Part shown: piece after piece, positions 1 through 64,000 of the stretch | Layout: each line of letters opens with the position of its first letter | Position numbering within the stretch: position 1 is the stretch's first letter | Source of the DNA: a virus | Lineage: Duplodnaviria > Heunggongvirae > Uroviricota > Caudoviricetes | Virus record (IMG/VR): IMGVR_UViG_3300031555_003801 | Coordinates: 1-64,000 of that record | Direction: 5' to 3' (one strand) | DNA: 64,000 nucleotides | The notes under the pieces: model-generated | Seen by the model: the letters and a program-made list of their open reading frames with translations, nothing else | What the model was told of the DNA's origin: nothing | The model's database searches: none | Made by a program: the position numbers and the translations under genes

Positions 1-133
1 TTTTTAAAAACAGAAAATATTACTTTAGAAGAAATAGTAAATAAATATACTTTTAGTAAATATATTTATTATTTACCTTTAGATAATAATCAAAATAATG
101 ATTATAAAATTATAAAAAGGAAAATTAAAAAAT

Positions 134-943
134 ATGAATAATAAATATGCTTATGCAACAGCGATAACAAATGATAATTATATTCCTTGTATAATTTTAA
201 ATAAAAGAATAATGGATTATTTAAAATGTAAATATCCTTTTATTGTCTTAATAGCTGGAGAAGTTACAGAACAAGGAATTAAACAAATGAAAGATTTTGG
301 AATTATTGTTTAGAAAACTGAATTATTTTCTTTATATGATAGAAATTCAAATCATAAATATGCAAGTTTTCATTTTTCTCCGATATCTTTAATAGAATAT
401 GATTTATTAATGATATTTGAAGCTGATGTTGTTTTATTAAATAATATTGAAAATAAATTTGATTTTTATTATAATCAATTAACATTGGCATAGCATGATT
501 TTTTATTTCCTCCAAATAATTTATTAGAATATAATTGTAAAAAAAATAAAATATTTCAAGATTTTGAAACTTTTGTCTTTTTTTGCAAACCAAATATCAA
601 TAATTATAATAAAATTATACAATTACATAATTATAAAATAAATAATAAAACAAATATAATTTCAGATCATGATATTATGAGAGTTTTATTTTATCATAAT
701 ATAAATTATAAAATAAAAATTTTAAAAAGTTTACAATAGTTCCATTTTGTTGGCACTCCTAAAATTTGGAATTCTTTTAATCAAATAAAAATTATAAAAA
801 ATATTTTTTATAATTATAATTTGGAAATAGATTATATTTATAATTTTTTAATAAATAATATTACTAAAATAAAGCAATTATTTATTTATGATTATACCTC
901 TTTTATAAAAAATTTTTATTTATTGGGAGAAAAATATGAATAA
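134..943 (+). CDS. Glycosyltransferase family 8 (glycogenin/LPS glucosyltransferase-like) protein, read through 3 in-frame TAG codons (311, 491, 737)
   Basis: Manual translation: N-terminal AYATAITNDNYIPCIIL (GT8-like) and DxD-type motif IFEADVVLL. A continuous 269-codon frame exists only if TAG is sense. RBS-like AAGGAAA sits upstream. Confidence 0.55.
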
Positions 944-1712
944 TTATGCTTATTGTACTATAGTAACAGATAAAAAATATATTCCTTATATTATTAGAAC
1001 GTAGCAAAGATTAAAATATCTTCAATCAAAATATCCTTTTATTATTTTAATAACAGAAAATATTTATAATAAATATAAGAATATAATAGAAAAAAATAAT
1101 ATTATATATAAAATTATTGATTCTTTATCTTTTGAAATTGAAGATAAACATTATAAAGATACTTTAAATAAATTTCAGATTTTAAATTTAATAGAATATG
1201 AAATTGTTTTATTTCTAGATGCAGATATTATTATTTATAATAATATAGATAATGTTTTTAAAGAATATAATTTTTCAAAAAATAAACCTTTTTATTTATT
1301 TTGTAAAAATTTTAAACAAAAAATAATTCCAGGTGTTTATGGAGCTTATTTTTTCTGTCGACCCAATAAAGAACTTTATAATAAATATATATTAAACAAT
1401 AATATAATAAAAAATATAGAAAATGATTAGGCTTTTTTAAATATTTACTTTTATAACTGTTTATCAAATATAAAATCTGATGATACTATTATTCATAAAA
1501 ATTGTATTCATTTTGCAGGACAATTGAAATTAGCAGATTTATAGTTTTTTTCATTTTTTAAAAATTTTTTTATTGACTGGGAAGAAAAAACATTTAATTC
1601 TTTTTTAGATGATGAAAAAAATATTGATAATTTACAAAAATTAATAATTATTGCTGTACAAACTGAAAAAGAATTAAATAAAATAATAAAAAAAATAAAT
1701 TATAAATTTTAA
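936..1712 (+). CDS. GT8 glycosyltransferase paralog, 3 in-frame TAG codons (1002, 1428, 1542)
   Basis: Codon-by-codon translation from ATG 936 to TAA 1710-1712. Motifs AYCTIVTDKKYIPYII and LFLDADIIIY (DxD). It is a tandem paralog of 134..943 and overlaps its stop. Confidence 0.55.
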
Positions 1713-1837
1713 TTGATTTTTTAAAAAATATATGATATAATATATTATAATAAAAATTAAGAGAGGAAAATTTTAGAAGTTTTCCTCTCTTGGATATGTA
1801 TTTTTAATAAAAATTTTTATTTAAGAATTTTTATTAA

Positions 1838-1952
1838 AGGCACATACAGCAAATCCTCAATTGCGAGAATGGCTCAATGGTAGAGCATAAGTCTGATAAA
1901 CTTACGGTTATTGGTTCGAATCCAATTTTTTGCACAAAATTGAAAGGTGCCT
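1838..1952 (+). repeat. Hairpin-flanked element 'a': inverted repeat AGGCAC/GTGCCT with conserved ACAGCAAA just 3' of the left arm; encloses an intact tRNA-Ile
   Basis: ggcacat-ACAGCAAA at 1839-1853 and gtgcct at 1947-1952. Member of an 8-copy family (see findings). Confidence 0.5.
1863..1934 (+). tRNA. tRNA-Ile (anticodon GAT)
   Basis: Hand-folded cloverleaf. Acceptor gcgagaa/tttttgc (2 G-U). D arm gctc-aatggta-gagc. Anticodon arm taagt-ctGATaa-actta. T arm attgg-ttcgaat-ccaat. Confidence 0.65.
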
Positions 1953-1969
1953 AGAAAAAATATCATAAT

Positions 1970-1998
1970 TTGAAAAATTAAAAAAAATATGATATAAT
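1970..1998 (+). promoter_or_regulatory. sigma70-like promoter: TTGAAA-N17-TATAAT, extended -10 (TGaTATAAT)
   Basis: ttgaaa 1970-1975, 17-nt A-rich spacer ending atatga, tataat 1993-1998. Member of a recurrent promoter family. Confidence 0.6.
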
Positions 1999-2137
1999 AT
2001 TTATATAATAAAGGTTAAAAAACTTTTATTAAAAAATCCTATTTTATATAGGTTGGTGCGGTCGCATTTCCTTTCCGCCATAATGAACGGAAAACGCATA
2101 GGTTAAAAGGTTCCTATTCAAAAAAACCTATAAATAT

Positions 2138-2213
2138 GGGATTGTAGCTCTAGCGGGAGAGCGCCTGGCTTGCATCCAGGAGGTCGTGGGTTCAAATCCC
2201 ACCAGTTCCACCA
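2138..2213 (+). tRNA. tRNA-Ala (anticodon TGC), CCA encoded
   Basis: Acceptor gggattg/cagttcc. D arm gctc-tagcggga-gagc. Anticodon arm cctgg-ctTGCat-ccagg. T arm gtggg-ttcaaat-cccac. 3' acca. Confidence 0.75.
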
Positions 2214-2309
2214 GAAGCGTCGGTTAATGATATCTATGCCGAATAGCCAAAGAGAAGTTCTCAATACGGGTTGCAAACTGTTGCGATAAAATATTCTCCG
2301 CTTTGCCAT

Positions 2310-2384
2310 GTCTCCTTAGTTCAACGGACAGAATATTTGGCTACGAACCAGAAGATGAAGGTTCGATTCCTTTGGGGGATACCA
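2310..2384 (+). tRNA. tRNA-like, probable tRNA-Arg (anticodon ACG), irregular D arm
   Basis: Anticodon arm tttgg-ctACGaa-ccaga. T arm gaagg-ttcgatt-ccttt. CCA present. The acceptor needs 3 G-U pairs and the D arm is unclear. Confidence 0.35.
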
Positions 2385-2471
2385 CAATTATCTAAAAAAC
2401 TATATGAAGTCAAGTTTCAGTTTCTTCTTTCCTTTCTTATTTGGCTGTTTTAAAGACTTCTTAAAAATTTT

Positions 2472-2593
2472 GCTAGACACTTACAGCAAAACATATTGGG
2501 AACAATATATCGTGAGTTCGAGTCTCACTCCGTCCGCCATTAAATTGGACAGATCGCCTAGTTGGTAAGGCAATTATATTTTGAGTGTCTAGC
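2472..2593 (+). tRNA. Candidate circularly permuted tRNA-Pro (anticodon TGG): 3' half precedes 5' half, whole unit enclosed by 9-bp inverted repeat GCTAGACAC/GTGTCTAGC and preceded by ACAGCAAA
   Basis: 3' half: T arm gtgag-ttcgagt-ctcac (2512-2528), acceptor 3' strand tccgtcc + g + CCA (2529-2539). 7-nt linker ttaaatt. 5' half: acceptor 5' strand ggacaga (2547-2553, pairs with tccgtcc with 1 A-C), D arm gcct-agttggta-aggc, anticodon-stem strand attat. Both halves carry ATT at the junction; the joined loop would be aTTGGga. Confidence 0.45.
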
Positions 2594-2627
2594 AAAATTT
2601 TTAAGCAAAAGTAAAAAATCTTTTATT

Positions 2628-2655
2628 TGAAAATTTTATAAAAAAATGTTATAAT
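2628..2655 (+). promoter_or_regulatory. sigma70-like promoter TTGAAA-N17-TATAAT (extended -10 TGtTATAAT)
   Basis: ttgaaa 2627-2632, tataat 2650-2655. Confidence 0.6.
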
Positions 2656-2822
2656 ATATTATAATAAAAAATAAAAATTGGTAGTACCCAGAAAATTCCG
2701 GGCATTGGGAGATGGGTCTAAAGGAACAAGTGACCTTATGAAGCGTAGGAATTACCAATTTATATTAGGTGGGAACCAGCCTTGATCCTCTTAATTTAAG
2801 AGTCTAAAATGGTCTTTAATAT

Positions 2823-2894
2823 TGGGGCGTCGCCAAGTGGTAAGGCACAGGGTTTTGATCCCTGCATCCGTAGGTTCGAATCCTACCGCCTCAG
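2823..2894 (+). tRNA. tRNA-Gln (anticodon TTG)
   Basis: Acceptor tggggcg/cgcctca. D arm gcc-aagtggtaa-ggc. Anticodon arm caggg-ttTTGat-ccctg. T arm gtagg-ttcgaat-cctac. Confidence 0.7.
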
Positions 2895-2896
2895 CG

Positions 2897-2955
2897 GTAT
2901 CAAGAGATAAACCTTCACGTGGTGATACTGATTTCGACAGATTATCTCAAAAAAA
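2897..2955 (+). repeat. Copy 1 of a ~55-nt structured element (GAGATAA ... TTATCTC stem around ACCTTCACGTGGTGATACTGATTTCGACAGA), followed by an A-run
   Basis: Near-identical to 10812-10866 (1 substitution). A diverged third copy at 5044-5100 has compensatory stem changes. Each copy follows an RNA gene 3' end. Confidence 0.5.
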
Positions 2956-2979
2956 TAAATAAAAAGGAGCTATTTAATT

Positions 2980-3597
2980 ATGGCATACATTTATAAAATT
3001 ACTAATTAGATTAATCAAAAATCTTATATTGGAAAAACTTCTAAAATAAATCCACAAAGAAGATGGATGGAACATAAAGCAGATAGTAATAATCCTAATA
3101 GAAATCATAGAGCTTTATATAAAGCTATGAATAAATATGGAATAGATAATTTTATTTTTGAAATTATTGAAGAAACTAATTTGCCAGAAGAACGAGAAAT
3201 ATATTATATACAATATTATAATACTTATCATAATGGTTATAATGAAACTCTCGGCGGAGATGGTGGTAAATATTTAGATTTACCAGAACAAGAAATTTGT
3301 AAATTCTATTTAAAAAATAGAAATTTAAAAGATACCGCTGAGTTTTTTAATCATGATCAATTAACTATTAAACAAGTATTATATAAATATAATATAGAAA
3401 TTATTTCTTCTTATGAAGTTTTAAAAGAAAAAACTTCTAAACCAGTTGCGAAATTAGATAAAAATACAGAAGAAATAATTGAAATTTATCCATCAGTTAT
3501 TGAAGCAGAAAGACAAAATTCATGTCATTCACATATAAAAGATGTTTGTCATGGAAAAAGAAAAACTGCTGGCGGATTTAAATGGAAATTTATATAA
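2980..3597 (+). CDS. GIY-YIG homing endonuclease, 1 in-frame TAG (3007)
   Basis: MAYIYKITN*INQKSYIGKT...RRWMEH (GIY-YIG motifs) continuing into the ORF-track frame 3067..3597. RBS AAGGAG at 2965. Lies inside the tRNA array. Confidence 0.7.
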
Positions 3598-3598
3598 T

Positions 3599-3674
3599 GG
3601 GATTATAGCTCAAAAGTGAAGAGCGATGGTCGAAAGATTGGAGGTTGTGAGTTCAAATCTCACTAATCCCACCA
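3599..3674 (+). tRNA. tRNA-like gene with non-pairing anticodon stem (possible pseudo-tRNA)
   Basis: Acceptor gggatta/taatccc is perfect. D arm gctc-aaaagtgaa-gagc. T arm gtgag-ttcaaat-ctcac. CCA present. The region atggtcgaaagattgga does not form an anticodon stem. Confidence 0.35.
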
Positions 3675-3771
3675 ACGGGCAGAAGTGTAGCAAATATGTG
3701 GCTGCCAAGAGAAGAAAACAAACCACGATGTGCGGGCAGTTGGGGACCTAACCCTAGCTGTAATTTAATAA

Positions 3772-3836
3772 AAAGATGCTAACAGCGATCTTAATGCAAG
3801 CATGCAAATCCTTCCAAGATTTAATAATAGCATCTT
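3772..3836 (+). repeat. Hairpin-flanked element 'h': AAAGATGCTA / TAGCATCTT inverted repeat with ACAGCGA after the left arm
   Basis: Variant member of the ACAGCAAA hairpin family. Confidence 0.4.
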
Positions 3837-3864
3837 GTATTTTCTTCCAAAAGGAGGAAAAAAA

Positions 3865-4146
3865 ATGTAGAATGAGATTTTAAATTTCATTAAACGACGT
3901 TGGAGTATTGACGCAAATTGGACTAATGGAAATTGTTTATGGTTTGCCAAAATTCTTCAATTACGCTTTCCGCAAATTCAAATATATTACCTTCCAATTA
4001 TAGGTCATTTTATTGTTTCTGATGGAGAAAATTACTATGATTGGAATGGAATTTATCTTCCAGAAGAAGAACCAATTAATTGGGAGGAATTGCGGAAAAG
4101 CGATTTTTTATGGGCTGAACGATTGATAAGAGATTGTTGGCTCTGA
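3865..4146 (+). CDS. Small hypothetical protein (93 aa) whose second codon is TAG (ATG TAG AAT...)
   Basis: Strong RBS AAGGAGGA 3851-3858. Reading frame M*NEILNFIKRRWSIDANWTNGNCLWFAKILQ...RDCWL with stop TGA 4144-4146. Confidence 0.4.
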
Positions 4147-4149
4147 TAT

Positions 4150-4235
4150 AGGTGGGCGGCAGAGTTGGAGAGCTGCGCCGGACTGTAAATCCGGTGCCTC
4201 AGGCTGAGTGGGTTCGAATCCCACCCCACCTACCA
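4150..4235 (+). tRNA. tRNA-Tyr (anticodon GTA), class II (long variable arm)
   Basis: Acceptor aggtggg/cccacct. Anticodon arm ccgga-ctGTAaa-tccgg. Variable arm tgcctcaggctgag. T arm gtggg-ttcgaat-cccac. CCA present. Confidence 0.75.
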
Positions 4236-4374
4236 TATATGTCATTTGCGCAATGACCTCGTTGGGAGAAAGGTCCCTCACGTTCAATACGAGAAACATA
4301 GCGGCCTCTATACTTTTCGCTTATCCGTTCTCTTCGTATATGCAGAAAGGCTATAAAAAGTTGAACATAATATA

Positions 4375-4448
4375 CCCTTAGTAGTCTAGTGGTAGGACGA
4401 CAGATTGTGATTCTGTTTGCGGCAGTTCAATTCTGCCCTAGGGGACCA
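4375..4448 (+). tRNA. tRNA-His (anticodon GTG)
   Basis: Acceptor cccttag/ctagggg. D arm gtc-tagtggtag-gac. Anticodon arm acaga-ttGTGat-tctgt. T arm ggcag-ttcaatt-ctgcc. CCA present. Confidence 0.7.
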
Positions 4449-4453
4449 ATATG

Positions 4454-4533
4454 TAGGCACATGTACCAAGGCTGGCGACGGAGTCTCCAAAATTCCGTGT
4501 GGTGGGTTCGATTCCCAACTGTCTATGCCAAAA
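4454..4533 (+). tRNA. tRNA-like sequence (canonical T arm and 3' CCA, unresolved D/anticodon arms)
   Basis: T arm tggg-ttcgatt-ccca followed by tgtctat-g-cca. Possible acceptor partner gtaggca. The anticodon region cggagtctccaaaattccg has an over-long loop. Confidence 0.3.
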
Positions 4534-4549
4534 AATAAAAATCAAAAAT

Positions 4550-4578
4550 TTGATTTTTATAAAAAAATATTGTATAAT
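4550..4578 (+). promoter_or_regulatory. sigma70-like promoter TTGATT-N17-TATAAT
   Basis: ttgatt 4550-4555, tataat 4573-4578 (ttgTATAAT). Confidence 0.55.
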
Positions 4579-4725
4579 ATATATACAATAAAAAAATAAA
4601 TAAAAATACTGAAAAAACTTGGATCCCATAAGTTGATTTAGTAAAGTGAGGGAATGGGTATAGGCCTCCGCTTTTAAAATGGCATTGAAAAATATGTACT
4701 GCTAAATCTTAGGTATTTTTTATAT

Positions 4726-4800
4726 GGTTTATTAGTTCATCGGTTAGAATGCCGGTTTGTCAGGCCGGAGAGGCGGGTTCGATTCCCGCATAAACCGCCA
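4726..4800 (+). tRNA. tRNA-Asp (anticodon GTC)
   Basis: Acceptor ggtttat/ataaacc. Anticodon arm ccggt-ttGTCag-gccgg. T arm gcggg-ttcgatt-cccgc. CCA present. Confidence 0.75.
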
Positions 4801-5043
4801 ATTTGCCCAATTAAATCTTGTATGGAGATTATAGTGGCTTTGGTCGGCCTCGGACCTAAGTAATGGCGATGAGGATATTTTTGAGATTGATTGGTATGCT
4901 CTTCACAGGTTTAGAAGAAACTAAAGATTGCGTATTACCCCCGGACGGTTAAGATTTTCAGATAAGGGTTAAGTTAGGTAAGAAAATCAATTGCATGCAA
5001 GGGTTTCATCATTTCCCTCACTGCGGTGGAAAAATGATAAATG

Positions 5044-5100
5044 ACTCACTATGTAAAAGAACCTTCTCGTGGTGTGAGTTGATTTCGACAGATACTTTTA
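5044..5100 (+). repeat. Diverged copy 3 of the ~55-nt structured element: stem GTAAAAG/CTTTTAC around AACCTTCTCGTGGTGTGAGTTGATTTCGACAGATA
   Basis: Core conserved with copies at 2897 and 10812. The outer stem sequence is different but still complementary (covariation). Confidence 0.45.
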
Positions 5101-5706
5101 CAAAAAAATAAATGCTAAATAACTCAGTGCTAAACTGTATCTCGCAGATATGGCTGAGGTATGCGGAAAATGGTCGGCAGAAAACGAAGCAGGGATACCT
5201 GTTGATACTGGCCCGCTGGTTCTAAGGTGACGAAGTTCCAGAAGAGGAGAGAACTCCCAAACGAAACGCATAGCATTTCATATATCGCAAATAAAAGCAG
5301 TAAGCGAATGGGCGAGGCAATAGAAAGCTCTGTGAATAGCGGAGCCGAATCCAAGTTAGGGTTTAGCTGGTGACTGTATCAATCCTTGGAAATACCAACA
5401 ACTCGTTTGGCCGTGAAGCAGAGAAATCTGTGTATAACATTTGCGCGCAACGTCCGAGTAGGTCAAGGCTATATTGCAATTCAAATTTTTGAAAGTTCTT
5501 ATTTGTTGTAGAAGAATTAACAAGAAATTTACTGAATTGTGGCTGAAAGGTGTGGGTAATCAATCCCGCATAGGACATTGGCTTTTAAAGCTGGGTTAAA
5601 AAAGTCACTGGGGTAGCTCCCCTAGGCTCAGATTTAACTCCCTATTGGCTGAATATATTTGAAGATATGTGACGTAGAACGAAGGTTCATTTAGCATTTT
5701 TTTTAT

Positions 5707-5780
5707 GCGGTATTGGTGTAGAGGTAACATAAGAGCCTTCCAAGCTTGGGTCGCGGGTTCGATTCCCGCATACCGCTCCA
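5707..5780 (+). tRNA. tRNA-Gly (anticodon TCC)
   Basis: Acceptor gcggtat/ataccgc. Anticodon arm agagc-ctTCCaa-gcttg. T arm gcggg-ttcgatt-cccgc. CCA present. Confidence 0.65.
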
Positions 5781-5784
5781 TTAT

Positions 5785-5858
5785 GTGCTAGATTCTTTGC
5801 GGCGAGGAAGTGGTCTGCAAAACCATCAGAGTTGGTTCGACTCCAACCTAGCACTCCA
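5785..5858 (+). tRNA. tRNA-Cys (anticodon GCA)
   Basis: Acceptor gtgctag/ctagcac is perfect. Anticodon arm gtggt-ctGCAaa-accat. T arm gttgg-ttcgact-ccaac. CCA present. Confidence 0.7.
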
Positions 5859-5934
5859 AAAATAATTTGCCGGCATGGCGCAATGGTAGCGCAGGACATT
5901 TGTAATGTCAAGGCTGGGGGTTCAAGTCCCTCTG
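5859..5934 (+). tRNA. tRNA-Thr (anticodon TGT)
   Basis: Acceptor gccggca/tgccggc. D arm gcgc-aatggta-gcgc. Anticodon arm ggaca-ttTGTaa-tgtca. T arm ggggg-ttcaagt-ccctc. CCA present. Confidence 0.7.
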
Positions 5935-6087
5935 CCGGCTCCACTTCGCAGGATGATACTTGCGACAATAACTAATTAGATAACTTCTATCCTCTTTGGG
6001 AATGTTATTTGTGGATAGTCGTATAATAAACATTCCAATTATATAAAATGCCGAATTGGCCATCTGATTCGGCATTTATAAAAATGA

Positions 6088-6164
6088 TGCGGGGTAGACC
6101 AGTGGCTAAGTCGTTAGGCTCATAACCTAAAAATCGAGGGTTCGAGTCCCTCCCGCCGCAACCA
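6088..6164 (+). tRNA. tRNA-Met/fMet/Ile2-type (anticodon CAT)
   Basis: Anticodon arm ttagg-ctCATaa-cctaa is perfect. T arm gaggg-ttcgagt-ccctc. Acceptor tgcgggg/cgccgca has 1 mismatch. CCA present. Confidence 0.6.
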
Positions 6165-6180
6165 GTTAAAAAATCATAAT

Positions 6181-6209
6181 TTGAAAATTTAAAAAAATTA
6201 TGATATAAT
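6181..6209 (+). promoter_or_regulatory. sigma70-like promoter TTGAAA-N17-TATAAT
   Basis: ttgaaa 6181-6186, tataat 6204-6209 (tgaTATAAT). Lies upstream of hairpin element 'c'. Confidence 0.6.
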
Positions 6210-6263
6210 ATTTATATAATAAAAATTTTTAGGCATATACAGCAAATTGGTTTTTTCTTACAA

Positions 6264-6340
6264 ATAGTCTGCAAAACTAATGGTTGTTGGTTCGAGTCCA
6301 ACCTTGAGATTTTATCTCAAGTAGCTCAATTGGGAGAGCT
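6264..6340 (+). tRNA. Candidate circularly permuted tRNA-Cys (anticodon GCA): anticodon arm, T arm and acceptor 3' strand are followed by a 5-nt loop and then the acceptor 5' strand and D arm
   Basis: Anticodon arm atagt-ctGCAaa-actaa (6264-6280). T arm gttgg-ttcgagt-ccaac (6286-6302). Acceptor 3' cttgaga (6303-6309). Loop t+ttta. Acceptor 5' tctcaag (6315-6321) is the exact reverse complement. D arm gctc-aattggga-gagc (6324-6339). Leader ttctta (6255-6260) pairs with trailer taagaa (6344-6349), bringing positions 26/27 together. ACAGCAAA at 6239-6246. Confidence 0.5.
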
Positions 6341-6366
6341 TAATAAGAATATGTGTCTAGAATTAT

Positions 6367-6441
6367 TGGGGGGTGGCGCAATGGCGGCGCGGGTGGCTGT
6401 TAACCACAAGGCTGCGGGTTCGAGTCCCGCCCTCCCAGCCA
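6367..6441 (+). tRNA. tRNA-Asn (anticodon GTT)
   Basis: Acceptor tgggggg/cctccca (1 G-U). Anticodon loop ctGTTaa. T arm gcggg-ttcgagt-cccgc. CCA present. Confidence 0.7.
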
Positions 6442-6445
6442 TTAT

Positions 6446-6522
6446 GGTTCTATAGTGTAATAGGTAAACACATCAGGTTTTCAACCTGAAAAGTCTGGGT
6501 TCGATCCCCAGTAGAATCACCA
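6446..6522 (+). tRNA. tRNA-Glu (anticodon TTC)
   Basis: Acceptor ggttcta/tagaatc. D arm gtgt-aataggtaa-acac. Anticodon arm tcagg-ttTTCaa-cctga. T arm ctggg-ttcgatc-cccag. CCA present. Confidence 0.75.
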
Positions 6523-6789
6523 GGAAAACAATAATTAAAGAAATTGACAAAGGGAAGCCTTTTAAGAGAAAGTACCTGTACTATCTCGGATTAGCGGTTT
6601 ATTGTACCATAGTATACGGGTTTAGGTCGCCGCCATTGACGGGTCGCATAAGCGTCTATAAATAAAAGGTGTGCGTCTTGGTTTGGTAGTAAAATACGAT
6701 AGTCCATGTAGCGTAAGCGAAGTATAAACTACCACTATGAGTTGATAAATAATATGCTTGTTGTTTATCAGCTCTATTTTTTTCTCTTT

Positions 6790-6877
6790 GGAGGAGTACT
6801 CAAGTGGTTAAGAGGGCAGTTTGCTAAACTGTTAGGGTGTAACAGCCGCGTGGGTTCGAACCCCACCTCCTCCGCCA
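6790..6877 (+). tRNA. tRNA-Ser (anticodon GCT), class II
   Basis: Acceptor ggaggag/ctcctcc is perfect. Anticodon arm gcagt-ttGCTaa-actgt. Long variable arm. T arm gtggg-ttcgaac-cccac. CCA present. Confidence 0.75.
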
Positions 6878-6888
6878 AAAATCTTAAT

Positions 6889-6917
6889 TTGAAAAATTTA
6901 AAAAAATATGATATAAT
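6889..6917 (+). promoter_or_regulatory. sigma70-like promoter TTGAAA-N17-TATAAT
   Basis: ttgaaa 6889-6894, tataat 6912-6917. Immediately followed by hairpin element 'd'. Confidence 0.6.
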
Positions 6918-6926
6918 ATTTATATA

Positions 6927-7000
6927 AAGATGGTTACAGCAAATATTTTGATATAACACATTTAATTAGGGATTAAAAGCGTATTATAATAAACCATCTT
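6927..7000 (+). repeat. Hairpin-flanked element 'd': AAGATGGTT / AACCATCTT with ACAGCAAA (6936-6943)
   Basis: 9-bp inverted repeat. It starts about 10 nt downstream of the -10 element and ends 8 nt before the split tRNA. Confidence 0.5.
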
Positions 7001-7007
7001 GCATTAT

Positions 7008-7572
7008 GTCCCATTAGCTCAGTAGGCTAGAGCACGTGACTTTTTAGACTCATGTAGATTGACAATTACTCAAAGAGGTGAAAAAATATGTTGAGTAGTC
7101 ATTTTATAGGAGAAATTACAGAACAGCAAGTGGCAGTTGAATTCTTAAAATTAGGTATTTTAGTTTCGAAGCCATTAGTACAAAGTTCGAAGTATGATTT
7201 TATAGCGGATATAAATCATAAACTTTATAAAATTCAAGTAAAAACTGGAACTTATAAAGAAGATGCTTATTTAGAATTTGCTACAAGTACAAGTCATACA
7301 AATACTAAAGGAACATTAAATCTTTCTTATTCAGAAGATGATGTTGATTTCTTTGCTACAATGCATGAAGGACAATGTTATTTAGTTCCTTATCATCTTT
7401 GTGGTAAAAGAATCCAAAGAATAAGATTTGTTCCAACTAAAAATGGACAAACAAAAGGAATTTTGTTTGCGAAAGATTTTCATTTAGAGGATATAGTAAA
7501 AACTTTGTAATTGTCATTCTGAAGGACTAAAAAATCACGGTGTCCGCAGTTCGAGTCTGCGATGGGACACCA
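7008..7572 (+). tRNA. tRNA gene (probably tRNA-Lys TTT) split in the anticodon loop by a ~490-bp ORF-containing insertion (intron-like)
   Basis: 5' exon: acceptor gtcccat (7008-7014), D arm gctc-agtaggcta-gagc, anticodon-stem strand cgtga (7035-7039). 3' exon: tcacg (7535-7539, exact complement), variable gtgtc, T arm cgcag-ttcgagt-ctgcg, acceptor atgggac (exact complement) + a + CCA (7562-7572). The insertion's ends pair into an extended rod (tttttag/ctaaaaa and tgacaattac/gtaattgtca). Confidence 0.55.
7088..7510 (+). CDS. ORF inside the tRNA insertion: PD-(D/E)XK-like nuclease candidate (possible homing endonuclease)
   Basis: 140 aa. Motif YDFIADINHKLYKIQVKT resembles D...(E/Q)xK. RBS AAAGAGGTG upstream. 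A PD-(D/E)XK homing endonuclease in a tRNA-fMet group I intron (I-Ssp6803I) is a precedent. Confidence 0.45.
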   Translation: MLSSHFIGEITEQQVAVEFLKLGILVSKPLVQSSKYDFIADINHKLYKIQVKTGTYKEDAYLEFATSTSHTNTKGTLNLSYSEDDVDFFATMHEGQCYLVPYHLCGKRIQRIRFVPTKNGQTKGILFAKDFHLEDIVKTL

Positions 7573-7711
7573 TTTATTAGTCCACTATGTGGATCAACAG
7601 CGTTAACATGGATTTGTAAGTTAAACTACCACCGACGGAATTCTATGAATGAAGGTATGTGGCTTAGTGGCAAACGCTATATAAGAAGGCAAAGTAAACT
7701 TACTATAATAT

Positions 7712-7788
7712 GTCCCTGTAATCCAACAGGTAGAGATAGTGGACTTAAAATCCATCCAGTGTGAGTTCGAATCTCACCAGGGACACCA
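7712..7788 (+). tRNA. tRNA with anticodon TAA (Leu-type anticodon) but class I architecture (5-nt variable loop)
   Basis: Acceptor gtccctg/cagggac is perfect. Anticodon arm gtgga-ctTAAaa-tccat. T arm gtgag-ttcgaat-ctcac. Discriminator A. CCA present. Confidence 0.5.
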
Positions 7789-7793
7789 AATAT

Positions 7794-7870
7794 GTCCCAT
7801 TAGCCCAATTGGCAGAGGCGTCTGACTTAGGATCAGATCAGTGCAGGTTCGAATCCTGTGTGGGGCACCA
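7794..7870 (+). tRNA. tRNA with anticodon TAG (Leu CUN-type anticodon) but class I architecture
   Basis: Acceptor gtcccat/gtggggc (2 G-U). Anticodon arm tctga-ctTAGga-tcaga is perfect. T arm gcagg-ttcgaat-cctgt. CCA present. Confidence 0.55.
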
Positions 7871-7876
7871 TTTAAA

Positions 7877-7971
7877 AAGACGCTAGAATACAGCAATTAT
7901 TTTAGGTTAATAGAATTTTGTTGAAGAAGATTTTTAGATGGTTCGAATCCATCACAAGAACCTAGCGTCTT
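7877..7971 (+). repeat. Hairpin-flanked element 'g': AAGACGCTAG / CTAGCGTCTT (10 bp) with ACAGCAA; encloses an orphan tRNA 3' half (T arm gatgg-ttcgaat-ccatc + acaagaa)
   Basis: The inverted repeat, the motif and the T-arm-like segment are all visible in the sequence. No matching 5' half was found. Confidence 0.45.
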
Positions 7972-8098
7972 GTTTTGATTTATTCTGTTACTTAAATTGA
8001 GCGGATGTAGCCGAATTGGTATAGATACATGATTCTAGAGATTTGAATTATTTTACCTATAAATAATAATATTATTAGTTTAAAAGAATATAAATAAA

Positions 8099-8947
8099 AT
8101 GGAATTAATTGATTTTACAAAAGAGATAAATAATGCTTAGTTATTTGTAGGTTCTGGTAAAAAGAAAAAATTATTAATTAATTATAACAATGAATAGTAT
8201 ATAATTAAATTTGCTAAAAATATATGTACAAATAATCAAGGTATTATTACAAATTAGAGAGGCTTTTCAGAATATTTAGCTTGTCAAATTTATCAAAATG
8301 CAGAATTTTTTGTTTAGGAAACTTTATTAGGTTATTATAAAAATAAAAATAATATTTTAACTGCTTGTAAACTTGCAAATAATAAAATTACAGATTTTAG
8401 TTTTTTTATGGAAAAATATGATTATAAAGTAAGTAATAAATTAAATGATATTTTATTAGTTTGTAAATATATTAATATAGAAGAATACTTTTGGGATATG
8501 TTTATTATAGATGCTTTTATTGGTAATACAGATCGTAATACTGGTAATTGGGGATTATTTTATAATGAAAAATTAGATAAAATATTAAGCGTTCCTTTTA
8601 TTTTTGACTGTGAAAATAGTTTTTATCCCAATATGAATGATTATATTTTATAGAATTATTGTCAAAAAGAATTAAAAGAAATAGCTTATAATTATCCAGA
8701 ATCAAAAATAATTTATAATAATAAAAATATAAATTATTTTAATTTTATTTCTTCTTTAGAGAATGAAGATTGTAATGAAGCTTTAAAAAGAATTGTTCCT
8801 AAAATTGATATAGAAAAAATTATTTAGATTATAAATGATCTTCCACTTGAAAAAATATAGAAAAATTTTTTAATAACAATTCTTCAAAAAAGAAAAGAAT
8901 TATTAAATCTTGTTTTAATAAAACTTAATGAAAGAGAAAACCAATGA
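8099..8947 (+). CDS. HipA-like (HipA/CtkA kinase family, divergent catalytic motif) protein with 7 in-frame TAG codons
   Basis: VGSGKKKKL (P-loop-like) and FIIDAFIGNTDRNTGNWG (HipA C-terminal motif region, with D-R-N in place of D-x-H). Same frame as ORF-track fragment 8408..8653. Overlaps the E1 start (ATGA). Confidence 0.5.
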
Positions 8948-9675
8948 TTAGATATAAAGAAAATATTGATGAATTTAATTTAACAGAAAAAATTCAAAAT
9001 CAATTATTAACAAAAAATATTGCAGTAATTGGTTGTGGCGGACAAGGTGGATATACTTTAGAATTTCTTATTCGATTAGGAATTAAATCTATTATTTTTT
9101 GGGATGGAGATTATTTTGAAGAATCTAATCTTAATAGACAAATAGGCTGTTTAATTCCAACGTTACAAAAAAACAAAGCTTTATCTATGAAAGAAAGGCT
9201 TCAACAAATTAATCCAGAAGTAGAATTAATTTGTTGTGATTGGTATTTTGGAGATAAAGAAGATGATAAAGAGAAACTATCTAAAGTAGATTTTATTTTT
9301 GATGCTGCAGATTGTAATTATAATATTTTTAAATTAAGAACAATTTTAAGAGAAGTCATTATTGAATATAATATTCCTATTATTCGTTTCCCTATAAATA
9401 TATTAGGAGGTTATGTTCATATTGAAACTATGAAAGATTTAAGCCATTTTGATTTTATTACGCATAGATTAATTTATCAAAATAAAAATGAAAAAATTTT
9501 TCCAGAAGCAGTAAGTCAACCCGCTTATAAATGTGCAATTATTGCGGGCGAAGCTGTAAATCAAATGGTTCAATATTTTTCTAATTGTAGATATGCGGCT
9601 ATTGATACAACTTTAAATATTGATCTTTATCATCATAAATATGTTGAAGAAGATAGATTTGGAATTATTCCATAA
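8944..9675 (+). CDS. ThiF/MoeB/E1-like adenylyltransferase
   Basis: Rossmann motif IAVIGCGGQGGY. Signature FEESNLNRQ. 243 aa. Confidence 0.75.
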   Translation: MIRYKENIDEFNLTEKIQNQLLTKNIAVIGCGGQGGYTLEFLIRLGIKSIIFWDGDYFEESNLNRQIGCLIPTLQKNKALSMKERLQQINPEVELICCDWYFGDKEDDKEKLSKVDFIFDAADCNYNIFKLRTILREVIIEYNIPIIRFPINILGGYVHIETMKDLSHFDFITHRLIYQNKNEKIFPEAVSQPAYKCAIIAGEAVNQMVQYFSNCRYAAIDTTLNIDLYHHKYVEEDRFGIIP

Positions 9676-9678
9676 TTT

Positions 9679-9759
9679 GGGGACATAGCTCAGTTGGTGA
9701 GAGCGCAGAGCTTATACCTCTGGAATCTGTCGAAGGTTCAAGTCCTTCTGTCCCTACCA
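9679..9759 (+). tRNA. tRNA-Ile (anticodon TAT), 9-nt variable loop
   Basis: Acceptor ggggaca/tgtccct. D arm gctc-agttggtga-gagc. Anticodon arm cagag-ctTATac-ctctg. T arm gaagg-ttcaagt-ccttc. CCA present. Confidence 0.55.
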
Positions 9760-9766
9760 TTTTTAT

Positions 9767-9839
9767 TAGACACAAACAGCAAAATATTTTATGTCAAGCA
9801 AGGAACTTTTAATTCTTATAATAGCTAATAAAGTGTCTA
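9767..9839 (+). repeat. Hairpin-flanked element 'e': TAGACAC / GTGTCTA with ACAGCAAA (9776-9783)
   Basis: Inverted repeat enclosing ~57 nt with no tRNA. Lies between tRNA-Ile(TAT) and tRNA-Ile(GAT). Confidence 0.5.
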
Positions 9840-9846
9840 GAAAATA

Positions 9847-9923
9847 TTGAGAAGTAGCTCAGATGGTTAGAGCGCAGGTCTGATAAACCTGAGGTCGTGA
9901 GTTCAATTCTCACCTTCTCAACC
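9847..9923 (+). tRNA. tRNA-Ile (anticodon GAT), second copy
   Basis: Acceptor tgagaag/cttctca is perfect. D arm gctc-agatggtta-gagc. Anticodon arm caggt-ctGATaa-acctg. T arm gtgag-ttcaatt-ctcac. CCA present. Confidence 0.75.
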
Positions 9924-9932
9924 ATATTAATA

Positions 9933-10009
9933 TCTGGGTATAGCTCAGTTTGGCAGAGCGCCTGATTTGGGTTCAGGAGGCCGCAAGTTCGAATCTTGCT
10001 ACTCAGACC
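9933..10009 (+). tRNA. tRNA-Pro (anticodon TGG), canonical copy
   Basis: Acceptor ctgggta/tactcag. D arm gctc-agtttggca-gagc. Anticodon arm cctga-ttTGGgt-tcagg. T arm gcaag-ttcgaat-cttgc. CCA present. Confidence 0.75.
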
Positions 10010-10325
10010 AGTCCACCGTTTATGTTTTCCTTTCCTACTTTTGGAACATAAGAATAAGGTGGAGAAAGTAGGGCCGCTTAACCGGTTTATATTTATTAGT
10101 AGGCTGCAGAGCCATGTGTATATAGTATTTTTAAATCTCGCAAAAGTCTCACGATATGTTAAGATATCGCGCTGCTGTAATATGTGAATAATGTGAGTAC
10201 GCAATTTTATAAATGAGTATCGGCCTTGGTGTGGATGTTGATGGAGAGGCGACACGGAGCTCTACTTCGTATCTTTGGTGTCAGAGGTTAATTGTCTAAA
10301 ATCGAGAAAATTTATAAAATTATGT

Positions 10326-10420
10326 GGAGGCGTACCGAAGTGGCTATAACGGCGCAGACTTGAAATCTGTTGTGTCAGCTAGTACCTGACGCGGGGGTTC
10401 AAATCCTCCCGCCTCCGCCA
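10326..10420 (+). tRNA. tRNA-Ser (anticodon TGA), class II
   Basis: Acceptor ggaggcg/cgcctcc is perfect. Anticodon arm gcaga-ctTGAaa-tctgt. Long variable arm. T arm ggggg-ttcaaat-cctcc. CCA present. Confidence 0.75.
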
Positions 10421-10463
10421 ATAACAATGAAGAGTTAAAGGCCTGTAAGGACTTTAACTATTA

Positions 10464-10813
10464 CGGGGCTGAAAATGGTTTCGACAGGGTTGTGAAAAAT
10501 TTTAAATCCGCAGGTGTGATTTACCTTACAAATCAAACTTAAATATAAACGCAAAACCTTATAGATTAGCTGCCTAATTAATTGGTAGGCCTAAACGACA
10601 TGCTTGTTGTTCAGCTAAATGTCTGCGGCTCGAGGAATAGAACAATCACCCCAAAGTTTCTTAATTCTTTTTCAAAAATTAAGTGGTGGATACGATGTTT
10701 GTAAAGTGTCTTTACAAAACCCTGAGTTGGTTATCTCTAAAATAACCTATTGCGTAAGTATGATTTAAAATTAGTAACAGTTTTGGACGCGAGTTCGACT
10801 CTCGCCAGCTCCA
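10464..10813 (+). ncRNA. ssrA: tmRNA (ssrA-like transfer-messenger RNA)
   Basis: 5' end GGGGCTGAAAATGGTTTCGACAGGG (tmRNA tRNA-like domain). 3' end ggacgcgag-ttcgact-ctcgc-cagctcc-a (T arm + acceptor pairing with GGGGCTG). Internal tag-like reading frame GCA AAA CCT TAT AGA TTA GCT GCC TAA (…AKPYRLAA*) ending in the typical LAA + TAA. Confidence 0.65.
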
Positions 10814-10866
10814 GGCATCAAGAGATAAACCTTCACGTGGTGATGCTGATTTCGACAGATTATCTC
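10812..10866 (+). repeat. Copy 2 of the ~55-nt structured element (immediately 3' of the tmRNA)
   Basis: catcaagagataaaccttcacgtggtgatGctgatttcgacagattatctcaaaaa. One substitution relative to copy 1. Confidence 0.5.
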
Positions 10867-10898
10867 AAAAATTGTTCTCATTTTCTTTATTTCTATTA

Positions 10899-11052
10899 AG
10901 ACTCAATACAGCAAAATTATAAAACTTGTTTAGGCAATATATAAACTCTACAGAAAATGTGCTGGTGACACGCTTTCACTGTTGTTATTATTTGATAGTA
11001 AGAAAAACAGGGATAATAACGCTAATAAAAACTGTTAAATTCTTTTGAGTCT
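10899..11052 (+). repeat. Hairpin-flanked element 'f': AGACTCAA / TTGAGTCT enclosing ~140 nt, with ACAGCAAA at 10908-10915
   Basis: 8-bp inverted repeat. The insert has no ORF. The suppressor tRNA follows directly. Confidence 0.45.
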
Positions 11053-11061
11053 AGTATTAAA

Positions 11062-11151
11062 GCTCCGTAGTCTAATGGTAAAACGCCGGACTCTAAATCC
11101 GTTATACTCTCTGAAAGGGTAATCTGGGTTCGAATCCCAGCGGGGCCGCCA
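11062..11151 (+). tRNA. Amber suppressor tRNA (anticodon CTA, reads UAG), class II with long variable arm
   Basis: Anticodon arm (c)cgga-ctCTAaa-tccg(t) with U33 and A37. Variable stem tactct/agggta. T arm ctggg-ttcgaat-cccag. Acceptor agctccg/cggggcc (1 A-C at 1-72) + g + CCA. The D arm is irregular. Confidence 0.6.
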
Positions 11152-11160
11152 ATTTTTAAT

Positions 11161-11193
11161 AGCCAGTTTATATTTTTATAAACTGGCTTTTTG
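11161..11193 (+). terminator. Rho-independent terminator closing the tRNA array
   Basis: agccagtttata-ttttt-ataaactggct followed by tttt. Confidence 0.7.
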
Positions 11194-11201
11194 TTATTTA
11201 T

Positions 11202-11230
11202 TTGAAAAAAATTAAAAAATATGATATAAT
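11202..11230 (+). promoter_or_regulatory. sigma70-like promoter TTGAAA-N17-TATAAT
   Basis: ttgaaa 11202-11207, tataat 11225-11230 (tgaTATAAT). Confidence 0.6.
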
Positions 11231-11264
11231 AAACTATGATAAAAAATAAAAAAGGATAAAATAT

Positions 11265-12230
11265 ATGGAATTAATTGACTTTACGAAAGCAATAAATAAT
11301 GCTTAGTTATTTAAACCTACTGGTAACAATAAAAAAAAATTAAAAATTATTTATAATAATGAAGAATATATAATAAAAACTTCAAAATATACAATTGAAC
11401 AAGATAAAGAAAATAAATATAAAATGATTGAATTGTATAATACAATATCGGAATATTTAGGTTGTAAAATTTATGATAGTTTAAATATACCTGCACAAAA
11501 AACTTTATTAGGATATTATTAGTATAAAAATAAAAAACAAATGATAATTGCTTGTAAAAATTTTAATATTGATGATAGTTTTCTTCCTTTTGGTATATTC
11601 TTTAATAAAGAACGACAACAAGATAATAATAAATTGCAATCTTTAGAAATAAAAAATATTATAAAAAAAATTGAAGAACAAAATATTTATGATTCTCAAA
11701 AAATAAAAAAACGTTTTTGGGATATGTTTATTATTGATGCTTTTATTGATAATCCCGATAGAACTTCTGGAAACTGGGGTTTTATAAAAGATAAAAAAAC
11801 AAATACAATCATAAATTTTTGTCCAATTTTTGATTGTGAATAGAACATATTTTTAGAAATACTATTAAAAAATAAAAAACAATTATTAAATAATTAGAAT
11901 AAAATAAATTTTTTAGCTATATCGCCTTTTAAAAAATCTTATTTAATTTATGATAATAAAGTTATAAATTATTTTAATTTTATTTCCTCTTTAGAAAATG
12001 AAGATTGTAATGAAGCTTTAAAAAGAATTGTTCCTAAAATTGATATGGAAAAAATTATTTAGATTATAAATGATCTTCCACTTGAAGAATTCCAAAAAAA
12101 TAATTTAATAATAGTATTAAAAAAAAGAAAAGAATTATTATTAGATTTTCCTTTATTTCTCTTACAAAATATAGATAAAAGAGAAAAATACGAAAAAAAA
12201 ATAGAAAGGATAATATATGATAAATTATAA
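11265..12230 (+). CDS. HipA-like paralog with 5 in-frame TAG codons
   Basis: MELIDFTKAINNA*... FIIDAFIDNPDRTSGNWG. Same frame as ORF-track fragment 11541..11843. Its C-terminal ~125 bp is a near-exact direct repeat of the 3' end of 8099..8947. Stop TAA at 12228-12230 overlaps the ycaO start. Confidence 0.5.
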
Positions 12231-14007
12231 AAATCATTATAAAGAACGAAAACCAGAGGAAACAATAAAAATTATAGAAAACTTTTTTTTAAATCTCAAT
12301 ATGAAAATTAAAAGAAATGAAGTTATGATTAGTGAAATAAATACTTATTCAATACAAATAATATTATTTGATAAAAATGATTTTTTAATTTTATACGCTA
12401 ATGGTAAAGGTGAAACAGAAGAATTTGCAATTGCCTCTGCTTATGGCGAATTATATGAACGTTTCTGTAATATGAGATTTATTATGAAAGATGGTATTGC
12501 TCAAAATTTATTTTTACAAAAAAGAAAACAAAAATATAATTATTATTATCATCCAGAAGAAAAAGAATTTTCTTTAATAGAATTAATTAATGCCGATCAA
12601 AATTTTCATAATTTTTTCTTAGGAGATTTTTCTGAAAAAGATTCTGATATTATTAATTTTTATAATACACTTTTTAATAATAAATTTATTGCTGCGCCTT
12701 ATCAAGATTTATTAGATTCAAATAAACAATATTTTTATAACCCATATTTAATGACAGTGTTAAGAGGATCTGGCGGAATGGCTGCTGGAAATACATTAGA
12801 AGAAGCTTTAAATCAAGGCATTTCAGAACTTTACGAACATTATATTACAGATAAATTTCGTTATTTAAAAAAAGATTTTGATTTTCATTTTATAGATATT
12901 TCAACTATTAAAAACCAAAAATTAAAAGAAAAGATAAAATTATTAACAGATAATGAAAACTATGAATATTATTTAATTGATTTTTCTTATAATTTTAATG
13001 TACCTGTTTTATTATCTATTTTAATTGATAAAACTTTACAAAGATTTTTTATTAATTTTGGTTCTTTTCCTATTTTTGATATTGCTTTAGAAAGAACATT
13101 AACAGAATTATATCAAGGAGTTGTTTCTTTTAAAGAAGAAGAACAATCAAATAATATTATTGTTCCTTATAAAAGTGGAGTAACTATTATAGAAGCTTTA
13201 GACGCTACAGCAAATGTCACTAATTCTCTTTGTTTAAATGAAAGTTTTTTATTAAGTGAAAAAAAATTTTATTCCCCTAATTCAAAAATATTTTTATTTA
13301 ATCAGGATAAAAATTATTCAAATGAAGATATATTAAATTATTATAAAAAATTATCTTCTTATTTAAATATTAATTTTTGTTATTTAGATGTATCTCAATC
13401 TTCTGAAATGCATGCTATACAAATTTATAGTATAAATTTACCTCATTTCTCGTTACCTTTGGAAGCAAAAAAAATGCTTTACAAAAAACAACAATTAAAT
13501 GTTTATAAATTATTATCATATTTTATTCAGTTAGAAAATAAATGGCTAAATAATCATATATGGGATAATTTATTATGGGAAAAAATAATAATTTTATATA
13601 ATCAATTTACTATTGAAGATATTTTATTGTTTAATATTAGTGCCTCTATATTTTGTTTTAATTTTAGTAAAACTAATAATCTTTTATCATTAATTGAACA
13701 ATTTATAAAAATGGATTCAAATATTTATATGATTGAAGAACAAATTATTGCTATGTCTAATAAATCAATTCTTTCAGAAGATATTAAAAAATTCTTAACT
13801 CAATATAGGTATATTGTTAATAATGATTATCTTCCAAGTGAAAAAACTAAAATATTAAAAACTTTAATACCAGAATTTTCACAAGATGAAACATTATTTA
13901 AAAATATTATTACTCCAGAATATTTCTTACAAGTAATAATGGAAAAATTATATGAATATTATCATAGTGAAAAATATTCTGATTATCTTGATGCTTTAGT
14001 TGGATAA
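12217..14007 (+). CDS. YcaO-domain protein
   Basis: ANGKGETEEFAIASAYGELYERF matches the YcaO ATP-binding/cyclodehydratase signature. 596 aa. No TAG codons. Confidence 0.7.
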   Translation: MINYKNHYKERKPEETIKIIENFFLNLNMKIKRNEVMISEINTYSIQIILFDKNDFLILYANGKGETEEFAIASAYGELYERFCNMRFIMKDGIAQNLFLQKRKQKYNYYYHPEEKEFSLIELINADQNFHNFFLGDFSEKDSDIINFYNTLFNNKFIAAPYQDLLDSNKQYFYNPYLMTVLRGSGGMAAGNTLEEALNQGISELYEHYITDKFRYLKKDFDFHFIDISTIKNQKLKEKIKLLTDNENYEYYLIDFSYNFNVPVLLSILIDKTLQRFFINFGSFPIFDIALERTLTELYQGVVSFKEEEQSNNIIVPYKSGVTIIEALDATANVTNSLCLNESFLLSEKKFYSPNSKIFLFNQDKNYSNEDILNYYKKLSSYLNINFCYLDVSQSSEMHAIQIYSINLPHFSLPLEAKKMLYKKQQLNVYKLLSYFIQLENKWLNNHIWDNLLWEKIIILYNQFTIEDILLFNISASIFCFNFSKTNNLLSLIEQFIKMDSNIYMIEEQIIAMSNKSILSEDIKKFLTQYRYIVNNDYLPSEKTKILKTLIPEFSQDETLFKNIITPEYFLQVIMEKLYEYYHSEKYSDYLDALVG

Positions 14008-14017
14008 AATAAAATAA

Positions 14018-14047
14018 AAACGAGATTATTAAAAATAATCTCGTTTT
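14018..14047 (+). terminator. Rho-independent terminator
   Basis: aaacgagattatt-aaaaa-taatctcgttt + T-run. Confidence 0.7.
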
Positions 14048-14058
14048 ATATTTTTTAT

Positions 14059-14087
14059 TTGAAAATTTTCAAAAAAAATGTTATAAT
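14059..14087 (+). promoter_or_regulatory. sigma70-like promoter TTGAAA-N17-TATAAT
   Basis: ttgaaa 14059-14064, tataat 14082-14087 (tgtTATAAT). Confidence 0.6.
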
Positions 14088-14153
14088 ATATTATAAAGTT
14101 AAAAAATAATCCTCTTGTCCAAGAGGAAACAATGAGAAAAAGGAGTAAAGAGA

Positions 14154-15710
14154 ATGAATAAGTTTTTAAATGGATTAACTGATGCAACTAACTTCACTTA
14201 CACTGAAAATGGTGCTATTACCCATAAAACTACTAAGTCTGCTCTGTTAGATATGTTCGCACTTGGTGGAGCATATAGAACTAGAAGTGACGCAGAAGTA
14301 ATCACCTTATTTAAGAACGCATATGAGGAAAATCCTGTTTATGCGTTAAAGTGCCTGTTCTATCTGCGCGACGTGCGTGGCGGACAGGGTGAAAGAAGAT
14401 TTTTCAAAACTGCAATGAAGTGGTTTGCTAATGCTGATGTAGAAGCAGCAAGAAGAAATTTCAAGCATATTCCAGAGTTTGGTAGATGGGATGATTTATA
14501 TCTTTTCATTAATACGCCTCTTGAAAATGAAATGTTCCAGTTTATGAAGGAACAGTTAGCACTCGATATGCAGTGCAAAACACCTTCTCTGTTAGCAAAG
14601 TGGTTAAAGTCTGAAAATACATCTTCTATGGAATCCAGATATCTGGCTAAGAAGACTCGTCAGTATTTTGGCATGACCGCAAAGCAGTATAGAAAGACAT
14701 TATCTATCCTCCGTGAAAGAATTAATGTTCTTGAAAGATTAATGTCTGCAGGTAAGTGGGATGAAATCGAGTTCGATAAGATTCCTTCTAAGGCAGGTTT
14801 AATTTATAAGAATGCTTTTGCTAGACACGATATCGAAAGAATGAAGACTGAAAAGGCTGTAGTATCTTATGCGGATTTCGCTAAGGATGTAACTACAACT
14901 GTAAATGCTAAGGCATTATATCCATATGAAGTAGTAGCTAAGGCTATTGATTTAATGGGATATAATGGTGGTTGGTTCCGTAGCACTCATGATGTTCCAT
15001 TAGATAATACTGATAGACTTATGATTAATAAATATTGGAATAATCTCGCTGATTATATCCAGGGTGCTAATTTTAATGGAATTGCAGTGGTAGATACTTC
15101 TGGTTCTATGACTGGTTCTTTTGCTAGTGCACCAATTAATGTAGCTGTTTCTCTTGGCATGTATTGTGCTGAAAAAAATAATGGTCCATTCAAAGATCAC
15201 TTCATTACATTTGAATCTAATCCTCATTTAATTAAGGTTGAAGGCGTAGACTTTTGCGAAAAGGTTTATAATATTACTGGCGCAGACTGGGGTGGTTCTA
15301 CAAATATTGAAGCAGTGTTTGACTTATTATTAGATACTGCTATCAGAAATAATTGTTCTCAGGATGAAATTCCACAGAATGTAATTGTTATTTCTGATAT
15401 GGAGTTTAACTCTTGTGTAACTTTTAATAGCTTACTTGCAAGAAGATATTATAATGAACCTATGTTTAATACTGAAACTTTATTCGAAACCATGGAACGC
15501 AAATGGAATAGAGCAGGATATCAGATGCCTGCAATTACATTCTGGAATGTTCAGGCAAGACAGAATAATATTCCAATGAAGACTGAAGGTAGAGTAAATT
15601 ATGTATCTGGTATGTCTCCAGTAATCTATGAACAGGTTATGAAAGGTTTAAGTGCTTACGATCTGATGATGGATAAGTTAGATAATGAAAGATATAGCGT
15701 AATTTGCTAA
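14154..15710 (+). CDS. vWA (MIDAS) domain protein with large N-terminal helical domain (Ro60/TROVE-like architecture possible)
   Basis: MIDAS motif VVDTSGSMTG. 518 aa. Clearly higher GC and different codon usage than flanking phage genes. Confidence 0.55.
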   Translation: MNKFLNGLTDATNFTYTENGAITHKTTKSALLDMFALGGAYRTRSDAEVITLFKNAYEENPVYALKCLFYLRDVRGGQGERRFFKTAMKWFANADVEAARRNFKHIPEFGRWDDLYLFINTPLENEMFQFMKEQLALDMQCKTPSLLAKWLKSENTSSMESRYLAKKTRQYFGMTAKQYRKTLSILRERINVLERLMSAGKWDEIEFDKIPSKAGLIYKNAFARHDIERMKTEKAVVSYADFAKDVTTTVNAKALYPYEVVAKAIDLMGYNGGWFRSTHDVPLDNTDRLMINKYWNNLADYIQGANFNGIAVVDTSGSMTGSFASAPINVAVSLGMYCAEKNNGPFKDHFITFESNPHLIKVEGVDFCEKVYNITGADWGGSTNIEAVFDLLLDTAIRNNCSQDEIPQNVIVISDMEFNSCVTFNSLLARRYYNEPMFNTETLFETMERKWNRAGYQMPAITFWNVQARQNNIPMKTEGRVNYVSGMSPVIYEQVMKGLSAYDLMMDKLDNERYSVIC

Positions 15711-15723
15711 TTCAAAAAATAAA

Positions 15724-15756
15724 AGGCGGGGTAAAAATACTCCGCCTTTATTTTTT
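15724..15756 (+). terminator. Rho-independent terminator
   Basis: ggcggggtaaaaatactccgcc + ttta-ttttttt. Confidence 0.7.
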
Positions 15757-15947
15757 TCAAAAAATATGATATAATATTATATAATAAAAAATAAGGAGTG
15801 ATATCATGATTCATGTATTAGTGATAGCTTTCTTTTTAAGTTTCTTTATGGCTTGTGTTGTTGAAAATGATGAAATGCCAAAAGAAGAAAAATATCGCTG
15901 GTTCGCAGTTATAGTAGGATTAATAGTTTATGTTTATTTAACTGCAT

Positions 15948-16751
15948 TTGTTTTATAAGAAAGGATTTTTAATGAAATATTTTATTGATTTTGAAGCCAA
16001 TAGTCCGACGAATGAAATCATTGAAATAGGTTGCGTTTCTGAAAAAAATGATTGTTTTAAAATGTATGTTAAACCAACTACACCTATTGACCCATTTATT
16101 ACGGGATTAACGCATATTACAAATAAAATGGTAGAAGATTCTCCTTTAATTGATGAAGCAATTATGATTTTTTATAATTGGCTTATCAATACGCAGGAAC
16201 ATTTTTCTTGGAAAGATACTACTTTTTATTGCTATGGAAATGCGGATCATTCATTTATTCAGGCTTCAGCACAAACTTGCGAAACAACTGATTCTTATAT
16301 GATTCTTGCGGCTATGGCTATGTCTTTGAAAGATTTTACCAAGAAAGTAAATCATTTCTTTAAAGATAGTATTTCTTTAATCCAGGCATTAAATTATTTT
16401 AAAACCTCGGAAACAGCTTGGGAGCAGTGTCATGATGCTCTTGAGGATGCGCTAGCTTTAAAAGAATTATATAAAGTTTTACCAAAAAAATATTCATTAC
16501 CTTGTTCTCCATTTGTTATTAAAACAGAAATGGGTGTTAGAAGAAATAAAAAAGGTTATGGATATACTGATTATATTAGTTTAACAGAAGCTACTGAATG
16601 TGTTGTAAAAGAAATATTAACAACATCACCAAATTCTAATGTTAAATCTGAAAATATTAGAAAAAGAATTATTCATGCTATTAATAAGAAAAGTTCTTAT
16701 ATGGGATATAAATGGAAATATGTAAAGATTGAGAAAGGGGATGAAGAATAA
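15948..16751 (+). CDS. DEDDh-family 3'-5' exonuclease (DnaQ/RNase T-like)
   Basis: Exo I motif FIDFEANSP..EIIEIG. Exo III motif HDALEDALAL. The true start is probably the internal Met at MKYFIDFE. Confidence 0.65.
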   Translation: MFYKKGFLMKYFIDFEANSPTNEIIEIGCVSEKNDCFKMYVKPTTPIDPFITGLTHITNKMVEDSPLIDEAIMIFYNWLINTQEHFSWKDTTFYCYGNADHSFIQASAQTCETTDSYMILAAMAMSLKDFTKKVNHFFKDSISLIQALNYFKTSETAWEQCHDALEDALALKELYKVLPKKYSLPCSPFVIKTEMGVRRNKKGYGYTDYISLTEATECVVKEILTTSPNSNVKSENIRKRIIHAINKKSSYMGYKWKYVKIEKGDEE

Positions 16752-18169
16752 TGTATTAGGCATATGTAACTAAATTAAAAAATGTGCGGCCGCACCCTAA
16801 TGCTGATAGAATGCTTTTAGCAGACTGTTTCGGCAATACTGTTTGTGTAGGCCTTGACGCGCAAGAGGAAGATGTAATTCTCTATTTTCCAACAGATGGA
16901 CAATTATCTAAAGAATATGCGGAAATCAATAATCTTATAAGAATCAAGAATGAAGATGGAACATATTCCGGTGGATATTTAGACCCAGATAAAAGAAACA
17001 TCAAAGCAATTAAATTAAGAGGTGAAAAATCTGATGGTTTAGTAATGCCACTAGAATCCCTTTCTTCTTTTGGAGATATTTCTACTTTAAATATTGGAAA
17101 TACAATTAATGTCTTTAATGGACATGAAATTTGTAAAAAGTATATTCCAAGAGAAAATCCAATGAAGGTGCGCGCTGGCGGTAATAAGACCCGCAAGACC
17201 AAGCGCCTAATTGCTCCTTTATTCAAAGAACATGCTGATACTGAACAATTAGCATATAATCTTGATGCTTTCAAAGCGGGAGATGAAATTGAAATCACAT
17301 TAAAGATGCATGGAACTTCTCAAAGAACTGCTTACTTACCAAAATTAATTGGTTATAAAAGATCTATTTTAGATAGACTCTTAAAGAGAGAAGGAACTCC
17401 AATCTATGATTGGGGCTATGTGTCTGGAACTCGTAGAACTGTTGTAGATGATTTTGAAAATAGAACAACTTCTTTCTATGGTAGTGATGCATTTAGAGAA
17501 CCGCATGCAAAAATGTTTGAAGGAAAGCTTTATAAGGGTGAAACTGTTTATTATGAAGTTGTTGGTTTTACCGATAATGGAACTCCTATTATGGGTTCTT
17601 GTGATAATAGAAAAACTCAAGATAAAGAGTTTATTAAGAAATATGGTGAAGTGACTACTTTCTCTTATGGTTGTGACTGTGCGGAACAAGCATGGAGAGA
17701 AAATAGAGGACAAGATCCAGACAAACCTCAGTCTGACATTTATGTATATCGAATGACAATGACTAATGAAGATGGTTATGTAATGGAATTAACTCCTGAT
17801 TATATGAGATATAGATGCGAGCAGATGGGTGTAAAGACAGTGCCTGTTATGTGGAAAGGATACATTCCTTATACAGTAGATGACATTGATTCTACTATTC
17901 CTGGTCACAGAATTATACTTAGAGAAGGGGAAAATGCTGGAGACTGGGTTAAGAGTGTAGCAGAACAGTATTACGATGGACCTGACCCAATTGGTAGAAC
18001 CCATGTGCGGGAAGGTGTAGTTGTAAGAATTATAAATAGACCAAAATTTGCAGCATATAAGCATAAAAACTTTAGCTTCAAAGTTCTCGAAGGAATTGTC
18101 AAAGCGGATGCATTAATGCCAGATATGGAAGAAGCACAGGAGACTATTGATGAAAGTTCAGAGATTTGA
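16751..18169 (+). CDS. ATP-dependent RNA ligase (Rnl2/Rnl5-like, nucleotidyltransferase motif I KMHGTS) with N-terminal OB-like domain; codon 3 is TAG
   Basis: ATG TAT TAG at 16751-16759 joins onto ORF-track frame 16784..18169. LKMHGTSQR resembles the KxHG(T/S)N motif I of the Rnl2 family. GC-richer than the surroundings. Confidence 0.55.
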
Positions 18170-18554
18170 AAATGGTCGTAGCTTTCGGGAGGTTTATACT
18201 GAACCTTCCGAAGTTATAGAGTTTTTAGAATATAATATGAATTATCTTATTGATAAATGGAAAATAAAAAGTGAAAAACTTGAAGAAGAAAATCAATTAT
18301 TAAGAGATAATGAATATGTAAAAAAAGTGGAAGAAGAAAATGTAAAATTAAGAAAAAAGCTTAATACAGCATTTATAATTAGTTCCGCAAATAGAGAAAA
18401 AAATAAAAAATGGATTGATGAACACTTAAAACAAAAACATCCAGATAGAAAATGGCTTGATTATCATTATGAATTTTATCCCATTCCTCTTGGAGTTTTT
18501 GGAAGTTGTGTTTGTGATTATTGTAAAGAAAAAAATGATTTAGGCGAGGTATAA
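18147..18554 (+). CDS. Hypothetical protein
   Basis: ORF with coiled-coil-like middle. No recognisable motif. Confidence 0.35.
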   Translation: MMKVQRFENGRSFREVYTEPSEVIEFLEYNMNYLIDKWKIKSEKLEEENQLLRDNEYVKKVEEENVKLRKKLNTAFIISSANREKNKKWIDEHLKQKHPDRKWLDYHYEFYPIPLGVFGSCVCDYCKEKNDLGEV

Positions 18555-18768
18555 TTATTATGATGGGAATGACTAAGGAAAAAATTGTTGCTAGAATTGC
18601 AAAACTGAAGGCACAGGGTATTATTGAAAATGAAAGACTTATTAAGAAGTGGGAAAGAAAGCTGAGAAAGATCGATGGATAAGAAAGTTATTGTTGCCGG
18701 ATTGGTCGGTTCTGCGGTCGCATTAGCTGGGGCTGCAGTAATAATTAAATTATATTCTAATAAAGTAA

Positions 18769-19002
18769 ATGAGGTATTTGATGAAGTGTCCATTTAAAAA
18801 AGAAACACATACTTGTAGTTCTAATCCTATGTATCACGGCTATCCAGCAGATAAAGAAACATTTGAAGTTTTTACTGACTGTATTGGTGAAGAATGCGCG
18901 ATTTGGTCTGGCATAGATTGTAGTTTTAAACAAAAGAGAATTGATCCTTCACCCGAAAATATATTAGAAGCTTTGCAAATATTAAATCCTTATAATAGTT
19001 AG
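18769..19002 (+). CDS. Hypothetical small Cys-containing protein
   Basis: ORF track only. Confidence 0.3.
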   Translation: MRYLMKCPFKKETHTCSSNPMYHGYPADKETFEVFTDCIGEECAIWSGIDCSFKQKRIDPSPENILEALQILNPYNS

Positions 19003-19036
19003 GAAGATTGGCGTTTGCCGTGAAAAAATAATTTTT

Positions 19037-19063
19037 GATTTTTTTAAAAAAATATGTTATAAT
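19037..19063 (+). promoter_or_regulatory. sigma70-like promoter TTGATT-N17-TATAAT
   Basis: ttgatt 19035-19040, tataat 19058-19063 (tgtTATAAT). Confidence 0.55.
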
Positions 19064-19102
19064 TAAGTGTAAAATTAAATAAGAAAAAGGAGTTAAATTA
19101 TA

Positions 19103-20566
19103 ATGAAGAAATTTTTAACATTTGTTTTATGTTTCTGTATTATGTTTACATTCAGTGTCGGAGCTTCATTTGCGGCAGTGGTATCCACTACCTACAAGAG
19201 CGAAGTCGTTAAGAACGCTGTAGAAAGTGTATGCACTGTCGATTTAACAAAGTATTCCAAGAGTATGGAAGAAGTAATCGCAAATGAAATTGCGGAACTG
19301 CGCACTTTTGCTGCTGGTAAGGAATCTCTTGATGCAGAGGTTTTAAAAGCAATTGATGAATTAAAGGATTTTCTTGCTGATAATACTCTTGCGGCTCAGG
19401 AAGCTGAATTAAAGGAAATTAAGACTGATGCTATTATTAAGTTTGAAAATAAGGTTGATGCTTATGTAGCTTCTAAGGAATGGACAGAAGATCAGATTAA
19501 GCTTGGTGAAAAGACTGAATTTGAAGCTGATGTAAAGGCTTTTACTGATTGGTTTATTGGTAAGAGATTCTATCATCCTGGTAAGAATGTAATTAATAGT
19601 GGACATGAAACTGGTTCTACTGAATTAACATTTGCTTCTGCAAAGGCTGATATTGAATATTTAAATGGTAAAGTAATTGATGATGCTTGGTTCGCTCAGA
19701 TTGTTGGCATGCTTGATGAAGTAAAGAATGTTAAGTATGAAGCAGATAAGTATTATGCTGATCTTGCTCATTATAGTTCTGATACTTACTCTGCTGGAGC
19801 AATCGCAGCAGCTAAGGCTGAAACTTATGCTGGTATTGAACTTTTAGATATTACTGATGTTACAAAGTTTGTAGAACCAAAGACTATCGAACAGGAAAAG
19901 GCTGATAAGACAGAAGCTGATGCTAAGGCATTAGTAGATGCTAAGAAGGCTGCTATCTTCGCTATCACAGCTGGCGACTATTATGTAGGAAACTGGAGTG
20001 GTGAAGCTAAGGCATATGTTGCTGATATTCAGTCTAAATATACTGTATATATCAATGCTGCTACTACAATCGCAAAAGTTGATGCTTATAAGTATGAAGC
20101 AATGAGACTTATGGGCGGATATCAATCTGACGTACAGATTAAAGATGAAAACGATAAGTTAATTGGCGATTTAAACGATACTAAGGAAGAATTAGATAAG
20201 ACTAAAGAAGAATTAGAAGCTATTAAGAAAGAAATGGCTTTTGATAAAGCTATGGATAATTTATCTGTAAAGGCTAGAAGTGCAAAGACTTCTAAAGGTT
20301 ATATTAAAATAACTGCTGTGGCTGATACAGAAGAATTAGAAGAACTTGGTTATACTGTAAAGTATAAGTTCTATCGTGCTACTTCAAAGAATGGCGAATA
20401 TGTTGCTAAATTCACAAGCAAAGGAACATATACTAACACTGGCGGAACAAAAGGTAAGATGTATTACTACAGAGTAAAAGCTCTTGTTTATGATGCTGAT
20501 GGTCAGTTAGTAGCAGAAACAAAGATTAAAGATTGTAAGTATGCTTGCAGAAAGTTTGGTAAGTAA
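19103..20566 (+). CDS. Secreted protein with N-terminal signal peptide (hypothetical)
   Basis: MKKFLTFVLCFCIMFTFSVGASFAAV signal peptide. 487 aa. Markedly higher GC than the phage backbone. Strong RBS AAAGGAG. Confidence 0.5.
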   Translation: MKKFLTFVLCFCIMFTFSVGASFAAVVSTTYKSEVVKNAVESVCTVDLTKYSKSMEEVIANEIAELRTFAAGKESLDAEVLKAIDELKDFLADNTLAAQEAELKEIKTDAIIKFENKVDAYVASKEWTEDQIKLGEKTEFEADVKAFTDWFIGKRFYHPGKNVINSGHETGSTELTFASAKADIEYLNGKVIDDAWFAQIVGMLDEVKNVKYEADKYYADLAHYSSDTYSAGAIAAAKAETYAGIELLDITDVTKFVEPKTIEQEKADKTEADAKALVDAKKAAIFAITAGDYYVGNWSGEAKAYVADIQSKYTVYINAATTIAKVDAYKYEAMRLMGGYQSDVQIKDENDKLIGDLNDTKEELDKTKEELEAIKKEMAFDKAMDNLSVKARSAKTSKGYIKITAVADTEELEELGYTVKYKFYRATSKNGEYVAKFTSKGTYTNTGGTKGKMYYYRVKALVYDADGQLVAETKIKDCKYACRKFGK

Positions 20567-20577
20567 TTAATTTAGAA

Positions 20578-20610
20578 TGGGAGAGTTTAATTACTCTCCC
20601 TATTTTTTTT
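20578..20610 (+). terminator. Rho-independent terminator
   Basis: gggagagtttaattactctccc + tattttttttt. Confidence 0.7.
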
Positions 20611-20670
20611 AAGGAGAATTAATAGGCCAAATATATTTAATTTTGATAATTTCATTTTTATATAATAAAA

Positions 20671-20910
20671 ATGAAAGGAAAAATGATTATGGATATTTTT
20701 ACCTTAGCATATATGAAAAATATGATGAAAGGCTTACATACTGAAGATTGTGAAGGTATTCCTGGTAAATCTGCTTATGAAATTGCAGTTGAAAATGGAT
20801 TTGAAGGAACTGAACAAGATTGGTTAAATGCTATTTATATGAATCCTGAAGACCAATGGATTACATTAGATGATATATTGGCAGCTAAACAAAAAAGCGA
20901 GAACAATTAA
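20671..20910 (+). CDS. Hypothetical protein
   Basis: ORF with RBS AAAGGAAA. A terminator follows at 20896-20926. Confidence 0.35.
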   Translation: MKGKMIMDIFTLAYMKNMMKGLHTEDCEGIPGKSAYEIAVENGFEGTEQDWLNAIYMNPEDQWITLDDILAAKQKSENN

Positions 20911-20989
20911 GTTCTCGCTTTTTTGTTTTATATAAAAAAATATGATATAATATAATATAAAATAAAAATGAGTAAAAGGAGAAGAATAT

Positions 20990-22177
20990 ATGTCAAATTG
21001 TAATGAAAATAATTGTTCTTCTTTAAAAGAATTAATTACAAATTATAAATATAATAATTTATTACCAATTCATGGGATTTTATCTGTTACAAATAGATGT
21101 AATTTAAATTGTTCTTATTGTTTTCATAAACAAAATGAAATAGATATAAATTTTTATACTGCGGATATGGCTATAAAATATATTATTTCAAATGCGACTA
21201 TTCAAAAAGTAAAACCTAATATTAGCTTTTTTGGAGGAGAACCTTTATTATTATTTGATGAAATAATAAAACCATTAATTAATAAATATAAAGATTCTAT
21301 AAATTGGACTATTACAACAAATGGAACTTTATTAACAGAAAATATTATAGATTTTTTTACTGATAATAATGTTTCTATTTTATTATCTATGGATGGATGT
21401 AAAAAAGTTCAAGACAATCAAAGGCCTATGAAAAATGGAGAAAGTTGTTTTGATAAATTAAAAAATATCATTCCATATTTATTATTAAAGCAACCTAATA
21501 CTATTTTTAGGTCAACAATCTCAAGATATTCTTTAGATTTTTTAGAAGAAAATATTAATACGGCTAAAAATTTTGGTTTTAAATATATTACATTAGTGCC
21601 TAATTTATTTGAAGAATGGCAACCAGAAGATTTTTATAAGTGGGAACAATTTATAGATAATGAATCTATTAAAATTATGCAAAAAATTTCTTGGGAAGAA
21701 CCTTTTGATTACATATTAACAAATTTAAAAGATGGTATTCAAGGAATTTATAAATCTAATCAAAATAATTATTTAAAAAATCCTATTGATGCTTGTGGAA
21801 TGGGCTTTAAAGGTATTGGAATTTCTCCAAATGGAAAATTACATCCTTGTCAAGAAGAAAACGGTGTAGATGATATAAATATTATAGGTGATATTTATTA
21901 CGGAATTGATAAAAAATTACATGAACAATACTGTAAAGATATTTATAATAAATGGTTAGAATATATAGAAAAAATAGATAATATAATAGGAAGTTCTAAT
22001 TTTAAATTATTTTATGGAAATCATGTTTGTAATACAAGATTAAAAGATGGATTTGCTTTTAATAATACACAAACATATTATTTAAGAGCTTTACATAGAG
22101 CTTGTTCAAGATTATATTATAATTTTAATTTATCTTTAAATCCAAGAGCACAATATTTTTTAGGAGAAATTGAATGA
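20990..22177 (+). CDS. Radical SAM enzyme with C-terminal SPASM/twitch-like Cys cluster
   Basis: CNLNCSYC (CX3CX2C) near the N-terminus. C-terminal CGMGF...HPCQEENG cysteines. Confidence 0.8.
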   Translation: MSNCNENNCSSLKELITNYKYNNLLPIHGILSVTNRCNLNCSYCFHKQNEIDINFYTADMAIKYIISNATIQKVKPNISFFGGEPLLLFDEIIKPLINKYKDSINWTITTNGTLLTENIIDFFTDNNVSILLSMDGCKKVQDNQRPMKNGESCFDKLKNIIPYLLLKQPNTIFRSTISRYSLDFLEENINTAKNFGFKYITLVPNLFEEWQPEDFYKWEQFIDNESIKIMQKISWEEPFDYILTNLKDGIQGIYKSNQNNYLKNPIDACGMGFKGIGISPNGKLHPCQEENGVDDINIIGDIYYGIDKKLHEQYCKDIYNKWLEYIEKIDNIIGSSNFKLFYGNHVCNTRLKDGFAFNNTQTYYLRALHRACSRLYYNFNLSLNPRAQYFLGEIE

Positions 22178-23373
22178 TTACTTTAAACTTACATATAAAT
22201 TATAATTGTCCTTTATCTTGCCGATATTGTTGTCAAAGAAATGATATAGCTTTATTAGATTCTGAATTTACTGCTCAAGAAATGATTGATGTAGTACAAA
22301 ATTTTATGGATTCTAAAAATGTTGATAAATGTAAAATAAATATATCTGGAGGAGAACCTCTTTTAAAATATAAAGATATTCAACAATTAATGAAACATTT
22401 TCCAAATAATACTTATGAAATTTCTACTTCTGGATATTTATTAACTGCTGAAAAAGCTAAATTCTTTTCTTATTATGGAGTTAGTTATATTTTATCTGTT
22501 GATGGGGGAGAAAAAGTAACTAATTATTTAAGACCTCTAGCAAATGGAGAACAAGGATATTTTCAAAAATTAAAAGAAAATATACCACATATTTTATATT
22601 ATGCTCCAAGAACAAGAGCAAAATTAATTGTTCCTAAAAATTTAATTTCAGAAATTTTTAACACTTATTTAGAATTAGAAAGACTTGGTTTTCAAGAAAT
22701 TTTTATAACACCTAATGTATATGAAAATGAGGTTGATACACATCATCCAGAATTAGAGACAGGTCATTGGGAAGAAGAAGATTGGAATAAATTTAGAACT
22801 GAAATTTTTAAAATTATGAAAGAAATAGAATTAGGTATTTCTTTAAATCGAAAAAGATGTTTAATTACTAATATTATTACTATTTTAGTAAAAATGTTAA
22901 TTCCAGAAGAAGGAAAATTTAATAGTGCTAAATTAATTTGTGAAGTATTAGATTTTAAAGGCGGAACAAGTCCTGCTGGTGGGCAAGTTCCTATTTTAAA
23001 TACAGATATTTCTTTATGTATGAGAAATATAAATGAAGAAATTGATACTCAAGAAAAACTGTTAAATAAAATAAAACAAGATTATTTAGCTCTTAATGGC
23101 GTTTGCGAGCTAGATGAAAAATGTCCATATCAATCTACTTGTATGTATAGTGTTTGTTTATCTGAAAATTTAAAAAGTAAACATAAAAATATTTTTACTC
23201 CAACATTATTTCAGTGTAATACTCAAAAGATTTATCATGATGCAGCAATGTTATTTTTAAATCTTTTAAATGATAAAAATAATGAAGTTATAAAATATTA
23301 TTGGAATGAAATTTATTATAGAAAAGAGGTGTCTATGAATAATGCCTTATTATCCAGCTGGAACGGTGAATGA
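22174..23373 (+). CDS. Second radical SAM/SPASM-like enzyme
   Basis: CPLSCRYC (CX3CX2C). C-terminal CELDEKCPYQSTCMYSVC Cys cluster. Overlaps the upstream gene by 4 nt. Confidence 0.75.
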   Translation: MITLNLHINYNCPLSCRYCCQRNDIALLDSEFTAQEMIDVVQNFMDSKNVDKCKINISGGEPLLKYKDIQQLMKHFPNNTYEISTSGYLLTAEKAKFFSYYGVSYILSVDGGEKVTNYLRPLANGEQGYFQKLKENIPHILYYAPRTRAKLIVPKNLISEIFNTYLELERLGFQEIFITPNVYENEVDTHHPELETGHWEEEDWNKFRTEIFKIMKEIELGISLNRKRCLITNIITILVKMLIPEEGKFNSAKLICEVLDFKGGTSPAGGQVPILNTDISLCMRNINEEIDTQEKLLNKIKQDYLALNGVCELDEKCPYQSTCMYSVCLSENLKSKHKNIFTPTLFQCNTQKIYHDAAMLFLNLLNDKNNEVIKYYWNEIYYRKEVSMNNALLSSWNGE

Positions 23374-24028
23374 AGTTTGTGAAGCTTGTTATGCTTCTGA
23401 AAGTTCTTGCAAACCAGATTTTGGAAGTTCAACTGAATCCACCTACTGTGGAAATTGTAATGTTCAATGTAATACATCTCAAAGTTTTTGTTCTATTGGA
23501 ATTCAAAATATTTCTTCTCATGGAAATGTAGGTTCTTTTAGTGGCTTTGGTGCAACCAGTGATAATTTAATTTTTGAAAAATGGACAGCAAGTAAATGGA
23601 ATGAATTACAACAATTATATGAAATTGCTAATGGTTTAGGAATTAAACAAAATCAAGGAGCAAGTTTTTCATTTACAAGAGCCGCGGCAGATCCTTGTAA
23701 TAATACACATCCTGCGAATTCTTTAATTACTGCTGAAAAATATAATGAATTTTCTACTGCTGCAGAAAAATTTGGTTCTTATATTCCAACTGTTACTGGA
23801 GGACCTAGTGGTACAGTTATAACTGCTGGGCATTCTACAAATTTAGAAAATGGTTTTTCTAATGCTAAATTTAATACTTCTGTATGTGATATATGTAACG
23901 CAGGAACTGAACATAACTGTGGTTATAATTGTAGCTGTAATTATAATTGTGGTTATAACTGTAATTATAATTGCTGTAATCATAATTGTAATAAAAATGA
24001 AACAAGTGATGCTGGCGGTGCTAAATAA
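23342..24028 (+). CDS. Cysteine-rich protein with C-terminal tandem NCGYN/NCxYN repeats; candidate substrate of the adjacent rSAM enzymes
   Basis: N-terminal CEACYASESSCK...CGNCNVQCNTSQSFC. C-terminal NCGYNCSCNYNCGYNCNYNCCNHNCNKN, encoded by a ~15-bp tandem DNA repeat at 23917-23995. Overlaps the rSAM stop. A terminator follows at 24038. Confidence 0.55.
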   Translation: MPYYPAGTVNEVCEACYASESSCKPDFGSSTESTYCGNCNVQCNTSQSFCSIGIQNISSHGNVGSFSGFGATSDNLIFEKWTASKWNELQQLYEIANGLGIKQNQGASFSFTRAAADPCNNTHPANSLITAEKYNEFSTAAEKFGSYIPTVTGGPSGTVITAGHSTNLENGFSNAKFNTSVCDICNAGTEHNCGYNCSCNYNCGYNCNYNCCNHNCNKNETSDAGGAK

Positions 24029-24037
24029 AAATATTAA

Positions 24038-24070
24038 AGGTGAGATAAAAAATCTCACCTTTATTTTTTT
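24038..24070 (+). terminator. Rho-independent terminator
   Basis: aggtgagataaaaaatctcacct + ttatttttttt. Confidence 0.75.
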
Positions 24071-24130
24071 TAAAAAATATGTTATAATATATTATAATAA
24101 AAATTAAGAAATAAATAAGGAGTTGATACT

Positions 24131-24850
24131 ATGGCTACTTACATTTGCAGTGATTTACATGGCAATTATAATGTATGGTATGAAATCAAAAAATTCTTAA
24201 AAAAAGATGATAAATTAATTTGCCTTGGTGATGTAATTGATAGAGGTTCCGCAGGATATTCCATTTTAGTAGAAATGCTTGGAGATTCAAGAGTAGAATT
24301 ATTTATGGGTAATCATGAAGATATGATGATTCGTAGTTGTGATTTACATCTTAAAGGTGCTAATACAAATACTTCTTCCACTATGGCAAATTGGATTTAT
24401 GGCAATGGTGGAAATTGTACTTTTGAAGATTGGTGTCTCGATCCTGGTCGTATGGAAATATTAGAACAAATGCGCAATCTACCTTTAAAAAGATTACATA
24501 TTAATGAAAAAGGTTTAAAAATTATTTTATGTCATGCAGGTTGTTGTTCAGAAGATTTTTATAATGATAATATTGAAGATTTTGATTTGTTATGGGATCG
24601 AAATCATTTTCATTTTCCTTGGCCAAAAGATGAAGAATTTGAAGACTGGATGGTAGTTCATGGACATACTCCAATAGCAAAGATGATGAATTGGCCAGAT
24701 TATGTGCCGACCAAAGCTCTATGGTATGAAGGTGGGCATAAAATTGATATTGATTGTTTAACAGCATTTACCAATTTTACTATTCTTCTTAATATTGATA
24801 CTTTTGAAGAACATATTATTGGAGAACCTATTGAGGAGGTGCTTTGGTAA
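24131..24850 (+). CDS. Calcineurin-like metallophosphoesterase / Ser-Thr protein phosphatase (lambda PPase/ApaH-like)
   Basis: Motifs CSDLHGN, GDVIDRG, GNHE. Confidence 0.75.
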   Translation: MATYICSDLHGNYNVWYEIKKFLKKDDKLICLGDVIDRGSAGYSILVEMLGDSRVELFMGNHEDMMIRSCDLHLKGANTNTSSTMANWIYGNGGNCTFEDWCLDPGRMEILEQMRNLPLKRLHINEKGLKIILCHAGCCSEDFYNDNIEDFDLLWDRNHFHFPWPKDEEFEDWMVVHGHTPIAKMMNWPDYVPTKALWYEGGHKIDIDCLTAFTNFTILLNIDTFEEHIIGEPIEEVLW

Positions 24851-25140
24851 TGGCTGCTTATGAAATTCATGATTTTTATTGTATTAAATGCGGAAATAAA
24901 TCAATTCCATTATCTCGTAAAAGTGGGCATCAGCATGCAAGAGGTCATAGAAAGAAATTATATTGTCCGCATTGTAAATTAACTATTAACCATGTAGAAG
25001 TAAGGAATTATGATGAAAAAGAAGAATTTTTGGAAAAATTTAAAAATGGTGAATTCATTGCCGAAGTCGAAGAAAGCATTGAGAATTGTGAGAATTCATC
25101 CATGCGGGTATTGTTCGAATCCATATCTAGCAAGAGATAA
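24844..25140 (+). CDS. Hypothetical zinc-ribbon protein
   Basis: CIKCGN...CPHCK. Confidence 0.35.
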   Translation: MVMAAYEIHDFYCIKCGNKSIPLSRKSGHQHARGHRKKLYCPHCKLTINHVEVRNYDEKEEFLEKFKNGEFIAEVEESIENCENSSMRVLFESISSKR

Positions 25141-25164
25141 TTTTGCGAGTCAAAAATATGATGT

Positions 25165-25674
25165 TTGGTTTTGTCCAAAATGCGGAACGGGATGGGTGAT
25201 ATAATGGCAACAAGTTTAATTATGATGGTTGGCGCGCCTGGAAGTGGTAAAACTACTTGGATTAAAAATGCTAAAGAATTTAATTTAGAAGGAAATCATA
25301 TTTCTCGAGATGTAATTAGATTTTCTTTAGTAAAAGAAGACGAAGAATATTTTAGTCGAGAAAATGAAGTATTTGATAAATTTATTGAAGAAATTCAAAA
25401 GTCTATTGATGCGGGACAGCGCACTTATGTAGATGCTACTAATCTCAATGAAAGATCAAGAAATAAAGTTCTTGATAGATTAAATCTTGAAAATGTAGAT
25501 TTATATGCTTTAGTTTTTAATATTCCTCTTGAAGAATGTTTGCGACGCAATGCTCTGCGGACCGGACGTGAAGTAGTGCCAGAAAGCGCTCTGACGCGCA
25601 TGCATAAATCTATGACAAATCCGCGAGGAGACCAGAAATATAAATATAAGGAGGTATATGTAATTTATGCCTAA
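25165..25674 (+). CDS. Polynucleotide 5'-kinase (T4 Pnk kinase-domain-like P-loop kinase)
   Basis: MMVGAPGSGKTTW (Walker A), ISRDVIR, DATNLNERSR, FNIPLEECLRRNALR, all similar to the T4 Pnk kinase domain. The start is probably the ATG at 25204. Confidence 0.65.
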   Translation: MVLSKMRNGMGDIMATSLIMMVGAPGSGKTTWIKNAKEFNLEGNHISRDVIRFSLVKEDEEYFSRENEVFDKFIEEIQKSIDAGQRTYVDATNLNERSRNKVLDRLNLENVDLYALVFNIPLEECLRRNALRTGREVVPESALTRMHKSMTNPRGDQKYKYKEVYVIYA

Positions 25675-25909
25675 ATATTGCAAATATTGCGGAAAAGAAT
25701 TAGAGTTAGATTTTAATTTTGATCTTGGTTTTTCTTCTCCTAATAATACTTCCTATAAAGAATGTAATTGTGAAACTAAACAAAAAATTAAAAAATTAAA
25801 AGAAAAAATTCATGAACTTGAAATAAAAAAGAAAGCTTTGCATGAAGAACAATATCATTTAAAATGCGATTTAAATGATTTAGAATATAATGCTACAAAA
25901 TATATTTAA
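25667..25909 (+). CDS. Hypothetical protein (Cys pair + coiled coil)
   Basis: ORF track only. Confidence 0.3.
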   Translation: MPKYCKYCGKELELDFNFDLGFSSPNNTSYKECNCETKQKIKKLKEKIHELEIKKKALHEEQYHLKCDLNDLEYNATKYI

Positions 25910-25912
25910 GGA

Positions 25913-26536
25913 GTGATACTAATGGGGAAAATTTTCCTTACTAGTGACTGTCATTTCAACCATGTTAATATTATTAAATATGAGTCTGAAACACGCGGCA
26001 TGTTTGCTAGTCCCGCAGAAATGAATGAAAAAATTATTGAAAATTGGAATAGTGTAGTTAGTCCAGAAGACACAGTATATGTTTTAGGGGATTTATGTAT
26101 GGGAAAGCTAGATGATATTCCCTTAATTATTGAAAGACTAAATGGCACTATTGTTCTCGTTCGCGGTAACCACGATACAGAGAACAGATTACGTCTTTAT
26201 CGTTCTCTTGGAATTGAAGTAAAAGATATTGCTTACCTTGAATATAAAGGCAGATTTTTTGTAATGTGTCATTTCCCTATGACTAATCCAGAATTTATTA
26301 AATTAGTTACAAAAGATAATAGTGAAGTAGTTATGCTTTATGGACATATTCACTCTAATGCGCCAAAGGGTTATGTAGATGGAACTTATCATGTAGGTAT
26401 GGATACAAATGATTTAACCCCAATTTCAATTCATCAAATTTGGAAAGAATGTTGGCCAGAAAATATGAATGAACAAAATAAAGCATATAAAGCAAAGTAT
26501 GAATGTGGAGGTTGTCCAGAAGAAGATAATTGTTAG
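25913..26536 (+). CDS. Metallophosphoesterase (calcineurin-like; candidate 2',3'-cyclic phosphodiesterase/3'-phosphatase partner of the kinase)
   Basis: TSDCHFNH, GDLCMG, GNHD, GHIH motifs. Confidence 0.7.
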   Translation: MILMGKIFLTSDCHFNHVNIIKYESETRGMFASPAEMNEKIIENWNSVVSPEDTVYVLGDLCMGKLDDIPLIIERLNGTIVLVRGNHDTENRLRLYRSLGIEVKDIAYLEYKGRFFVMCHFPMTNPEFIKLVTKDNSEVVMLYGHIHSNAPKGYVDGTYHVGMDTNDLTPISIHQIWKECWPENMNEQNKAYKAKYECGGCPEEDNC

Positions 26537-26602
26537 TTCTTTTTTGATAAAGAACATTGTGGAGTTTTTAATTAAAATTTAATATATAAAAGGAGTTTTT
26601 TA

Positions 26603-27994
26603 ATGGAAAAAATTATTGGTATTCTTGCGGCCGGCGTTCCGGTATTAGCAGTTATCGTCCTCGTAGCTCTTGTAGTAGTCTTTGGTTATGTAAAGGCACC
26701 GCCTGATGTTGCCTACATTATTTCCGGAGTAAGAAAAAATCAACGAATCCTCGTTGGTAAGGCTGGCATTAAGATTCCATTCTTTGAAAGACTTGATAAG
26801 TTAGCTCTTGGCGCAATTCAGATTGATGTAAAGACTGGTTCTTCTGTTCCAACAGCAGAATATATCAATGTTAGAATTGACTCTACTGTATCTGTAAGAG
26901 TAAGCCAGGATCCAGCGCTGATGAAGATTGCAGCTCAGAACTTCTTGAATGTGCCACGTGAAGAAATTGCGCGTAAGGTAAATGATTTACTGGAAGGTAA
27001 TATCCGTGAAATCGCAGGTTCTATGAAGCTTACTGAAATGGTTAGCGATAGAAAGAAATTTAGCGAACAGGTTCAGGAAAATGCTGTTCCAGACTTACAG
27101 AGATTTGGTCTTGAATTAGTTTCTTTCAATGTTCAGAACTTCGTCGATGACAATGATGTGATTACTAACTTAGGTATTGACAATGTAGAACAGATTAGAA
27201 AGGCAGCTATGATTGCTAAGTCTAATGCACAGAGAGAAGTTGCTATCGCAGAAGCAGAAAATGCTAAGCAGGCAAATGATGCTAAGGTTAAGGCAGCCGA
27301 AGAAATTGCTGTAAGAAATAATGACCTGGCTATTAAGAAAGCTCAGCTTCAGAAGATTTCTGATACTGAACAGGCTCAGGCAGATGCAGCAGCTGGTATC
27401 GAAGCAGAAAATCAGCGTAAAGTAATGGAAGTTGCGGCAGCAAATGCTAACATTGCTAAGGCTGAAAGAGAAACTGAATTAAAGAGACAGCAGATTGAAT
27501 TAAAAGAAAGAGAACTGGATGCTCTGGTTCGTAAGCAGGCAGATGCTGAAAAGTATGCCGCTGAAAAGAAAGCAGAAGCAGAATTAATTACTCGTCAGAA
27601 GAAAGCAGAAGCTGAACGCTATGAAAAGGAACAGGAAGCAGAAGCTATGAAGGCTCAGGCTGATGCAGCTAAATATGCGGCAATGGCTGAAGCAGAAGGT
27701 ATTGCGGCCAAAGGTCGTGCGGAAGCAGAAGCTATTGAAAAGAAGGCAGAAGCTCAGAAGTTAATGGGTGAAGCATCTGTAGTAGATATGATTCTTCAGA
27801 CATTACCAGAAATGACTGCCGCAGCTGCTGCTCCACTTGCCAATGTAGATACTATGAACCTCTATGGTGAAGGTAATGGAGGTAAAGTTGTTGGCGATGT
27901 AATGAAGATTACTAATCAGGTAATGGAAGGTCTCGCTGCTAATGGTATCAATGTAATTGATATTATTAATAAAGCAATGGAACGCAATAGATAA
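26603..27994 (+). CDS. Flotillin/SPFH (band 7) family protein
   Basis: N-terminal TM segment, SPFH domain, long Ala/Glu/Lys-rich coiled coil (KAEAE repeats). GC-richer than the backbone. Confidence 0.8.
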   Translation: MEKIIGILAAGVPVLAVIVLVALVVVFGYVKAPPDVAYIISGVRKNQRILVGKAGIKIPFFERLDKLALGAIQIDVKTGSSVPTAEYINVRIDSTVSVRVSQDPALMKIAAQNFLNVPREEIARKVNDLLEGNIREIAGSMKLTEMVSDRKKFSEQVQENAVPDLQRFGLELVSFNVQNFVDDNDVITNLGIDNVEQIRKAAMIAKSNAQREVAIAEAENAKQANDAKVKAAEEIAVRNNDLAIKKAQLQKISDTEQAQADAAAGIEAENQRKVMEVAAANANIAKAERETELKRQQIELKERELDALVRKQADAEKYAAEKKAEAELITRQKKAEAERYEKEQEAEAMKAQADAAKYAAMAEAEGIAAKGRAEAEAIEKKAEAQKLMGEASVVDMILQTLPEMTAAAAAPLANVDTMNLYGEGNGGKVVGDVMKITNQVMEGLAANGINVIDIINKAMERNR

Positions 27995-28011
27995 TTAAAT
28001 CCTTTTGGACA

Positions 28012-28040
28012 AAACCGAGATATTATTATCTCGGTTTTTT
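28012..28040 (+). terminator. Rho-independent terminator
   Basis: aaaccgagata-ttatt-atctcggttt + tttt. Confidence 0.7.
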
Positions 28041-28083
28041 CGTATTTTTATGGAAATAAAAAAATTTTTAAAGGAGGAATATT

Positions 28084-28584
28084 ATGGGTCCTTTTATTTA
28101 TTCTAATAGCGGACATACCGCTTATGGAGTAAAAGAATATATTTGTGATACTAATGCAGATGTAGATTTACTTCCATTAGATGACACCCCAGGTAGTTCC
28201 GCACTTGTAATTGATTCCGGCGATTTATATATATTAAATAGTAAACATGAATGGAAATAGCAAGGTGGAGGATCTTCCTCTGGTGGCGGTGGAGATACAA
28301 CCGCACTCGAAAATAAAATAAAAGAACTTGAAAAGACTGTAGAAAGTCTCACACAACAAGTTTCTGAATTAACTACAATTAATTAGGAATTAACTCAAAA
28401 AGTGCAAGAGTTAGAAGATCAAATAGCTGAACTTGAAAAAGAAGAAGTTGTAGTTAATAAAGAGTCTGGTTCTATGGTTATTCCAGAAGAAGCAGCAGTT
28501 ATTAGTAGTGAAACAGGCACAGTAATTTTCGATGAAGAAGTTGCTGAAGTTAGAAAAGAAACAGGAACTTTAGTTCTTAAATAA
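28084..28584 (+). CDS. Tail-fibre-like protein (N-terminal globular segment, Gly/Ser linker, coiled coil), 2 in-frame TAG codons (28258, 28384)
   Basis: Codon-by-codon translation from ATG 28084 is continuous to the ORF-track frame 28402..28584 if TAG is sense. Confidence 0.5.
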
Positions 28585-28595
28585 GGAGGATAAAA

Positions 28596-29606
28596 ATGGT
28601 TAAATTATATAATGCTGAAATTGGAAATGAAATTTTCCCAATTAAAGACTATAATTTATATGAATTAGAATAGGCTGTAAATGCTGGAAAAGTAATTGGT
28701 ATTGCTGATGATGGTAGTTTAGTAGCTATTAATTTAGATAAATCTCCAATTGAAGTAGAAGGTAATGGCGTTGCTACTTTAGCAGAAGCTTTTGAATTAG
28801 GTGGAGAAGTTAAATTATTAGAAGATATAGTTATTACTGAACAAGTACATTGCGCAAAAGTTGTAGTATTAAATCTTAATGGTCATAATATTATTGCTGA
28901 TTTTGAATTAGCTAGTGGCGCACTTAATGTTGCTCATGGTGGAGAATTAACTATTAAAGGTATTGGTCATATTCATGCTCCTAAATGCTATGGCGCAGTT
29001 ACTATGACTCAAAAAGGTGATACTAATGATAGTCAAGTAGCTAAATTAGTAGTAGAAGATGGTTGCTTAAAAGGTCAATATTATGCTATTTGCGGAAATG
29101 GTAATCCTGGTAGAGGAAATACTAGTATTACTATTAATGGTGGTAAATTAGGTACTTTTGAAGAAACTGGTACTGCAATCTTTAATCCGCAAGAAAATAG
29201 TGAAGTTATTATCAATGGCGGAAAAATCATTGGTTCTACTGGAATTGAAATGCGTTCTGGTGATTTAGAAGTAAATGGTGGAGAAATTGTAGGTATTGGT
29301 GTTCCTTCTTCTTCCACTCCTAATGGTAGCGGTACTACTTCTGATGGTTGCGGAATTGCTGTTGCACAACATACTACAAATCATCCTATTAATGTAGTTG
29401 TAAATAAAGGTTTTATTAGAGGTTATAGTGCTTTATATCAAAGCAATCCTCAAAACACTGACCATACAATTGTTAATATGGTTGTAAATGGAGGAGTATT
29501 TAACACTATTAATAATGGTACTGTTTCTGTTTATAGTGAAAATAAAACTGGATTTATTAATGGCGGAGTATTTGCTCCTGCGGCTGATGAAGTTTACATG
29601 GCTTAA
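28596..29606 (+). CDS. Right-handed beta-helix (pectate-lyase-like) fibre/depolymerase-like protein, 1 in-frame TAG (28671)
   Basis: Repetitive GxNGGxI / NGGKI beta-helix repeats. Joins ORF-track frame 29004..29606. RBS AAGGAGGA. Confidence 0.55.
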
Positions 29607-29617
29607 TTTTATTTTTC

Positions 29618-29648
29618 GGGACTAACTTTTGTTAGTCCCAATTTTTTG
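29618..29648 (+). terminator. Rho-independent terminator
   Basis: gggactaac-ttttg-ttagtccc + aattttttg. Confidence 0.7.
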
Positions 29649-29767
29649 TTTCCCTGAACGGTCGAAGTTTGGACCAAAAATCGCATAGCAAATTTTTTCC
29701 ATAAAAACCTCCATATTTGTTTTTATATATTTTTTATGATATAATAAAAATAAAAAAGGAGTTTCCA

Positions 29768-30220
29768 ATGAAGAGAGAGCCTGAATTTATTTGGAATGAA
29801 CAAGCAGGTATTGCTACTTGCGTAATTGAAGACGCAAAGGGAAGAAATCATGTAGGTGTTGCTGCTTGTCATCCAAAAGACAGAGATATGATGACAGATA
29901 AAGTTGGTTGCGAAATTGCGCTCAGACGTGCGGAAATTGAAGCTCTTCGCTCATATATTAGAGATGAATTAAAACCAGGTCTTGACGCTTTAAATCAGCT
30001 TTATTTTTCTATTAAACATAGTAAGAAGTTTAGTCCTAAAGGATATGAGACTATTATGTTATATAGACAAATTAGACAAAAAGAAGAAGATATTGCTCTT
30101 GTAAAAAGTATTATTAGAGAAAGAAAATCTGATTTAAAAGCTTATATTGATGCAAAAGAACATTTTTATCAGATTACTCGCAAGGGTAGAGAACTTGCAG
30201 CTGAGGGCAATAATATTTAA
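29768..30220 (+). CDS. Hypothetical protein
   Basis: Start chosen at ATG 29768, which has RBS AAAGGAG and an upstream -10 TGATATAAT. The ORF-track start at 29717 would include the promoter. Confidence 0.4.
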   Translation: MKREPEFIWNEQAGIATCVIEDAKGRNHVGVAACHPKDRDMMTDKVGCEIALRRAEIEALRSYIRDELKPGLDALNQLYFSIKHSKKFSPKGYETIMLYRQIRQKEEDIALVKSIIRERKSDLKAYIDAKEHFYQITRKGRELAAEGNNI

Positions 30221-30300
30221 TTTTATTAAAAACATTTTTAATAAAATTAAGGAATATACAAATATATTCCAAAACTATTAGCAAAGAGGGAAGATACAGA

Positions 30301-31560
30301 ATGAAGATATACAAATTTTATGATACTTGCAGTCTATTAATCAAGGCAGATGCTTTATTTAAAGATGAACAAGATACCATAGTTATTTCTTCAATAAGCT
30401 TAGAAGAGTTAGAAAACATTAAAACCTCTGGCTCTAAGGATGAAGATACTAAGATGCGTGCTAGACATTTATTGCGCGTTCTTGATGAAAATCCTGACAA
30501 GTATGAAATTTGGATCTTTAAAGAACCAATGTTGAAGCCTATTGAGGAAAAGGGTTTTAGCATCTCAAATGATATGAGAATCCTTGCTAGCGCAATTGAT
30601 TATGATAATACTTGCCATCCAGATGAAACAGTATTTATAACCAATGATTTATTATTAAAACATATTGCTAATTTATTTTTTGGTGAAGATTCTGTTGGTA
30701 GTATAGAAGAAAATATTGATGATGGATATACTGGCTTCAAGGAAGTATATTTATCTAATGAAGAAATGGCCTAGTTTTATTAGAATATAAACTAGAATAT
30801 TTTTAATTTGCATATAAATTAGTATTTATTTATTTATAATCAATAGAAATAGCATGTAGATACTGTCTGCTGGGATGGTGAAACACATCGTAGTGTAATA
30901 TATCATTCATTTAAATCTGAATGGTTTGGTGAAGTCAAACCATATAAACATGATATTTATCAAGTCATTTTGGCAGATAGTTTATGTAATAATCAAATAA
31001 CCATGGTAAAGGGGCCTGCGGGCACAGGTAAAACATTCCTTTCTCTTGGTTATTTAATGCATTTATTAGAAAAAGGTAAAATTGATAAGATTATTGTTTT
31101 TTGTAATACCGTAGCTACCAAAAATTCTGCTAAGCTGGGGTATTATCCAGGAACTAGAAATGAAAAGCTTCTGGATTCACAAATTGGTAATCTACTAATT
31201 AGTAAGTTAGGAGACAGATATGCGGTTGAAGATTTAATTGAAACCGGAAAATTAGTTTTATTACCTTTATCTGATATTAGAGGCTATGATACTTCTGGAA
31301 TGAATGCAGGTATTTATATCTCAGAAGCGCAAAATATGGATATTTCATTAATGAAATTAACATTACAGAGAATCGGAGAAGATAGTGTTTGTATCATTGA
31401 TGGTGATTGTAAAACTTAGGTAGATGATATGAGTTTTGCGGGTCGCAATAATGGTATGCGTAGAGTTTCAAAAGTATTTAGAGGACAAGATGTGTATGGA
31501 GAAGTTGAACTTCAAATTATACATCGTTCAAAAATAGCACAAATTGCGGAGCAGTTATAA
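30301..31560 (+). CDS. PhoH-like protein (N-terminal PIN domain + PhoH P-loop ATPase) read through 8 in-frame TAG codons, 7 of them clustered in the interdomain linker
   Basis: PIN-like FYDTCSLL, SLEEL, ITNDLLL. ATPase motifs GPAGTGKT and IIDGDCKT*VDD...GEVELQIIHRSKIAQIAEQL. ORF-track pieces 30301..30774 and 30970..31419 are in the same frame and are joined by TAG-containing sequence. Confidence 0.65.
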
Positions 31561-31577
31561 AAACTGCTCCTTTTTTA
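31546..31577 (+). terminator. Rho-independent terminator
   Basis: gcggagcagtt-ataaaa-actgctcc + tttttt. Confidence 0.65.
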
Positions 31578-32342
31578 TTGAAAAGAAAGGGGTTGAATAT
31601 TTTGGCATCTAAAACTACAGCTAAGCAAGTCCTTGCCGCAGCAAAAGGTGAAATTAGAGAAAAGAAATATGGAAAGCCTAATAAGTATAGCAGATGGTAT
31701 TATGGGAATGAAACCAAAGCTGCTTGGTGCGGGATTTTTGTTAAATATGTAATTGAAAAATTATGTGGGGATAAAGAACTTCTTGCCGGATGTTCTAATT
31801 TCGCATATGTTCCTACCATTCATGAATGGGCAAAGAAAAAAGGTTATGTAAAATATTCTCCAGAACCAGGAGATTTAGTAATCTTTGACTGGAAATGCGG
31901 AAATGGTATTCCTGAAAGAGACCATGTAGGTTTCTGTGTAAAAGATAATAAAAATGGAACTATTACTACATATGAAGGAAATACTTCTTCTGTCTCTAAT
32001 GGTAATGGAGATTGCGTTCAATAGAGAATAAGAGATAAAAAATTTGTTCTTTGCTACATAAGACTTCCATATAAAAAATCTAAAACTACAGCAAAAAAGA
32101 AAACAAAATATACTGGTGAATTTCCTACTGCATTAGTAAGTGTTGAAAAAGGAACTAAAACTAATATTAAAAGATGGTAGAAATTCCTTAACTGGGCACT
32201 TGACGCGGGACTTACTGTTGATGGTATTTTCGGCACAATGTCTATGAAAGCTACAAAAGAGTTCCAAAGAACTGTTGGAATTGCGGACGATGGTATCGCT
32301 GGAACTAATACTATAACAAAGGCGAAAAAATATGAAAAATAA
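31578..32342 (+). CDS. Endolysin: CHAP-domain peptidase + C-terminal peptidoglycan-binding (PG_binding_1-like) domain, 2 in-frame TAG codons (32022, 32178)
   Basis: CHAP Cys/His motifs (AWCGIFV, HVGF). C-terminal LNWALDAGLTVDGIFGTMSMKATKEFQRTVGIADDGIAG reached only through the TAGs. Confidence 0.7.
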
Positions 32343-32415
32343 AAAAAAGCATCCTAAATTATAGCTTTTAAAAAATAGTTCTTGGAAGCAGTGGCCTGTA
32401 AGAAAATTTTCATTT

Positions 32416-32634
32416 ATGTATTGTTTAATTGCTAGTACAATTTTAATTGCTTGGACTGGTTTTTTAGCATATACAACAGATCATATTGATACCGCAATTT
32501 GGATTCAAGAATCTTTAAAACAATTTAGATTTATTATAGGAACAGGAACTCTTATTGTTCTTCTTCCTTTTGATGAATTAAAAAAAGTATTACTTTCTAA
32601 ATTTGCTGAAAATTTGGAAGAAGATTTAGAGTAA
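32416..32634 (+). CDS. Small membrane protein, holin candidate
   Basis: 72 aa, two hydrophobic segments, immediately downstream of the endolysin. A terminator follows at 32630-32659. Confidence 0.35.
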   Translation: MYCLIASTILIAWTGFLAYTTDHIDTAIWIQESLKQFRFIIGTGTLIVLLPFDELKKVLLSKFAENLEEDLE

Positions 32635-32723
32635 GGCTAGTCCTTACTCTTTTTTTTTGCCTTTTTTAAAAAAATATGTTATAATTATTATAGAATAAAA
32701 AGAATGATAAAAAGGAGGTTTCA

Positions 32724-34634
32724 ATGTCTAATACAGTTGATTATGGTGTAAAAGATATAAGAACCCTTGAAGGGATAGAAGCCATTAGACTTCGTCCGGG
32801 AATGTATATTGGTAGCACCGGTCCAGAGGGCGTGAAACATATTACATTAGAAATTATTTCTAATGCGATTGATGAATATCTTAATGGTCATTGTACTGAA
32901 TGTTATATTGAAGTATCAAAAGATGATGTAATTAAGATTTCTGATAATGGTCGAGGAGTTCCTTTTGGTCCAGCAGAAGATGGAACTGAAACATTGGAAA
33001 ATATTTTTACAAAATTACATACTGGTGCGAAGTTCGATAGTTCTGGTAAAACTGGATATAATACGTCTGGTGGTATGAATGGTGTTGGGGCCAAAGCAAC
33101 AAATGCTCTTTCAGAATTTTTTATTGTTTCTTCCAAAAGAGAAGATGTTTGCGCAACTATGTATTTTGAAGAAGGTATTAGAGTATCTTTTGATAAAAAG
33201 CCAGATCCGTTTGGTAATGGTAATACAGGTACAACAATAACATTTAAACCTGACGCAAAAATCTTTAAAGAAGGAATTACTTTAGATTATAACATATTAA
33301 AAAAGCAAATTCAAGAACTGGCATATTTATCCCCAGGTTTAACATTCCACTTATCTTACAAAGATAAAGGAGAAGAAATAATCTTATCTCAAAATGGTAT
33401 TAAAGATTATATGAATAATTTATGTAAAGAAAGAGAAACTATTACAGGAATTTTTTATACTGAATCCATTGAAGATAAGATTGGTGTTAAAATTGCGATG
33501 CAGTATAATAGTTTATATACTGATACATATAAATTATTTACTAACTCAATTCCAAATACTGGCGGAACACACTTAACTGGTTTTAGAACAGCCTTAACTC
33601 AAGCAGTAAATGAATATGCAAGAGATAATAAACTTTTAAAAGAAAAAGATACAAATATTACTGGCGAAGAATTAAAAGAAGGTTTAACTTTAATTTTATC
33701 TTTCATTATGCCAGATCCAGTATTCTCCGGACAAACAAAAGAAGTTTTAAGTTCAAGTGAAGCAAGAACTGCGGTTCAGAGATTAGTATCTAAGGAATTA
33801 AAAGTTTGGTTTAATAATAATCCAAAAGACATTAAGGCTATCATTGATAAGGCTATGCTTGCGCGCGCAGCTCGTGAAAAGGCAAAAAAGGCAAAGGAAA
33901 CTGTTCGTAAGCAAGATAAGGCAAAGAGAGCAGTATTACCTGGTACATTATCTGATGCGAACTCAAAGAATCGTAAAGAATGTGAAGTATTTATTGTAGA
34001 AGGTAAGTCCGCAAGTGGTACAGCAAAAGATGCAAGAGATCGAGGAACCCAGGCAATTCTTCCAGTAAGAGGTAAGATTTTAAATGTTCTTAAAGCAGAT
34101 CTTCATAAAGCGATGCAGAATCAAGAAATTAATGCGATGATTGATGCTTTTGGATTAGAAGTAAAAGATAATAAAATTATTGTTAATGAAGATAAATTAA
34201 GATATGGTAAAATTATTATTACAGCCGATGCGGATGTCGATGGTAGCCATATTAGAATCTTATTCTTAACTTTCATCTGGAAATTCTGTCCAGAATTACT
34301 AGAAAAAGGATATATTTATGCGGCAGTTCCTCCATTATATAAAGCAACAATGGGAACTAAAATTCAATATATTAAAGATGATGCTGCTTTAGAAGTATTT
34401 AGAGCGCAGACAAAGAAATCTTTTGAGTTAGGTCGTATGAAAGGTCTTGGTGAAATGGATGCTGATGAACTTGCTGAAACAGTTATGAATCCAGAATCAA
34501 GAACTTTAAAGCGTATTACAATGGAAGATGCTGCGGAAGTAGCAAAAACCTTTATGAACTTAATGGGTGAATCAGTAACACCAAGAAAGAAGTTTATTGA
34601 AGAAAATGCTTGGAGGGCAAATATTGATGTTTAA
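32724..34634 (+). CDS. Type IIA DNA topoisomerase, ATPase (GyrB/ParE-like) subunit
   Basis: GHKL ATPase and TOPRIM motifs (EGKSA, IITADADVDGSHI). 636 aa. Confidence 0.9.
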   Translation: MSNTVDYGVKDIRTLEGIEAIRLRPGMYIGSTGPEGVKHITLEIISNAIDEYLNGHCTECYIEVSKDDVIKISDNGRGVPFGPAEDGTETLENIFTKLHTGAKFDSSGKTGYNTSGGMNGVGAKATNALSEFFIVSSKREDVCATMYFEEGIRVSFDKKPDPFGNGNTGTTITFKPDAKIFKEGITLDYNILKKQIQELAYLSPGLTFHLSYKDKGEEIILSQNGIKDYMNNLCKERETITGIFYTESIEDKIGVKIAMQYNSLYTDTYKLFTNSIPNTGGTHLTGFRTALTQAVNEYARDNKLLKEKDTNITGEELKEGLTLILSFIMPDPVFSGQTKEVLSSSEARTAVQRLVSKELKVWFNNNPKDIKAIIDKAMLARAAREKAKKAKETVRKQDKAKRAVLPGTLSDANSKNRKECEVFIVEGKSASGTAKDARDRGTQAILPVRGKILNVLKADLHKAMQNQEINAMIDAFGLEVKDNKIIVNEDKLRYGKIIITADADVDGSHIRILFLTFIWKFCPELLEKGYIYAAVPPLYKATMGTKIQYIKDDAALEVFRAQTKKSFELGRMKGLGEMDADELAETVMNPESRTLKRITMEDAAEVAKTFMNLMGESVTPRKKFIEENAWRANIDV

Positions 34635-35211
34635 AAATTATTGGAAACACTTTAAATTAATTACTAAACATAAATATTATGTTTTTAAGAATTGTTGTTA
34701 TGCAGGTATTCTTTTACAGGGAATACTGCATGATTTATCTAAATATTCTCCAACTGAATTTTTAGAATCTGTAAAAAATTATTCTGGTAATCGTTCTCCA
34801 ATAGACAATTTAAAAGATAAAGGTGAAATTAGTATGGCATGGCTTCATCATAGAGGCCGCAATAAACATCATTGGGAATATTGGATTGATAATTTAGCTG
34901 ATGGTCCAGATGCTCTTCTCATGCCAGAAAAATATGCTATTGAAATGCTTTGCGATTTTTTAGGTGCTGGACAGGCATACATGGGAAAAAACTGGACTAT
35001 GAGTTCTCCTTATGAATGGTGGCAGACTAAAAAAGACCATTGCCTTATGCATCCAGCAACTAAAATGTTTATTGATAATATTTTCATTCTTATGAAAGAG
35101 AATGAATTTAAATATAAAAACTATTTAAATCCAAAAATTTTAAGAGATTCTTATAAGAGATGTATTAGTTATGCTGAACAAGCAGAAATTGGAAAATATT
35201 GGAGGGAATAA
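34597..35211 (+). CDS. Hypothetical protein with His-rich (HD-like) motifs
   Basis: GILHDLSKY...AWLHHRGRNKHHWEYW. Confidence 0.3.
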   Translation: MKKMLGGQILMFKNYWKHFKLITKHKYYVFKNCCYAGILLQGILHDLSKYSPTEFLESVKNYSGNRSPIDNLKDKGEISMAWLHHRGRNKHHWEYWIDNLADGPDALLMPEKYAIEMLCDFLGAGQAYMGKNWTMSSPYEWWQTKKDHCLMHPATKMFIDNIFILMKENEFKYKNYLNPKILRDSYKRCISYAEQAEIGKYWRE

Positions 35212-35883
35212 ATGATAACAATATATACTGATGGAGCATGTAGCGGAAATGGTAAAGAAAATTCTAAGGGCGGTTTTGGAGTAGTAGTTATCAAAGATGA
35301 TAAAATAATTGATGCTTATCAAGAATTTTCAGAAAATACAACCAATAATAGAGAAGAAATTAAAGCTATTCTTTGGGCTTTAAAAAATTATGGTTATCCA
35401 AAAGATGAATTTCAATATCCTCTCGTTTATTCTGACTCAATGTATTGTGTAAATACTTTTAATGAATGGATGTATAATTGGGCACGCAATGGCTGGATTA
35501 AATCAGATAAAAAGCCACCGGAAAACCTTGATTTAATTGAAGAATATTTTAATTCTGATAAAAAAATTGAATTGAAATATGTAAGAGGTCATGCAGGAAA
35601 TAAATACAATGAAATTGCTGATGGTTTAGCTACTGGAAGATATAAAATAAAAGATTTTGTCATAGAAGCTGAAACTACTGAAAAAAATGAAATATTAAAA
35701 CCTTTTGATATTTCAACATTTAAAGTAGAAGAAAATGATAATATTTTAGTTAAAATAGATCCAGATTTAGTAAAACTTGATGATACATCTTATATCCATA
35801 AATATCTATCTGAAGCTTTTCCAAATAATAATGTAATCACTATACTTAAAGGAATTGAAATTGAAATAGAAAAAAATATATGA
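35212..35883 (+). CDS. rnhA: Ribonuclease HI
   Basis: YTDGACSGNG, REEIKAILWAL, YSDSMY, HAGNKYNEIADGLA (DEDD catalytic motif set). Confidence 0.85.
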   Translation: MITIYTDGACSGNGKENSKGGFGVVVIKDDKIIDAYQEFSENTTNNREEIKAILWALKNYGYPKDEFQYPLVYSDSMYCVNTFNEWMYNWARNGWIKSDKKPPENLDLIEEYFNSDKKIELKYVRGHAGNKYNEIADGLATGRYKIKDFVIEAETTEKNEILKPFDISTFKVEENDNILVKIDPDLVKLDDTSYIHKYLSEAFPNNNVITILKGIEIEIEKNI

Positions 35884-35906
35884 TATAATAATAGGAGAAG
35901 ATAAAA

Positions 35907-36134
35907 ATGAGTGGTGTAATTGAAGTTGGAAGATGTAAAATTTGTGGTTCAGAAGATGTTCCTTTAACTAGAAAATATTATTATTATAGTATTCAATGTG
36001 AGTGTTGTGGTTGCAAACATGAAGGTAAAGATGTTCATTTTGAATATGTAGCACATTGTAAAGATTGCGAACCGCATCCTCCAAGAGAAATTAAAGTTTT
36101 ATTAAATGGAAGGAAATATTTAATTAATGAGTAA
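35907..36134 (+). CDS. Hypothetical zinc-ribbon protein
   Basis: CKICGS...CECCGC...CKDC. Confidence 0.35.
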   Translation: MSGVIEVGRCKICGSEDVPLTRKYYYYSIQCECCGCKHEGKDVHFEYVAHCKDCEPHPPREIKVLLNGRKYLINE

Positions 36135-38505
36135 TATTATAGAAACGCCTATTATTGCGGAAGTAGAACAAAGTTTTTTAGATTATGGTTTAAGTGTAAT
36201 TACAGATAGAGCACTTCCTTCCACAGAAGATGGTTTAAAGCCAGTAGCAAGAAGAATCCTTTGGGATATGTTCGATAAAGGTTGGAAGAATGATAAAAAG
36301 TTTGTAAAATGCGCGCAGCCGGTCGGTGATACCATGGGTCGTTTCCATCCGCATGGAGATAGTTCTATCTATGGAGCATTAGTATGGTTATCGCAACCTT
36401 GGAATATGAGATATCCATTAATTTCATTCCATGGAAATAACGGTAGTAGAGATGGTGATGAACCTGCGTCAATGCGTTATACAGAATGTAAATTATCTAA
36501 AATTGGAGAAGAAATGTTAGCTGATATCAAGAAAGATACTATTGATTGGCAGTTAGCATATACAGACGATGAAGAAGAACCAGTTTATCTTCCAGCATAT
36601 TTTCCAAATCTTTTAGTTAATGGTACTTCTGGAATCGCGGTAGCAATGGCTTGCTCATTTGCTCCACATAACTTAAATGAAATTATGGAAGCAGCAAAGC
36701 ATATTTTACAGAATCCAGATTGTAAAGTCAATGATTTATTAGAATATGTAAAAGGTCCAGATTTTCCAACAGGTGGAACAATTATCAATAAAGATGAACT
36801 TCCAACTGCGTATTTGACAGGTAAGGGGCGCGCACGAATTAGAGGTGAATATACTATTGAAACCAAAGCCGGCAAAGATAGTATTGTATTTACATCTATT
36901 CCATATAAAGTATCAAAAGAAAAGTTAATTGTTGAAATTGATAAATTATGTGAAGAAGGAAAAATTGATGGTGTAGTTTCAATTAGAGACGAAAGTAATC
37001 ATCAAGGTGTGCGTTTTGTAATTGAATTAGCAAAAGGCGTAAGTTCTGAACCAATAATTGCGAAAATCTTTAAAAATACTGATTTAGAAACTACTTATAG
37101 CATTAATCAAGTAGCATTGGTTAATAAGAAACCAAGATTACTTAATTTAAAGCAATTAATTGAAATATATAATGAACATCAGAAAGATGTTTTAATTAGA
37201 AAAACTAATTTTGAATTAAAGAAAGCAAAAGCAAGACTTCATATTTTAGATGGTTTATTAATAGCATTAAATAATATTGATGATGTTATTGTGATGATTA
37301 AGAGTAGCGGAAGTGCGGCTGAAGCTAAGGAAAGATTAATGGCAGCATATAATCTTACTGAAATGCAAGCTAAAGCTATTCTTGATATGAAATTAAGTAA
37401 ATTAGCAAAATTAGAAAAAAAAGAAATTGAAAATGAAAAGAATAGTTTAGAAAATGAAATTAAGAAATTAAATACTATTCTTGAAAATCCAATTCCAGAA
37501 TTAATTAATATTTATAATAATTTAGTAAATAAATATGGTGATGAAAGACGTTCTACAATTATTCAGGTTGCGGCAGCAACAAAGGAAGAAAAAGAAATTG
37601 AATTTGTAGAACCAGAAAAATGTGTTGTAGTAATGACTGAAAGTGGTCTTATTAAGAGAATTCCATCAAGTAGTTTCCGCACTCAGCGTAGAAATACAAA
37701 GGGTGTAAAAACGCAGGACGATATTACTAGTATGGTAATTAGAACAAACACAATTGATAATTTAATGATTTTCACTAACAAAGGTCGCATGTATCGTTTA
37801 TTAGTAAATGATATTCCTATTGGAACAAATGTTTCACAGGGTCAGTCTATTAAGTCATTAATTGCAATGGAAACTGATGAAGAACCTACAACAATGTATT
37901 CTATTTATAGAGATACTGATGCTAAATATGTTTTATTTATTACAAAGAATGGTGTAGTAAAGAAAACAACATTAGAAGAATATACTAAAACTAAAAAGAA
38001 AACAGGTATTGCCGCAATCAATATCAAAGAAGGCGATGAATTAATATCTGTATGTTTAGTAAAAGATGAAGAATTAGTATTATTAACTCAAAATGGTATG
38101 GGTATTAGATTTAATTCTACAGAAGTTTCTGCGAGTGGTAGAACTACTGCGGGAGTAAAAGGTATTACATTAAAAGAAAATGATTATGTAGTTGCCGGAA
38201 TGCCTATTAGAAATAGTTCTGATGATATAGCAATTTTTGCGGAAAATGGTTTAGCAAAAAAGATTTTAATTAATGAACTTCCTCTCCAAAAGAGAGCAGG
38301 TAAAGGATTAATTTGTTATAAACCAACTGAAATAACTGGTAATGTTGTTTGTGGAGCATTAGTATCTGCAGAAGATGATATACTTATTTGCGGAAATAAT
38401 ACAAATTTATGTATTTCGGCAAGTGAGATACCTGAACTTAATAGAGGTTCTGTTGGAAATCAAATGATTAAAGGTAGTAAAATTATTAATGTTAGTAAGG
38501 TATAA
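36127..38505 (+). CDS. Type IIA DNA topoisomerase, breakage-reunion (GyrA/ParC-like) subunit
   Basis: GyrA N-terminal motifs (ITDRALP, RRILWDM, active-site region RYTEC). 792 aa. Confidence 0.9.
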   Translation: MSNIIETPIIAEVEQSFLDYGLSVITDRALPSTEDGLKPVARRILWDMFDKGWKNDKKFVKCAQPVGDTMGRFHPHGDSSIYGALVWLSQPWNMRYPLISFHGNNGSRDGDEPASMRYTECKLSKIGEEMLADIKKDTIDWQLAYTDDEEEPVYLPAYFPNLLVNGTSGIAVAMACSFAPHNLNEIMEAAKHILQNPDCKVNDLLEYVKGPDFPTGGTIINKDELPTAYLTGKGRARIRGEYTIETKAGKDSIVFTSIPYKVSKEKLIVEIDKLCEEGKIDGVVSIRDESNHQGVRFVIELAKGVSSEPIIAKIFKNTDLETTYSINQVALVNKKPRLLNLKQLIEIYNEHQKDVLIRKTNFELKKAKARLHILDGLLIALNNIDDVIVMIKSSGSAAEAKERLMAAYNLTEMQAKAILDMKLSKLAKLEKKEIENEKNSLENEIKKLNTILENPIPELINIYNNLVNKYGDERRSTIIQVAAATKEEKEIEFVEPEKCVVVMTESGLIKRIPSSSFRTQRRNTKGVKTQDDITSMVIRTNTIDNLMIFTNKGRMYRLLVNDIPIGTNVSQGQSIKSLIAMETDEEPTTMYSIYRDTDAKYVLFITKNGVVKKTTLEEYTKTKKKTGIAAINIKEGDELISVCLVKDEELVLLTQNGMGIRFNSTEVSASGRTTAGVKGITLKENDYVVAGMPIRNSSDDIAIFAENGLAKKILINELPLQKRAGKGLICYKPTEITGNVVCGALVSAEDDILICGNNTNLCISASEIPELNRGSVGNQMIKGSKIINVSKV

Positions 38506-38510
38506 TAAAT

Positions 38511-38547
38511 GGGGAGATTAATAAATCTCCCCTTTGTTTTTTTATAA
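38511..38547 (+). terminator. Rho-independent terminator
   Basis: ggggagatt-aataa-atctcccc + tttgttttttt. Confidence 0.75.
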
Positions 38548-38793
38548 AAATTATGATATAATAAATTATAATAATATACAAAAGAGGAGAAATGATAAAT
38601 ATGATTACAAAAGATATGAAAATTGAAGATATCATTGAAATTAATTCTAATGCTCCTGCTATTCTTATGTCAGAAGGAATGCATTGTCTTGGTTGTGTGA
38701 TGGCACATACTGAAAATCTAGCAGAAGCCGCAGAAGTACATGGAATTGATATTGATGAATTAGTAAATAAATTAAATGAAATGGAGTAATTAA

Positions 38794-39417
38794 ATGAAAG
38801 ATATTAAAATTACTGATTTAGTAAAAAGTTTAATTGAATCTGATAAAGACCAGTATGATTTTGGTGATATTACTGATTTAAGTAATGCTCTTAATAGACA
38901 ATTAAATGTTGGAGAAATTGATGGTAATGTTGGTGATGCCATTGATAGTTATATTAGGTTTTTCAATAGACAAGATGAACAAGATGGTATTCCAGTAGAA
39001 GAAAGAGTGCCTATCAAGATTTATATTGATTCCCCAGGGGGAGATTTAATTGCGACATTTACAATGATTAATTCAATTAGAATGTCTAAGACTCCTGTTT
39101 GGACTATTAATATTGGAGCAGCATATTCTGGTGGTTTCTTTACATTTATTGCGGGACATAAGAGATTTGCATATCCTTTATCATCTTTTCTTTTCCATGA
39201 AGGTTCTACTGGAACTTCTGGTGATGCTGGTAAGTTTAGAAACTTCGCTGATTTCTATAAAAAGGAATTAGATAATTTAAAGAAAGTTGTTTTAGAATAT
39301 ACTGATATTACCGAAGAAGATTACGAAAAACATATTAATGATGACTGGTGGTTTACTGCCAAAGAAGCATTAGAATATGGTATTTGTGATGAAATTACGA
39401 AGGAACTGATTTATTAA
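38794..39417 (+). CDS. ClpP-family serine protease (possibly prohead/scaffold protease)
   Basis: IDSPGGDL...YSGGFFTFIAGHKR...FHEG Ser/His catalytic motifs. Confidence 0.65.
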   Translation: MKDIKITDLVKSLIESDKDQYDFGDITDLSNALNRQLNVGEIDGNVGDAIDSYIRFFNRQDEQDGIPVEERVPIKIYIDSPGGDLIATFTMINSIRMSKTPVWTINIGAAYSGGFFTFIAGHKRFAYPLSSFLFHEGSTGTSGDAGKFRNFADFYKKELDNLKKVVLEYTDITEEDYEKHINDDWWFTAKEALEYGICDEITKELIY

Positions 39418-39594
39418 TGTATATTAGTAGAGAAAGATTAAAAGAATTATTAGTATCTGATTTAAAAATTAAAGCTTTATCAGAATTTTTAAGAGAACAT
39501 AGTCCTGAAACTTTTTTAGCTGTAAGTGTAGCTCATTATAATATAAAAAATAAAACAAAATTTAAAAATTTTGAAGAATTAGCAGAATATTTAA

Positions 39595-41553
39595 TTGATA
39601 ATGATAAATACCATGGATAAATTAGAATTATTAAACATAGCAACAGATGCATATAATAAAGGACAACCATTTATGTCCGATAAAGAATGGGATGACTTAT
39701 ATTTTGAGCTTGGTGAACAGGCTCAAAATATAAGATATGAAGTAGTTAGTGAGCTTCAGAAAGTTGAGCATGAATATCCGATGTTATCTCTTGATAAGAC
39801 TAAAAATGAAGATGATATTTTTAGTTTTATTAAACAGAGAGATATTGTTATTATGGGTAAAATGGATGGTTTAACTTGCGCGTTGACCTATCTCGATGGA
39901 GAATTAGTGCGAGCTGAAACTCGCGGCAATGGAATGATTGGTGAAGATATTACTCATAATGCAATGGTTATTCCATCTATTCCAAAGAAAATTGAATATA
40001 AGGATAAATTAACTGTATTTGGTGAAATTATTTGTAAATATGATGATTTTGAAATATTTAATAATTCTTATAAAAACCCTCGTAATTTTGCGGCAGGTAG
40101 TATTAGATTATTAGATGCTAATGAATGTGCTAAAAGAAAATTAACTTTTATTGCTTGGGATGCTATTGCACCAGCAGATGAATGTAATAGTTTAGCAGAT
40201 TTATTTTATATTTTACATAAAAATTCATTTATAATTGTTCCATATTCTTATATTCCTTATAATCCTCCAAAAGGTCCTTTTGAGGAAGAATTAGAATATC
40301 CTGCTTTTATTAGATGGAATTTAAATGGTGTTCAAGAATTATGTCAAGAATTATCATATCCAATAGATGGATTAGTCATTAAATATGATAATATTATGTT
40401 AGGTCAAACACTTGGCCGCACAGAACATCATTTTAATAATGCATTAGCTTTTAAATTTTATGATGAAACATATGAAACTGAATTATTAGATATTGAATGG
40501 TCTATGGGCCGCACAGGAGTTCTTACCCCAATCGCAATATTTAAACCAGTTGAAATTGATGGTTCAACAGTAGAAAGAGCAAGTCTTCATAATTTAAGCA
40601 TTATGGATGAAATCTTTGGTTCTCCTGGACCTTTTGAATATCAAAAAATTTCAGTATTTAAAGCGAATATGATAATTCCGCAAATTGAAAAAGCATTTGA
40701 TACAGACAGAGGCACTCTATTTTATATGGCTCAAAGATTTATTGATCCGCCTGAAATTTGTCCTATTTGTGGAGGTCCAACAGAAGAAGTTCAATCAAAT
40801 GATACAAAACAATTAGTTTGCACAAATCCTACTTGTCAAGGTAAATTAATTAATAGAATTGACCATTTTGCAAGTAAGAAAGGTCTTGATATTAAAGGTC
40901 TTTCAAAGAAAACTATTGAAAAATTAATTGATGAATGCGATGTATCTTCTATTACTGATTTATATAATATTGAAAAGTGGTCTAAAAAATTATATAAATT
41001 AAACGGTTTTGGTGAAAAATCAGTAAACAATTTAATTGAATCTATTAATCAATCCAGACTTTGTAATTTACAAGCATTTATTTGTTCTCTTGGTATTCCA
41101 TTAGTAGGCTCAACTGTAAGTAAATTATTATCTGAAAAATTCAATGATTATCATGATTTTAGAATGGCTGTTATGAATAATTATAAATTCTTTAATATTC
41201 CTACTATTGGGCCAGAAATTCATAATGCTATTATGAAATTTGATTATTCAGAAGCGGATAAATTAGCAGAAGAAATTTTTATTATAACTAATCCAAAAGA
41301 AGAGAAAAAAGAAGATATATTTGCGGGAAAGACATTTGTTATTACCGGCAAATTAAAAACATATAAAAATAGAGCTGAGTTAGAATCAATTATTAAACAA
41401 TATGGTGGTAAAGTTTCTTCATCAGTAAGTAAAAATACTTCATATTTAATTAATAATGATATAAATAGTACATCATCAAAGAATGAAAGTGCGAAAAAAC
41501 TCGGTATAGAGATTATCACAGAAGAAAATTTTAAAAATTTTCTTGACTTATAA
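39595..41553 (+). CDS. ligA: NAD-dependent DNA ligase
   Basis: KMDGL (KxDG), Zn-finger CPICGG...CTNPTC, HhH and C-terminal BRCT-like region. 652 aa. Confidence 0.9.
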   Translation: MIMINTMDKLELLNIATDAYNKGQPFMSDKEWDDLYFELGEQAQNIRYEVVSELQKVEHEYPMLSLDKTKNEDDIFSFIKQRDIVIMGKMDGLTCALTYLDGELVRAETRGNGMIGEDITHNAMVIPSIPKKIEYKDKLTVFGEIICKYDDFEIFNNSYKNPRNFAAGSIRLLDANECAKRKLTFIAWDAIAPADECNSLADLFYILHKNSFIIVPYSYIPYNPPKGPFEEELEYPAFIRWNLNGVQELCQELSYPIDGLVIKYDNIMLGQTLGRTEHHFNNALAFKFYDETYETELLDIEWSMGRTGVLTPIAIFKPVEIDGSTVERASLHNLSIMDEIFGSPGPFEYQKISVFKANMIIPQIEKAFDTDRGTLFYMAQRFIDPPEICPICGGPTEEVQSNDTKQLVCTNPTCQGKLINRIDHFASKKGLDIKGLSKKTIEKLIDECDVSSITDLYNIEKWSKKLYKLNGFGEKSVNNLIESINQSRLCNLQAFICSLGIPLVGSTVSKLLSEKFNDYHDFRMAVMNNYKFFNIPTIGPEIHNAIMKFDYSEADKLAEEIFIITNPKEEKKEDIFAGKTFVITGKLKTYKNRAELESIIKQYGGKVSSSVSKNTSYLINNDINSTSSKNESAKKLGIEIITEENFKNFLDL

Positions 41554-41878
41554 AAAAAAATTTAGTATAATATATGTGTAAAATAAATAAAGGAAAAATT
41601 TATGGATAGAAAAAATCGTAGAGAAATCGCTCGTGAAATCGCGAAGTGCGAACTTATCATTCAAAAGAGTAATAATGATTTAAATAAGAATAAAGCAATG
41701 AATAGAATTGAAACACTGACTATGAGAATTACAAATTTAGAAGATATGCTTGCGATCGACGACATGGTACAGAAGATTTTAGAACAAAAAATTTTGACTT
41801 AAAAAAATTTTTCTGATATAATATTTACATAAAATAAAAAAATAAAAAAAAATATAATTTTAAAGGAGAAAAATACAA

Positions 41879-42148
41879 ATGGCAATGAAAGAAAATTCCA
41901 AGAAAGTTTTAAATTATTTAAAGGGTATCAATGGCGCTCAGGTTACAGCTGCTGATGTAGCAGAAGCACTTGGTTTAGAAAAGAGAAGCGTAGACGGTAT
42001 CTTTACATCCGCTATCCAGAGAAAGGGTCTTGGCGTAAGAACTCCTGCTGAAATCGAACTTGAAGATGGTTCCCACAAGGCTGTTAAGTTCTTATCTTTA
42101 ACTGATGCTGGTATGGCATTTGATCCAGACGCAGAAGACGCTGAATAA
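41879..42148 (+). CDS. Hypothetical protein (GC-rich, possibly DNA-binding)
   Basis: ORF with bacterial-like codon usage. Confidence 0.35.
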   Translation: MAMKENSKKVLNYLKGINGAQVTAADVAEALGLEKRSVDGIFTSAIQRKGLGVRTPAEIELEDGSHKAVKFLSLTDAGMAFDPDAEDAE

Positions 42149-42169
42149 TTATTGAATTAAATAGAATAT

Positions 42170-42201
42170 GGGGTAGATAAAAATTCTACCCCAATTTTTT
42201 T
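42170..42201 (+). terminator. Rho-independent terminator
   Basis: ggggtagat-aaaaat-tctacccc + aattttttt. Confidence 0.7.
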
Positions 42202-42209
42202 AAGTAATT

Positions 42210-43160
42210 ATGGATATAATAATATATAGTTTAATTGGTGTCTTAACTGGTGGTATTATAATTTATTTTATAATGCGATCAAAAGTAAAACAAAGAGTTT
42301 TTTTAGATACCGAATTAGAAAAAGAAAATAGTAAATTAAGACAAGAATATGAATTTCTACGTGATGAATATGTCAGAATAAAAGCATAGAGAGAATCTAT
42401 TATAGAAAATTTAGGCATGTTAGAAAAGTAGGCAAGGCAATCTGCTGAAGTTTTTTATCAAAAGAATATGGAGATTGCATAGCAAAATCTTGAAGCATCA
42501 TTAGAAAAGTTTAGTCAAGAAATCCAATAGTCAAAAGATTAGTATGAAGCAGAATATTTAGCAATTATAAAAGATTTAGCAGATAAAGCATAGCTAAAAA
42601 CAGAAGAAGTTAATAAACTTATATCTGATTTAGATAATGAACTAAATGAAAAACAATCTATTGTTAATGCAGCTGTTGAAGCAAGTAAACGAGCAAAAGA
42701 AATGGAAGAATCTAAAGATTTTTATCGTTTATAGCTATCAGATACTGATGTTGATGAAATTGCGCGACTTCGCTCAGTAGTTCCTTATTTGCGAAATGCT
42801 GAACCAATTAATAAAGTTATTTGGAAAGTTTATTATGAAAAACCATATACTGATTTAATTGGTAGAGTTATTGGTTCTGGCGTTCACACCGGCATTTATA
42901 AAATTACTAATATGGAAAATAATATGTGCTATGTTGGTCAAGCCGCTAACTTATCAGAGCGTTGGAGACAACATATTAAGCGTGGTGTCGGCGCAGAAGC
43001 TCCAACCCGCAATAAACTCTACCCAGCTATGGAAGAATTTGGGGTAGAGAATTTTACATTTGAAGTAATTGAAGAGTGCGATAGAGCTAAACTTGATGCG
43101 CAAGAAGATTATTGGCAAGAATATTTTAAAGCAAAAGAATTTGGTTATAGTATAAAATAA
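42210..43160 (+). CDS. Membrane-anchored coiled-coil protein with C-terminal GIY-YIG nuclease domain, 7 in-frame TAG codons
   Basis: N-terminal hydrophobic segment. Coiled coil KA*RESIIENL...EIA*QNLEASLEKFSQEIQ*SKD*YEAEY. C-terminal GIYKITNMENNMCYVGQAANLSERWRQH. The ORF track shows only the last 123 codons (42789..43160). Confidence 0.6.
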
Positions 43161-43170
43161 GGAGAAATAA

Positions 43171-43845
43171 ATGGGTAGAGTAATTATTCAGCCTCATACT
43201 ACAAAAAATCCAATTACTTTAATTGGTGAAGAAGCAGGTATTTGCTATGGCACAGATACAACAGATCCAGTGAAGAATTATAAACGTGGTAAAAGATGTA
43301 TTGAAGATGGTCATGGCAGAGTATTAGAATTTCCGCAAGTATACATGATTCTTGATGGTTATTCTGCAAGAGTAATGAGAGAATATTATACACATATTGG
43401 AGGCGCTCCTACAAGACTTCAAGCCTCTACAAGATATATTGGATATAGTGATTTTGATTATATCATCCCTCCAAATATTGAAAAAGACCCAATAGCAAAA
43501 GAAATTTATGATGATTGTATGCATCATATTGCTATTGCAAGAGTACGTTTAGCAACTGAATGTGGCATTGATAAGGAAGATTCCGCAAATCTTCTTCCTC
43601 TTGGAATGGAGAGTAAAGTAGTTGTAAGGACTAATGCTCGTCAATTAATTGATATGGATGGTACAAGAGAATGCACTCGTGCTTATTGGGAAATTAGAAA
43701 TATTATGAAAGATATTAAAGCAGCACTTTCTGAATATTCAGAAGAGTGGAAATATCTAATTGATACTCAATTTAAAGTAAAATGTGATATTGTTGGTTAT
43801 TGTTTAGAAACAGAGTGTTGTGGAAGACATGAAAAGAAAAATTAA
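43171..43845 (+). CDS. thyX: Flavin-dependent thymidylate synthase ThyX-like
   Basis: TH...QASTRY and RxxRExxTH-type motifs. 224 aa. Confidence 0.55.
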   Translation: MGRVIIQPHTTKNPITLIGEEAGICYGTDTTDPVKNYKRGKRCIEDGHGRVLEFPQVYMILDGYSARVMREYYTHIGGAPTRLQASTRYIGYSDFDYIIPPNIEKDPIAKEIYDDCMHHIAIARVRLATECGIDKEDSANLLPLGMESKVVVRTNARQLIDMDGTRECTRAYWEIRNIMKDIKAALSEYSEEWKYLIDTQFKVKCDIVGYCLETECCGRHEKKN

Positions 43846-44233
43846 AATATTTACTCCAAATGAAAATGGAAAATTTGAATTTACAAAACAAGAATTAGAA
43901 GAACTAATAAATGAAGCATATGAAGAAGGTTGTTCCGATGGGTAGGGAACATCACTATATTGGCCTCCTGGAACAAGACATATTGAAAAAGATATAACTT
44001 GGGATTGGCATGATGGTCCTACTTGTACAAATGAATTATGGCCTGCAGAAAAATCTATCTCTATTTCTTATGAAGGAGAAGTACCAAAAGGACAATTATA
44101 TGGATGCGATGATAATCGTGCGGAATTAATTAATTCTAATTGTATAGATAATTGTATAAAAGATTATACTACATTGTGTGATAATTTAGAAAAATCTGTT
44201 TCATCAAATAGAATGATTTATGCTCATTTATAA
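43829..44233 (+). CDS. Hypothetical Cys-rich protein, 1 in-frame TAG (43943)
   Basis: MKRKIKIFTPNENGKFEFTKQ...CSDG*GTSLYWPPG...; the frame is continuous only with TAG as sense. Confidence 0.35.
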
Positions 44234-44242
44234 TTTACAAAT

Positions 44243-44270
44243 TGACTTTTTTAATAAAAAATGTTATAAT
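44243..44270 (+). promoter_or_regulatory. sigma70-like promoter TTGACT-N16-TATAAT
   Basis: ttgact 44243-44248, tataat 44265-44270 (tgtTATAAT). Confidence 0.6.
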
Positions 44271-44305
44271 ATTTATATAAAATTAAAAAAGGAGTTTGTA
44301 AAAGG

Positions 44306-44653
44306 ATGTCAAAAAAGCAAGAATTTATTAATTATGTTGAAGATTTAATGAATGGTGAAAAGCCGGAAATGACAGAAAATGTAAAGTTGTATTGGGAAGC
44401 GTTTAAAGGAAAAGAAGAAGTTGATAAGCCTCTTTTTACAGACAACGGAAAGCTGATTCTTCAGTGCATGAAGGACCACACTGAAACGCCAATGTGGAAG
44501 TCAAGAGATATCGCAGAAGTGTTATTTATTTCTTCCAGAGCAGTATCCGGAGCTATGAGAAAGTTAGTTTCTGATGGATATGTTGAAAAGGTTGGTCAGG
44601 ACCCAACTATATACACTTTAACAGACAAAGGCACAAAAATTGAAATTGTTTAA
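44306..44653 (+). CDS. Hypothetical winged-helix (MarR-like) DNA-binding protein
   Basis: DIAEVLFISSRAVSGAMRKLVSDGYVEKV helix-turn-helix. Confidence 0.4.
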   Translation: MSKKQEFINYVEDLMNGEKPEMTENVKLYWEAFKGKEEVDKPLFTDNGKLILQCMKDHTETPMWKSRDIAEVLFISSRAVSGAMRKLVSDGYVEKVGQDPTIYTLTDKGTKIEIV

Positions 44654-44674
44654 TTTTAAGGAGAATTATAATTT

Positions 44675-45619
44675 ATGAAAAAGATGACAAATGAAACTCA
44701 TATTGAAGGTAGAATTTATGAACATGACCTTGCGTTAAAGGTATCTGGTCCAAATTCTCAGACACCAGGAACACAATTTATTGGTGGTTCTGTGAGCATT
44801 GCAACAGATGAAGAATGTTTAAATGTAGTTCAGGTTTATTTTACATATGTAACAGCAACTACAAAGAAAGGTTCTACTAATGCTACTTTCACTACTTTAA
44901 AGAACATCATTGATGGTGTATTTAAGACAGTAATGAAGGACGGTAAAGATAATGCTACAAAGGTAAGAATTGATTCTGCTGTTGGTTTAAATGATTTCTA
45001 TGTAGAAGATAGAAATAATCCAGGCCAGTTAGAATTAGTTAGTGCAAAGAGAAATATTGGTGGTTTTGTTCACGTAGCAGATGCATTAGCAGAAGATGAA
45101 AATATTAGAAACACTTTTAAGTGTGATATGTTAATTACAAATGTAACAAGAAAAGAAGCTGATGAAGAACGTAATCTTCCAGAAAAGGCAATTATAAAGG
45201 GTTATGTATTTGATTTCGCTGGTTCTTTACTTCCAATTGAATTTAGTGCTACAAATCCAAATGCAATTAATTATTTTGAAGGACTTGAAGCAAGTCCATC
45301 TAACCCTATTTTCACAAAGGTTTGGGGTCGTCAGATTTCTGAAACTATTATTCGTGAAATTAGAGAAGAATCTGCATTTGGTGATGCAAGTGTAAGAGAA
45401 GTTAAGAGCACTCGTAAGGACTTTGTAATTACTGGCGCACAAACAGAACCATATATTTGGGATGATGAATCCACAATGACTGTTGCTGAATTAAAGGAAA
45501 AGATTGCAGCTCGTGAAACACATCTAGCGACTGTAAAACAGAAATATCTTGAATATAAGGCATCTCAAAAGGCTCCTGTAGCAGCAGCAGCTCCTGCAAC
45601 TGGCGGTTTCAGTTTCTAA
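44675..45619 (+). CDS. Hypothetical protein (possible ssDNA-binding/recombination partner of the downstream AAA_24 ATPase)
   Basis: 314 aa, GC-richer, Ala-rich C-terminal tail. Confidence 0.4.
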   Translation: MKKMTNETHIEGRIYEHDLALKVSGPNSQTPGTQFIGGSVSIATDEECLNVVQVYFTYVTATTKKGSTNATFTTLKNIIDGVFKTVMKDGKDNATKVRIDSAVGLNDFYVEDRNNPGQLELVSAKRNIGGFVHVADALAEDENIRNTFKCDMLITNVTRKEADEERNLPEKAIIKGYVFDFAGSLLPIEFSATNPNAINYFEGLEASPSNPIFTKVWGRQISETIIREIREESAFGDASVREVKSTRKDFVITGAQTEPYIWDDESTMTVAELKEKIAARETHLATVKQKYLEYKASQKAPVAAAAPATGGFSF

Positions 45620-45671
45620 TTGAAACCCCAGTTCATAGATATATTTTAAAAAATAAGGAGAATAAAAAATA

Positions 45672-46652
45672 ATGGCAATTGATTTATTAGCAATTAAACC
45701 TCATAAAGTAAGTAAAGATTTAAGTGGATATATTACATATATCTATGGAGCACCAAAGACAGGAAAAACTACATTAGCATCTTAGATGGAAGGTGCTCTG
45801 CTTCTCGCATTTGAACCAGGTTATCATGCTCTTCCAGGTGTAATGGCACAGGATATTACATCTTGGACTGAAATGAAGCAGGTTTATAGAGAATTAAAGA
45901 AGCCAGAAGTAAAAGCGAACTTTAAGTCAATTATTATTGATACCATTGATATCGCAGCTGATTTTTGCAAGAAATATATTTGTAGTCAAAATGATATTGA
46001 AGATCTTGGAGATATGGGTTATGGTAAAGGTTGGACTAAATTTAAAGATGAATTTAATAATATCTTTAGAGGATTAACTCAACTTGGTTATGCTGTATTC
46101 TTTATCGGTCATGATAAGACAGAAAGCATTGATAATCCAGATGGAACTAAAACATATAAGATTAGACCTGCTTTAAGTAATTCTACAAAAACAGTAATTG
46201 CAGGTATGGCTGATATTTATGGCTATGCACATCAGAAGTATGCTGGTGAAATGTCTGTTTTAACTTTAAGAGATCCTTCTAATTTAATTGAATGTGGTGG
46301 AAGATTTAAGTATCTTGCAAATGAAATTCCTATGAATTATAAGAATTTAGTAAATGCTCTTCATGAAGCAATCGAAAAAGAAGCTGCTGAAAATGGCGGA
46401 AAGTTTGTAACAGAAGAAAGAATTGTTGCTCCTGTTGAAAAGACTTATGATTTTGATGCTTTAAAGGCTGAATTTGAAGGTCTTGTAGGTCAGTTAATGA
46501 ATAAGAATCAAACTTACTATGCTCCAAAGATTATGGAAATCGTAGAAAAGTATCTTGGTAAGGGCAAAAAAGTAGCAGATGCTACACCTTCCCATGCTGA
46601 ATTCTTACATTTAATTGTAACTGATATTAAAGAAGATTTAATGACTGAATAA
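45672..46652 (+). CDS. AAA_24/Sak4-like RecA-fold ATPase, 1 in-frame TAG (45783) directly after the Walker A motif
   Basis: YIYGAPKTGKTTLAS*MEGALLLAFEPG. Joins ORF-track frame 45786..46652. RBS AAGGAGAA. Confidence 0.65.
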
Positions 46653-46658
46653 TATAAA

Positions 46659-46697
46659 CAACTCTGGATGAAATATTCCAGAGTTGATTTTTTTTTG
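46659..46697 (+). terminator. Rho-independent terminator
   Basis: caactctggat-gaaat-attccagagttg + atttttttttg. Confidence 0.75.
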
Positions 46698-46726
46698 AAA
46701 ATATGATATAATATTTATATAAACTA

Positions 46727-47266
46727 TTGAAAGGAGTATTTATTTATATGGCACATAATGTAAAGTGTCCGATTTGTGGAAAAACATTTGACCGAGATAA
46801 AGTACCTTTTGTTCAGGTTTCTCCTCGCAGATATGCCCATAAAGAATGCTCTATGTCTGAGGATGAACGCAAAACACAAGAAATAAAAGATAAAGAAGAA
46901 TTAGATAATTATATAATGTCTTTATTTAAAATGACTTATGTAGATGCGAGAATCCAAAAGCAAATCAAAAAGTATGTAGATGAAAATAATTATACATATT
47001 CTGGCATAAAAAAAGCTTTGGTTTATTTTTTTGAAATAAAAGGCAATTCTGTTGAAAAAGCAAATGGTGGAATAGGTATAGTTCCTTATGTTTATCAGCA
47101 AGCATATAATTATTATTATTCATTGTGGTTGGCTCAACAAAAAAATGAAGATAAAGTAGTTGAGGAATATGTTCCAATAGTAAAAGAAATAATTATTCCA
47201 GTGCCTGAACGTAAAGTACGGAAAAGGCCATTATTTTCATTTTTAGACGAGGAAGGTGAAATATGA
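46727..47266 (+). CDS. Hypothetical zinc-ribbon protein (possible helicase loader)
   Basis: CPICGKTF...HKEC. Directly upstream of and overlapping dnaB. Confidence 0.4.
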   Translation: MKGVFIYMAHNVKCPICGKTFDRDKVPFVQVSPRRYAHKECSMSEDERKTQEIKDKEELDNYIMSLFKMTYVDARIQKQIKKYVDENNYTYSGIKKALVYFFEIKGNSVEKANGGIGIVPYVYQQAYNYYYSLWLAQQKNEDKVVEEYVPIVKEIIIPVPERKVRKRPLFSFLDEEGEI

Positions 47267-48792
47267 GTTCTAAATATGTCGATGTTGCGGCAACAATGCA
47301 AGTTGTAGGTTGTGTATTTAATAATCCACAATTATTAGATATTTCAGATAGATATATTATAACAGATGAAGATTTCGCAAATGAGTTTCATAAAATTGTT
47401 TTTGGTGCAATTTATAAATTACATGAATTAGGTGCGCAAGAAATTACATTAGAAAGTATTTCAGATTTTCTTGCGGCTCGACCAAAAAGTGAAGCGGTTT
47501 TTAAAACTCAAAAAGGTGAAGAATGGCTAATTAAAGTTGCAGAAAATAGTATTCCTTCTGCATTTGATTATTATTATCAAAGATTAAAAAAGTTTTCATT
47601 ATTGAGGGCTTATGATAATTGCGGAATGGATGTTTCTGATATATATGATCCAGATAATTTTCTTGATATGAAGAAAAAACAACTTCAAGAAGAAATATTG
47701 GATAATTCAACCTTAGAACAAATTGCAGATAAGATTGATGAAAAAATTGATGCAATTAGAATGCAGTATGTTGATGATTCTTTTGGAGAGGCTTTTCAAG
47801 CTGGTGAAGGAATTGAAGATTTAATTGATAGATTTAAAGAGCATCCGGAAGTTGGTGTTCCATTATATGGACCATTAATTAATACAGTTACAAGAGGAGC
47901 GAGATTGAAAAAGTTTTATCTGCGGTCTGCAGCCACAGGTATTGGAAAAACTCGTTCTATGATTGCGGATGCTTGTTATATCGCTTGTGAAAAACTTTAC
48001 GATGAAACATTCGGATGGATTGGAACTGGACTTGCTCAGCCAGTATTATTTATTACAACTGAGCAGGAATTAGAAGAAATCCAAACAATGATGTTGGCAT
48101 TTTTATCGGGTGTAAATGAAGACCATATTCTTAATGGTGAATATGAACCAGGTGAAGAAGACCGCGTACGTCAAGCCGCAGTTTTAATTAAAAACGCACC
48201 TTTATATGTAGAAGAACTTCCAGATTTTTCATTAAAAGATGTTGAAGATAAAATTAAGAAGAATATTAGAGAACATGATGTAAAATATGTGTTCCATGAT
48301 TATATACATACAAGTTTAAAAATATTAGAAGAAATCACTCGTAGAAGTGGTGGTGTAAAATTAAGAGAAGATAATATTTTATTTATGTTATCAACTCGAT
48401 TAAAAGATATTTGTAATAAGTATGGAATTTTTATTATGTCTGCGACACAGTTAAATGGCGATTATAAAGACGCAAAAGTTCCTGACCAGAATTTACTTCG
48501 TGGCGCAAAAGCGATTGCGGATAAAATTGACTATGGCGCAATTTTAATGGGTGTTACTGATGAAGATTTAGTAGCATTAGATAAAATACTTTGTGCAAAT
48601 ATTTTTGAAAGACCAACAATTAAAATGTCAGTCTATAAAAATCGTAGAGGAAGATATAAAGGAGTTTATCTCTGGTGTAAAGCAGATTTAGGTTCTTGTA
48701 GAATTAAACCGATGTTTTGCACAGGTTATGATTATGAAATGATTAATATAGATGATATTAGAATTAAAATAGAGGAGCCATCAGCGTTTTGA
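47263..48792 (+). CDS. dnaB: DnaB-like replicative DNA helicase
   Basis: N-terminal DnaB domain. RecA-fold with Walker A SAATGIGKTRS. 509 aa. Confidence 0.8.
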   Translation: MSSKYVDVAATMQVVGCVFNNPQLLDISDRYIITDEDFANEFHKIVFGAIYKLHELGAQEITLESISDFLAARPKSEAVFKTQKGEEWLIKVAENSIPSAFDYYYQRLKKFSLLRAYDNCGMDVSDIYDPDNFLDMKKKQLQEEILDNSTLEQIADKIDEKIDAIRMQYVDDSFGEAFQAGEGIEDLIDRFKEHPEVGVPLYGPLINTVTRGARLKKFYLRSAATGIGKTRSMIADACYIACEKLYDETFGWIGTGLAQPVLFITTEQELEEIQTMMLAFLSGVNEDHILNGEYEPGEEDRVRQAAVLIKNAPLYVEELPDFSLKDVEDKIKKNIREHDVKYVFHDYIHTSLKILEEITRRSGGVKLREDNILFMLSTRLKDICNKYGIFIMSATQLNGDYKDAKVPDQNLLRGAKAIADKIDYGAILMGVTDEDLVALDKILCANIFERPTIKMSVYKNRRGRYKGVYLWCKADLGSCRIKPMFCTGYDYEMINIDDIRIKIEEPSAF

Positions 48793-49901
48793 TAGTTTAT
48801 AATAAAAGTGAAATTAGAGAAAACTTAACAATAGATAATATATTTGATTTATTAGAAGAGTTCGGTGGAGAACCAGAACATGTTTCCACTGGTTTAGTTT
48901 CACGAACAATTTGTCATAATAATATAAATGATGATGCTTCTCGAAAATTATATTATTATGAAAATACTGGTTTATTTAGATGTTATACTGGCGGATGCGA
49001 AGAGCCAATCTTTGATATATTTGAATTAGTTATTAAAGTAATGTCAATTCAAAAAAATGAAGATTTTGATTTAAATGACGCAGTCCGTTGGGTAGCATCA
49101 AAGTTTCATATTTCTGGTCGTGAAGAAGATGCTCCAGAAGATGAAGGATTAGATGATTGGAAATATTTAGCAAACTATAATCGTATTCAAGATATAGAAG
49201 TTAAAACTAATAATATTATTTTAAAAGAATATGATGATAGTATTTTAAAGAATTTTAATTATAAAGTGCGGATTGAGCCTTGGTTAAAAGAAGATATAAC
49301 TCAAGAAGCACTCACTAATTCTACTATTGGATTTTATCCTGGTGGAGACCAAATTACAATTCCTCATTTTGACCAAAACGGCAGATTTATTGGTTTGCGT
49401 GGTAGAGCATTATGTAAAGATGAAGCAGAAAAATATGGAAAATATAGACCATTAAAAATAAATAATATTTTATACAATCATCCTCTTGGAATGAATTTAT
49501 ATAATTTAAATAATTCCAAAAAAGCCATTTCGATCCTCGAAAAAGCGATTGTGTTTGAGGGCGAGAAATCAGTCCTCAAATATCAATCGTATTTCGGATT
49601 AGAGAATGATATATCAGTTGCTTGTTGCGGAAGTAATTTATCTGCTTATCAAGTTCAACTATTAATTGAAGCTGGAGCAAAAGAAATTATTGTTGCTTTT
49701 GATAGACAGTTTCAAGAAATTGGAGATAAAGAATTTTATCATTTAAAAAAGAATTTGATGAAATTACATAATAAGTATCACAGCGAAGTGATAATTAGTT
49801 TTATTTTTGATAAGAATATTATCACAGATTATAAAGCAAGTCCAATTGATGAAAGCAAAGAAAAGTTTATACAATTATTTAAGGAAAGGATAGTATTATA
49901 A
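48789..49901 (+). CDS. DNA primase (zinc-binding + TOPRIM)
   Basis: Zn-ribbon CHNN...CYTGGC. TOPRIM-like IVFEGEKSVL. Overlaps dnaB and the next gene. Confidence 0.65.
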   Translation: MIVYNKSEIRENLTIDNIFDLLEEFGGEPEHVSTGLVSRTICHNNINDDASRKLYYYENTGLFRCYTGGCEEPIFDIFELVIKVMSIQKNEDFDLNDAVRWVASKFHISGREEDAPEDEGLDDWKYLANYNRIQDIEVKTNNIILKEYDDSILKNFNYKVRIEPWLKEDITQEALTNSTIGFYPGGDQITIPHFDQNGRFIGLRGRALCKDEAEKYGKYRPLKINNILYNHPLGMNLYNLNNSKKAISILEKAIVFEGEKSVLKYQSYFGLENDISVACCGSNLSAYQVQLLIEAGAKEIIVAFDRQFQEIGDKEFYHLKKNLMKLHNKYHSEVIISFIFDKNIITDYKASPIDESKEKFIQLFKERIVL

Positions 49902-50692
49902 TGTTTGAAAAAGTAAATCCATCACATCCAGATAAAGTAGCAGATAGAATTGCGGGCGCATTAGTAGATTTAGCATATAGTGAGCAAGAAAATCCAAAAG
50001 TAGCAATTGAAGTATTAATCGGACATAATGAATGTTATATTACAGGTGAATCTAGTTATTTGTTTGCAATAACAGAAGTCAATGAAATTGTTAAAAGAAT
50101 TGATCCATCAATTCAATCTCTTACATTAACAGTTGCGCCACAGGATGTGCATTTAGCAAAGAACCAAGAAGAGGCTATTAGATGTGGTGATAATGGTATT
50201 TTTAAAGGAATGCCAGTAACATCAGAGCAGGCTACATTAGCGACAATCGCAAGAGATATCTATAGTAATTTCCCAACAGATGGAAAGTATATCCTTGATG
50301 AAAAGCATGATAAATTAATTATTTGTCAAAGCAATGCAAATACAGAAAATCTACGTGTAATGTATGAAAATGCAATCATCAATCCACTTGGTGATTGGAC
50401 TGGTGGAACTGGGGTTGATGCTGGTGCTACCAATAGAAAATTAGGCTCTGATATGGCGGATAGTGTAACTGGTGGAGGACTTCATGGTAAAGACCTTTCA
50501 AAAGCTGATGTATCTGTTAATATTTATGCTTGGTTAAAAGCTCAGCAGACCGGCGAACCGCAAGCATTTTGTTGCGCAATTGGTGATGAAGAAATTGATG
50601 GAGTTCCATATTCTGAAATTGTTGAAATCGCAAGAGAATATATTAATTCTTGTGGCGGTTTTGAAAAGTTTGCTGAATGGGGTTTAATTTAA
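49901..50692 (+). CDS. S-adenosylmethionine synthetase (MetK)-like protein, short form
   Basis: N-terminal SHPDKVADRIAGALVD ~ MetK GHPDKxCDQISDAVLD. GGGLHGKDLSKADVS ~ MetK GGGAFSGKDPTKVDRS. Only 263 aa. Confidence 0.5.
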   Translation: MFEKVNPSHPDKVADRIAGALVDLAYSEQENPKVAIEVLIGHNECYITGESSYLFAITEVNEIVKRIDPSIQSLTLTVAPQDVHLAKNQEEAIRCGDNGIFKGMPVTSEQATLATIARDIYSNFPTDGKYILDEKHDKLIICQSNANTENLRVMYENAIINPLGDWTGGTGVDAGATNRKLGSDMADSVTGGGLHGKDLSKADVSVNIYAWLKAQQTGEPQAFCCAIGDEEIDGVPYSEIVEIAREYINSCGGFEKFAEWGLI

Positions 50693-51058
50693 AATGTATG
50701 GATTAGTAATAGGTAAAAATTTTACTGTGGCAGAAAAAATATTAAAAAGTATTATTCTGCACTATGAACAAAATCATGTATTTACTTCTTTTATAAGAAA
50801 AGATCAAGTTCGTTTTGAAAATAATCAATTGTGGGTGGCTGTTGGTGAAAGCCACCCTGCCAAAATTAGAGGATATAAACCAAAAGTTATTTATCTTGAT
50901 TCTAGGGTTAAGGATGCTGAAATATTAAATAATATTCAGTATTTAAAAATGACAATTCCTAATTTAAAGATAGTAGTATGGTGAAAGGTGGTTAATTTAT
51001 TTGAAACGAAAATTAAATAAATAGATGGTGATTGATATGAAAGGAGGTTAACATTCTT

Positions 51059-52813
51059 ATGGAGTATCAATTAATTAAATCCCCTCTTAAATATGGTTCA
51101 TAGCTGTCCATAATTGAAGAGTTATTGACAAACAGAGGAATAAACCTAGAAAATATTAATCACTATTTAAACACTACTGATGGAGATATTTTAAACCCAT
51201 CAATAATTGCTAATGTGCGGGAAGGCGCTAAAATGCTAATTTCGCACATTCACAAAGGAGACAAAGTTCTCATTCAAATAGACTCTGATGCTGATGGTTT
51301 TACATCTTCCGCATTATTAATTAACTATTTGAATTGTCTATTTCCTGCCTTTGTGAGAAATAATATATCTTATAGATTACATACAGGAAAACAGCACGGC
51401 ATTGTCCTGGACACAATTCCCGATGATGTTAAATTAGTTATTGCTCCAGATTCATCTAGTAATGACTACGAAGTTCATGAGGCGCTTGCGCTTCGTGGAG
51501 TTGATGTGCTGGTAATAGACCACCATGACGCAGAGAAAGTATCAGAATATGCTTGTGTCATAAACAACCAATTATGTGATTACCCTACTAAATCTTTATC
51601 TGGTGTAGGTATGGTATATAAATTCTGTGCTTACTTAGACCAACTTTTAAAGGATAATAAAGCAGAGCAATTCCTTGATTTGGTTGCTGTTGGCATGGTG
51701 GCTGACATGATGGATTTACGAGATTTTGAAACAAGACATTTGGTCGTAAGTGGCTTAAATAAAATTCGCAATCCTTACCTAAAAGGTATGATTAACACAA
51801 ATGAATATTCTATTTCAAGAGGTGGAGGTCTAAATCCTTTTACGGTAGCTTTTTATATTGCGCCATATATTAACGCAACCATTCGCGTCGGCACACAAGA
51901 TGAAAAGCTCATGCTATTCGAATCTATGCTTGACTATCGGGGATATGAACAAATCCCTTCGACCAAACGAGGATGTAAGGGTCAAGTAGAGACAAGAGTA
52001 GAACAGGCTTGTCGCAATTGCACTAACATCAAGAAGAGACAAACAAACGCAAGAGATTCAAGTCTGAATATAATTGAACAAACAATAAAAGAAAGAAATC
52101 TATTAGACCATAAATTATTAGTTATTCAAGTTCAAGATGTAGATACTAATTTAACAGGTTTAATTGCTAATGAATTAGCTTCAAAATATCAAAGACCTAC
52201 TTTATTATTAAATAAAAAAGTAAATGAAGAAGGCGTGATATCTTGGGAAGGCTCTGGCAGAAATTATAGTAATTCTCCAATAGAAAGTTTTAGAGAATTA
52301 CTATTAGAAACTGGTTTTGCTATGTATAGTGAAGGACATGCTTCTGCTTTTGGCTTCGGAGTTTTAGATTCTAATTTTGATGAATTTATATCATATACAG
52401 ATAATTTATTAGCAGATTTCGACTTTTCCCCATGTTATACAGTAGATAAGATTTATCATTATGGTAATTTTAATCCTAATGATATTTTAAAAGTTGCTGA
52501 ATTAAAACCAATATGGGGCCAAGGGTTGGAAGAACCTCTCATTGTATTAGAACAATTAGATTTAAAAAATTGTAAAATTGATTTAATGTCAAGAGATAAA
52601 AATCCAACCTTAAAGATAACCTTGCCGCAAGGCTTGAGTTTGATTAAGTTCGGGTCGTCTGAAGAAGAATATGATAATATCATTAATTCTGATTTTAATT
52701 GTGTAAATATGAACATCGTTGGTAAATGCGATAAAAACGAATGGGGGGGCAGAATAACGCCTCAAATTAGTATAGAAGATTACGAAATTGTAGCAAAAAA
52801 ATATATCTTCTAA
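51059..52813 (+). CDS. recJ: RecJ-like DHH/DHHA1 phosphoesterase (ssDNA exonuclease), 1 in-frame TAG (51101)
   Basis: DSDADGFTS and DHH motifs. N-terminus MEYQLIKSPLKYGS*LSIIEELLTNRGI from ATG 51059 (RBS AAGGAGG) is in frame with ORF-track 51125..52813. Confidence 0.75.
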
Positions 52814-52858
52814 ATATTGCACAGTCGGCCTAATATAAAATATTAGGAGGATTTAAAT

Positions 52859-53683
52859 ATGAAAAAGATTATTGCTATTTTTATGGTTTTAGTATTTATG
52901 TTTAGCGTTATTGGAGTAGCATATGCCGCTGAATCCATAGAAATAGAAGAACCAACTACAACTTCGGAAGATAACATCCCTTCTGAAACTCTTATGACTG
53001 TTAATTCTTTAATTTCTTCCATAGAAAGAGATAAAACTAAGGATATGGATGAATTAGAAGAATTAATTGATGAATGCGCGGCTCGCATGGATGCCGCAAA
53101 ACAAATGAAAGAATCTGCTGAGGATCTTGGATATCATGATGAACATGCAGTAATATTACTTGCTGAACAAGAATATGAAAATGCAAAAGCAGATAAGAAA
53201 TTTTATAAAGATACTTTAAAGAAACAAGAAGAAAAGTATTGGAATAAAAAAAGAAATCAATATCCTGTGGCAACAGAAATCTGGCTATATCTTAAAGATG
53301 AAGGTTATAATGATTATGTGTGCGCTGGCATTTTAGGAAATTTAATGGCAGAAGTAGGAGGACAAACTCTTAACATTAATCCGTTGAGAAATAGTGGCAA
53401 TGGATATTATGGAATGTGCCAATGGAGCAAAAAATATTATCCAAAAGTCGTAGGGGAAGACTTAAATGGCCAACTAGAATTTTTAAATAGTAATATTAAA
53501 ACTATTATTAATAAATATGGAAAAAATTATAAATCAGATTTTAATTATTCCAAATTTAAAAAATTAAAAAATGAAAAAGAAGCTGCGAAAGCATTTGCGG
53601 CTTGCTATGAACGTTGCGCAAGCTATACTTATTCTCAAAGAATGAAGAACGCAACAGTTGCTTATGAATATTTCGTAAGATAA
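52859..53683 (+). CDS. Secreted lysozyme-like (SLT/GH23-like) protein
   Basis: Signal peptide MKKIIAIFMVLVFMFSVIGVAYA. CAGILGNLMAEVGG...GMCQW resembles transglycosylase catalytic motifs. RBS AGGAGG. Confidence 0.45.
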   Translation: MKKIIAIFMVLVFMFSVIGVAYAAESIEIEEPTTTSEDNIPSETLMTVNSLISSIERDKTKDMDELEELIDECAARMDAAKQMKESAEDLGYHDEHAVILLAEQEYENAKADKKFYKDTLKKQEEKYWNKKRNQYPVATEIWLYLKDEGYNDYVCAGILGNLMAEVGGQTLNINPLRNSGNGYYGMCQWSKKYYPKVVGEDLNGQLEFLNSNIKTIINKYGKNYKSDFNYSKFKKLKNEKEAAKAFAACYERCASYTYSQRMKNATVAYEYFVR

Positions 53684-53690
53684 TTTTAAA

Positions 53691-53722
53691 GGGTTATGTA
53701 GAAATACATAACCCTATTTTTT
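53691..53722 (+). terminator. Rho-independent terminator
   Basis: gggttatgta-gaaa-tacataaccc + tattttttg. Confidence 0.75.
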
Positions 53723-53820
53723 GTTTCTATAAACTAGTTGCTTGCGCCGGCCTCAATCACAAAATCCGCAAACCCAAATTAAAACCACTCTTCAAAATTT
53801 TTAGACCAAATATTCAAAAC

Positions 53821-53849
53821 TTGATTTTTAATATAAAATATGATATAAT
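53821..53849 (+). promoter_or_regulatory. sigma70-like promoter TTGATT-N17-TATAAT
   Basis: ttgatt 53821-53826, tataat 53844-53849 (tgaTATAAT). Confidence 0.6.
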
Positions 53850-54172
53850 ATTATATATAAGTAAAAGAGGAGGAATTAAATGAAAGATAATTGGTGTCAA
53901 TATTTAGGAAAAGAAGGAAAAGATTGTATTGAGTTATTTGATAAATTAGATTTTTCTAAATTTTTGCAAGATGATGATGTTGCAGATATAAAAGATATAA
54001 TTGATGATATTGAGATATATTACGGAACTGATTTTGAAGATATTACTGGTGGTTTATTATTTAATCTATTTAATACATTAGAAATTATAGAATATTTAGA
54101 AGATAGATATGAAATTCGTTTTATTGAACATGTAACATATTTAAAAGTTGGAACAGGAGAAAAGAAAAATAA

Positions 54173-55333
54173 ATGATTCTTACTTATAAACAAGAAGAAG
54201 GATTAAAAATAGCAATTCAAAGATATAAAGATAGAGAACGATATACTGTAATTAGTGGATATGCTGGAAGTGGTAAATCAACCCTTGTAAAATTTATTAT
54301 CTCTGCTCTTGGCCTTTATAATGAAGATGTGGCATATATAGCATATACGGGTAAAGCAGCACTTGTTCTTAAAGAAAAAGGTTGTCCTAATGCTACAACT
54401 GCACATAAATTATTATATCAATCTTTCCCAAGAAAAGATGGCACATTTTATCATAAGCCTCGTCGCCCACTAGAATATCCTTATAAATTAATTATAGTGG
54501 ATGAAGTATCAATGCTTCCAAAAGAAATGTGGGATTTATTATTATCTCATAGAGTTCATGTAATAGCACTTGGAGATCCTGGACAGCTTCCTCCAATAGG
54601 AGAAGATAATGAAATTTTGGCTCAACCTCATATTTTTCTTGATGAAATCATGAGACAAGCACAAGAAAGTGAAATTATTAGATTAACTATGGATGTGCGG
54701 GCCGGCAAGTCTTTAAGTCTCTATAAGGGTAATGAAGTTCAAATTATTGATAAAAAAGAATTAGTAAGTGGAATGTTTACATGGGCAGATCAAATTTTAG
54801 TAGCAAAGAATGATACTCGCTTTAAAATAAATCAATTGATGAGAAGTTATTTGCATAATGTTTGGGATAGCACATATCCCGTTGAAGGAGACAAAGTAAT
54901 TTGTTTGCGCAATTATTGGGAAGAACCGAATATATCTGGTGATGTACTAGTTAATGGTACTATTGGATATATAACTAATTTAGAAAAACCAAATAGAGTT
55001 CATCCCCTTTTTATTGGTCATGTAGTAAATGCAAAATTTACACCAGATTATGGTGAATCATCTTTTGAAAATACTTTGATAGATAATAAATTATTAACAA
55101 CTGGTAATTCAATTATTAATAATAATAATTTTAATATATTTAAAAATGTTCCTAATAAGCCTAAGCATTTTGATTATGGTTATGCGATTACTTGTCATAA
55201 GGCACAAGGTAGTGAATATAATAAAGTATTAGTATTAGAAGAATGGTTAAAAGGTGGCGATCATGCTCGTTGGCTTTATACAGCGGCAACTCGCGCAAAA
55301 GAAAAATTAGTAATAGTAAAGGATTATAAATAA
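54173..55333 (+). CDS. SF1 DNA helicase (Dda/RecD-like)
   Basis: Walker A GYAGSGKST. Motif II IIVDEVSML. 386 aa. Confidence 0.8.
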   Translation: MILTYKQEEGLKIAIQRYKDRERYTVISGYAGSGKSTLVKFIISALGLYNEDVAYIAYTGKAALVLKEKGCPNATTAHKLLYQSFPRKDGTFYHKPRRPLEYPYKLIIVDEVSMLPKEMWDLLLSHRVHVIALGDPGQLPPIGEDNEILAQPHIFLDEIMRQAQESEIIRLTMDVRAGKSLSLYKGNEVQIIDKKELVSGMFTWADQILVAKNDTRFKINQLMRSYLHNVWDSTYPVEGDKVICLRNYWEEPNISGDVLVNGTIGYITNLEKPNRVHPLFIGHVVNAKFTPDYGESSFENTLIDNKLLTTGNSIINNNNFNIFKNVPNKPKHFDYGYAITCHKAQGSEYNKVLVLEEWLKGGDHARWLYTAATRAKEKLVIVKDYK

Positions 55334-55962
55334 TGGGACAATATACAACAAAAGGTTTATATAATGGATATGATAAAAAGCATAAAGAAAGAGATAAAAC
55401 TGACTATTATGCTACTCCAACTGTAGAAGTAAAAAATATTTTAGAAACATTAGGAATTAATTTTGATGGTTTAACAATTCTTGAACCATGTGCTGGCGGA
55501 GGACATATGTTAAAAGGCATTAAAGAATATGCTCCAAATGCTACTATTTATGCTACTGATTTTACAAAACATCCAAGAATTGAAGATTTTGAAATTTTAA
55601 CTGGTGAAGAATATGATTTTCTTGCTGATAATTATAATTTACCAGATGAAAATATTGATTGGATAATTATGAATCCTCCGTATTCTACAATTGAACCATT
55701 TACTATTAGAGCATTAGAAATTGCCGAAAAAGGCATAATTATGTTAGCAAGATTACAATTCCTTGAAGGTTCTGGTAGATATGAAACAATTTTAAAAGAC
55801 AATCCTCCAACTGATGTATATGTATATGTTGATAGAATTCAATGTTGGAAGAATGGAGATAAACCAGATGGCTCTTCTGCACAAGCATATGCTTGGTTTG
55901 TTTGGAATAAAACATTAGATAAAAAAGAAACAAAAGTAAATTGGATTAGGAGAGCTAAATGA
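55333..55962 (+). CDS. N6-adenine DNA methyltransferase
   Basis: Motif I LEPCAGGGHM. Motif IV IIMNPPYS. Confidence 0.7.
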   Translation: MGQYTTKGLYNGYDKKHKERDKTDYYATPTVEVKNILETLGINFDGLTILEPCAGGGHMLKGIKEYAPNATIYATDFTKHPRIEDFEILTGEEYDFLADNYNLPDENIDWIIMNPPYSTIEPFTIRALEIAEKGIIMLARLQFLEGSGRYETILKDNPPTDVYVYVDRIQCWKNGDKPDGSSAQAYAWFVWNKTLDKKETKVNWIRRAK

Positions 55963-56561
55963 AAAATATAGTAACTATTGATTTTGATATTATAATGGCT
56001 CCTTGTATTGATTTATATAATCATTTGGTCCCAAGAGTTCCATGGTTTGAATTACGACATATTCCACAATTAAATTTATTAACAGCAGATATGTTTTATT
56101 ATCAACGTTTAACAGAATATTTAATTTCTTTATTACCACATTTAAGATTTGATCAGATTCATTTTGTTTATGAACATCAAACAGCAACTTTTAAAATGCC
56201 TGGTGATGAAAAATTAACTATTTATAATATAGATCATCATCATGATTGTGGATATCATGATGAACAAGAGCCTATTTCAGAACAAGATTTAACATGTGCA
56301 AATTGGGTTAGAAAAATTAAAGATTTTGATTTATTAGAAAGGTATATTTGGATCAAAAATGTTAATTCTGATTTAAAACCAGAAGATTTTGATATGGAAG
56401 AAAATTTTATGGGAAGTTATAATTTAGAACAAATTCCTATTCCAGACCAATTAATTTTAGTTTTATCTCCTCAATGGGTTCCGGAAGATTTTTATCCATT
56501 ATTTAAATTATGGCAATCAATTGTAACAGATTATTATAAGCAACCTGCAATTATAGAATAA
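55959..56561 (+). CDS. Hypothetical protein
   Basis: ORF overlapping the MTase stop. His-rich DHHHDCGYHD segment. Confidence 0.35.
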   Translation: MKNIVTIDFDIIMAPCIDLYNHLVPRVPWFELRHIPQLNLLTADMFYYQRLTEYLISLLPHLRFDQIHFVYEHQTATFKMPGDEKLTIYNIDHHHDCGYHDEQEPISEQDLTCANWVRKIKDFDLLERYIWIKNVNSDLKPEDFDMEENFMGSYNLEQIPIPDQLILVLSPQWVPEDFYPLFKLWQSIVTDYYKQPAIIE

Positions 56562-56821
56562 GGAGAAAATAGTTATGAATATGGATATGACAGTAAATCT
56601 TAAAAATGTAAAAGAATTTATAGAATCTCAAAAATTTACTCAATTTTTATTAAGTAATACAACTGATTTTTCAACAGCAGCTTTTATTCTTCAAACACTT
56701 TTAGATAAAGTGAAAGAACTTGACGCTGAATAAAAAATATGGTATAATAATATAAATATATAAAAGATGAAAGGAATAAGTTCAATGCGAAAGTATTTCG
56801 GGATTCATAAAAAGGTGTCAA

Positions 56822-59800
56822 ATGAGAAAATATTTTAATTGTCATAATCATACTGAATATTCTAATATTAGATTATTAGATTCGATTAATCGACCAAAAG
56901 ATTTAATCAAAAAAGCAATTGAATTAGGTTTAAGCGGTATTGCTATTACAGACCACGAATGTCTTGCTGCACATCCAATAGTGAACAGATTAGCAGAAGA
57001 TTATCCAGATTTTAAAATTGCGTTAGGCAATGAAATTTATTTAACAAATACAAGAGAATCTGGACAAAAATATTATCACTTTATTCTTATTGCAAAAGAT
57101 GAAATTGGTTATCGCGCAATAAAAGAATTAAGTTCGATAGCTTGGTATAACTCTTATTCTGATAGAGGTATGGAAAGAGTTCCATTATTAAAATCAGAAT
57201 TAAAAGAAGTTATGTCCAAGTATAAGGGTCATGTTATAGCGACTACCGCTTGTTTAGGTGGAGAACTTTCTACAAATGCTCTAGGTATGAGCATGTCAGA
57301 GGAAGTTAATGATATGACTTCAGCAAAAATATTTTATGACAATATTCTTAAATTTATGGAATATTGTTTAGATGTTTTTGGTGAAGATTTTTATATTGAG
57401 TGCGCACCATCGACAGATAAAGACCAAATTCAAGTTAATAAAAAACTTTATCGAATTGCGCAAGTATATAATGTAAAAATGGTAGTTGGTACAGATGCGC
57501 ATTATCTCACAGCCGCAGATAGACCAGTTCATAAAGCATACCTTAATTCAAAAAATGGAGATAGAGAAGTAGATAGTTTCTATGAATTTTCTCGTCTCAT
57601 GGATAGTGATGAAATAAATAAATTATTATCTCTTTGTTTTTCAGAAGAAACAATAGATTGGATTTTAGATAATACATTAGAAATTGAAAATAAAATTCAA
57701 AAATATTCTTTATTTCATAAACAAAATATTCCAACAGTAGAAGTTAAGAATTATCCTCCTTTAGAAGTAGAATCTGATTTTACTGGCAGATATAAGCCTG
57801 AATGGAATTTTCCTCATTTAGATGAAATGTTAAGTTCAGATGATATTCAGAATAGATATTGGGTAAATCAATGTCTTGAAAAATTATCTAAATTAAATAA
57901 ATATAACACACAATATTTATCTCAATTAGAAGAAGAAGCAAGAGTAAAATCTATTATTTCTGAAAAGTTAGAAACTAATATGTTTAGATATCCAAACACT
58001 CTTCAGCATTATATTGATATGATTTGGGAGTGCGGATCAATGGTAGGTGCAGGACGTGGTTCATCTTGTGCAGCACTTAATCATTATTTAATGGGTATTA
58101 CACAATTAGACCCGATTGAATGGAATCTTCCATTCTTCAGATATTTAAATGAAGAACGTATTGAACTTGGTGATATTGATATAGATATTTGTCCATCAAA
58201 AAGACCTCTTATTCTTCAAAAGATTAAAGAAGAAAGAAGTCAAATGTTTGATAAGAATATTGATGAATGGGCAAAGAGTAATCTTGGATGTACATTAATT
58301 GCGACTTTTGGAACTGAAAAAACAAAGTCCGCAATTCAAACAGCATGTCGAGGTTATAGAAGTGAAGATTATCCAGATGGTATTGATGTTGATGAAGCAT
58401 TATATATGTCATCATTGATTCCAGAAGAAAGAGGATTTTTATGGTCTATTAAAGAAGTTGTTTATGGTGATGAAGAAAAAGGAAGAAAACCAGTAACATC
58501 ATTTTTAAGAGAAGTAAATAATTATCCTGGACTTTTGGATATTATCATGGCGATTGAAGGTCTTGTCAACCATAGAGGAAGTCATGCATCTGGTGTAATT
58601 TTATTTGAAGGAGATCCATTTGAGCATTGTGCTTTTATGAAAACTCCAAAAGGTGAAATAACTACACAGTTTGACTTACATGATTGCGAATATATGGGAT
58701 TAACAAAATATGACTTTCTGGTAACAGAAGTTCAAGATAAGTTAGTTCAAGCGATTAAATTAATGCAAGAAGATGAAGTTATTGAATCTGAATTAAGTTT
58801 AAGAGAAGTTTATGATAAATATTTTCATCCAAATGTTTTGCCATTAAATGATAATAGAATTTGGAAAGCATTAAGTGATGTATCAGTTATTAATACATTC
58901 CAGTTTGACTCATTAGAAGGATCAAAGACAGCAAAGAAAATTCAACCAAAAAATATTTTGGAAATGACTGCGGCCAATGGCCTAATGCGATTAATGGGTG
59001 AAGAAGGTGAAGAACGTCCAATTGATAAATATATTCGTCAGAAAAATAATATTCAATTATGGTATGATGAAATGACAAAATATGGTTTATCAGAAGAAGA
59101 ACAGAGTTGGCTTGAACCATATTTTAAAGCAGACTATGGAGTTCCACCTGACCAAGAAAGTTTAATGTTAATGTTAATGGATAAAAATCTTTGCGGATTT
59201 ACCTTAGGTGAAGCGAATGCTGCAAGAAAAATTGTAGGTAAAAAGCAAATGTCAAAGATTCCAGAACTTCGAGAAAAAGTATTAACTAATGCAACTTCAA
59301 AAGCATTAGGTAGATATATCTGGAAGTATGGCGCTGGTCCGCAGATGGGTTATTCATTCTCTCGAATTCATGCATTAGCTTATTCATTTATTGGTGTTCA
59401 AACATTATTTATTGCAACTAATTGGAATCCTATCTATTGGAATACAGCTTGTTTAATTGTAAACAGTGGTTCATTAGAAGATAATAGCGAAGAAGAATTA
59501 GTTGATATTTATGAACCAGAAGCTTCTGATTTAGCTGATGGAATTACATTTGTAGATTTACCAGATAAAAGCGCCAAGATTCGCAAAACCGCCTCTACTG
59601 ATTATGGTAAGATGGCTAAGGCAATGGGCGATATTATGAGTGCTGGTATTAAATTAAGTTTAGTAGATATTAATAAATCTGACTTTGGATTTAAACCAGA
59701 TGTAGAAAATAATCAAATTCTTTTTGGAATGAAAGGTTTATTGAATGTAAGTGATGATACTGTTAGAGCTATTATAGCAAATAGACCTTATGAATCTCCT

Positions 59801-60796
59801 AGAGATTTCTTAAATAAAGTAAAACCAAATAAACAAGCAATGATTTCACTTATTAAAGGCGGAGCATTTGATTCTATGATGGATAGAAAAAGATGTATGG
59901 TTTGGTACATTTGGGAAACTTGTGACAAAAAGAAAAGAATAACACTACAAAATATGGGAGGATTAATTAAACATAATTTACTTCCAAAAGATACAGAAGA
60001 AAGAATTTTTGCATTTAAGATTTATGAATTTAATCGTTATTTAAAAGCAATGTGCGCGAAAGACGCAACTCATTATACGTTAGATGAACGCGCAATTGAT
60101 TTCTTAATTTCTTCTGGATATGAAGCATTAATTGAAGAAGATTTTAAATTAAATCTTAAAAACTGGGAAAAGAAATATCAAGCTTGGATGGATGTTTTTA
60201 GAGATTGGATCGCTAAAGATAAAGAGAAGATTTTAAATGATTTAAATAATTCTATCTTTAAAGAAGATTGGGATAAATATGCTAGTGGAACTATCTCTGC
60301 ATGGGAAATGGAAGTATTATGCTTCTATTATCATGAACATGAATTAGCTCACGTAGATAAAGAAAGATATGGTTTTGTTGATTTCTTTGAATTACCAACT
60401 GAACCAGTTGTTGAAAAAACATATCCTCGTGGTGGTAAAACAATTAATATTTTTAAATTAGATAAAATTTGCGGAACTTGTATCGCAAAGAATAAAACAA
60501 AGAGTACAGTTACATTATTAACTACAACAGGTGTAGTTAATGTTAAATTTAGAAAAGAATATTTCACATTATTTGATAAACAGATTTCAGAAAAAGGTGC
60601 AGATGGTGTGAAACATGTAGTTGAGAAATCTTGGTTTAATAGAGGAAATATGATTGTTGTTCAAGGAATAAGACAGGGCGATGATTTTATTACGAAAAAA
60701 TATGCAACCTCTAATGGACATCAGCTTTATAAAATTGACTCAATTACAGCTAACAACGAATTAGTTCTAAAAACAGAAAGGTACATGGGAGAATAA
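56822..60796 (+). CDS. dnaE: DNA polymerase III alpha subunit (DnaE-type, PHP + polymerase core + OB)
   Basis: PHP domain motifs (CHNHTEYS, ITDHE). 1324 aa. No in-frame TAG. Confidence 0.9.
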   Translation: MRKYFNCHNHTEYSNIRLLDSINRPKDLIKKAIELGLSGIAITDHECLAAHPIVNRLAEDYPDFKIALGNEIYLTNTRESGQKYYHFILIAKDEIGYRAIKELSSIAWYNSYSDRGMERVPLLKSELKEVMSKYKGHVIATTACLGGELSTNALGMSMSEEVNDMTSAKIFYDNILKFMEYCLDVFGEDFYIECAPSTDKDQIQVNKKLYRIAQVYNVKMVVGTDAHYLTAADRPVHKAYLNSKNGDREVDSFYEFSRLMDSDEINKLLSLCFSEETIDWILDNTLEIENKIQKYSLFHKQNIPTVEVKNYPPLEVESDFTGRYKPEWNFPHLDEMLSSDDIQNRYWVNQCLEKLSKLNKYNTQYLSQLEEEARVKSIISEKLETNMFRYPNTLQHYIDMIWECGSMVGAGRGSSCAALNHYLMGITQLDPIEWNLPFFRYLNEERIELGDIDIDICPSKRPLILQKIKEERSQMFDKNIDEWAKSNLGCTLIATFGTEKTKSAIQTACRGYRSEDYPDGIDVDEALYMSSLIPEERGFLWSIKEVVYGDEEKGRKPVTSFLREVNNYPGLLDIIMAIEGLVNHRGSHASGVILFEGDPFEHCAFMKTPKGEITTQFDLHDCEYMGLTKYDFLVTEVQDKLVQAIKLMQEDEVIESELSLREVYDKYFHPNVLPLNDNRIWKALSDVSVINTFQFDSLEGSKTAKKIQPKNILEMTAANGLMRLMGEEGEERPIDKYIRQKNNIQLWYDEMTKYGLSEEEQSWLEPYFKADYGVPPDQESLMLMLMDKNLCGFTLGEANAARKIVGKKQMSKIPELREKVLTNATSKALGRYIWKYGAGPQMGYSFSRIHALAYSFIGVQTLFIATNWNPIYWNTACLIVNSGSLEDNSEEELVDIYEPEASDLADGITFVDLPDKSAKIRKTASTDYGKMAKAMGDIMSAGIKLSLVDINKSDFGFKPDVENNQILFGMKGLLNVSDDTVRAIIANRPYESPRDFLNKVKPNKQAMISLIKGGAFDSMMDRKRCMVWYIWETCDKKKRITLQNMGGLIKHNLLPKDTEERIFAFKIYEFNRYLKAMCAKDATHYTLDERAIDFLISSGYEALIEEDFKLNLKNWEKKYQAWMDVFRDWIAKDKEKILNDLNNSIFKEDWDKYASGTISAWEMEVLCFYYHEHELAHVDKERYGFVDFFELPTEPVVEKTYPRGGKTINIFKLDKICGTCIAKNKTKSTVTLLTTTGVVNVKFRKEYFTLFDKQISEKGADGVKHVVEKSWFNRGNMIVVQGIRQGDDFITKKYATSNGHQLYKIDSITANNELVLKTERYMGE

Positions 60797-61350
60797 TGTA
60801 CAATATTATTGCTATTATGGGTAAAGCAGGTAGTGGTAAGGATACTATTTTAAAATAGGTCCTTGCCGCAAGACCTCTTGAATTAAATGAAATTATTCAA
60901 TCAACAACACGACCAATGCGAGAGGGAGAGACAGAGGGCGTTAATTATTATTTTTTAACAGAAGAACAATTTGCTTATAAAGTATTAAGTTATGAAATGC
61001 TTGAAGCAAGTCTTCATAATTGGTATTATGGTACAACCTATGAGGCATTGAGAAGTGATGTTACTAATGTTGGGGTTTTTAATCCTGAAGCATTGAATTA
61101 TATTTATAATAATAAAAATATAAATTTAAGAGTATTTTATATTCATACAGATGATAAAATAAGATTATTAAGACAATTAAATAGAGAACAAAATCCAGAT
61201 GTAAATGAAATTGTTCGCCGATATGGAACAGATGCAAGAGATTTTAATCCGGGTGATTTTGATTTTAAATATACTTTATTAATAAATAATGAAGAAGAAG
61301 ACTTACAAAAATGTGTAGATCGTATTATAGAAGCTATTGGGCAATTTTAA
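60796..61350 (+). CDS. Guanylate kinase-like nucleoside monophosphate kinase, 1 in-frame TAG (60856)
   Basis: MYNIIAIMGKAGSGKDTILK*VLAARPLELNEIIQSTTRPMREGE (P-loop + S-TTR-R-GE motif) from ATG 60796, in frame with ORF-track 60916..61350. Confidence 0.6.
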
Positions 61351-61415
61351 TTAATTTTGTAGCCGCAACACACAAATAAATATACGACTACAAAATATAG
61401 AAGGAGGTTATAATC

Positions 61416-62672
61416 TTGATCAATATAAGAAAACGAAATGGAGAATTAGTTCCTTTTAATAAACAAAAAATTGTCGATGCTATCAACGGCGCACTTGTTG
61501 AAGTTGATGGTCTTCTTTATGAAGAAGATACTGCTAATAGTATTGCAGAAGATGTATATCGTGAAGCAATTAAAAGAGAATTAACAGTAGAAGACATTCA
61601 AGATTTAGTAGAACATTATTTAATGACTTCGGAGCGTAAAGATGTTGCGAAGGCATATATTAGATTTAGATATAAAAAAGAAGTTGCTAGAAATTATAGC
61701 AATGATTTTATTGAAGCAATTAAAGAAAAACTTCGTGCAGAAGATGTTCAAAATCAAAATGCAAATGTTGATGAACATTCATTTGGTGGTAGAACAGGAG
61801 AAGCATCTGGGGTTGTTACTAAAAGACTTGCTTTAGATTTTTTAATCTCTCCAAAAGCAAGAGCAAATCATGAGAATAATATGATTTATATTCATGATTT
61901 AGACAGTTATTTTGTAGGTTCTCATAATTGTTTATCTGTTCCTTTTGACCATTTATTAGCAAATGGTTTTAATACAAGACAAACTGATGTGCGGCCAGCA
62001 GGTTCTGTAAATACAGCATTCCAGTTAGTTGCTGTAATTTTCCAATTACAATCATTACAGCAATTTGGTGGTGTATCTGCAACTCATTTAGACTGGACAA
62101 TGGTTCCTTATGTTAGAAAGAGCTTTGCAAAACATTATAAAGATGGATTAAAATATCTTGCTGATTGGGAAGGTATTGATTATTCCATTGAAAATATGTT
62201 AAAAAACGCAGTAGATTATTCTATTGATGAATTAGATTATAGTGCTTATTGTGATAAAGCATATGAATATGCTATTGATCAAACAAGAAAAGAAGTTCAT
62301 CAAGCAGTAGAGGGTTTATATCATAATTTAAATACATTACAATCTCGTTCTGGTAATCAATTACCATTTACAAGTATTAATTATGGAACTTGTACTCTTT
62401 CAGAAGGAAGAATGGTAATTGAAGAATTATTAAAGGTATCTATTGAAGGCTTAGGTGCTTTACATAAAACATCTATTTTCCCTTGTGGAATTTTCCAATT
62501 AGGAAAAGGTATTAATAGAGAACCTGGTGATCCTAACTATGATTTATATCAGTTAGCATTAGAATCTACTTCAAAAAGATTATATCCTAATTATGCTAAT
62601 ATTGATTGGTCTGGTAATGCAGGATATGACCCTAATGATCCTAAGACTTATTTCTCAACGATGGGTAAGTGA
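61416..62672 (+). CDS. nrdD: Anaerobic ribonucleoside-triphosphate reductase NrdD, exon 1
   Basis: ATP-cone INIRKRNGELVPFNKQKIVDAI and class III RNR core. The ORF stops at 62672 but NrdD sequence resumes about 0.9 kb downstream. Confidence 0.75.
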   Translation: MINIRKRNGELVPFNKQKIVDAINGALVEVDGLLYEEDTANSIAEDVYREAIKRELTVEDIQDLVEHYLMTSERKDVAKAYIRFRYKKEVARNYSNDFIEAIKEKLRAEDVQNQNANVDEHSFGGRTGEASGVVTKRLALDFLISPKARANHENNMIYIHDLDSYFVGSHNCLSVPFDHLLANGFNTRQTDVRPAGSVNTAFQLVAVIFQLQSLQQFGGVSATHLDWTMVPYVRKSFAKHYKDGLKYLADWEGIDYSIENMLKNAVDYSIDELDYSAYCDKAYEYAIDQTRKEVHQAVEGLYHNLNTLQSRSGNQLPFTSINYGTCTLSEGRMVIEELLKVSIEGLGALHKTSIFPCGIFQLGKGINREPGDPNYDLYQLALESTSKRLYPNYANIDWSGNAGYDPNDPKTYFSTMGK

Positions 62673-63557
62673 AAATGCAGCTCATCTAAAATCTTTTGAA
62701 CCTCGCCCGAGGGTGTTTCTTAAAGAGGCTAACGGTTAGGTCTTATTAAAAATAGTTCATTTAATAAGATGAGACCGTGCTAAGATTCATCATAATATTC
62801 ATCATAAGGTGGTGAATATAATGGAAATATATAAAATTACAAATAAAATAAATGGTAAAGTTTATATAGGCCAAACAATTCGTCCTGTTTAGTATCGTTT
62901 TCATAGACACATAAATGATGCAATGCGAAATATTATTGATACACATTTCGCAAGAGCAATTAGAAAATATGGTCCAGATCAATGGCTTCTTGAAGTTATT
63001 GATAACGCGGAAACACAGGAAGAATTAAATCAAAAAGAACAATATTGGATTCAATATTATAATTCTGTTGAAGAAGGATATAATGAAACCGACGCAATCA
63101 ATAAATGTGGCGGAAATACATATCGTTCTAAAACAGAAGAAGAAATGGAAGTTATTAAAGAAAAAATTCGTCAAACAAAAATAGGTAATAAAAATCCTAT
63201 GGCTAAAAAAATTAAACGAATTAATATTCAAACTAGTGAAATTGACATCTTTGAAACGATTATTAATTGTGCTAAGGCTTGTGGAATTAATAATGGAAAA
63301 ACTTCTATTACAACAAGATTAAATGGACAAATTAAAAGTCCATTTAAAGGAAAATGGCTATTTGAATATTATGATGAATAAAGTGTATCGACTATCCCTG
63401 ATGAATGTAAGGGAGTAGGATGTGAGATAGGCGCACATTCGAAGCGGAAGACAACCTCACTTTTGTGAGATGAAGATATAGTCAGCGCCAATGGTGACAT
63501 TGGATAAACGTGTGTAGAACCGCAAATGGCTGGGATATTAATGGACTCGGCCAACAG
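62673..63557 (+). mobile_element. Group I intron in nrdD carrying a GIY-YIG homing endonuclease ORF (boundaries approximate)
   Basis: Intron-like 5' segment contains ACCGTGCTAAGAT (P7-like CCGTGCTAA element of phage group IA introns). It interrupts a conserved gene, as in the T4 nrdD intron. Confidence 0.55.
62821..63381 (+). CDS. Intron-encoded GIY-YIG homing endonuclease, 1 in-frame TAG (62890)
   Basis: MEIYKITNKINGKVYIGQTIRPV*YRFHRH...YNETD (GIY-YIG). Joins ORF-track 62923..63381. Confidence 0.7.
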
Positions 63558-64000
63558 AAAGATGGAAGAGGAAATATTTGTCCTGTTACAATTATTTTAC
63601 CAACACTAGCAATGGAAGCTGTAGAACTAGCAGATAATTTTAGCGAAGATAGTTGGAGCACTGAATTAGAATTAAATATTTTCTTTGATATGCTTGAAGC
63701 AAAGATTGATGAAGCAAAGGATATGTTAATCGAAAGATTTGAATGGATTGCTTCACAGTCACCTAAAGCTGCAAAGTTTATGTATGAAAATGGTTTAATG
63801 GCAGGATATGTTCCAGAAGAAGGAATTAGAAGTGCCCTTAAACATGGTACACTAGCAATCGGTCAATTAGGTCTTGCGGAAACACTTCAAATCTTAATCG
63901 GCACAGACCATACAACTGAAAAAGGTATGGCGTTAGCAAAAAGAATTGAACAAATGTTCAAAGATAAATGTGCGAAATTCAAGGAAGAATATAAATTAAA
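63558..64000 (+). CDS. nrdD: NrdD exon 2 (partial, runs off the window; 5' boundary approximate)
   Basis: ...KDGRGNICPVTIILPTLAMEA... matches the conserved GRxNxGVVTxNLP region of class III RNR, followed by further NrdD-like sequence to position 64000. Confidence 0.6.

Follow-up and report, generated by a model that had tools for sequence, protein, structure and literature searches.

TAG-interrupted genes of the window

The window analysed here forms the last 64 kb, at one end, of a phage contig of 188 kb (JGI 3300029305 Ga0307249_10001222), the setting of the phage being gut or rumen. All real genes lie on the + strand, and in the curated set of 64 there are 48 in-frame TAG codons, spread over the 20 genes given below; no in-frame TAA or TGA was found in any of the 64. 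Their stop codons are TAA (50 genes) or TGA (14), and none ends in TAG.

134..943, +, GT8-like protein A; TAGs at 311, 491 and 737
936..1712, +, GT8-like protein B; TAGs at 1002, 1428 and 1542; aligned with its paralog and with homolog P0121
2980..3597, +, GIY-YIG homing endonuclease 1; TAG at 3007 (codon 10), crossed by Pfam GIY-YIG (residues 1-88)
3865..4146, +, YunG-like protein; TAG at 3868 (codon 2); Pfam Phage_YunG-like, residues 11-69
8099..8947, +, HipA/CtkA-like kinase 1; seven TAGs
11265..12230, +, HipA/CtkA-like kinase 2; five TAGs; aligned with kinase 1 homologs
16751..18169, +, RNA ligase with N-terminal OB domain; TAG at 16757 (codon 3); Pfam PHA02142 and RNA_ligase
18769..19023, +, small hypothetical ORF, ambiguous; TAG at 19000, seven codons from the end; ORF table only
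25922..26575, +, metallophosphoesterase; TAG at 26534, 13 codons before TAA; Pfam Metallophos_2
28084..28584, +, coiled-coil protein; TAGs at 28258 and 28384; five relatives align through both
28596..29606, +, Gly/Asn-rich repeat protein; TAG at 28671 (codon 26); ORF continuity, weak homolog support
30301..31560, +, PIN-PhoH fusion; seven TAGs; Pfam PIN_4 (residues 8-123) and PhoH (221-411)
31593..32342, +, CHAP and PG_binding_1 endolysin; TTG start; TAGs at 32022 and 32178; Pfam
32332..32634, +, small membrane-like ORF, ambiguous, start codon uncertain; TAG at 32362; ORF table only
42210..43160, +, transmembrane, coiled-coil and GIY-YIG protein; seven TAGs (42387-42732); Pfam GIY-YIG, residues 228-308
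43829..44233, +, hypothetical protein, ambiguous; TAG at 43943; ORF continuity
45672..46652, +, AAA_24 ATPase; TAG at 45783 (codon 38); Pfam AAA_24, residues 22-197
51059..52813, +, RecJ-like exonuclease; TAG at 51101 (codon 15); ribosome-binding site and N-terminus M-x-Y-x-L-I
60796..61350, +, guanylate kinase; TAG at 60856 (codon 21); Pfam Guanylate_kin, residues 4-179
62821..63381, +, GIY-YIG homing endonuclease 2; TAG at 62890 (codon 24); Pfam GIY-YIG, residues 3-88

An earlier sequence-only reading had counted at least 17 genes with translated TAG, and this is borne out by the 20 genes above, 16 of which are well backed by Pfam domains or full-length homologs crossing the TAG. The other four (18769-19023, 25922-26575, 32332-32634 and 43829-44233) are ambiguous. 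The metallophosphoesterase TAG at 26534 may be either a genuine stop or a codon that is read through, its column being filled in only 42% of 48 sequences; the last of the four is a single 134-aa gene in the ENA annotation.

For GT8-like protein A, the paralog and P0121, a homolog of full length (272 aa), both align through the TAGs; for the GT8 label no Pfam match was obtained at E<=0.01, and a single database homolog was found. A tail-fibre-like identity, proposed for some TAG-carrying proteins, drew no support from PHROG or Pfam, and the label is unsupported for the coiled-coil protein at 28084..28584. The YunG-like gene has a ribosome-binding site, AAAGGAGG, 7 nt upstream of its ATG-TAG. 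Kinase 1 has 916 homologs, the best 120 of which span 95-100% of the query, and kinase 2 carries the same TAGs in ENA contig L193. The N-termini of 15 relatives of the RNA ligase align through its TAG, and PDB alignments cross that of the guanylate kinase. The PhoH linker is TAG-dense as proposed, but with a corrected count: six TAGs in a stretch of 27 codons (30772-30850), through which 65 relatives align straight, and one in the PhoH motif (31417), not seven or eight in 70 codons. In the endolysin, CHAP and PG_binding_1 flank the TAGs, and Q at these positions extends the PG_binding_1 match to profile positions 3-55. Orthologs of the coiled-coil GIY-YIG protein in 37 relatives have up to 15 TAGs each; the RecJ-like N-terminus is conserved among relatives, whose RecJ genes carry up to 14. 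GIY-YIG homing endonuclease 2 sits between two nrdD halves.

Coding density, proposed at the outset as a check, agrees with this picture. Coverage by + strand ORFs (100 codons or longer) stands at 69.5% with code 11 and at 80.7% with TAG as sense, compared with 71.0% in a control run with TGA as sense; because the gain is confined to TAG, it was counted in favour of recoding. Pseudogenes would be expected to show more than TAG, but TAA and TGA never interrupt these genes, and there are no frameshifts. The same TAG codons are present in independent assemblies of this phage from at least 10 samples (99.5-100% identity), which excludes assembly error, and the TAG pattern is conserved across the clade, which speaks against both. 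Pyrrolysine decoding could be read into the 'tRNA-Pyl' label given by ARAGORN to the suppressor tRNA described below and into two radical-SAM genes in the window. That label reflects the anticodon only: the short variable loop of tRNA-Pyl is absent, PylS, PylC and PylD domains were not seen in the window, and the radical-SAM genes adjoin YcaO and ThiF genes, with the look of a RiPP cluster. Pseudogenes, assembly errors and pyrrolysine are accordingly regarded, all three, as effectively refuted.

Glutamine at TAG and the suppressor tRNA

The residue inserted at TAG was sought in alignments of about 120 related phage loci. Opposite TAG, glutamine is enriched 10.4-fold and 7.8-fold (106 and 100 conserved columns), while the same columns give 0.93-fold and 1.17-fold for serine and 0.07- to 0.45-fold for tyrosine. 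Five window TAGs fall on an invariant or near-invariant Q. At kinase 1 residues 73 and 254 Q is invariant (119/119), and at residue 33 it is found in 93 of 120 sequences; in the AAA_24 column, 21 of the 23 relatives without TAG have Q, and six further relatives have TAG; at 31417 in PhoH, seven relatives have TAG and all 58 others Q. Substitution into Pfam profiles likewise favours Q, with 34.1 bits against at most 31.7 for any other residue in PG_binding_1 and 98.7 against at most 97.2 in PhoH, serine scoring lowest. A few window TAGs, however, stand opposite conserved S, K or N, and a BLOSUM ranking at the window's own 32 alignable sites does not separate Q from E. Judged by these alignments, TAG is glutamine in this phage, as had been suggested from the start; the ENA gene caller had already rendered the window TAGs as Q.

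A phage-encoded CUA suppressor tRNA, previously placed at 11062-11151, was located by both ARAGORN and Rfam, with its start one nucleotide further upstream and the same end, between two putative transcription signals.

10292-10320, promoter-like site upstream of tRNA-Ser, tmRNA and the suppressor tRNA; consensus scan only
11061..11151, +, amber suppressor tRNA, anticodon CUA; 91 nt; ARAGORN; Rfam tRNA, 51.2 bits
11161..11188, +, terminator-like hairpin followed by a T-run, directly 3' of the suppressor tRNA; consensus scan only

The tRNA has the canonical 7/5 acceptor/T-arm geometry. Its first pair is mismatched (A1.C72), it carries G73, its CCA is encoded, and its long variable arm measures 6 bp. 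A family alignment that includes it contains 13 covarying pairs, and in nine related long-arm tRNA(CUA) the 1:72 pair is U-A in seven and A.C in two; the alignment thus places it in a small family of phage tRNA(CUA) with long variable arms. The molecule mixes hallmarks of SerRS recognition (long variable arm and G73) with a weak 1:72 pair like that of tRNA-Gln. In E. coli, the acceptor-end features for GlnRS are a weak first base pair and G73.

This shape raises the question of whether SerRS might recognise the tRNA, with TAG read as serine or as a serine/glutamine mixture. SerRS reads a long variable arm together with G73 and ignores the anticodon (review PMC7609411), both features are present here, and S-rich columns lie opposite three window TAGs (11841, 42387 and 30781). 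Serine decoding is nevertheless very improbable: serine is not enriched where glutamine is enriched 8- to 10-fold, it fits neither the near-invariant Q sites nor the Pfam scan, the 'conserved S' column of HipA is N, S or Q within the phage subfamily, and the weak 1:72 pair differs from the G1-C72 of tRNA-Ser.

The suppressor tRNA is probably co-transcribed with tRNA-Ser(UGA) and the phage tmRNA. Its charging presumably falls to an enzyme of the host; the 64-kb window yielded no gene for a synthetase, an amidotransferase or a release factor. E. coli supE is a tRNA-Gln with a CUA anticodon. The A1 and G82 mutants of su+3 tRNA-Tyr are said to be amber suppressors mischarged with Gln, and in 1988 Rogers & Soll reportedly gave tRNA-Ser a Gln identity by an acceptor-stem swap. 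These last two cases provide a precedent for Gln charging of a tRNA with a long variable arm. Like supE and the suppressors re-identified as Gln, the window tRNA has the anticodon CUA (with U35), G73 and a 1:72 pair that is weak or mismatched; the re-identified suppressors are laboratory mutants, whereas the window tRNA represents a natural, conserved phage family, with a host that may use the GluRS/GatCAB route. It also resembles allo-tRNAs and other natural class-II tRNAs (PMC7609411) in having a long variable arm with an anticodon that is not Ser, Leu or Tyr, but in allo-tRNAs the acceptor/T-arm geometry is 8/4 or 9/3 and the identity is Ser, in contrast to the 7/5 geometry and Gln-aligned codon here.

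Gene-specific avoidance of TAG

As the sequence-only reading had noted, TAG use is strongly biased between genes. The unevenness is significant when TAGs are dealt by gene length (p<1e-5) and relative to Gln codons (p=8e-4), and the 5973 codons of PolIII-alpha, GyrA, GyrB, LigA, DnaB, primase, helicase, YcaO and rSAM contain no TAG where 16 are expected. Accessory genes, nucleases, endolysin, RecJ, PIN-PhoH and the coiled-coil GIY-YIG gene, by contrast, contain many, often near the 5' end; this 5' bias is seen in single-TAG genes (KS p=5e-5) and in relatives (MWU p=1e-11, uncorrected for relatedness).

Across 48 relatives that use TAG, its share of Gln codons is 12 of 2253 (0.5%) in the avoided class (GyrA, GyrB, LigA, PolIII-alpha, SPFH and related genes) and 640 of 3500 (18%) in neighbouring genes, without correction for phylogenetic relatedness. 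When the gene partition defined on the window, fixed beforehand, was applied to relatives, TAG shares were 4.0% and 24.1%, with 51 of 53 loci in the same direction (Wilcoxon p=4e-10; gene-level rho 0.55; loci likewise uncorrected). At the level of sequence, these comparisons show a conserved avoidance, with GyrA, GyrB, LigA, PolIII-alpha, SPFH and a metallophosphatase kept near TAG-free across the clade, very probably by selection.

A neutral origin of the unevenness is unlikely, whether through the age of the genes, through TAG-free genes acquired recently from hosts or phages with the standard code, or through unequal mutational opportunity set by CAG content. The deviant codon use of SPFH (24 CAG, 1 CAA) and a Ro60-like gene (13 CAG, no CAA), against 378 CAA and 138 CAG genome-wide, does hint at foreign origin, and AT content is extremely high in the TAG-rich GT8-like and HipA-like genes. 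Yet the same genes are TAG-free in relatives at 45-80% amino-acid identity, where TAG reaches 18-52% of Gln codons in neighbours; CAG-rich genes offer the most opportunity for CAG to TAG change, but none of 843 SPFH Gln codons is TAG; and TAG density does not correlate with GC3.

The earlier proposal went further, in taking the reassignment itself to be gene-specific. The bias in usage stands, but gene-specific decoding does not: decoding looks uniform because no window gene ends in TAG and only nine of 882 ortholog ORFs of relatives have TAG at the point where others terminate. The arrangement looks like a genome-wide code 15 with avoidance, rather than decoding, by gene.

The earlier reading pointed to regulated or late-phase read-through. 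In such a temporal gate TAG would be read through only late in infection, TAG-free genes being early and expressed under the host's standard code and TAG-bearing ones being late or lytic genes that await the suppressor tRNA. Such a gate, already proposed for other recoded phages, is a possibility to be held tentatively. The conserved avoidance in GyrA, GyrB, LigA and PolIII-alpha, the TAGs in the endolysin and their 5' bias are all as it would predict. On the other hand, AAA_24 and RecJ, both TAG-bearing, lie in a tightly packed replication module, and DnaB, primase and SF1 helicase of relatives also carry TAG; the suppressor must then already work when the replication-module genes are expressed, which makes a clean early/late split unlikely. 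Moreover, the tRNA array that includes the suppressor is interspersed with TAG-rich genes, a lysozyme-domain protein (52859-53683) has no TAG, the window holds almost no structural genes, and TAG stops, which would be possible for early genes, are never used.

Taken together, the sequence evidence makes it very probable that this is a code-15 phage whose own tRNA(CUA) reads TAG as Gln, with global decoding and gene-specific TAG avoidance. Under uniform decoding, TAG-free genes would most likely be those that must be translatable while suppression is absent or weak, either very early or for high and accurate output, and TAG-bearing genes would give full-length product only once the suppressor tRNA is abundant.

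Relation to known recoded phages

The phenomenon is already well described (Borges 2021/22; Peters 2022), and the window phage is a further member; less ordinary are the shape of its suppressor tRNA and the exclusion of TAG from a fixed set of genes. Borges et al. (10.1101/2021.08.26.457843) reported TAG-to-Gln recoding in gut phages (crAss-like, Lak, Garnet, Amethyst, Topaz, Jade, Sapphire and Agate), and it has been validated proteomically in other phages (Peters et al., PMC9523058). The window phage shares with the Borges phages TAG opposite Gln, a phage tRNA(CUA), low GC and loss of TAG as a stop. As there, TAG is confined to a part of the genes (31% here, 26-71% there, depending on the clade), recoding reaches lysis and accessory genes, and replication genes vary in their use of TAG. 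Contigs of relatives, at 90-200 kb, are of a size compatible with Jade, Sapphire or Agate. The match in features was counted as support; the long variable arm of the suppressor tRNA sets the window phage apart.

The gut phage phAss-1 (proposed Phassvirus; about 136 kb; Babkin et al. 2023, PMC10607447) has 41 of 147 ORFs (28%) interrupted by TAG read as Gln, and a large tRNA set including tRNA-Sup(CTA), with no dedicated synthetase found. It resembles the window phage in these general features; phAss-1 has three suppressor genes, assigned to Gln by tRNAscan, where the window has one of class-II shape. A nucleotide search of INPHARED with the window gave no match; among cultured phages, SPbeta-like and Enterococcus phages come closest, their DnaB being about 40% identical.

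TAG as a sense codon in a Firmicutes-type phage

The window has a GC content of 30%, and all of its real genes lie on the + strand; its first 11 kb carry 21 tRNA genes, a tmRNA and a ROOL RNA, and are followed by genes for replication and nucleotide metabolism. By coordinate arithmetic it is one end of the 188,133 bp contig Ga0307249_10001222 (JGI 3300029305), to which it is 100% identical over the two stretches compared (window 33171-53845 and 46822-64000), and at least ten JGI, ENA and Logan assemblies contain the same phage, with 99.5-100% identity. A megablast search of INPHARED with 20 kb of the window revealed no nucleotide relative. The nearest cultured phages, as judged by DnaB, are SPbeta-like Bacillus phages and phages of Enterococcus (~40% identity), and homologs of the HipA-like kinases come from Lachnospiraceae and Pseudoramibacter, so the host is likely to belong to the Firmicutes.

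Delimiting open reading frames by TAA and TGA only, followed by curation, gave 64 genes on the + strand, of which 50 end in TAA and 14 in TGA. TAG occurs in frame 48 times, in 20 of these genes, and TAA or TGA in none, which speaks against the TAG-bearing genes being pseudogenes. With TAG taken as sense, + strand ORFs of 100 codons or more cover 80.7% instead of 69.5%; with TGA so taken, coverage reaches only 71.0%. A count of long-ORF pairs separated by one stop did not discriminate, as genes rich in TAG break into short fragments, and the base 3' of TAG showed no clear context bias. Pfam domains bridge the TAGs of both GIY-YIG endonucleases, the PIN-PhoH protein, the CHAP and PG_binding_1 endolysin, the AAA_24 ATPase, guanylate kinase, RNA ligase and a YunG-like protein. 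All seven TAGs of the first HipA-like kinase are covered by homologs of 291-354 aa (94-100% of the query; best 120 of 916 matches). Even TAGs close to the start, at codon 15 of RecJ, codon 3 of the RNA ligase and codon 2 of the YunG-like gene, are placed inside the genes by ribosome-binding sites and by the N-termini of relatives. Past the end of the window, the next 6.8 kb also have in-frame TAGs, for example in the 'FFTxGC' motif of an NrdG-like activase.

The sequence-only reading, which held that many well-conserved genes are continuous only if TAG is translated, is borne out by these results, and the continuity of the ORFs that it labelled 'GT8' and 'tail-fibre' is upheld, although the labels themselves find no support in Pfam or PHROGs. 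Its count of 7-8 TAGs in a 70-codon PhoH linker has to be corrected to six TAGs in 27 codons, with one more in the PhoH domain. The standard code would split or truncate about a third of the genes of this phage: JGI calls on the same contig divide AAA_24 into 37 and 288 aa, and a coiled-coil GIY-YIG protein into 59 and 123 aa. Translation table 15 is required for its annotation, and at least one public pipeline has already applied it to this very phage.

Alignment of TAG with glutamine and the apparent uniformity of decoding

To identify the residue read at TAG, 44 loci found via AAA_24 and 80 found via PIN-PhoH, with 45-80% amino-acid identity, were taken from IMG/VR, their ORFs were translated with TAG as X, and orthologs were aligned. 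In the conserved columns with at least one TAG (106 and 100, respectively) Gln makes up 34% and 22% of the residues opposite TAG, which is 10.4 and 7.8 times background; Glu reaches 1.5-1.7 times, Ser 0.9-1.2 times and Tyr 0.07-0.45 times background, and many columns are composed purely of Gln and TAG. Several TAGs of the window fall on invariant or near-invariant glutamines. Residues 73 and 254 of HipA are Gln in 119/119 homologs and residue 33 in 93/120 (drawn from the best 120 of 916 matches); the 'GDxxQxD' position of PhoH is Gln in 58/58 relatives, with TAG in seven more; and the AAA_24 site is Gln in 21/23. Rescoring against Pfam with Q, E, K, S or Y in place of TAG put Q first both for PhoH (98.7 against at most 97.2) and for PG_binding_1 (34.1 bits against at most 31.7, the Q match reaching the start of the profile), in keeping with the earlier remark that the TAG in 'IKRW*KFLN' is compatible with Gln. 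A comparison of the endolysin with PDB gave matches that stopped short of the TAG-containing part. BLOSUM scores at 32 alignable sites of the window rank as E ~ Q > K > N > D > S, Y and L being strongly negative, and do not separate Q from E; the assignment to Gln, made by alignment, rests on the invariant-Q sites and the clade-wide enrichment. A database protein 96% identical to the second HipA-like kinase, with Gln at every TAG site, was dropped as evidence because the codons at these positions are TAG in its own DNA too, the database translation having been made with code 15.

It had also been proposed that TAG is subject to gene-specific, perhaps late, read-through rather than to an alternative code. 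None of the 64 window genes is terminated by TAG, and at most two TAGs (19000 and 26534) could, by their closeness to an ORF end, be stops; among relatives, TAG stands at the common C-terminus in only 9/882 ortholog ORFs. For these reasons decoding appears to be uniform, and it is usage that varies between genes. The TAG-bearing genes for AAA_24 and RecJ lie within a compact SPbeta-like replication cluster (YorF, AAA_24, YorH, DnaB, primase ... RecJ), TAG is present in DnaB and primase of relatives, and TAG-rich genes are interspersed with the tRNA array itself. Judging from these positions, the suppressor would have to be active well before any 'late' phase. The earlier interpretation is largely right: translated TAG, its reading as Gln, the suppressor tRNA and the gene bias all stand. 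Gene-specific or late read-through in place of an alternative code finds no support in the form in which it was put.

TAG as the only interrupting stop, alignment with Gln, the lack of TAG terminators and a CUA tRNA are the marks of code 15, and all are found here. Recoding of TAG to Gln is established in gut phages. It is known to go with a low GC content and with suppressor tRNAs, TAG being given up as a stop and used in only part of the genes, and a regulatory role has been proposed for it (Borges et al. 10.1101/2021.08.26.457843; Babkin et al., PMC10607447). In crAss-like phages it has been verified by proteomics (Peters et al., PMC9523058). The present case is this known phenomenon, correctly recognised, in a new uncultured clade, so that recoded phages gain a Firmicutes-type clade of ~188 kb. 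Its by-products are a quantitative account of gene-specific TAG exclusion across the clade and a family of class-II-shaped, Gln-type suppressor tRNAs.

Exclusion of TAG from particular genes

TAGs are distributed non-uniformly across the window genes, both when dealt by gene length (p<1e-5) and when dealt by Gln-codon content (p=8e-4). The genes for PolIII-alpha, GyrA, GyrB, LigA, DnaB, primase, helicase, YcaO and the rSAM proteins have none in 5973 codons, where 16 would be expected, which confirms the bias noted from sequence alone; there is no correlation with GC3. The relatives show a graded pattern.

TAG share of Gln codons in orthologs from the relatives
GyrA, GyrB, SPFH, metallophosphatase, PolIII-alpha: 0-0.3%
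LigA: 0-2.9%
DnaB, primase, helicase, PIN-PhoH: 4-9%
RecJ: 26%
Coiled-coil GIY-YIG gene: 23-52%

Across 48 demonstrably TAG-using loci, 12/2253 Gln codons of the avoided class are TAG (0.5%), against 640/3500 (18%) in neighbouring genes, and the avoided class lacks TAG altogether in 43/48 loci. As this class was chosen post hoc, the test was rerun with the partition set by the window alone: orthologs of its TAG-free genes have 4.0% TAG and those of its TAG-bearing genes 24.1%, with the same direction in 51/53 loci (Wilcoxon p=4e-10; gene-level Spearman rho 0.55; kinship ignored). CAG to TAG is a synonymous change under code 15, yet CAG-rich genes such as SPFH are without TAG (0/843 in relatives), which suggests that selection keeps TAG out of certain genes, although the tests ignore shared ancestry. 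Such a clean within-clade exclusion from a fixed gene set, 0.5% compared with 18% of Gln codons, is the kind of evidence that the hypothesis of recoding as regulation needs. In the early-versus-late contrast proposed by Borges et al. (10.1101/2021.08.26.457843), early and code-switch genes are compatible with the standard code, whereas recoding falls on structural and lysis genes. Here the endolysin is recoded and the conserved TAG-free set is GyrA, GyrB, LigA and PolIII-alpha, but AAA_24, RecJ and, in relatives, DnaB and primase have TAG as well; the window has almost no structural genes, the structural module lying outside it.

Within genes, TAGs tend to lie nearer the 5' end than CAA and CAG codons do, in the window (MWU p=0.01) and in relatives (L001-L192, p=1e-11), in tests that ignore phylogeny and gene identity. 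In the 12 genes with a single TAG (KS p=5e-5), it falls within the first 13% of the gene in eight. The cluster in the PhoH linker (30772-30850) is confined to this phage; at its positions relatives have ordinary codons for E, D, Q, S, N or K. Two genes stand out in their choice of Gln codon, with CAG:CAA ratios of 13:0 (Ro60-like) and 24:1 (SPFH/flotillin), compared with 138 CAG and 378 CAA genome-wide. The Ro60/TROVE-like protein (DUF2828/DUF7788; phrog_850, 'RNA-binding protein') is encoded next to an RNase T-like exonuclease gene and an RNA ligase gene; together with the SPFH/flotillin gene, these occupy 14154-18169 and 26603-27994.

The suppressor tRNA and its surroundings

The predicted CUA suppressor tRNA is present within the tRNA array, among the following RNA genes.

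3599-3674 (+), tRNA-like gene (Rfam 46.9 bits)
5099-5707 (+), full-length ROOL RNA (Rfam RF03087, 337 bits, model 1-574), directly before tRNA-Gly
7712-7788 and 7794-7870 (+), tRNAs typed Leu (UAA and UAG)
10465-10813 (+), tmRNA with tag peptide AKPYRLAA*
11061-11151 (+), suppressor tRNA

The suppressor, of 91 nt, has G73 and a gene-encoded CCA; its acceptor stem begins with the mismatch A1.C72 and the pair G2-C71, its anticodon loop reads CU-CUA-AA, and its variable arm comprises 6 bp. By consensus match only, a terminator-like hairpin lies 3' of the suppressor (11161-11188) and a promoter-like site precedes tRNA-Ser(UGA), the first of three genes in the order tRNA-Ser(UGA), tmRNA, suppressor. 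The tmRNA, 250 nt upstream of the suppressor, possibly shares a transcription unit with it; their pairing may be functional, because suppression of host TAG stops should yield read-through and non-stop products.

Scanning IMG/VR with the anticodon arm of the suppressor recovered 46 tRNA(CUA) genes, 13 of them of 88-95 nt. Eleven of the 13 (8 distinct sequences) belong with the window's tRNA to one long-variable-arm family, and the other two (at loci L068 and L093) resemble other tRNA types.

Phage loci with long-arm tRNA(CUA) genes, besides window 11061-11151: L052, L054, L058, L077, L084, L087, L094, L097, L099, L100, L103

The nine distinct sequences, that of the window included, form a single alignment with 13 covarying pairs and share a CUCUGAA(A)GG-like motif in the extra arm. 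Position 1:72 is U-A in seven and A.C in two, the window and L084. L084 is genuinely related to the window, since two of its flanking proteins are 62-65% identical. Loci with these genes look TAG-recoded, gaining ORF coverage under code 15 (for example from 0.45 to 0.84 and from 0.58 to 0.83). A pattern search with the CTGAARG motif for further members returned only the known ones and chance matches in coding DNA. The 124 loci of the relatives contain no suppressor tRNA, because their tRNA arrays lie elsewhere; a search of viral contigs for YcaO relatives found none, so the array region is not comparable across relatives.

Gln as the amino acid is indicated by the alignments, and the charging enzyme is one that we infer. 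E. coli GlnRS uses a weak 1:72 pair, G73 and U35, and the rules for E. coli tRNA-Gln also include G2-C71, G3-C70 and the short variable loop of a class-I shape. The suppressor has A1.C72, G73, G2-C71 and U35, and differs at 3:70 (C-G), at 36 (A) and in its long variable arm. In laboratory work, class-II amber suppressors have reportedly been turned into Gln acceptors by changes at the acceptor end alone. Charging with serine has to be weighed, as tRNA-Ser has the acceptor stem G1-C72/G2-C71 and SerRS recognises a long variable arm and G73 (PMC7609411). The suppressor has the long arm and G73, but position 1:72 is a mismatch or U-A in 9/9 family members, and TAG is not aligned with Ser in homologs.

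We raise, tentatively and as a possibility we would not favour by odds, that the suppressor belongs to an undescribed natural class that is class-II-shaped, with an extra arm of 3-6 bp, often G73, and a Gln-like weak U1-A72 or A1.C72, and is used by phages that read TAG as Gln. In such a class the extra arm might be functional, recruiting or evading a host or phage factor or competing with RF1. Another possibility is that some of the tRNA is charged with serine, which would make TAG ambiguous between Gln and Ser. Borges et al. (10.1101/2021.08.26.457843) remark only that phage suppressors may be non-canonical, and the searchable literature yielded no description of long-arm, Gln-type phage suppressors. 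The combination of a long arm with a Gln-like acceptor end is a testable object for asking how phages co-opt the synthetases of their hosts to charge suppressor tRNAs.

Two other readings were rejected. Descent from a phage tRNA-Tyr was suggested by nearly identical anticodon arms, but over the whole molecule the suppressor resembles tRNA-Tyr no more closely than it does the tRNAs for Leu, His, Ala or Gln. A pyrrolysine system would have a tRNA with a 3-nt variable loop and small D-loop and would need pylS/B/C/D genes; the suppressor has a 6-bp variable arm, and no Pyl synthetase or biosynthesis domains occur among the window's Pfam matches.

Several further features of the window were noted. 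The tRNA-like gene, missed by ARAGORN, has normal acceptor, D and T arms and CCA, and its anticodon arm, 1 nt short, reads as a GGUC-GAAA-GAUU stem with tetraloop, leaving no 7-nt anticodon loop. A ThiF-like E1, YcaO and two radical-SAM genes (8944-9675, 12217-14007, 20990-23373), all four TAG-free, look like a phage-carried RiPP-type maturation set, broken up by tRNAs, the tmRNA and the second HipA-like gene. At the far end of the window, nrdD (61437-64000, continuing into contig L222 at 16689-17681) has an ATP-cone and NRDD in its N part and NRDD and Gly_radical in its C part, the halves being separated by about 0.9 kb coding for GIY-YIG endonuclease 2. The insert resembles an intron with a homing endonuclease, and no group I intron was found in it at Rfam's threshold. 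The HipA paralogs have in common a C-terminal segment of ~200 nt with about 90% identity (8709-8947 and 11944-12140), and in an ENA assembly (L193) the second is fused to the end of the first across this repeat, by either recombination or assembly chimerism. Finally, the two tRNAs typed Leu are 77 nt long with a short variable loop, whereas a long variable arm is the norm for tRNA-Leu in bacteria; here it is the Gln-decoding suppressor that has such an arm.

Follow-up and report, generated by a model that had tools for sequence, protein, structure and literature searches.

Motif-bearing, stem-closed RNA elements of a tailed phage as probable Y-RNA-like partners of a Ro60-like DUF2828 protein

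What are short inverted repeats that enclose anything from a complete tRNA to no recognizable RNA gene, and that share one motif just inside the left arm? The question is raised by a 64,000-nucleotide stretch of a Caudoviricetes virus (IMG/VR record IMGVR_UViG_3300031555_003801, positions 1 to 64,000; hereafter the window), in which a first-pass annotation described eight such elements, a to h. We propose that they are probably Y-RNA-like non-coding RNAs, in which the stem and ACAGCAA together form the binding handle of a Ro60-like protein, at the position that GNCGAA or CGAA occupies in known Y RNAs.

Eight elements in a phage RNA island

All eight elements, each with its ACAGCAA-type motif, were verified at the coordinates first described, and all lie on the + strand. 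Element a (1838-1952) is closed by 6 bp (left arm AGGCAC, 1838-1843; right arm GTGCCT, 1947-1952), with ACAGCAAA starting at 1846 after the spacer "at". Element b (2462-2603) has the core stem UGCUAGACACUU/GAGUGUCUAGCA at 2471-2594 (left arm TGCTAGACACTT, 2471-2482; right arm, 2583-2594) and ACAGCAAA at 2483 with no spacer; RNAfold lengthens the stem to 22 bp spanning the whole of 2462-2603 (MFE -48 kcal/mol, z = -7.0). The 9-bp stem of element h (3773-3836), AAGAUGCUA/UAGCAUCUU, joins left arm AAGATGCTA (3773-3781) to right arm TAGCATCTT (3828-3836) and is followed without spacer by a variant motif at 3782, ACAGCGAT (RNA form ACAGCGAU). Element c (6227-6362; fold z = -3.7) is closed by UUUUAGGCAUAU/AUGUGUCUAGAA, 12 bp between TTTTAGGCATAT (6227-6238) and ATGTGTCTAGAA (6351-6362), with ACAGCAAA directly behind the left arm at 6239; because three of the 12 pairs are G-U, this stem pairs only as + strand RNA. 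Element d (6927-7000) has the 9-bp stem AAGAUGGUU/AACCAUCUU (arms AAGATGGTT, 6927-6935, and AACCATCTT, 6992-7000) and ACAGCAAA at 6936, again without spacer, and element g (7877-7971; fold z = -4.4) the 10-bp stem AAGACGCUAG/CUAGCGUCUU (arms AAGACGCTAG, 7877-7886, and CTAGCGTCTT, 7962-7971), the spacer aat and the motif ACAGCAAT (RNA form ACAGCAAU) at 7890. The last two stems are of 8 bp: UUAGACAC/GUGUCUAG in element e (9766-9840; arms TTAGACAC, 9766-9773, and GTGTCTAG, 9833-9840; spacer aa, ACAGCAAA at 9776), and AGACUCAA/UUGAGUCU in element f (10899-11052, 154 nt; arms AGACTCAA, 10899-10906, and TTGAGTCT, 11045-11052; spacer t, ACAGCAAA at 10908). The stems thus vary, as the first-pass annotation had it, but its view that each repeat is different goes too far for the arms, which have a common core, W-AG(A/G)C, at a constant 8 nt from the motif on the left and end in GYCU-W, followed by G, on the right.

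The motif is enriched beside inverted repeats, a comparison with chance that the first-pass annotation had itself proposed. The window contains 22 copies of ACAGCAA where 7.5 are expected, a count reached by none of 100 shuffles, and in the island at 1700-11300 we find nine ACAGC[AG]A sites against 0.62 expected (about 15-fold; maximum of four in 300 shuffles). An anchored stem is present at eight of these nine sites (binomial P 3e-5 to 5e-7, given that random anchor positions equal those stem scores in 2-21% of cases). A scan permitting one motif mismatch gave no further convincing copies.

The contents are for the most part those first described. Element a encloses a complete tRNA-Ile(GAU)-like cloverleaf (1863-1935, 72.5 bits), its acceptor lengthened by a CAAUU/AAUUG helix, and elements of Bacillus phage PBC2 and of IMG/VR locus L024 enclose an equivalent cargo; element a may be nothing more than an ordinary tRNA-Ile precursor, which we count against the Y-RNA-like reading. 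In element g a T-arm hairpin (GAUGG UUCGAAU CCAUC) stands ahead of the 3' arm, and the cargo is a tRNA-like domain that is degenerate but keeps the normal order. The tRNA-like part is absent from d, e, f and h, whose cargo is AU-rich in d, short in e and h, and long and non-tRNA in f. Elements b and c had been read as permuted tRNAs. Permuted and split tRNA genes (Cyanidioschyzon, Nanoarchaeum) likewise place the T arm and 3' acceptor strand first and pair the transcript ends, but in b and c the acceptor is loop-closed and the bulge-helix-bulge junction is absent, b has no standard 7-nt anticodon loop, and the same closing stem also encloses non-tRNA cargo. The layout is instead that of YrlA: a T arm, a loop-closed acceptor ending in GCCA and a D arm in b, and in c an anticodon-like arm (loop CUGCAAA) besides a T arm, a closed acceptor and a D arm. 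Both match the Rfam YrlA model (RF02553) far below its gathering score of 69 (b, 24.7 bits; c, 35.1 bits, E about 1e-4), and these scores stem from the tRNA-like part only.

The observation that several elements start after a promoter -10 or a tRNA 3' end also held. Elements e and g lie directly 3' of tRNA ends, e being flanked by tRNA-Ile(UAU) and tRNA-Ile(GAU), and f lies immediately upstream of a suppressor tRNA(CUA). Element c starts 18 to 22 nt, and element d 10 nt, past a near-consensus extended -10. The site before c (6181-6209, + strand; TTGAAA-17-TGnTATAAT) has its putative start about 10-15 nt upstream of the element, and sites of the same class lie at 1970, 2627, 6889 (before d), 11202 and 14059; all are consensus matches (11/12 positions, with TG) and only putatively promoters.

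A conserved and covarying handle across phages

The same architecture recurs across phages as W-AGAC-N4-ACAGCAAW ... N4'-GUCU-W-G, with the motif invariant. A closing stem of 7-9 bp joins the 5' end to the 3' end (consensus W-AGAC-NN ... NN-GUCU-W, then G); its base and the G that follows are conserved, and ACAGCAA(A/U) is single-stranded at the inner end of the 5' strand. In 72 copies, with stems picked by pairing, pairing at each of the seven outer positions is kept in 97-100% and includes four Watson-Crick pair types. Covariation scores 0.847 here, compared with 0.216 in shuffles and 0.10-0.20 when the partners are slid. Pairing was tested without this bias on 84 IMG/VR matches to a pattern that fixed only AAGAC...ACAGCAA...GTCTTG and left the inner pairs free: at least two additional inner pairs are present in 90%, against a chance expectation of 14%. 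The elements measure 50-172 nt (median 89), and 44 of 71 cargos have no tRNA-like part. Strand bias toward the gene strand is strict: a script counts 71 copies on it against 7, and a covariance model 50 against 0 (matches with E <= 0.01 in 35 DUF2828 loci). Together with the G-U pairs and the covariation of all seven outer pairs, it bears out the first-pass view of a non-coding, RNA-level family with covarying stems.

Copies on the strand of the DUF2828 gene occur in phages of very different hosts. Bacillus phage PBC2 has seven, three of them immediately upstream of the DUF2828 gene; Listeria LP-048 has three immediately upstream, and Mycobacterium phage Wilder, which is without a tRNA array, three immediately downstream of a gene annotated 'Ro-like RNA binding protein', the middle copy (copy 2) with a YrlA-type tRNA-like domain. 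E. coli phage wV8 has three to four copies, Staphylococcus phage 6ec three, the first 20 nt past the DUF2828 gene, and Campylobacter F367 two, ending 22 nt ahead of it; the handle is also present in Sinorhizobium phiM7 and in many IMG/VR metagenomic contigs. A covariance model search, as first suggested, was made with a model (R1) trained solely on copies from other phages, the window elements being excluded, and it recovers all eight of them within its nine best window matches. Scores are highest for e (45.2 bits, E 7.5e-8) and d (42.8 bits, E 2.7e-7), intermediate for h (28.4 bits, E 6.6e-4) and g (27.7 bits, E 9.7e-4), and low for b (21.4 bits, E 0.03), a (18.4 bits, E 0.15) and c (18.3 bits); of f, owing to the penalty on its long interior, the model catches no more than the 5' part (18.1 bits). 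No Rfam family matched the elements and we found no paper describing such RNAs; apparently they are members of a widespread, uncatalogued family of small phage RNAs.

The DUF2828 protein and its linkage to the elements

At 14154-15710 (+ strand) the window encodes a DUF2828 + DUF7788 protein of 518 aa with no in-frame TAG, preceded by one of the promoter-like consensus matches (14059-14087). The protein matches Pfam PF11443 and PF25043 and PHROG 850 ('RNA-binding protein'), and its GenBank homologues bear the annotation 'Ro-like RNA binding protein'. Its AF2 model, built with an alignment (pLDDT 71.6), finds in the PDB by Foldseek a top 10 made up entirely of Ro60/TROVE structures (probability 0.98 to 1.00, full-length alignment), the best match being 9KOP. 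The protein thus models as a Ro60/TROVE ring plus a vWA domain. Genes for an RNase T-like exonuclease and an RNA ligase are adjacent.

Genomic linkage between elements and DUF2828 is observed in two collections. Among the IMG/VR stretches derived from the pattern (1-15 kb), 28 of 80 contain DUF2828. In the bacterial/archaeal genome collection, DUF2828 lies within about 4 kb in 24 of 42 loci with paired stems, against 2 of 38 unpaired loci, which represent chance-like matches (Fisher P = 6e-7); here 53 of 54 elements share the strand of the DUF2828 gene, at a median distance of 190 nt, and 12 of 54 are downstream of it. DUF2828 is the only gene that consistently adjoins the elements. In the window, 3.1 kb separate the gene from its nearest element, and in about one third of the DUF2828 loci examined an element is absent within the flanks searched. 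Both DUF2828 genes and elements favour tRNA arrays, which partly confounds the linkage, but Wilder, 6ec and F367 argue against this confound, since there the elements flank the DUF2828 gene without a tRNA array.

Probable Y-RNA-like RNAs and the alternatives

Encoded beside a Ro60-like DUF2828 gene, the elements are likely the Y-RNA partners of its product. In canonical Y RNAs the 5' strand of the closing stem bears the motif GNCGAAN0-1G at the junction (PMC4201824). YrlA-type bacterial Y RNAs (RF02553; Chen et al. 2014, PMC4201824) likewise have a 5'/3' closing stem and a short conserved motif at the inner end of the 5' strand, are 50-170 nt in size and lie beside the gene of a Ro60-fold protein, often in multiple copies; their tRNA-mimicking interior of T arm, closed acceptor and D arm is that of b, c and Wilder copy 2. 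The phage elements differ in carrying ACAGCAA(A/U) rather than GNCGAAN0-1G, in that most copies are without a tRNA-like domain, and in the partner: the DUF2828/DUF7788 protein resembles Ro60 in fold only, with no match to the Pfam TROVE model or in PDB sequence searches. Thermus phage phiLo encodes a Ro60 that binds Yrl1 and Yrl2, two Y-like RNAs encoded just upstream of its gene, with a 5'-3' stem flanking a loop that bears CGAA (PMC12135203; PDB 9KOP, 9L5Y). There the protein is of the canonical TROVE type and experiments showed the binding, whereas for the window elements we infer it; the ACAGCAA family is also far larger and dispersed in tRNA arrays.

By this analogy, the eight elements would encode small Y-RNA-like RNAs, either as genes or as segments processed from tRNA-array transcripts. 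Stem and motif would serve as a universal handle bound by the phage Ro60-like protein, and the interior as a variable module: YrlA-type in b and c, a tRNA-Ile(GAU) look-alike in a, a degenerate tRNA in g and non-tRNA loops in d, e, h and f. Once the handle had loaded the protein, the cargo might tether or gate it toward other RNAs or enzymes, as in Ro60/Y-RNA particles; the two adjacent enzymes (RNase T-like exonuclease and RNA ligase), tRNA-processing enzymes and host tRNA-targeting nucleases are candidates. What the analysis shows is the structure of the RNAs with its conservation and covariation, the linkage to DUF2828 and the Ro60 fold of that protein; protein binding, the ends and stability of the RNAs and their downstream function are predicted properties.

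A different, rather unlikely explanation is that stem and ACAGCAA are a processing or stability signal of phage tRNA-array transcripts, recognised by a host or phage nuclease or other factor that frees or protects the enclosed RNA, with DUF2828 merely co-located in the RNA island. Elements do lie between tRNAs and directly past tRNA 3' ends, some cargos are tRNA-like or tRNA-Ile, and a cleavage site would predict the conserved stem base and next G. Yet the motif is invariant although the Gram-positive, Gram-negative and actinobacterial hosts differ in their RNases, which favours a phage-encoded reader; DUF2828 is the sole consistent neighbour, also in the three phages named above; and most cargos contain nothing tRNA-like to release. 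The T5 tRNA array is without such elements (no R1 match at E <= 0.01; no DUF2828 by tblastn in the 49 kb examined): its RNAI, RNAIII, RNA1 and RNA2 (AY543070) are likewise small stable RNAs amid phage tRNA genes, some of them tRNA-like, but have no known common motif. Of the nuclease roles first suggested, an RNase III-like stem is hard to reconcile with 6-12 bp, which is too short, and instead of an endonuclease recognition site, the linkage to a Ro60-fold DUF2828 gene, here and in unrelated phages, points to a protein-binding handle.

It is very improbable that the elements are cis-regulatory operators, for instance ones through which the DUF2828 gene or its neighbours are translationally autoregulated or attenuated, and not trans-acting small RNAs. 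Phages phiM7 and ValKK3 do have an ACAGCAA hairpin that overlaps the DUF2828 gene at its 5' UTR or start, and many copies lie 20-120 nt upstream of the gene, but genomes carry several copies, some kilobases away with promoter-like sites of their own (c, d), others lie downstream of the gene, and the cargo includes elaborate tRNA-like domains. Since a protein-binding handle could serve both roles, an operator function is more an addition to the Y-RNA-like reading than a rival. Mobile hairpins (MITE/REP-like), circularly permuted tRNA genes or a chance pattern, suggested by the variable content between inverted repeats and by the tRNA 3' part standing ahead of the 5' part in b and c, can practically be dismissed: the arms vary and covary between copies, G-U pairs form on one strand only, target duplications are absent, the strand bias is strict, the motif is kept across phyla of phage hosts, b and c have the loop-closed acceptor described above, and shuffles exclude chance. 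Terminators do not fit the elements either.

The same RNA island also contains a ROOL RNA (RF03087) at 5099-5707, which is co-located with the elements yet is an unrelated large RNA without the handle; in Listeria phage LP-048, too, there is a ROOL-like match, 1 kb upstream of the DUF2828 gene.

The ACAGCAA handle and its conservation

We searched the window by script for the motif ACAGC[AG]A with an arm 0-5 nt before it and the reverse complement of that arm downstream, and recovered all eight elements where the first-pass annotation had placed them, on the + strand: a (1838-1952), b (2462-2603), h (3773-3836), c (6227-6362), d (6927-7000), g (7877-7971), e (9766-9840) and f (10899-11052). 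In each of the eight, a stem formed by the paired 5' and 3' ends closes a large loop; the stem of element c requires three G-U pairs and therefore pairs only as + strand RNA. We call the short closing stem, together with the ACAGCAA motif at the inner end of its 5' strand, the handle, and the variable interior the cargo. The window contains 22 instances of ACAGCAA where 7.5 would be expected, and the RNA island that holds the elements has nine of ACAGC[AG]A where 0.62 would be; no more than four turned up in any of 300 dinucleotide shuffles. An anchored stem is found at eight of these nine island sites [binomial P 3e-5 to 5e-7, against a background in which random anchor positions match comparable stem scores in 2-21% of cases at cut-offs of 16-21; at a cut-off of 14, 39% of random anchors pass]. 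Allowing one mismatch in the motif adds h alone in the window, already among the eight, and the elements contain no CGAA-type motif. The earlier description of a different arm for each element holds insofar as the sequences do differ, but the arms are not unrelated: W-AG(A/G)C is common to them at a fixed distance from the motif; the 3' arm ends in GYCU-W and is followed by G.

A covariance model of the handle family, the check proposed with the original description, was trained on 30 short copies from other phages and none from the window, and was run with search filters off. This model recovers the eight elements among its nine best hits in the window, with 45.2 bits for e (E 7.5e-8), 42.8 for d, 28.4 for h, 27.7 for g, 21.4 for b, 18.4 for a, 18.3 for c and 18.1 for the 5' part of f alone, long cargos being penalised by the model. 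The ninth hit (56168-56240; 26.4 bits, E ~0.002; ACAGCAAC) lies inside a coding sequence, has a poor stem and lacks the AGAC core, and is probably false.

For comparison we assembled 36 IMG/VR loci reached through the DUF2828 protein and eight GenBank phages, and in many of these loci elements with the same handle lie on the strand of the DUF2828 gene. Bacillus phage PBC2 has seven copies, three of them immediately upstream of the gene, Listeria phage LP-048 has three immediately upstream, Mycobacterium phage Wilder three immediately downstream, Staphylococcus phage 6ec three that start 20 nt after the gene, and Campylobacter phage F367 two that end 22 nt before it; three to four copies are found in E. 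coli phage wV8, and the handle is also present in Sinorhizobium phage phiM7. All 50 covariance-model hits at E <= 0.01 in 35 DUF2828 loci fall on the gene strand, and the script places 71 elements on the gene strand and seven on the opposite one, with sizes of 50-172 nt (median 89). Nine DUF2828 loci gave no model hit within the flanks searched, and their elements may lie further off or be absent. In the T5 tRNA region, with its 24 tRNAs and several stable RNAs, we found neither a model hit at E <= 0.01 nor an AGAC-type element by script, and tblastn detected no DUF2828 in the 49 kb of T5 examined.

Across phages, ACAGCAA is invariant save for occasional variation of its first base (U/GCAGCAAA), and the consensus handle reads W-AGAC-NCWU-ACAGCAAW-U ... 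G-N-GUCU-W-G; 85% of copies have the trailing G. Among 72 distinct copies the seven outer stem pairs are 97-100% paired, with four Watson-Crick types at each, and the two inner positions are paired in about half; compensatory variants include AAGAC/GUCUU, UAGAC/GUCUA, GAGAC/GUCUC, UGGAC/GUCCA, AGGAA/UUCCU, AGGGU/ACCCU and CAAGC/GCUUG. These copies have a covariation score of 0.847; shuffled controls score 0.216, and slid partners 0.10-0.20. Because the stems behind this count were selected by pairing, we also ran an unbiased scan of IMG/VR with the pattern AAGAC-N4-ACAGCAA-N35-65-GTCTTG, which is blind to DUF2828 and to the inner stem. At least two further contiguous inner pairs occur in 90% of 84 pattern matches, against 14% by chance. 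The proposal of a family that acts at the RNA level, with covarying stems around a fixed motif, is borne out by the covariation of the seven outer pairs and the constancy of the motif.

A neighbouring gene with a predicted Ro60 fold

Downstream of the island and on the same strand, an ORF (14154-15710) encodes a protein with DUF2828 and DUF7788, also assigned to PHROG 850 'RNA-binding protein'; it is followed on its 3' side by genes for an RNase T-like exonuclease (15972-16751) and an RNA ligase (16751-18169). With this protein as query, neither sequence nor profile searches of the PDB returned a Ro60 hit, and the Pfam TROVE model does not match it. A single-sequence AF2 model (pLDDT 42.8) was too poor for use, and a model based on an alignment of 47 homologues reached a pLDDT of 71.6. 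With this second model, the ten best Foldseek matches in the PDB are all Ro60/TROVE structures, with full-length alignments and probabilities from 0.98 to 1.00, including 9KOP, 1YVR, 9L5Y (Ro60 of Thermus phage phiLo) and 2NVO (Deinococcus Rsr); it is only through the alignment-based model and Foldseek that the Ro60 fold becomes visible. By tblastn, homologues are found in 696 of 50,697 GenBank phage records (~1.4%), some annotated as 'Ro-like RNA binding protein', and tRNA genes adjoin the gene in several of the records examined; DUF2828 proteins also occur in thousands of metagenomic clusters.

The association of handle and gene can be assessed in the pattern scan. DUF2828 is present in 28 of the 80 IMG/VR pattern stretches (1-15 kb). 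Applied to the far larger collection of bacterial and archaeal genomes, the pattern yields true and chance matches mixed together, which provides an internal control: where the inner stem pairs, DUF2828 lies within ~4 kb at 24 of 42 loci, as against two of 38 where it does not (Fisher P = 6e-7). Over both scan sets, 53 of 54 elements lie on the strand of the gene, at a median distance of 190 nt, with 65% within 300 nt. The neighbour of the elements is a DUF2828/DUF7788 gene with a predicted Ro60 fold and not a Pfam TROVE protein; the linkage is strong, and putative orthology with Ro60 is indicated by fold only.

The Ro-binding motif of animal Y RNAs is GGUCCGA. Y RNAs in general have 5' and 3' ends that form a stem, with a short motif on the 5' strand, GNCGAAN0-1G in bacteria, as the likely Ro60 site (PMC4201824). 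The elements resemble Y RNAs in the closing stem, the junction motif on its 5' strand, the variable and often tRNA-like interior and the occurrence of several copies beside a gene for a protein with a predicted Ro60 fold; they differ in having the invariant ACAGCAA(A/U) in the equivalent place of GNCGAAN0-1G or CGAA. Phage phiLo offers the closest experimental precedent: two RNAs encoded upstream of the gene for its canonical Ro60 are bound by that protein, and both have a CGAA motif and a stem that joins the 5' and 3' ends (PMC12135203). Where phiLo has a canonical Ro60 and CGAA, the window has DUF2828 and ACAGCAA, which by analogy we take as a putative matched protein-motif pair differing from that of Ro60. 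Given the Y-RNA-like anatomy, the Ro60-fold neighbour and the phiLo precedent, the DUF2828 protein probably binds the elements by the stem with ACAGCAA, which would make them the Y-RNA-like partners of this protein; binding, RNA ends and function are inferred.

A role of the elements in cis-regulation is compatible with this partnership, as an additional function. In phiM7 (~6950-6992 of our comparison locus) and in Vibrio phage ValKK3 (6964-7089 of its locus), the DUF2828 gene has an ACAGCAA hairpin over its start or 5' UTR, which hints at autoregulation. The main rival, that some other factor reads stem and motif as a signal for processing or stability, we consider rather unlikely, because the motif is invariant across hosts with different RNases, because in some phages the elements flank the DUF2828 gene where there is no tRNA array, and because many cargos are not tRNAs. 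The RNase III-like stem suggested in the first-pass annotation does not fit the dimensions observed: stem lengths are 6-12 bp and the conserved core is 7 bp, where ~20 bp or more are required, and b alone reaches 22 bp. The suggestion of a small mobile hairpin family also had to be abandoned. Mobile hairpins, MITEs and REPs are marked by near-identical terminal repeats, occurrence on either strand and target-site duplications, but here the arms differ and covary, the strand bias is 71 to 7 by script and 50 to 0 by covariance model, and no duplications were seen. Intrinsic terminators, GC-rich hairpins followed by a U tract, can be dismissed, as a terminator scan detected none of the eight elements and each is followed by G and mixed sequence.

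The cargos

Among 71 copies, 25 carry a T-arm signature and 44 have no tRNA-like signature. With a relaxed threshold, the Rfam YrlA model matches c with 35.1 bits (E ~1e-4) and b with 24.7 bits; no element reaches its gathering score of 69 bits. Rfam returned nothing at E <= 1 for a, d, e, f, g and h, and nothing at E <= 0.1 for the copies of Wilder, wV8 and LP-048. The tRNA-like domain of YrlA has a known layout of T arm, acceptor-like hairpin and D arm (PMC4201824), and the alignments of b and c span these parts in that order; d, e, f and h lack the domain. Hence b and c, which had been read as permuted tRNAs, show the YrlA layout rather than that of permuted tRNA genes. The halves of a circularly permuted tRNA gene can be joined to give a complete tRNA with an open acceptor end and a standard anticodon arm, but in b and c a loop of 5-10 nt closes the acceptor, the anticodon loop of b is replaced by one of 6 nt, and ARAGORN called no tRNA in either. 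By eye, the second Wilder copy likewise has the order of T arm, closed acceptor and D arm.

The cargo of element a is a high-scoring tRNA-Ile(GAU), which could be functional; a second, free tRNA-Ile(GAU) is located at 9848-9924. Cargos resembling tRNA-Ile(GAU) also occur in PBC2 (13305-13427) and in an IMG/VR locus (L024, 8113-8227), where the D, anticodon and T arms are kept and a proper acceptor stem is missing, and element c has an anticodon-like loop, CUGCAAA. In view of these acceptor-less cargos and of the loop in c, the cargos seem to imitate individual tRNAs and not to be working tRNAs themselves. In g, f and the third Wilder copy, RNAfold or inspection by eye shows ACAGCAA paired with an internal complement, but this is inconsistent between copies.

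No Rfam 15 family matches the elements, and a full-text literature search found no description of the motif, of RNA partners of DUF2828 or of this RNA family, though a prior mention may exist. The Y-RNA kind is itself known; what seems new in these Y-RNA-like RNAs, which are widespread among phages, is the handle and the proposed partner, a divergent Ro60-like protein. DUF2828/DUF7788 (PHROG 850), a large domain of unknown function, thereby gains a candidate RNA partner, a recognition motif and a tie to Ro60 biology, and the simple handle can serve as a search tool for new non-coding RNAs. More tentatively, and with doubt prevailing, DUF2828 might define a second, phage-centred Ro60-like RNP system with its own RNA code, in which a universal ACAGCAA stem handle would load the protein onto a modular library of cargo RNAs, many of them tRNA mimics (Ile-GAU, a Cys-GCA-like loop). 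In concert with the exonuclease, RNA ligase or RtcB encoded nearby, such mimics would serve as sensors, decoys or scaffolds for repair when host defence nucleases target tRNAs. Culturable systems allow one to ask what Ro-like particles do in infection and whether tRNA-mimic cargos counter tRNA-directed host defences. Many short gaps in the tRNA regions of well-studied phages, and some puzzling annotations there of a 'tRNA' or a small ORF, can now be interpreted, as in the Felix O1-like and Listeria P100/A511-like phages (LP-048), a Staphylococcus phage, Campylobacter and Bacillus phages and the Mycobacterium Wilder group.

Three GenBank annotations are probably in error: the Wilder 'tRNA-Asn' (7534-7604 of our comparison locus) is the tRNA-like cargo of the middle element, in which ARAGORN calls no tRNA; the small CDS F367_017 (6864-7001 of the F367 locus) overlaps two elements; and for the PBC2 tRNAs the annotated strand is the reverse of the one called by ARAGORN.

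The RNA island and its setting

The phage is AT-rich (genome GC 16-30%), and its RNA island (1.8-11.2 kb, + strand) comprises tRNA genes, a tmRNA, a ROOL RNA and GC-rich stretches. ARAGORN identifies 21 tRNA genes, and Rfam alone adds two matches, at 3599-3671 (at the gathering score) and 4453-4526 (weak). A consensus scan shows near-consensus promoters, TTGAAA-17-TGnTATAAT, that would split the island into transcription units. Embedded among the RNA genes are several that encode proteins, namely two HipA_C-like paralogues rich in in-frame TAG (8099-8947 and 11265-12230), a ThiF-family protein (8944-9675), a YcaO protein (12217-14007) and a GIY-YIG endonuclease (2980-3597). Many ORFs between 1 and 12 kb contain one to seven in-frame TAG codons, and a suppressor tRNA with anticodon CUA, labelled tRNA-Pyl by ARAGORN, lies at 11061-11151; together these indicate that TAG appears to be read as a sense codon, judging from sequence. 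The DUF2828, YcaO and ThiF genes have no in-frame TAG. A search for near-identical DNA among GenBank phages found no relative of the island, only tRNA-sized matches, and a ThiF-based search found no related loci.

The tRNA-Lys(UUU) gene (7009-7570), which ARAGORN does not call, is split in its anticodon loop by ~484 nt; the insert encodes a PD-(D/E)XK endonuclease (PF11645, ORF 7088-7510), leaves just ~60 nt non-coding and has no Rfam match to a group I intron. Directly after element g, an isolated piece resembling a tRNA 5' half (7992-8035) has an acceptor strand, a D arm and an anticodon-like loop UUCUAGA containing CUA, with no matching 3' half found nearby. GC-rich stretches between the tRNA genes, at 2040-2130, 2215-2305, 2690-2820, 3672-3770, 4236-4370, 4600-4725, 4800-5040, 5945-6085, 6523-6790, 7570-7710 and 10011-10325, have no Rfam match at E <= 1 and are probably further structured RNAs.

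The ROOL RNA (5099-5707; Rfam, 337 bits) lies within the tRNA island, and in LP-048 a ROOL-like match of 90 bits, just under the gathering score, lies 1 kb upstream of the DUF2828 gene (6469-7020 of our comparison locus), so that ROOL and the Ro-like system may travel together. An element of ~55 nt, whose two helices interleave and by eye form a pseudoknot, occurs three times, 3' of tRNA-Gln, 5' of ROOL and 3' of the tmRNA (2896-2950, 5043-5100 and 10815-10870); it has no Rfam match and was found at just one further locus among 285 examined. Compensatory changes are seen in its first helix (GUAUCA/UGAUAC, ACUCAC/GUGAGU, GCAUCA/UGAUGC) and in its second (GAGAUAA/UUAUCUC, GUAAAAG/CUUUUAC), and the loops AACCUUCNCGUGGUG and UGAUUUCGACAGAU are unchanged in all three copies, the latter being similar to the 5' region of tmRNA.

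What the first reader, a model, noticed from the sequence alone, without database searches (positions are those of the whole stretch)
2897..2955. Three-copy ~55-nt structured element with compensatory stem changes, each placed 3' of an RNA gene
Copies at 2897-2955 (after tRNA-Gln) and 10812-10866 (after the tmRNA) differ by one base. The copy at 5044-5100 keeps the core ACCTTCNCGTGGTG..A.TGATTTCGACAGAT but swaps the closing stem GAGATAA/TTATCTC for GTAAAAG/CTTTTAC, which is classic covariation. All copies are followed by an A-run rather than a T-run, so this is not a simple intrinsic terminator. It is a candidate novel structured RNA motif (processing signal, stability element or small regulatory RNA).
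Basis: seen in the sequence. Interest (0 to 1): 0.55.

Follow-up and report, generated by a model that had tools for sequence, protein, structure and literature searches.

The report
Self-cleaving theta ribozymes flanking phage RNAs
The three repeated ~55-base elements are copies of an already published small self-cleaving RNA (a "theta", hepatitis-delta-virus-like ribozyme) that most likely cuts itself off the ends of neighbouring phage RNA genes; the element is known, but its positions next to a tmRNA and a ROOL RNA were not found in the papers searched.

Summary
The repeat is real: three + strand copies at 2896-2948, 5043-5101 and 10814-10866. It is not a new motif. Each copy has the full architecture of a minimal HDV-like "theta" ribozyme (Kienbeck et al. 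2024, PMC10879173): P1, P2, P3 and P1.1 in nested double-pseudoknot order, G+1 in a G.U pair, and a C at the first J4/2 position. Copy 1 matches published Theta1857 at 52 of 53 bases.

The predicted cleavage sites lie one base after the discriminator of tRNA-Gln and directly after the discriminator of the tmRNA. These are the two flanked RNA genes that lack an encoded CCA. The third site is 56 nt upstream of the Rfam start of a ROOL RNA, which the ribozyme abuts.

Self-cleavage is inferred, not shown. The four members tested in the paper are all of the CC/GG P1.1 type, whereas the window carries the UC/GA-UUUCGA type.

The contexts appear to be new. Of 92 perfect-helix members of this subtype in public contigs, 31 lie beside ROOL and 17 precede GOLLD-like RNAs. 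No paper searched links these RNAs or tmRNA to such ribozymes. The element is a new member of a known kind, of moderate interest.

The parts
2823..2894 (+). tRNA-Gln(UUG). It has no encoded CCA; the discriminator is G2894.
   Evidence: ARAGORN; Rfam tRNA 62.8 bits; the 3' trailer is cggtatc, not cca.
2896..2948 (+). Theta ribozyme copy 1, with predicted cleavage between C2895 and G2896. Domains: P1 2896-2901 / 2924-2929; J1/2 2902-2903; P2 2904-2910 / 2942-2948; P3 2911-2913 / 2921-2923; L3 2914-2920; P1.1 2915-2916 / 2930-2931; L4 2932-2937; J4/2 2938-2941.
   Evidence: [quoted passage not shown] It is 52/53 identical to published Theta1857. Covariance model score 73.6 bits.
2938..2938 (+). 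Predicted catalytic cytosine of copy 1 (first base of J4/2, the counterpart of HDV C75).
   Evidence: Position taken from the parse. The column is invariant in alignment A1. The paper shows that C-to-U at this position inactivates four other members.
2980..3597 (+). GIY-YIG homing-endonuclease ORF with one in-frame TAG. It would be carried on the 3' cleavage product of copy 1.
   Evidence: Pfam PF01541, E 1e-9; ORF called with TAG read as sense.
5043..5101 (+). Theta ribozyme copy 3, with predicted cleavage between T5042 and G5043. Domains: P1 5043-5049 / 5074-5080; J1/2 5050-5052; P2 5053-5059 / 5095-5101; bulged A5060; P3 5061-5063 / 5071-5073; P1.1 5065-5066 / 5081-5082; L4 5083-5088; J4/2 5089-5094, with catalytic C5089.
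   Evidence: Descriptor parse. Detected by a covariance model that was not trained on it: 27.3 bits, E about 1e-3. The same layout (bulged A, 6-nt J4/2) sits directly after tRNA-His and tRNA-Gly in other contigs.
5099..5707 (+). ROOL RNA, abutted at its 5' end by copy 3. Its closing helix starts at about 5105. It is followed directly by tRNA-Gly, which starts at 5707.
   Evidence: Rfam RF03087, 337.4 bits, model positions 1-574; tRNA-Gly 5707-5777.
10465..10813 (+). Phage-encoded tmRNA (tag peptide AKPYRLAA, G3.U70 present). It has no encoded CCA; the discriminator is A10813.
   Evidence: ARAGORN; Rfam RF00023 102.6 bits; the trailer is ggcatc.
10814..10866 (+). Theta ribozyme copy 2, with predicted cleavage between A10813 and G10814, directly after the tmRNA discriminator. 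Domains: P1 10814-10819 / 10842-10847; P2 10822-10828 / 10860-10866; P3 10829-10831 / 10839-10841; P1.1 10833-10834 / 10848-10849; L4 10850-10855; J4/2 10856-10859, with catalytic C10856.
   Evidence: Descriptor parse; covariance model 75.3 bits. It differs from copy 1 only by the compensatory P1 pair.
16751..18169 (+). DRB0094-like RNA ligase. This gene family is reported as 140-fold enriched in phages that carry theta ribozymes. It is a possible partner in end healing or sealing (inferred).
   Evidence: Pfam PF09414, 27.5 bits (cut-off 27); NCBIfam TIGR02306, E 1e-14, below its cut-off; enrichment figure from the paper.
24131..25674 (+). Metallophosphoesterase (24131-24850) and Pnkp-like P-loop kinase (25165-25674). 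They are candidate healers of the 2',3'-cyclic phosphate and 5'-OH ends left by the ribozymes (inferred).
   Evidence: Pfam Metallophos, E 7e-15, and AAA_33, E 1e-20; N-terminal part of NCBIfam TIGR04075 bacter_Pnkp, E 6e-18, far below its cut-off.

Best explanation
The three elements are theta-type (minimal hepatitis-delta-virus-like) self-cleaving ribozymes embedded in polycistronic transcripts of the phage's tRNA/tmRNA/ROOL gene block.

Each folds into a nested double pseudoknot:
- P1 (6-7 bp), closed by a G+1.U wobble.
- P3 (ACC/GGU, 3 bp) with the 7-nt loop U-UC-NCGU.
- P1.1 (UC of L3 pairing with GA after P1).
- A 6-nt L4 (UUUCGA) in place of P4.
- J4/2, starting with the catalytic cytosine.

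By the established HDV mechanism, the cytosine and a bound Mg2+ catalyse attack of the 2'-OH of the base before G+1. The upstream RNA is left with a 2',3'-cyclic phosphate. The ribozyme, with a 5'-OH, stays attached to the downstream RNA.

Expected consequences here:
1. tRNA-Gln is released as ...G73-C74>p.
2. The tmRNA is released ending at its discriminator A>p. Both must then be dephosphorylated and completed to CCA by a CCA-adding enzyme. None is encoded in this window, so it is presumably the host's or encoded elsewhere in the phage.
3. ROOL is cut free of upstream transcript and would begin with the ribozyme at 5043. RNase P cleavage at tRNA-Gly (5706|5707) would define its 3' end.

Shown: sequence, architecture, covariation, family membership, positions relative to gene ends. 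Inferred: catalytic activity of this subtype, the in vivo ends, and the healing enzymes.
For: Architecture. All three copies satisfy a strict theta descriptor, and nothing else in 128 kb of both strands does. A covariance model run with filters off also finds only these three.

Identity. The domain-by-domain layout is identical to the published descriptor output. Copy 1 is 52/53 identical to Theta1857, and the UC/GA-UUUCGA subtype is abundant in the published list.

Covariation. On 21 distinct sequences, 100% of 372 cells pair and 14 of 18 pairs show changes on both sides. Slid controls give 26-52%.

Independent control. A search pattern that constrains only P3, L3, P1.1 and L4 returned 142 hits with enough flank. 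Of these, 89 have zero mismatches in P1 plus P2. With decoy or shuffled 5' arms the count is 0 of 142.

Within the window. The only two differences between copies 1 and 2 are a compensatory U-A to C-G pair in P1.

Position. The cleavage sites fall +1 and 0 nt from the discriminators of tRNA-Gln and the tmRNA. Of 23 tRNA/tmRNA genes, 20 encode CCA. The two flanked genes are among the three that do not. The paper likewise reports that only 4.5% of theta-associated tRNAs encode CCA.

Genome type. Reading TAG as sense raises ORF coverage from 0.71 to 0.84, and a suppressor tRNA(CUA) is present. A DRB0094-like RNA ligase is encoded. Both traits are enriched in theta-carrying phages.

Activity of the class. 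Four other members self-cleave in vitro in a Mg2+-dependent way and are killed by C-to-U.
Against: No cleavage assay exists for these sequences. The four ribozymes tested in the paper are all of the CC/GG P1.1 type, as judged from their primers. Activity of the UC/GA P1.1 plus UUUCGA L4 subtype is therefore extrapolated.

Copy 3 has a bulged A between P2 and P3 and a 6-nt J4/2. It scores only 27 bits against the model. The same layout does occur directly at tRNA 3' ends elsewhere.

Cleavage after tRNA-Gln would leave one extra C. This fits CCA completion, but it could also reflect a 1-nt error in my P1 assignment.

Rfam 15 gives no HDV-family hit at E<=10.

The sequences used in the pair count were chosen for intact helices, so that percentage is partly circular. 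The decoy test is the unbiased one.
Confidence: 0.9

Rival explanations
1. The copies are ribozymes, but their selected role is on the downstream side. In this reading they give the GIY-YIG mRNA, the ROOL RNA and the suppressor-tRNA precursor a 5'-OH end capped by a compact fold. Such an end would resist 5'-monophosphate-stimulated RNases. Trimming of the upstream tRNA or tmRNA would be incidental.
For: An HDV-like ribozyme stays on the 3' product (established mechanism). Copy 3 has no RNA gene at its cleavage site but abuts ROOL. In 14 other contigs the ribozyme's 3' end lies -11 to +8 nt from the ROOL model start. Copy 1 lies 31 nt upstream of a GIY-YIG start codon.
Against: Copies 1 and 2 place G+1 exactly 1 and 0 nt after the discriminator of CCA-less genes. 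In this subtype, 29 of 92 members sit within 6 nt of a tRNA or tmRNA 3' end. That precision is not needed for a purely downstream role. The two roles are not mutually exclusive.
Confidence: 0.15
2. The element is a protein-recognised processing or stability hairpin, or a small regulatory RNA, with one closing stem and a conserved loop, and it has no catalytic activity of its own.
For: The closing stem covaries. No activity has been measured for these sequences.
Against: Four helices covary, not one, and they are arranged in the HDV order. The invariant bases are those of the HDV active site: L3, the G.U pair at +1 and the J4/2 cytosine. Copy 1 is near-identical to a catalogued theta ribozyme. 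As a plain hairpin the fold is no more stable than shuffled sequence.
Confidence: 0.04
3. The element is a DNA-level repeat rather than an RNA. It would be a homing-endonuclease target, a recombination site, or a remnant of duplication linked to the GIY-YIG gene next to copy 1.
For: Copies 1 and 2 are 51/53 identical while their flanks diverge at once, 0 nt upstream and 5 nt downstream. A GIY-YIG gene follows copy 1. The 12 bases AAAAAAATAAAT follow both copy 1 and copy 3.
Against: Strand-specific compensatory changes, including G.U pairs, occur across about 60 distinct sequences from unrelated contigs. All copies share the strand of the RNA genes. Placement at tRNA 3' ends is exact. Modular copying of a ribozyme unit explains the sharp boundaries equally well.
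Confidence: 0.02
4. The element is a fragment of a tmRNA 5' end, or the coding piece of a two-piece (permuted) tmRNA.
For: UGAUUUCGACAG in the element resembles UGGUUUCGACAG at the tmRNA 5' end. Rfam tmRNA_permuted gives 30.2 bits at 10754-10923.
Against: That hit is below the gathering score of 47. It is built from the true tmRNA's T-arm and acceptor plus a short similarity. A stronger artefact of the same kind (42.8 bits) arises from tRNA-Ser plus the tmRNA 5' end. The same motif follows tRNA-Gln, precedes ROOL, and is explained base by base as L4 and J4/2 of the ribozyme.
Confidence: 0.01

Closest known systems
Theta ribozymes (minimal HDV-like ribozymes of gut phages; Kienbeck et al., Nat Commun 2024, PMC10879173)
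   Same: The domain order and lengths are the same, as are the conserved ACC/GCC-U-YC-NCGY-GGY core, G+1, the J4/2 cytosine and the short L4. The placement at the 3' end of CCA-less phage tRNAs also matches, as does the setting in a TAG-recoded phage with a DRB0094-like RNA ligase. Copy 1 is 52/53 identical to Theta1857, and copy 3 resembles Theta1849.
   Different: The window carries the UC/GA P1.1 plus UUUCGA L4 subtype, whereas the four experimentally tested members are CC/GG. One copy follows a tmRNA and one abuts a ROOL RNA. The paper mentions neither context. Theta1857 was filed there as 'not tRNA-associated'.
HDV and HDV-like (drz) ribozymes (genomic/antigenomic HDV, CPEB3, drz-Mtgn-1)
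   Same: The nested double-pseudoknot fold is shared, as are the catalytic cytosine after P4/L4, the G.U pair at the cleavage site, cleavage at the ribozyme's own 5' end, and products with 2',3'-cyclic phosphate and 5'-OH. The paper's descriptor parses the antigenomic HDV core as ACC|T|CC|TCGC|GGT, nearly the same as here.
   Different: There is no P4 helix, only a 6-nt L4. The total length is 53-59 nt. One P1.1 pair is U-A instead of C-G. Rfam's HDV-family models do not detect these copies.
R2 and other retrotransposon HDV-like ribozymes that cut the 5' end of a co-transcript
   Same: They are a functional analogue for copy 3. The ribozyme sits at the 5' end of a functional RNA, frees it from upstream transcript and remains attached to it (established knowledge).
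   Different: Those are eukaryotic elements embedded in rRNA transcripts. Here the cargo is a phage non-coding RNA (ROOL) inside a tRNA array.
Protein-based tRNA 3' end maturation (RNase Z for CCA-less precursors, then the CCA-adding enzyme)
   Same: The outcome is the same: an endonucleolytic cut at or next to the discriminator of a CCA-less tRNA, followed by CCA addition.
   Different: The cut is made in cis by the RNA itself and leaves a 2',3'-cyclic phosphate. That end must be removed before CCA addition.

Membership tests
Theta / minimal HDV-like ribozyme | Nested double-pseudoknot order: P1-5', J1/2, P2-5', P3 hairpin, P1-3', P1.1-3', L4, J4/2, P2-3'. | tested here: met
   All three copies parse with perfect P1 (6, 7 and 6 bp), P2 (7 bp), P3 (3 bp) and P1.1 (2 bp).
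Theta / minimal HDV-like ribozyme | The helices are supported by covariation, not only by the complementarity of one sequence. | tested here: met
   100% of 372 cells pair and 14 of 18 pairs change on both sides, against 26-52% in slid controls. In an unconstrained test, 89 of 142 pattern hits have perfect P1 plus P2, against 0 of 142 decoys. A compensatory P1 pair separates copies 1 and 2.
Theta / minimal HDV-like ribozyme | Catalytic cytosine at the first position of J4/2. | tested here: met
   C2938, C5089 and C10856. The column is invariant in alignment A1.
Theta / minimal HDV-like ribozyme | G at +1, closing P1 with a G.U (or G-C) pair. | tested here: met
   G2896.U2929, G5043.U5080 and G10814.U10847. 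This pair is G.U in 20 of 21 aligned sequences.
Theta / minimal HDV-like ribozyme | Conserved P3/L3 core (RCC - U - YC - NCGY - GGY), short J1/2 and short L4. | tested here: met
   The core is ACC-U-UC-ACGU-GGU in copies 1 and 2 and ACC-U-UC-UCGU-GGU in copy 3. J1/2 is 2-3 nt and L4 is 6 nt, the same as many catalogued members.
Theta / minimal HDV-like ribozyme | Near-identity to a catalogued member. | tested here: met
   Copy 1 against Theta1857: 52/53, with the only difference being ACGT versus ACGC in L3.
Theta / minimal HDV-like ribozyme | 'tRNA-associated' as the authors define it: cleavage site within 5 nt of a tRNA 3' end. | tested here: inconclusive
   Met for copy 1 (+1 nt from tRNA-Gln). 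Met in spirit for copy 2 (0 nt from a tmRNA, which tRNAscan-SE would not report). Not met for copy 3 (242 nt from tRNA-Asp).
Theta / minimal HDV-like ribozyme | Mg2+-dependent self-scission at G+1, abolished by C-to-U in J4/2. | not testable with these tools
   Shown in the paper for four CC/GG-type members only. No data exist for the UC/GA-UUUCGA subtype.
Rfam HDV-type families (HDV_ribozyme, HDV-F-prausnitzii, drz-Agam) | A score at or near the family's gathering threshold. | tested here: not met
   No ribozyme family is reported at the three sites even at E<=10. Rfam 15 appears to hold no model that reaches theta ribozymes.
Intrinsic (Rho-independent) terminator | A G+C-rich hairpin followed by a U-tract on the transcribed strand. 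| tested here: not met
   The terminator scan reports nothing at these sites. The stems are A+U-rich and are followed by an A-run.
Permuted (two-piece) tmRNA | Rfam RF04321 at the gathering score (47 bits), with separate acceptor and coding pieces. | tested here: not met
   30.2 bits at 10754-10923, assembled from the real tmRNA 3' end plus the ribozyme. A similar artefact of 42.8 bits occurs at 10368-10577.

The most novel reading that the evidence does not exclude
Theta ribozymes of the UC/GA-UUUCGA subtype may be general RNA 'punctuation' for phage non-coding RNA islands. Besides trimming tRNAs, they would define the ends of the giant ornate nanocage RNAs (ROOL, GOLLD-like) and of a phage tmRNA. 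If so, the native ROOL in this phage starts with a 59-nt ribozyme bearing a 5'-OH and ends at an RNase P site. That would give the first handle on how these RNAs of unknown function are made.
Probability: 0.5. Interest if true: 0.6.

Novelty: new member of a known kind. Interest (0 to 1): 0.42.

Why it matters
As a motif this is already explained. It should be annotated as three theta (HDV-like) ribozymes rather than pursued as a new RNA class.

Two points go beyond the published description.

1. A phage-encoded tmRNA whose 3' end is apparently made by a ribozyme. This extends ribozyme-based 3' maturation from tRNAs to tmRNA. It is seen only in this window.

2. A recurrent juxtaposition with ROOL and with GOLLD-like RNAs. 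Of 92 perfect-helix members of the subtype, 14 abut ROOL's 5' end, 8 lie 16-400 nt upstream of ROOL, 9 lie on its 3' side, and 17 precede GOLLD-like RNAs. ROOL and GOLLD form RNA-only nanocages of unknown function. Their native termini and biogenesis have not been described in the papers I could search. Ribozyme-defined ends would say which transcript boundaries to use in structural and functional work, and would give a simple genetic handle (a C-to-U mutation).

The association is not universal. None of 9 ROOL loci picked independently of the ribozyme carries one; in about half of them a tRNA sits just upstream instead.

Tried and rejected
- Rfam at gathering and at E<=10 gave no family for the element. 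The only hits there were chance-level PK-PYVV (21 bits) and the tmRNA_permuted artefact.
- A BLAST search of 2600-5800 against GenBank phages found only tRNA and HNH fragments, and no relative.
- Plain MFE folding of either strand gave no signal, because the fold is a pseudoknot.
- My first idea was that UGAUUUCGACAG marks a tmRNA 5'-like or permuted-tmRNA piece. I dropped it once the second helix showed the HDV topology.
- A promoter reading (TCGACA ... TAAAT) was considered and dropped. The spacing differs between copies, and the real promoter-like sites here are TTGAAA-17-TGnTATAAT elsewhere.
- A search for relatives of this tmRNA's 3' end in IMG/VR gave three unrelated loci and no second tmRNA-ribozyme junction.
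- The 245 nt upstream of copy 3 (4798-5042) showed no conservation with the upstream flanks of other ROOL-abutting ribozymes, and no ORF. What copy 3 cuts off is unknown.
- No CCA-adding enzyme turned up among 45 ORFs of the window scanned with Pfam, about two-thirds of the 65 ORFs of 100 aa or more called with TAG as sense.
- The exact window sequences are not in the stored, truncated parts of the paper's supplements.

Full report
**Observation**

The three copies are real. A strict structural descriptor run on both strands of the window finds exactly three sites, all on the + strand: 2896-2948, 5043-5101 and 10814-10866. A covariance model built from relatives and run with filters off gives the same three sites at 73.6, 27.3 and 75.3 bits. 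Copy 3 was not in the training set, and the next best hit scores 10.8 bits.

Three details of the finding need correction.
- Copies 1 and 2 differ at two positions, T2898/C10816 and A2927/G10845.
- Only copies 1 and 2 follow an RNA gene. Copy 3 lies 242 nt after tRNA-Asp and directly before a ROOL RNA (RF03087, 5099-5707, 337 bits).
- The A-run after copy 3 is the 5' strand of ROOL's closing helix.

**What it is**

The two differences between copies 1 and 2 pair with each other: GGUAUC/GAUACU becomes GGCAUC/GAUGCU. Copy 3 has GACUCAC/GUGAGUU at the same place.

The full order is:
1. P1-5'
2. a 2-3 nt junction (J1/2)
3. P2-5' (GAGAUAA)
4. a 3-bp hairpin, ACC-UUCNCGU-GGU (P3 and L3)
5. P1-3'
6. 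GA, which can pair with the UC of the hairpin loop (P1.1)
7. UUUCGA (L4)
8. CAGA (J4/2)
9. P2-3'

This is the nested double pseudoknot of hepatitis-delta-virus-like ribozymes. It has G+1 in a G.U wobble at the base of P1 and a cytosine at the first position of J4/2, where HDV has its catalytic C75.

The literature search confirmed the match. Kienbeck et al. 2024 (PMC10879173) describe 'theta ribozymes', which are minimal HDV-like ribozymes placed with their cleavage site at the 3' end of phage tRNAs. Their catalogue is written domain by domain in the same order. It contains Theta1857:

This is copy 1 with a single base changed. The catalogue also holds many other members with the TC/GA P1.1 and the TTTCGA L4.

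**Tests of structure**

I aligned 22 sequences of identical layout: the window copies, public contigs and catalogue entries. The four helices, written as a pseudoknot, pair in 100% of 372 cells. Fourteen of 18 pairs change on both sides. Versions with the 3' partner slid by 1-3 columns pair in 26-52% of cells.

Those sequences were chosen for intact helices, so I also ran an unbiased test. The pattern CCTTCNCGYGGY-N6-7-GATTTCGAC constrains only P3, L3, P1.1 and L4. It returned 148 hits from IMG/VR, JGI metagenomes and the window. Of the 142 with enough flank, 89 have zero mismatches in P1 plus P2. None of 142 does when the 5' arm is taken 100 nt further upstream, and none when it is shuffled. 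The remaining hits are G+C-rich chance matches with two or more mismatches.

**Position and likely action**

Of 23 tRNA/tmRNA genes in the window, 20 encode CCA. Only tRNA-Gln, the tmRNA and tRNA-Ile (1863-1934) do not.
- G+1 of copy 2 directly follows the tmRNA's discriminator A10813.
- G+1 of copy 1 follows G2894-C2895 of tRNA-Gln, so cleavage would leave the first C of CCA.

The paper reports the same pattern: only 4.5% of theta-associated tRNAs encode CCA, and 77% of the ribozymes lie within 1 nt of the tRNA end.

By the established HDV mechanism, the upstream product carries a 2',3'-cyclic phosphate. The ribozyme keeps a 5'-OH and stays attached to the downstream RNA.

For copy 3 this means ROOL would start at 5043 with the ribozyme attached. 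tRNA-Gly starts at 5707, immediately after ROOL's closing helix, so RNase P would make ROOL's 3' end.

Strong promoter-like sites (TTGAAA-17-TGnTATAAT) lie at 1970, 2627, 6181, 6889 and 11202. One terminator-like hairpin lies at 11161-11188. This fits long polycistronic transcripts that need internal cuts.

The window fits the paper's profile of theta-carrying phages in three ways:
- TAG appears to be recoded. ORF coverage rises from 0.71 to 0.84 when TAG is read as sense, and a tRNA(CUA) is present.
- A DRB0094-like RNA ligase is encoded at 16751-18169.
- A Pnkp-like kinase and two metallophosphoesterases are encoded.

These enzymes could heal the cyclic-phosphate and 5'-OH ends. That link is inference. 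I found no CCA-adding enzyme among the ORFs I scanned.

**What is not shown**

No one has tested these sequences for cleavage. The reverse primers in the paper's Supplementary Data 6 show that all four assayed ribozymes have the CC/GG P1.1. Activity of the UC/GA-UUUCGA subtype is therefore extrapolated from covariation and from its placement at tRNA ends.

**Contexts beyond the paper**

The paper mentions neither tmRNA nor ROOL. No paper in the library combines ROOL with 'HDV-like', or tmRNA with 'theta ribozyme'. The ROOL discovery paper and the ROOL/GOLLD cryo-EM paper say only that these RNAs lie near tRNAs.

I classified the 92 perfect-helix members of the subtype, including the window's three:

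| Context | Members |
|---|---|
| Within 6 nt of a tRNA or tmRNA 3' end | 29 |
| 3' end within -11 to +8 nt of a ROOL model start | 14 (9 distinct ribozyme sequences) |
| 16-400 nt upstream of a ROOL | 8 |
| 22-215 nt downstream of a ROOL | 9 |
| Before a conserved ~380-nt stretch plus an embedded tRNA | 17 |
| Unknown neighbours | 20 |

A few members fall in two rows, so the rows sum to more than 92.

The conserved ~380-nt stretch plus tRNA is matched by Rfam's GOLLD model at 46-79 bits (E 1e-9 to 6e-19). This is below the gathering score of 150, but the hit is full-length in all ten loci tested.

The tmRNA junction occurs only in the window.

The ROOL link is one-sided. Nine ROOL loci picked by an internal ROOL word carry no theta ribozyme. 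In about half of them a tRNA sits 12-60 nt upstream instead. The ribozyme therefore looks like one of two interchangeable ways to punctuate these RNA islands.

Bacterial-genome hits of the subtype are all Clostridia MAGs from rumen or gut. Together with the sigma-A-type promoters, this points to a Bacillota host (inference).

**Verdict**

The finding is a real structured RNA that is already explained. It consists of three theta-type HDV-like self-cleaving ribozymes, so it is a new member of a known kind. Residual interest lies in the tmRNA and ROOL (and, elsewhere, GOLLD-like) contexts. These are shown here as genomic associations and remain to be tested as processing events.

Noticed in passing
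window 5099-5707: A full-length ROOL RNA (Rfam, 337 bits) sits inside the tRNA array. It is bracketed by ribozyme copy 3 on its 5' side and by tRNA-Gly, which starts at 5707, on its 3' side.
   Followed up: yes
L040, L042, L044, L072, L074, L103, L110, L133, L136-L138 (metagenomes); L157, L158, L164, L167, L172, L174, L178, L182, L190 (Clostridia MAGs): Theta ribozymes with P2 = TGAACAAA are followed by a highly conserved ~380-nt structured stretch and then a tRNA of varying identity. Rfam's GOLLD model hits across the tRNA at 46-79 bits, below the gathering score of 150. In L074 and L044 the GOLLD-like units appear to be separated by ribozymes. I found no description of ribozyme-flanked GOLLD in the papers searched.
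   Followed up: partly
window 11061-11148 and whole window: A suppressor tRNA with anticodon CUA is 88 nt long, has a long variable arm and an encoded CCA, and is called 'Pyl' by ARAGORN. Many ORFs carry in-frame TAG (for example 8099-8947, 11265-12230, 30301-31560 and 42210-43160, with 5-7 each). Reading TAG as sense raises ORF coverage from 0.71 to 0.84. I did not determine which amino acid is inserted. The long variable arm argues against a standard Gln type.
   Followed up: partly
window 1970-1998, 2627-2655, 6181-6209, 6889-6917, 11202-11230: There are five near-identical promoter-like sites, TTGAAA-17 nt-TATAAT with an extended -10 TG, all on the + strand between RNA genes. A terminator-like hairpin lies at 11161-11188, just after the suppressor tRNA.
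   Followed up: no
window 14154-15710 and 6264-6363: A DUF2828/DUF7788 protein is encoded. A sub-threshold Rfam hit to the Y RNA-like family YrlA (35 bits against a gathering score of 69, E 9e-5) lies in the tRNA array. This may be a phage Ro-like protein / Y-like RNA pair. I did not examine it.
   Followed up: no
window 15948-18169, 24131-26575, 30301-31560: A cluster of RNA-end-processing genes is present: an RNase T-like exonuclease, a DRB0094-like RNA ligase, two metallophosphoesterases, a Pnkp-like kinase and a PIN+PhoH protein.
   Followed up: partly
window 8099-8947 and 11265-12230: Two paralogous TAG-rich ORFs start with MELIDFTK.INNAQLF, share a C-terminal block and have no Pfam hit. 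They flank the tRNA-Ile...tmRNA...suppressor-tRNA block. ThiF (8944-9675), YcaO (12217-14007) and two radical-SAM genes (20990-23373) lie nearby.
   Followed up: no
window 2949-2960 and 5102-5113: The same 12 bases, AAAAAAATAAAT, follow copy 1 and copy 3. After copy 3 they form the start of ROOL's closing helix. After copy 1 they precede the ribosome-binding site of a GIY-YIG gene. This could be chance in A+T-rich DNA, or a trace of a ribozyme-plus-ROOL-start duplication interrupted by the endonuclease gene.
   Followed up: no
window 2980-3597, 42210-43160 (C-terminal part), 62809-63381: Three GIY-YIG homing-endonuclease-type ORFs occur in one 64-kb window, and each carries in-frame TAG.
   Followed up: no
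window 1863-1934: tRNA-Ile(GAU) is the third RNA gene without an encoded CCA, but it has no ribozyme. A promoter-like site follows it directly. A second tRNA-Ile(GAU) with encoded CCA lies at 9848-9921.
   Followed up: no
L148 about 2120-2199 and L150 about 2575-2651 (IMG/VR): These are ~80-nt RNAs that look like a bare tmRNA tRNA-like domain. They run from GGGGCUGAAUAGGUUUCGAAGG to GACGCGAGUUCGACUCUCGCCAGCUCCA and have no coding part. ARAGORN does not call them.
   Followed up: no
L018 2409-2480 (also L021, L030, L054); L024 9758-9830 (also L115): The ribozyme is preceded by sequence that ends like a tRNA (T-arm plus acceptor, for example ...GGTGCAATTCCTGCCCGTTCGGCTCCA). Neither ARAGORN nor Rfam calls a gene there. 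These may be unusual tRNA-like RNAs.
   Followed up: no
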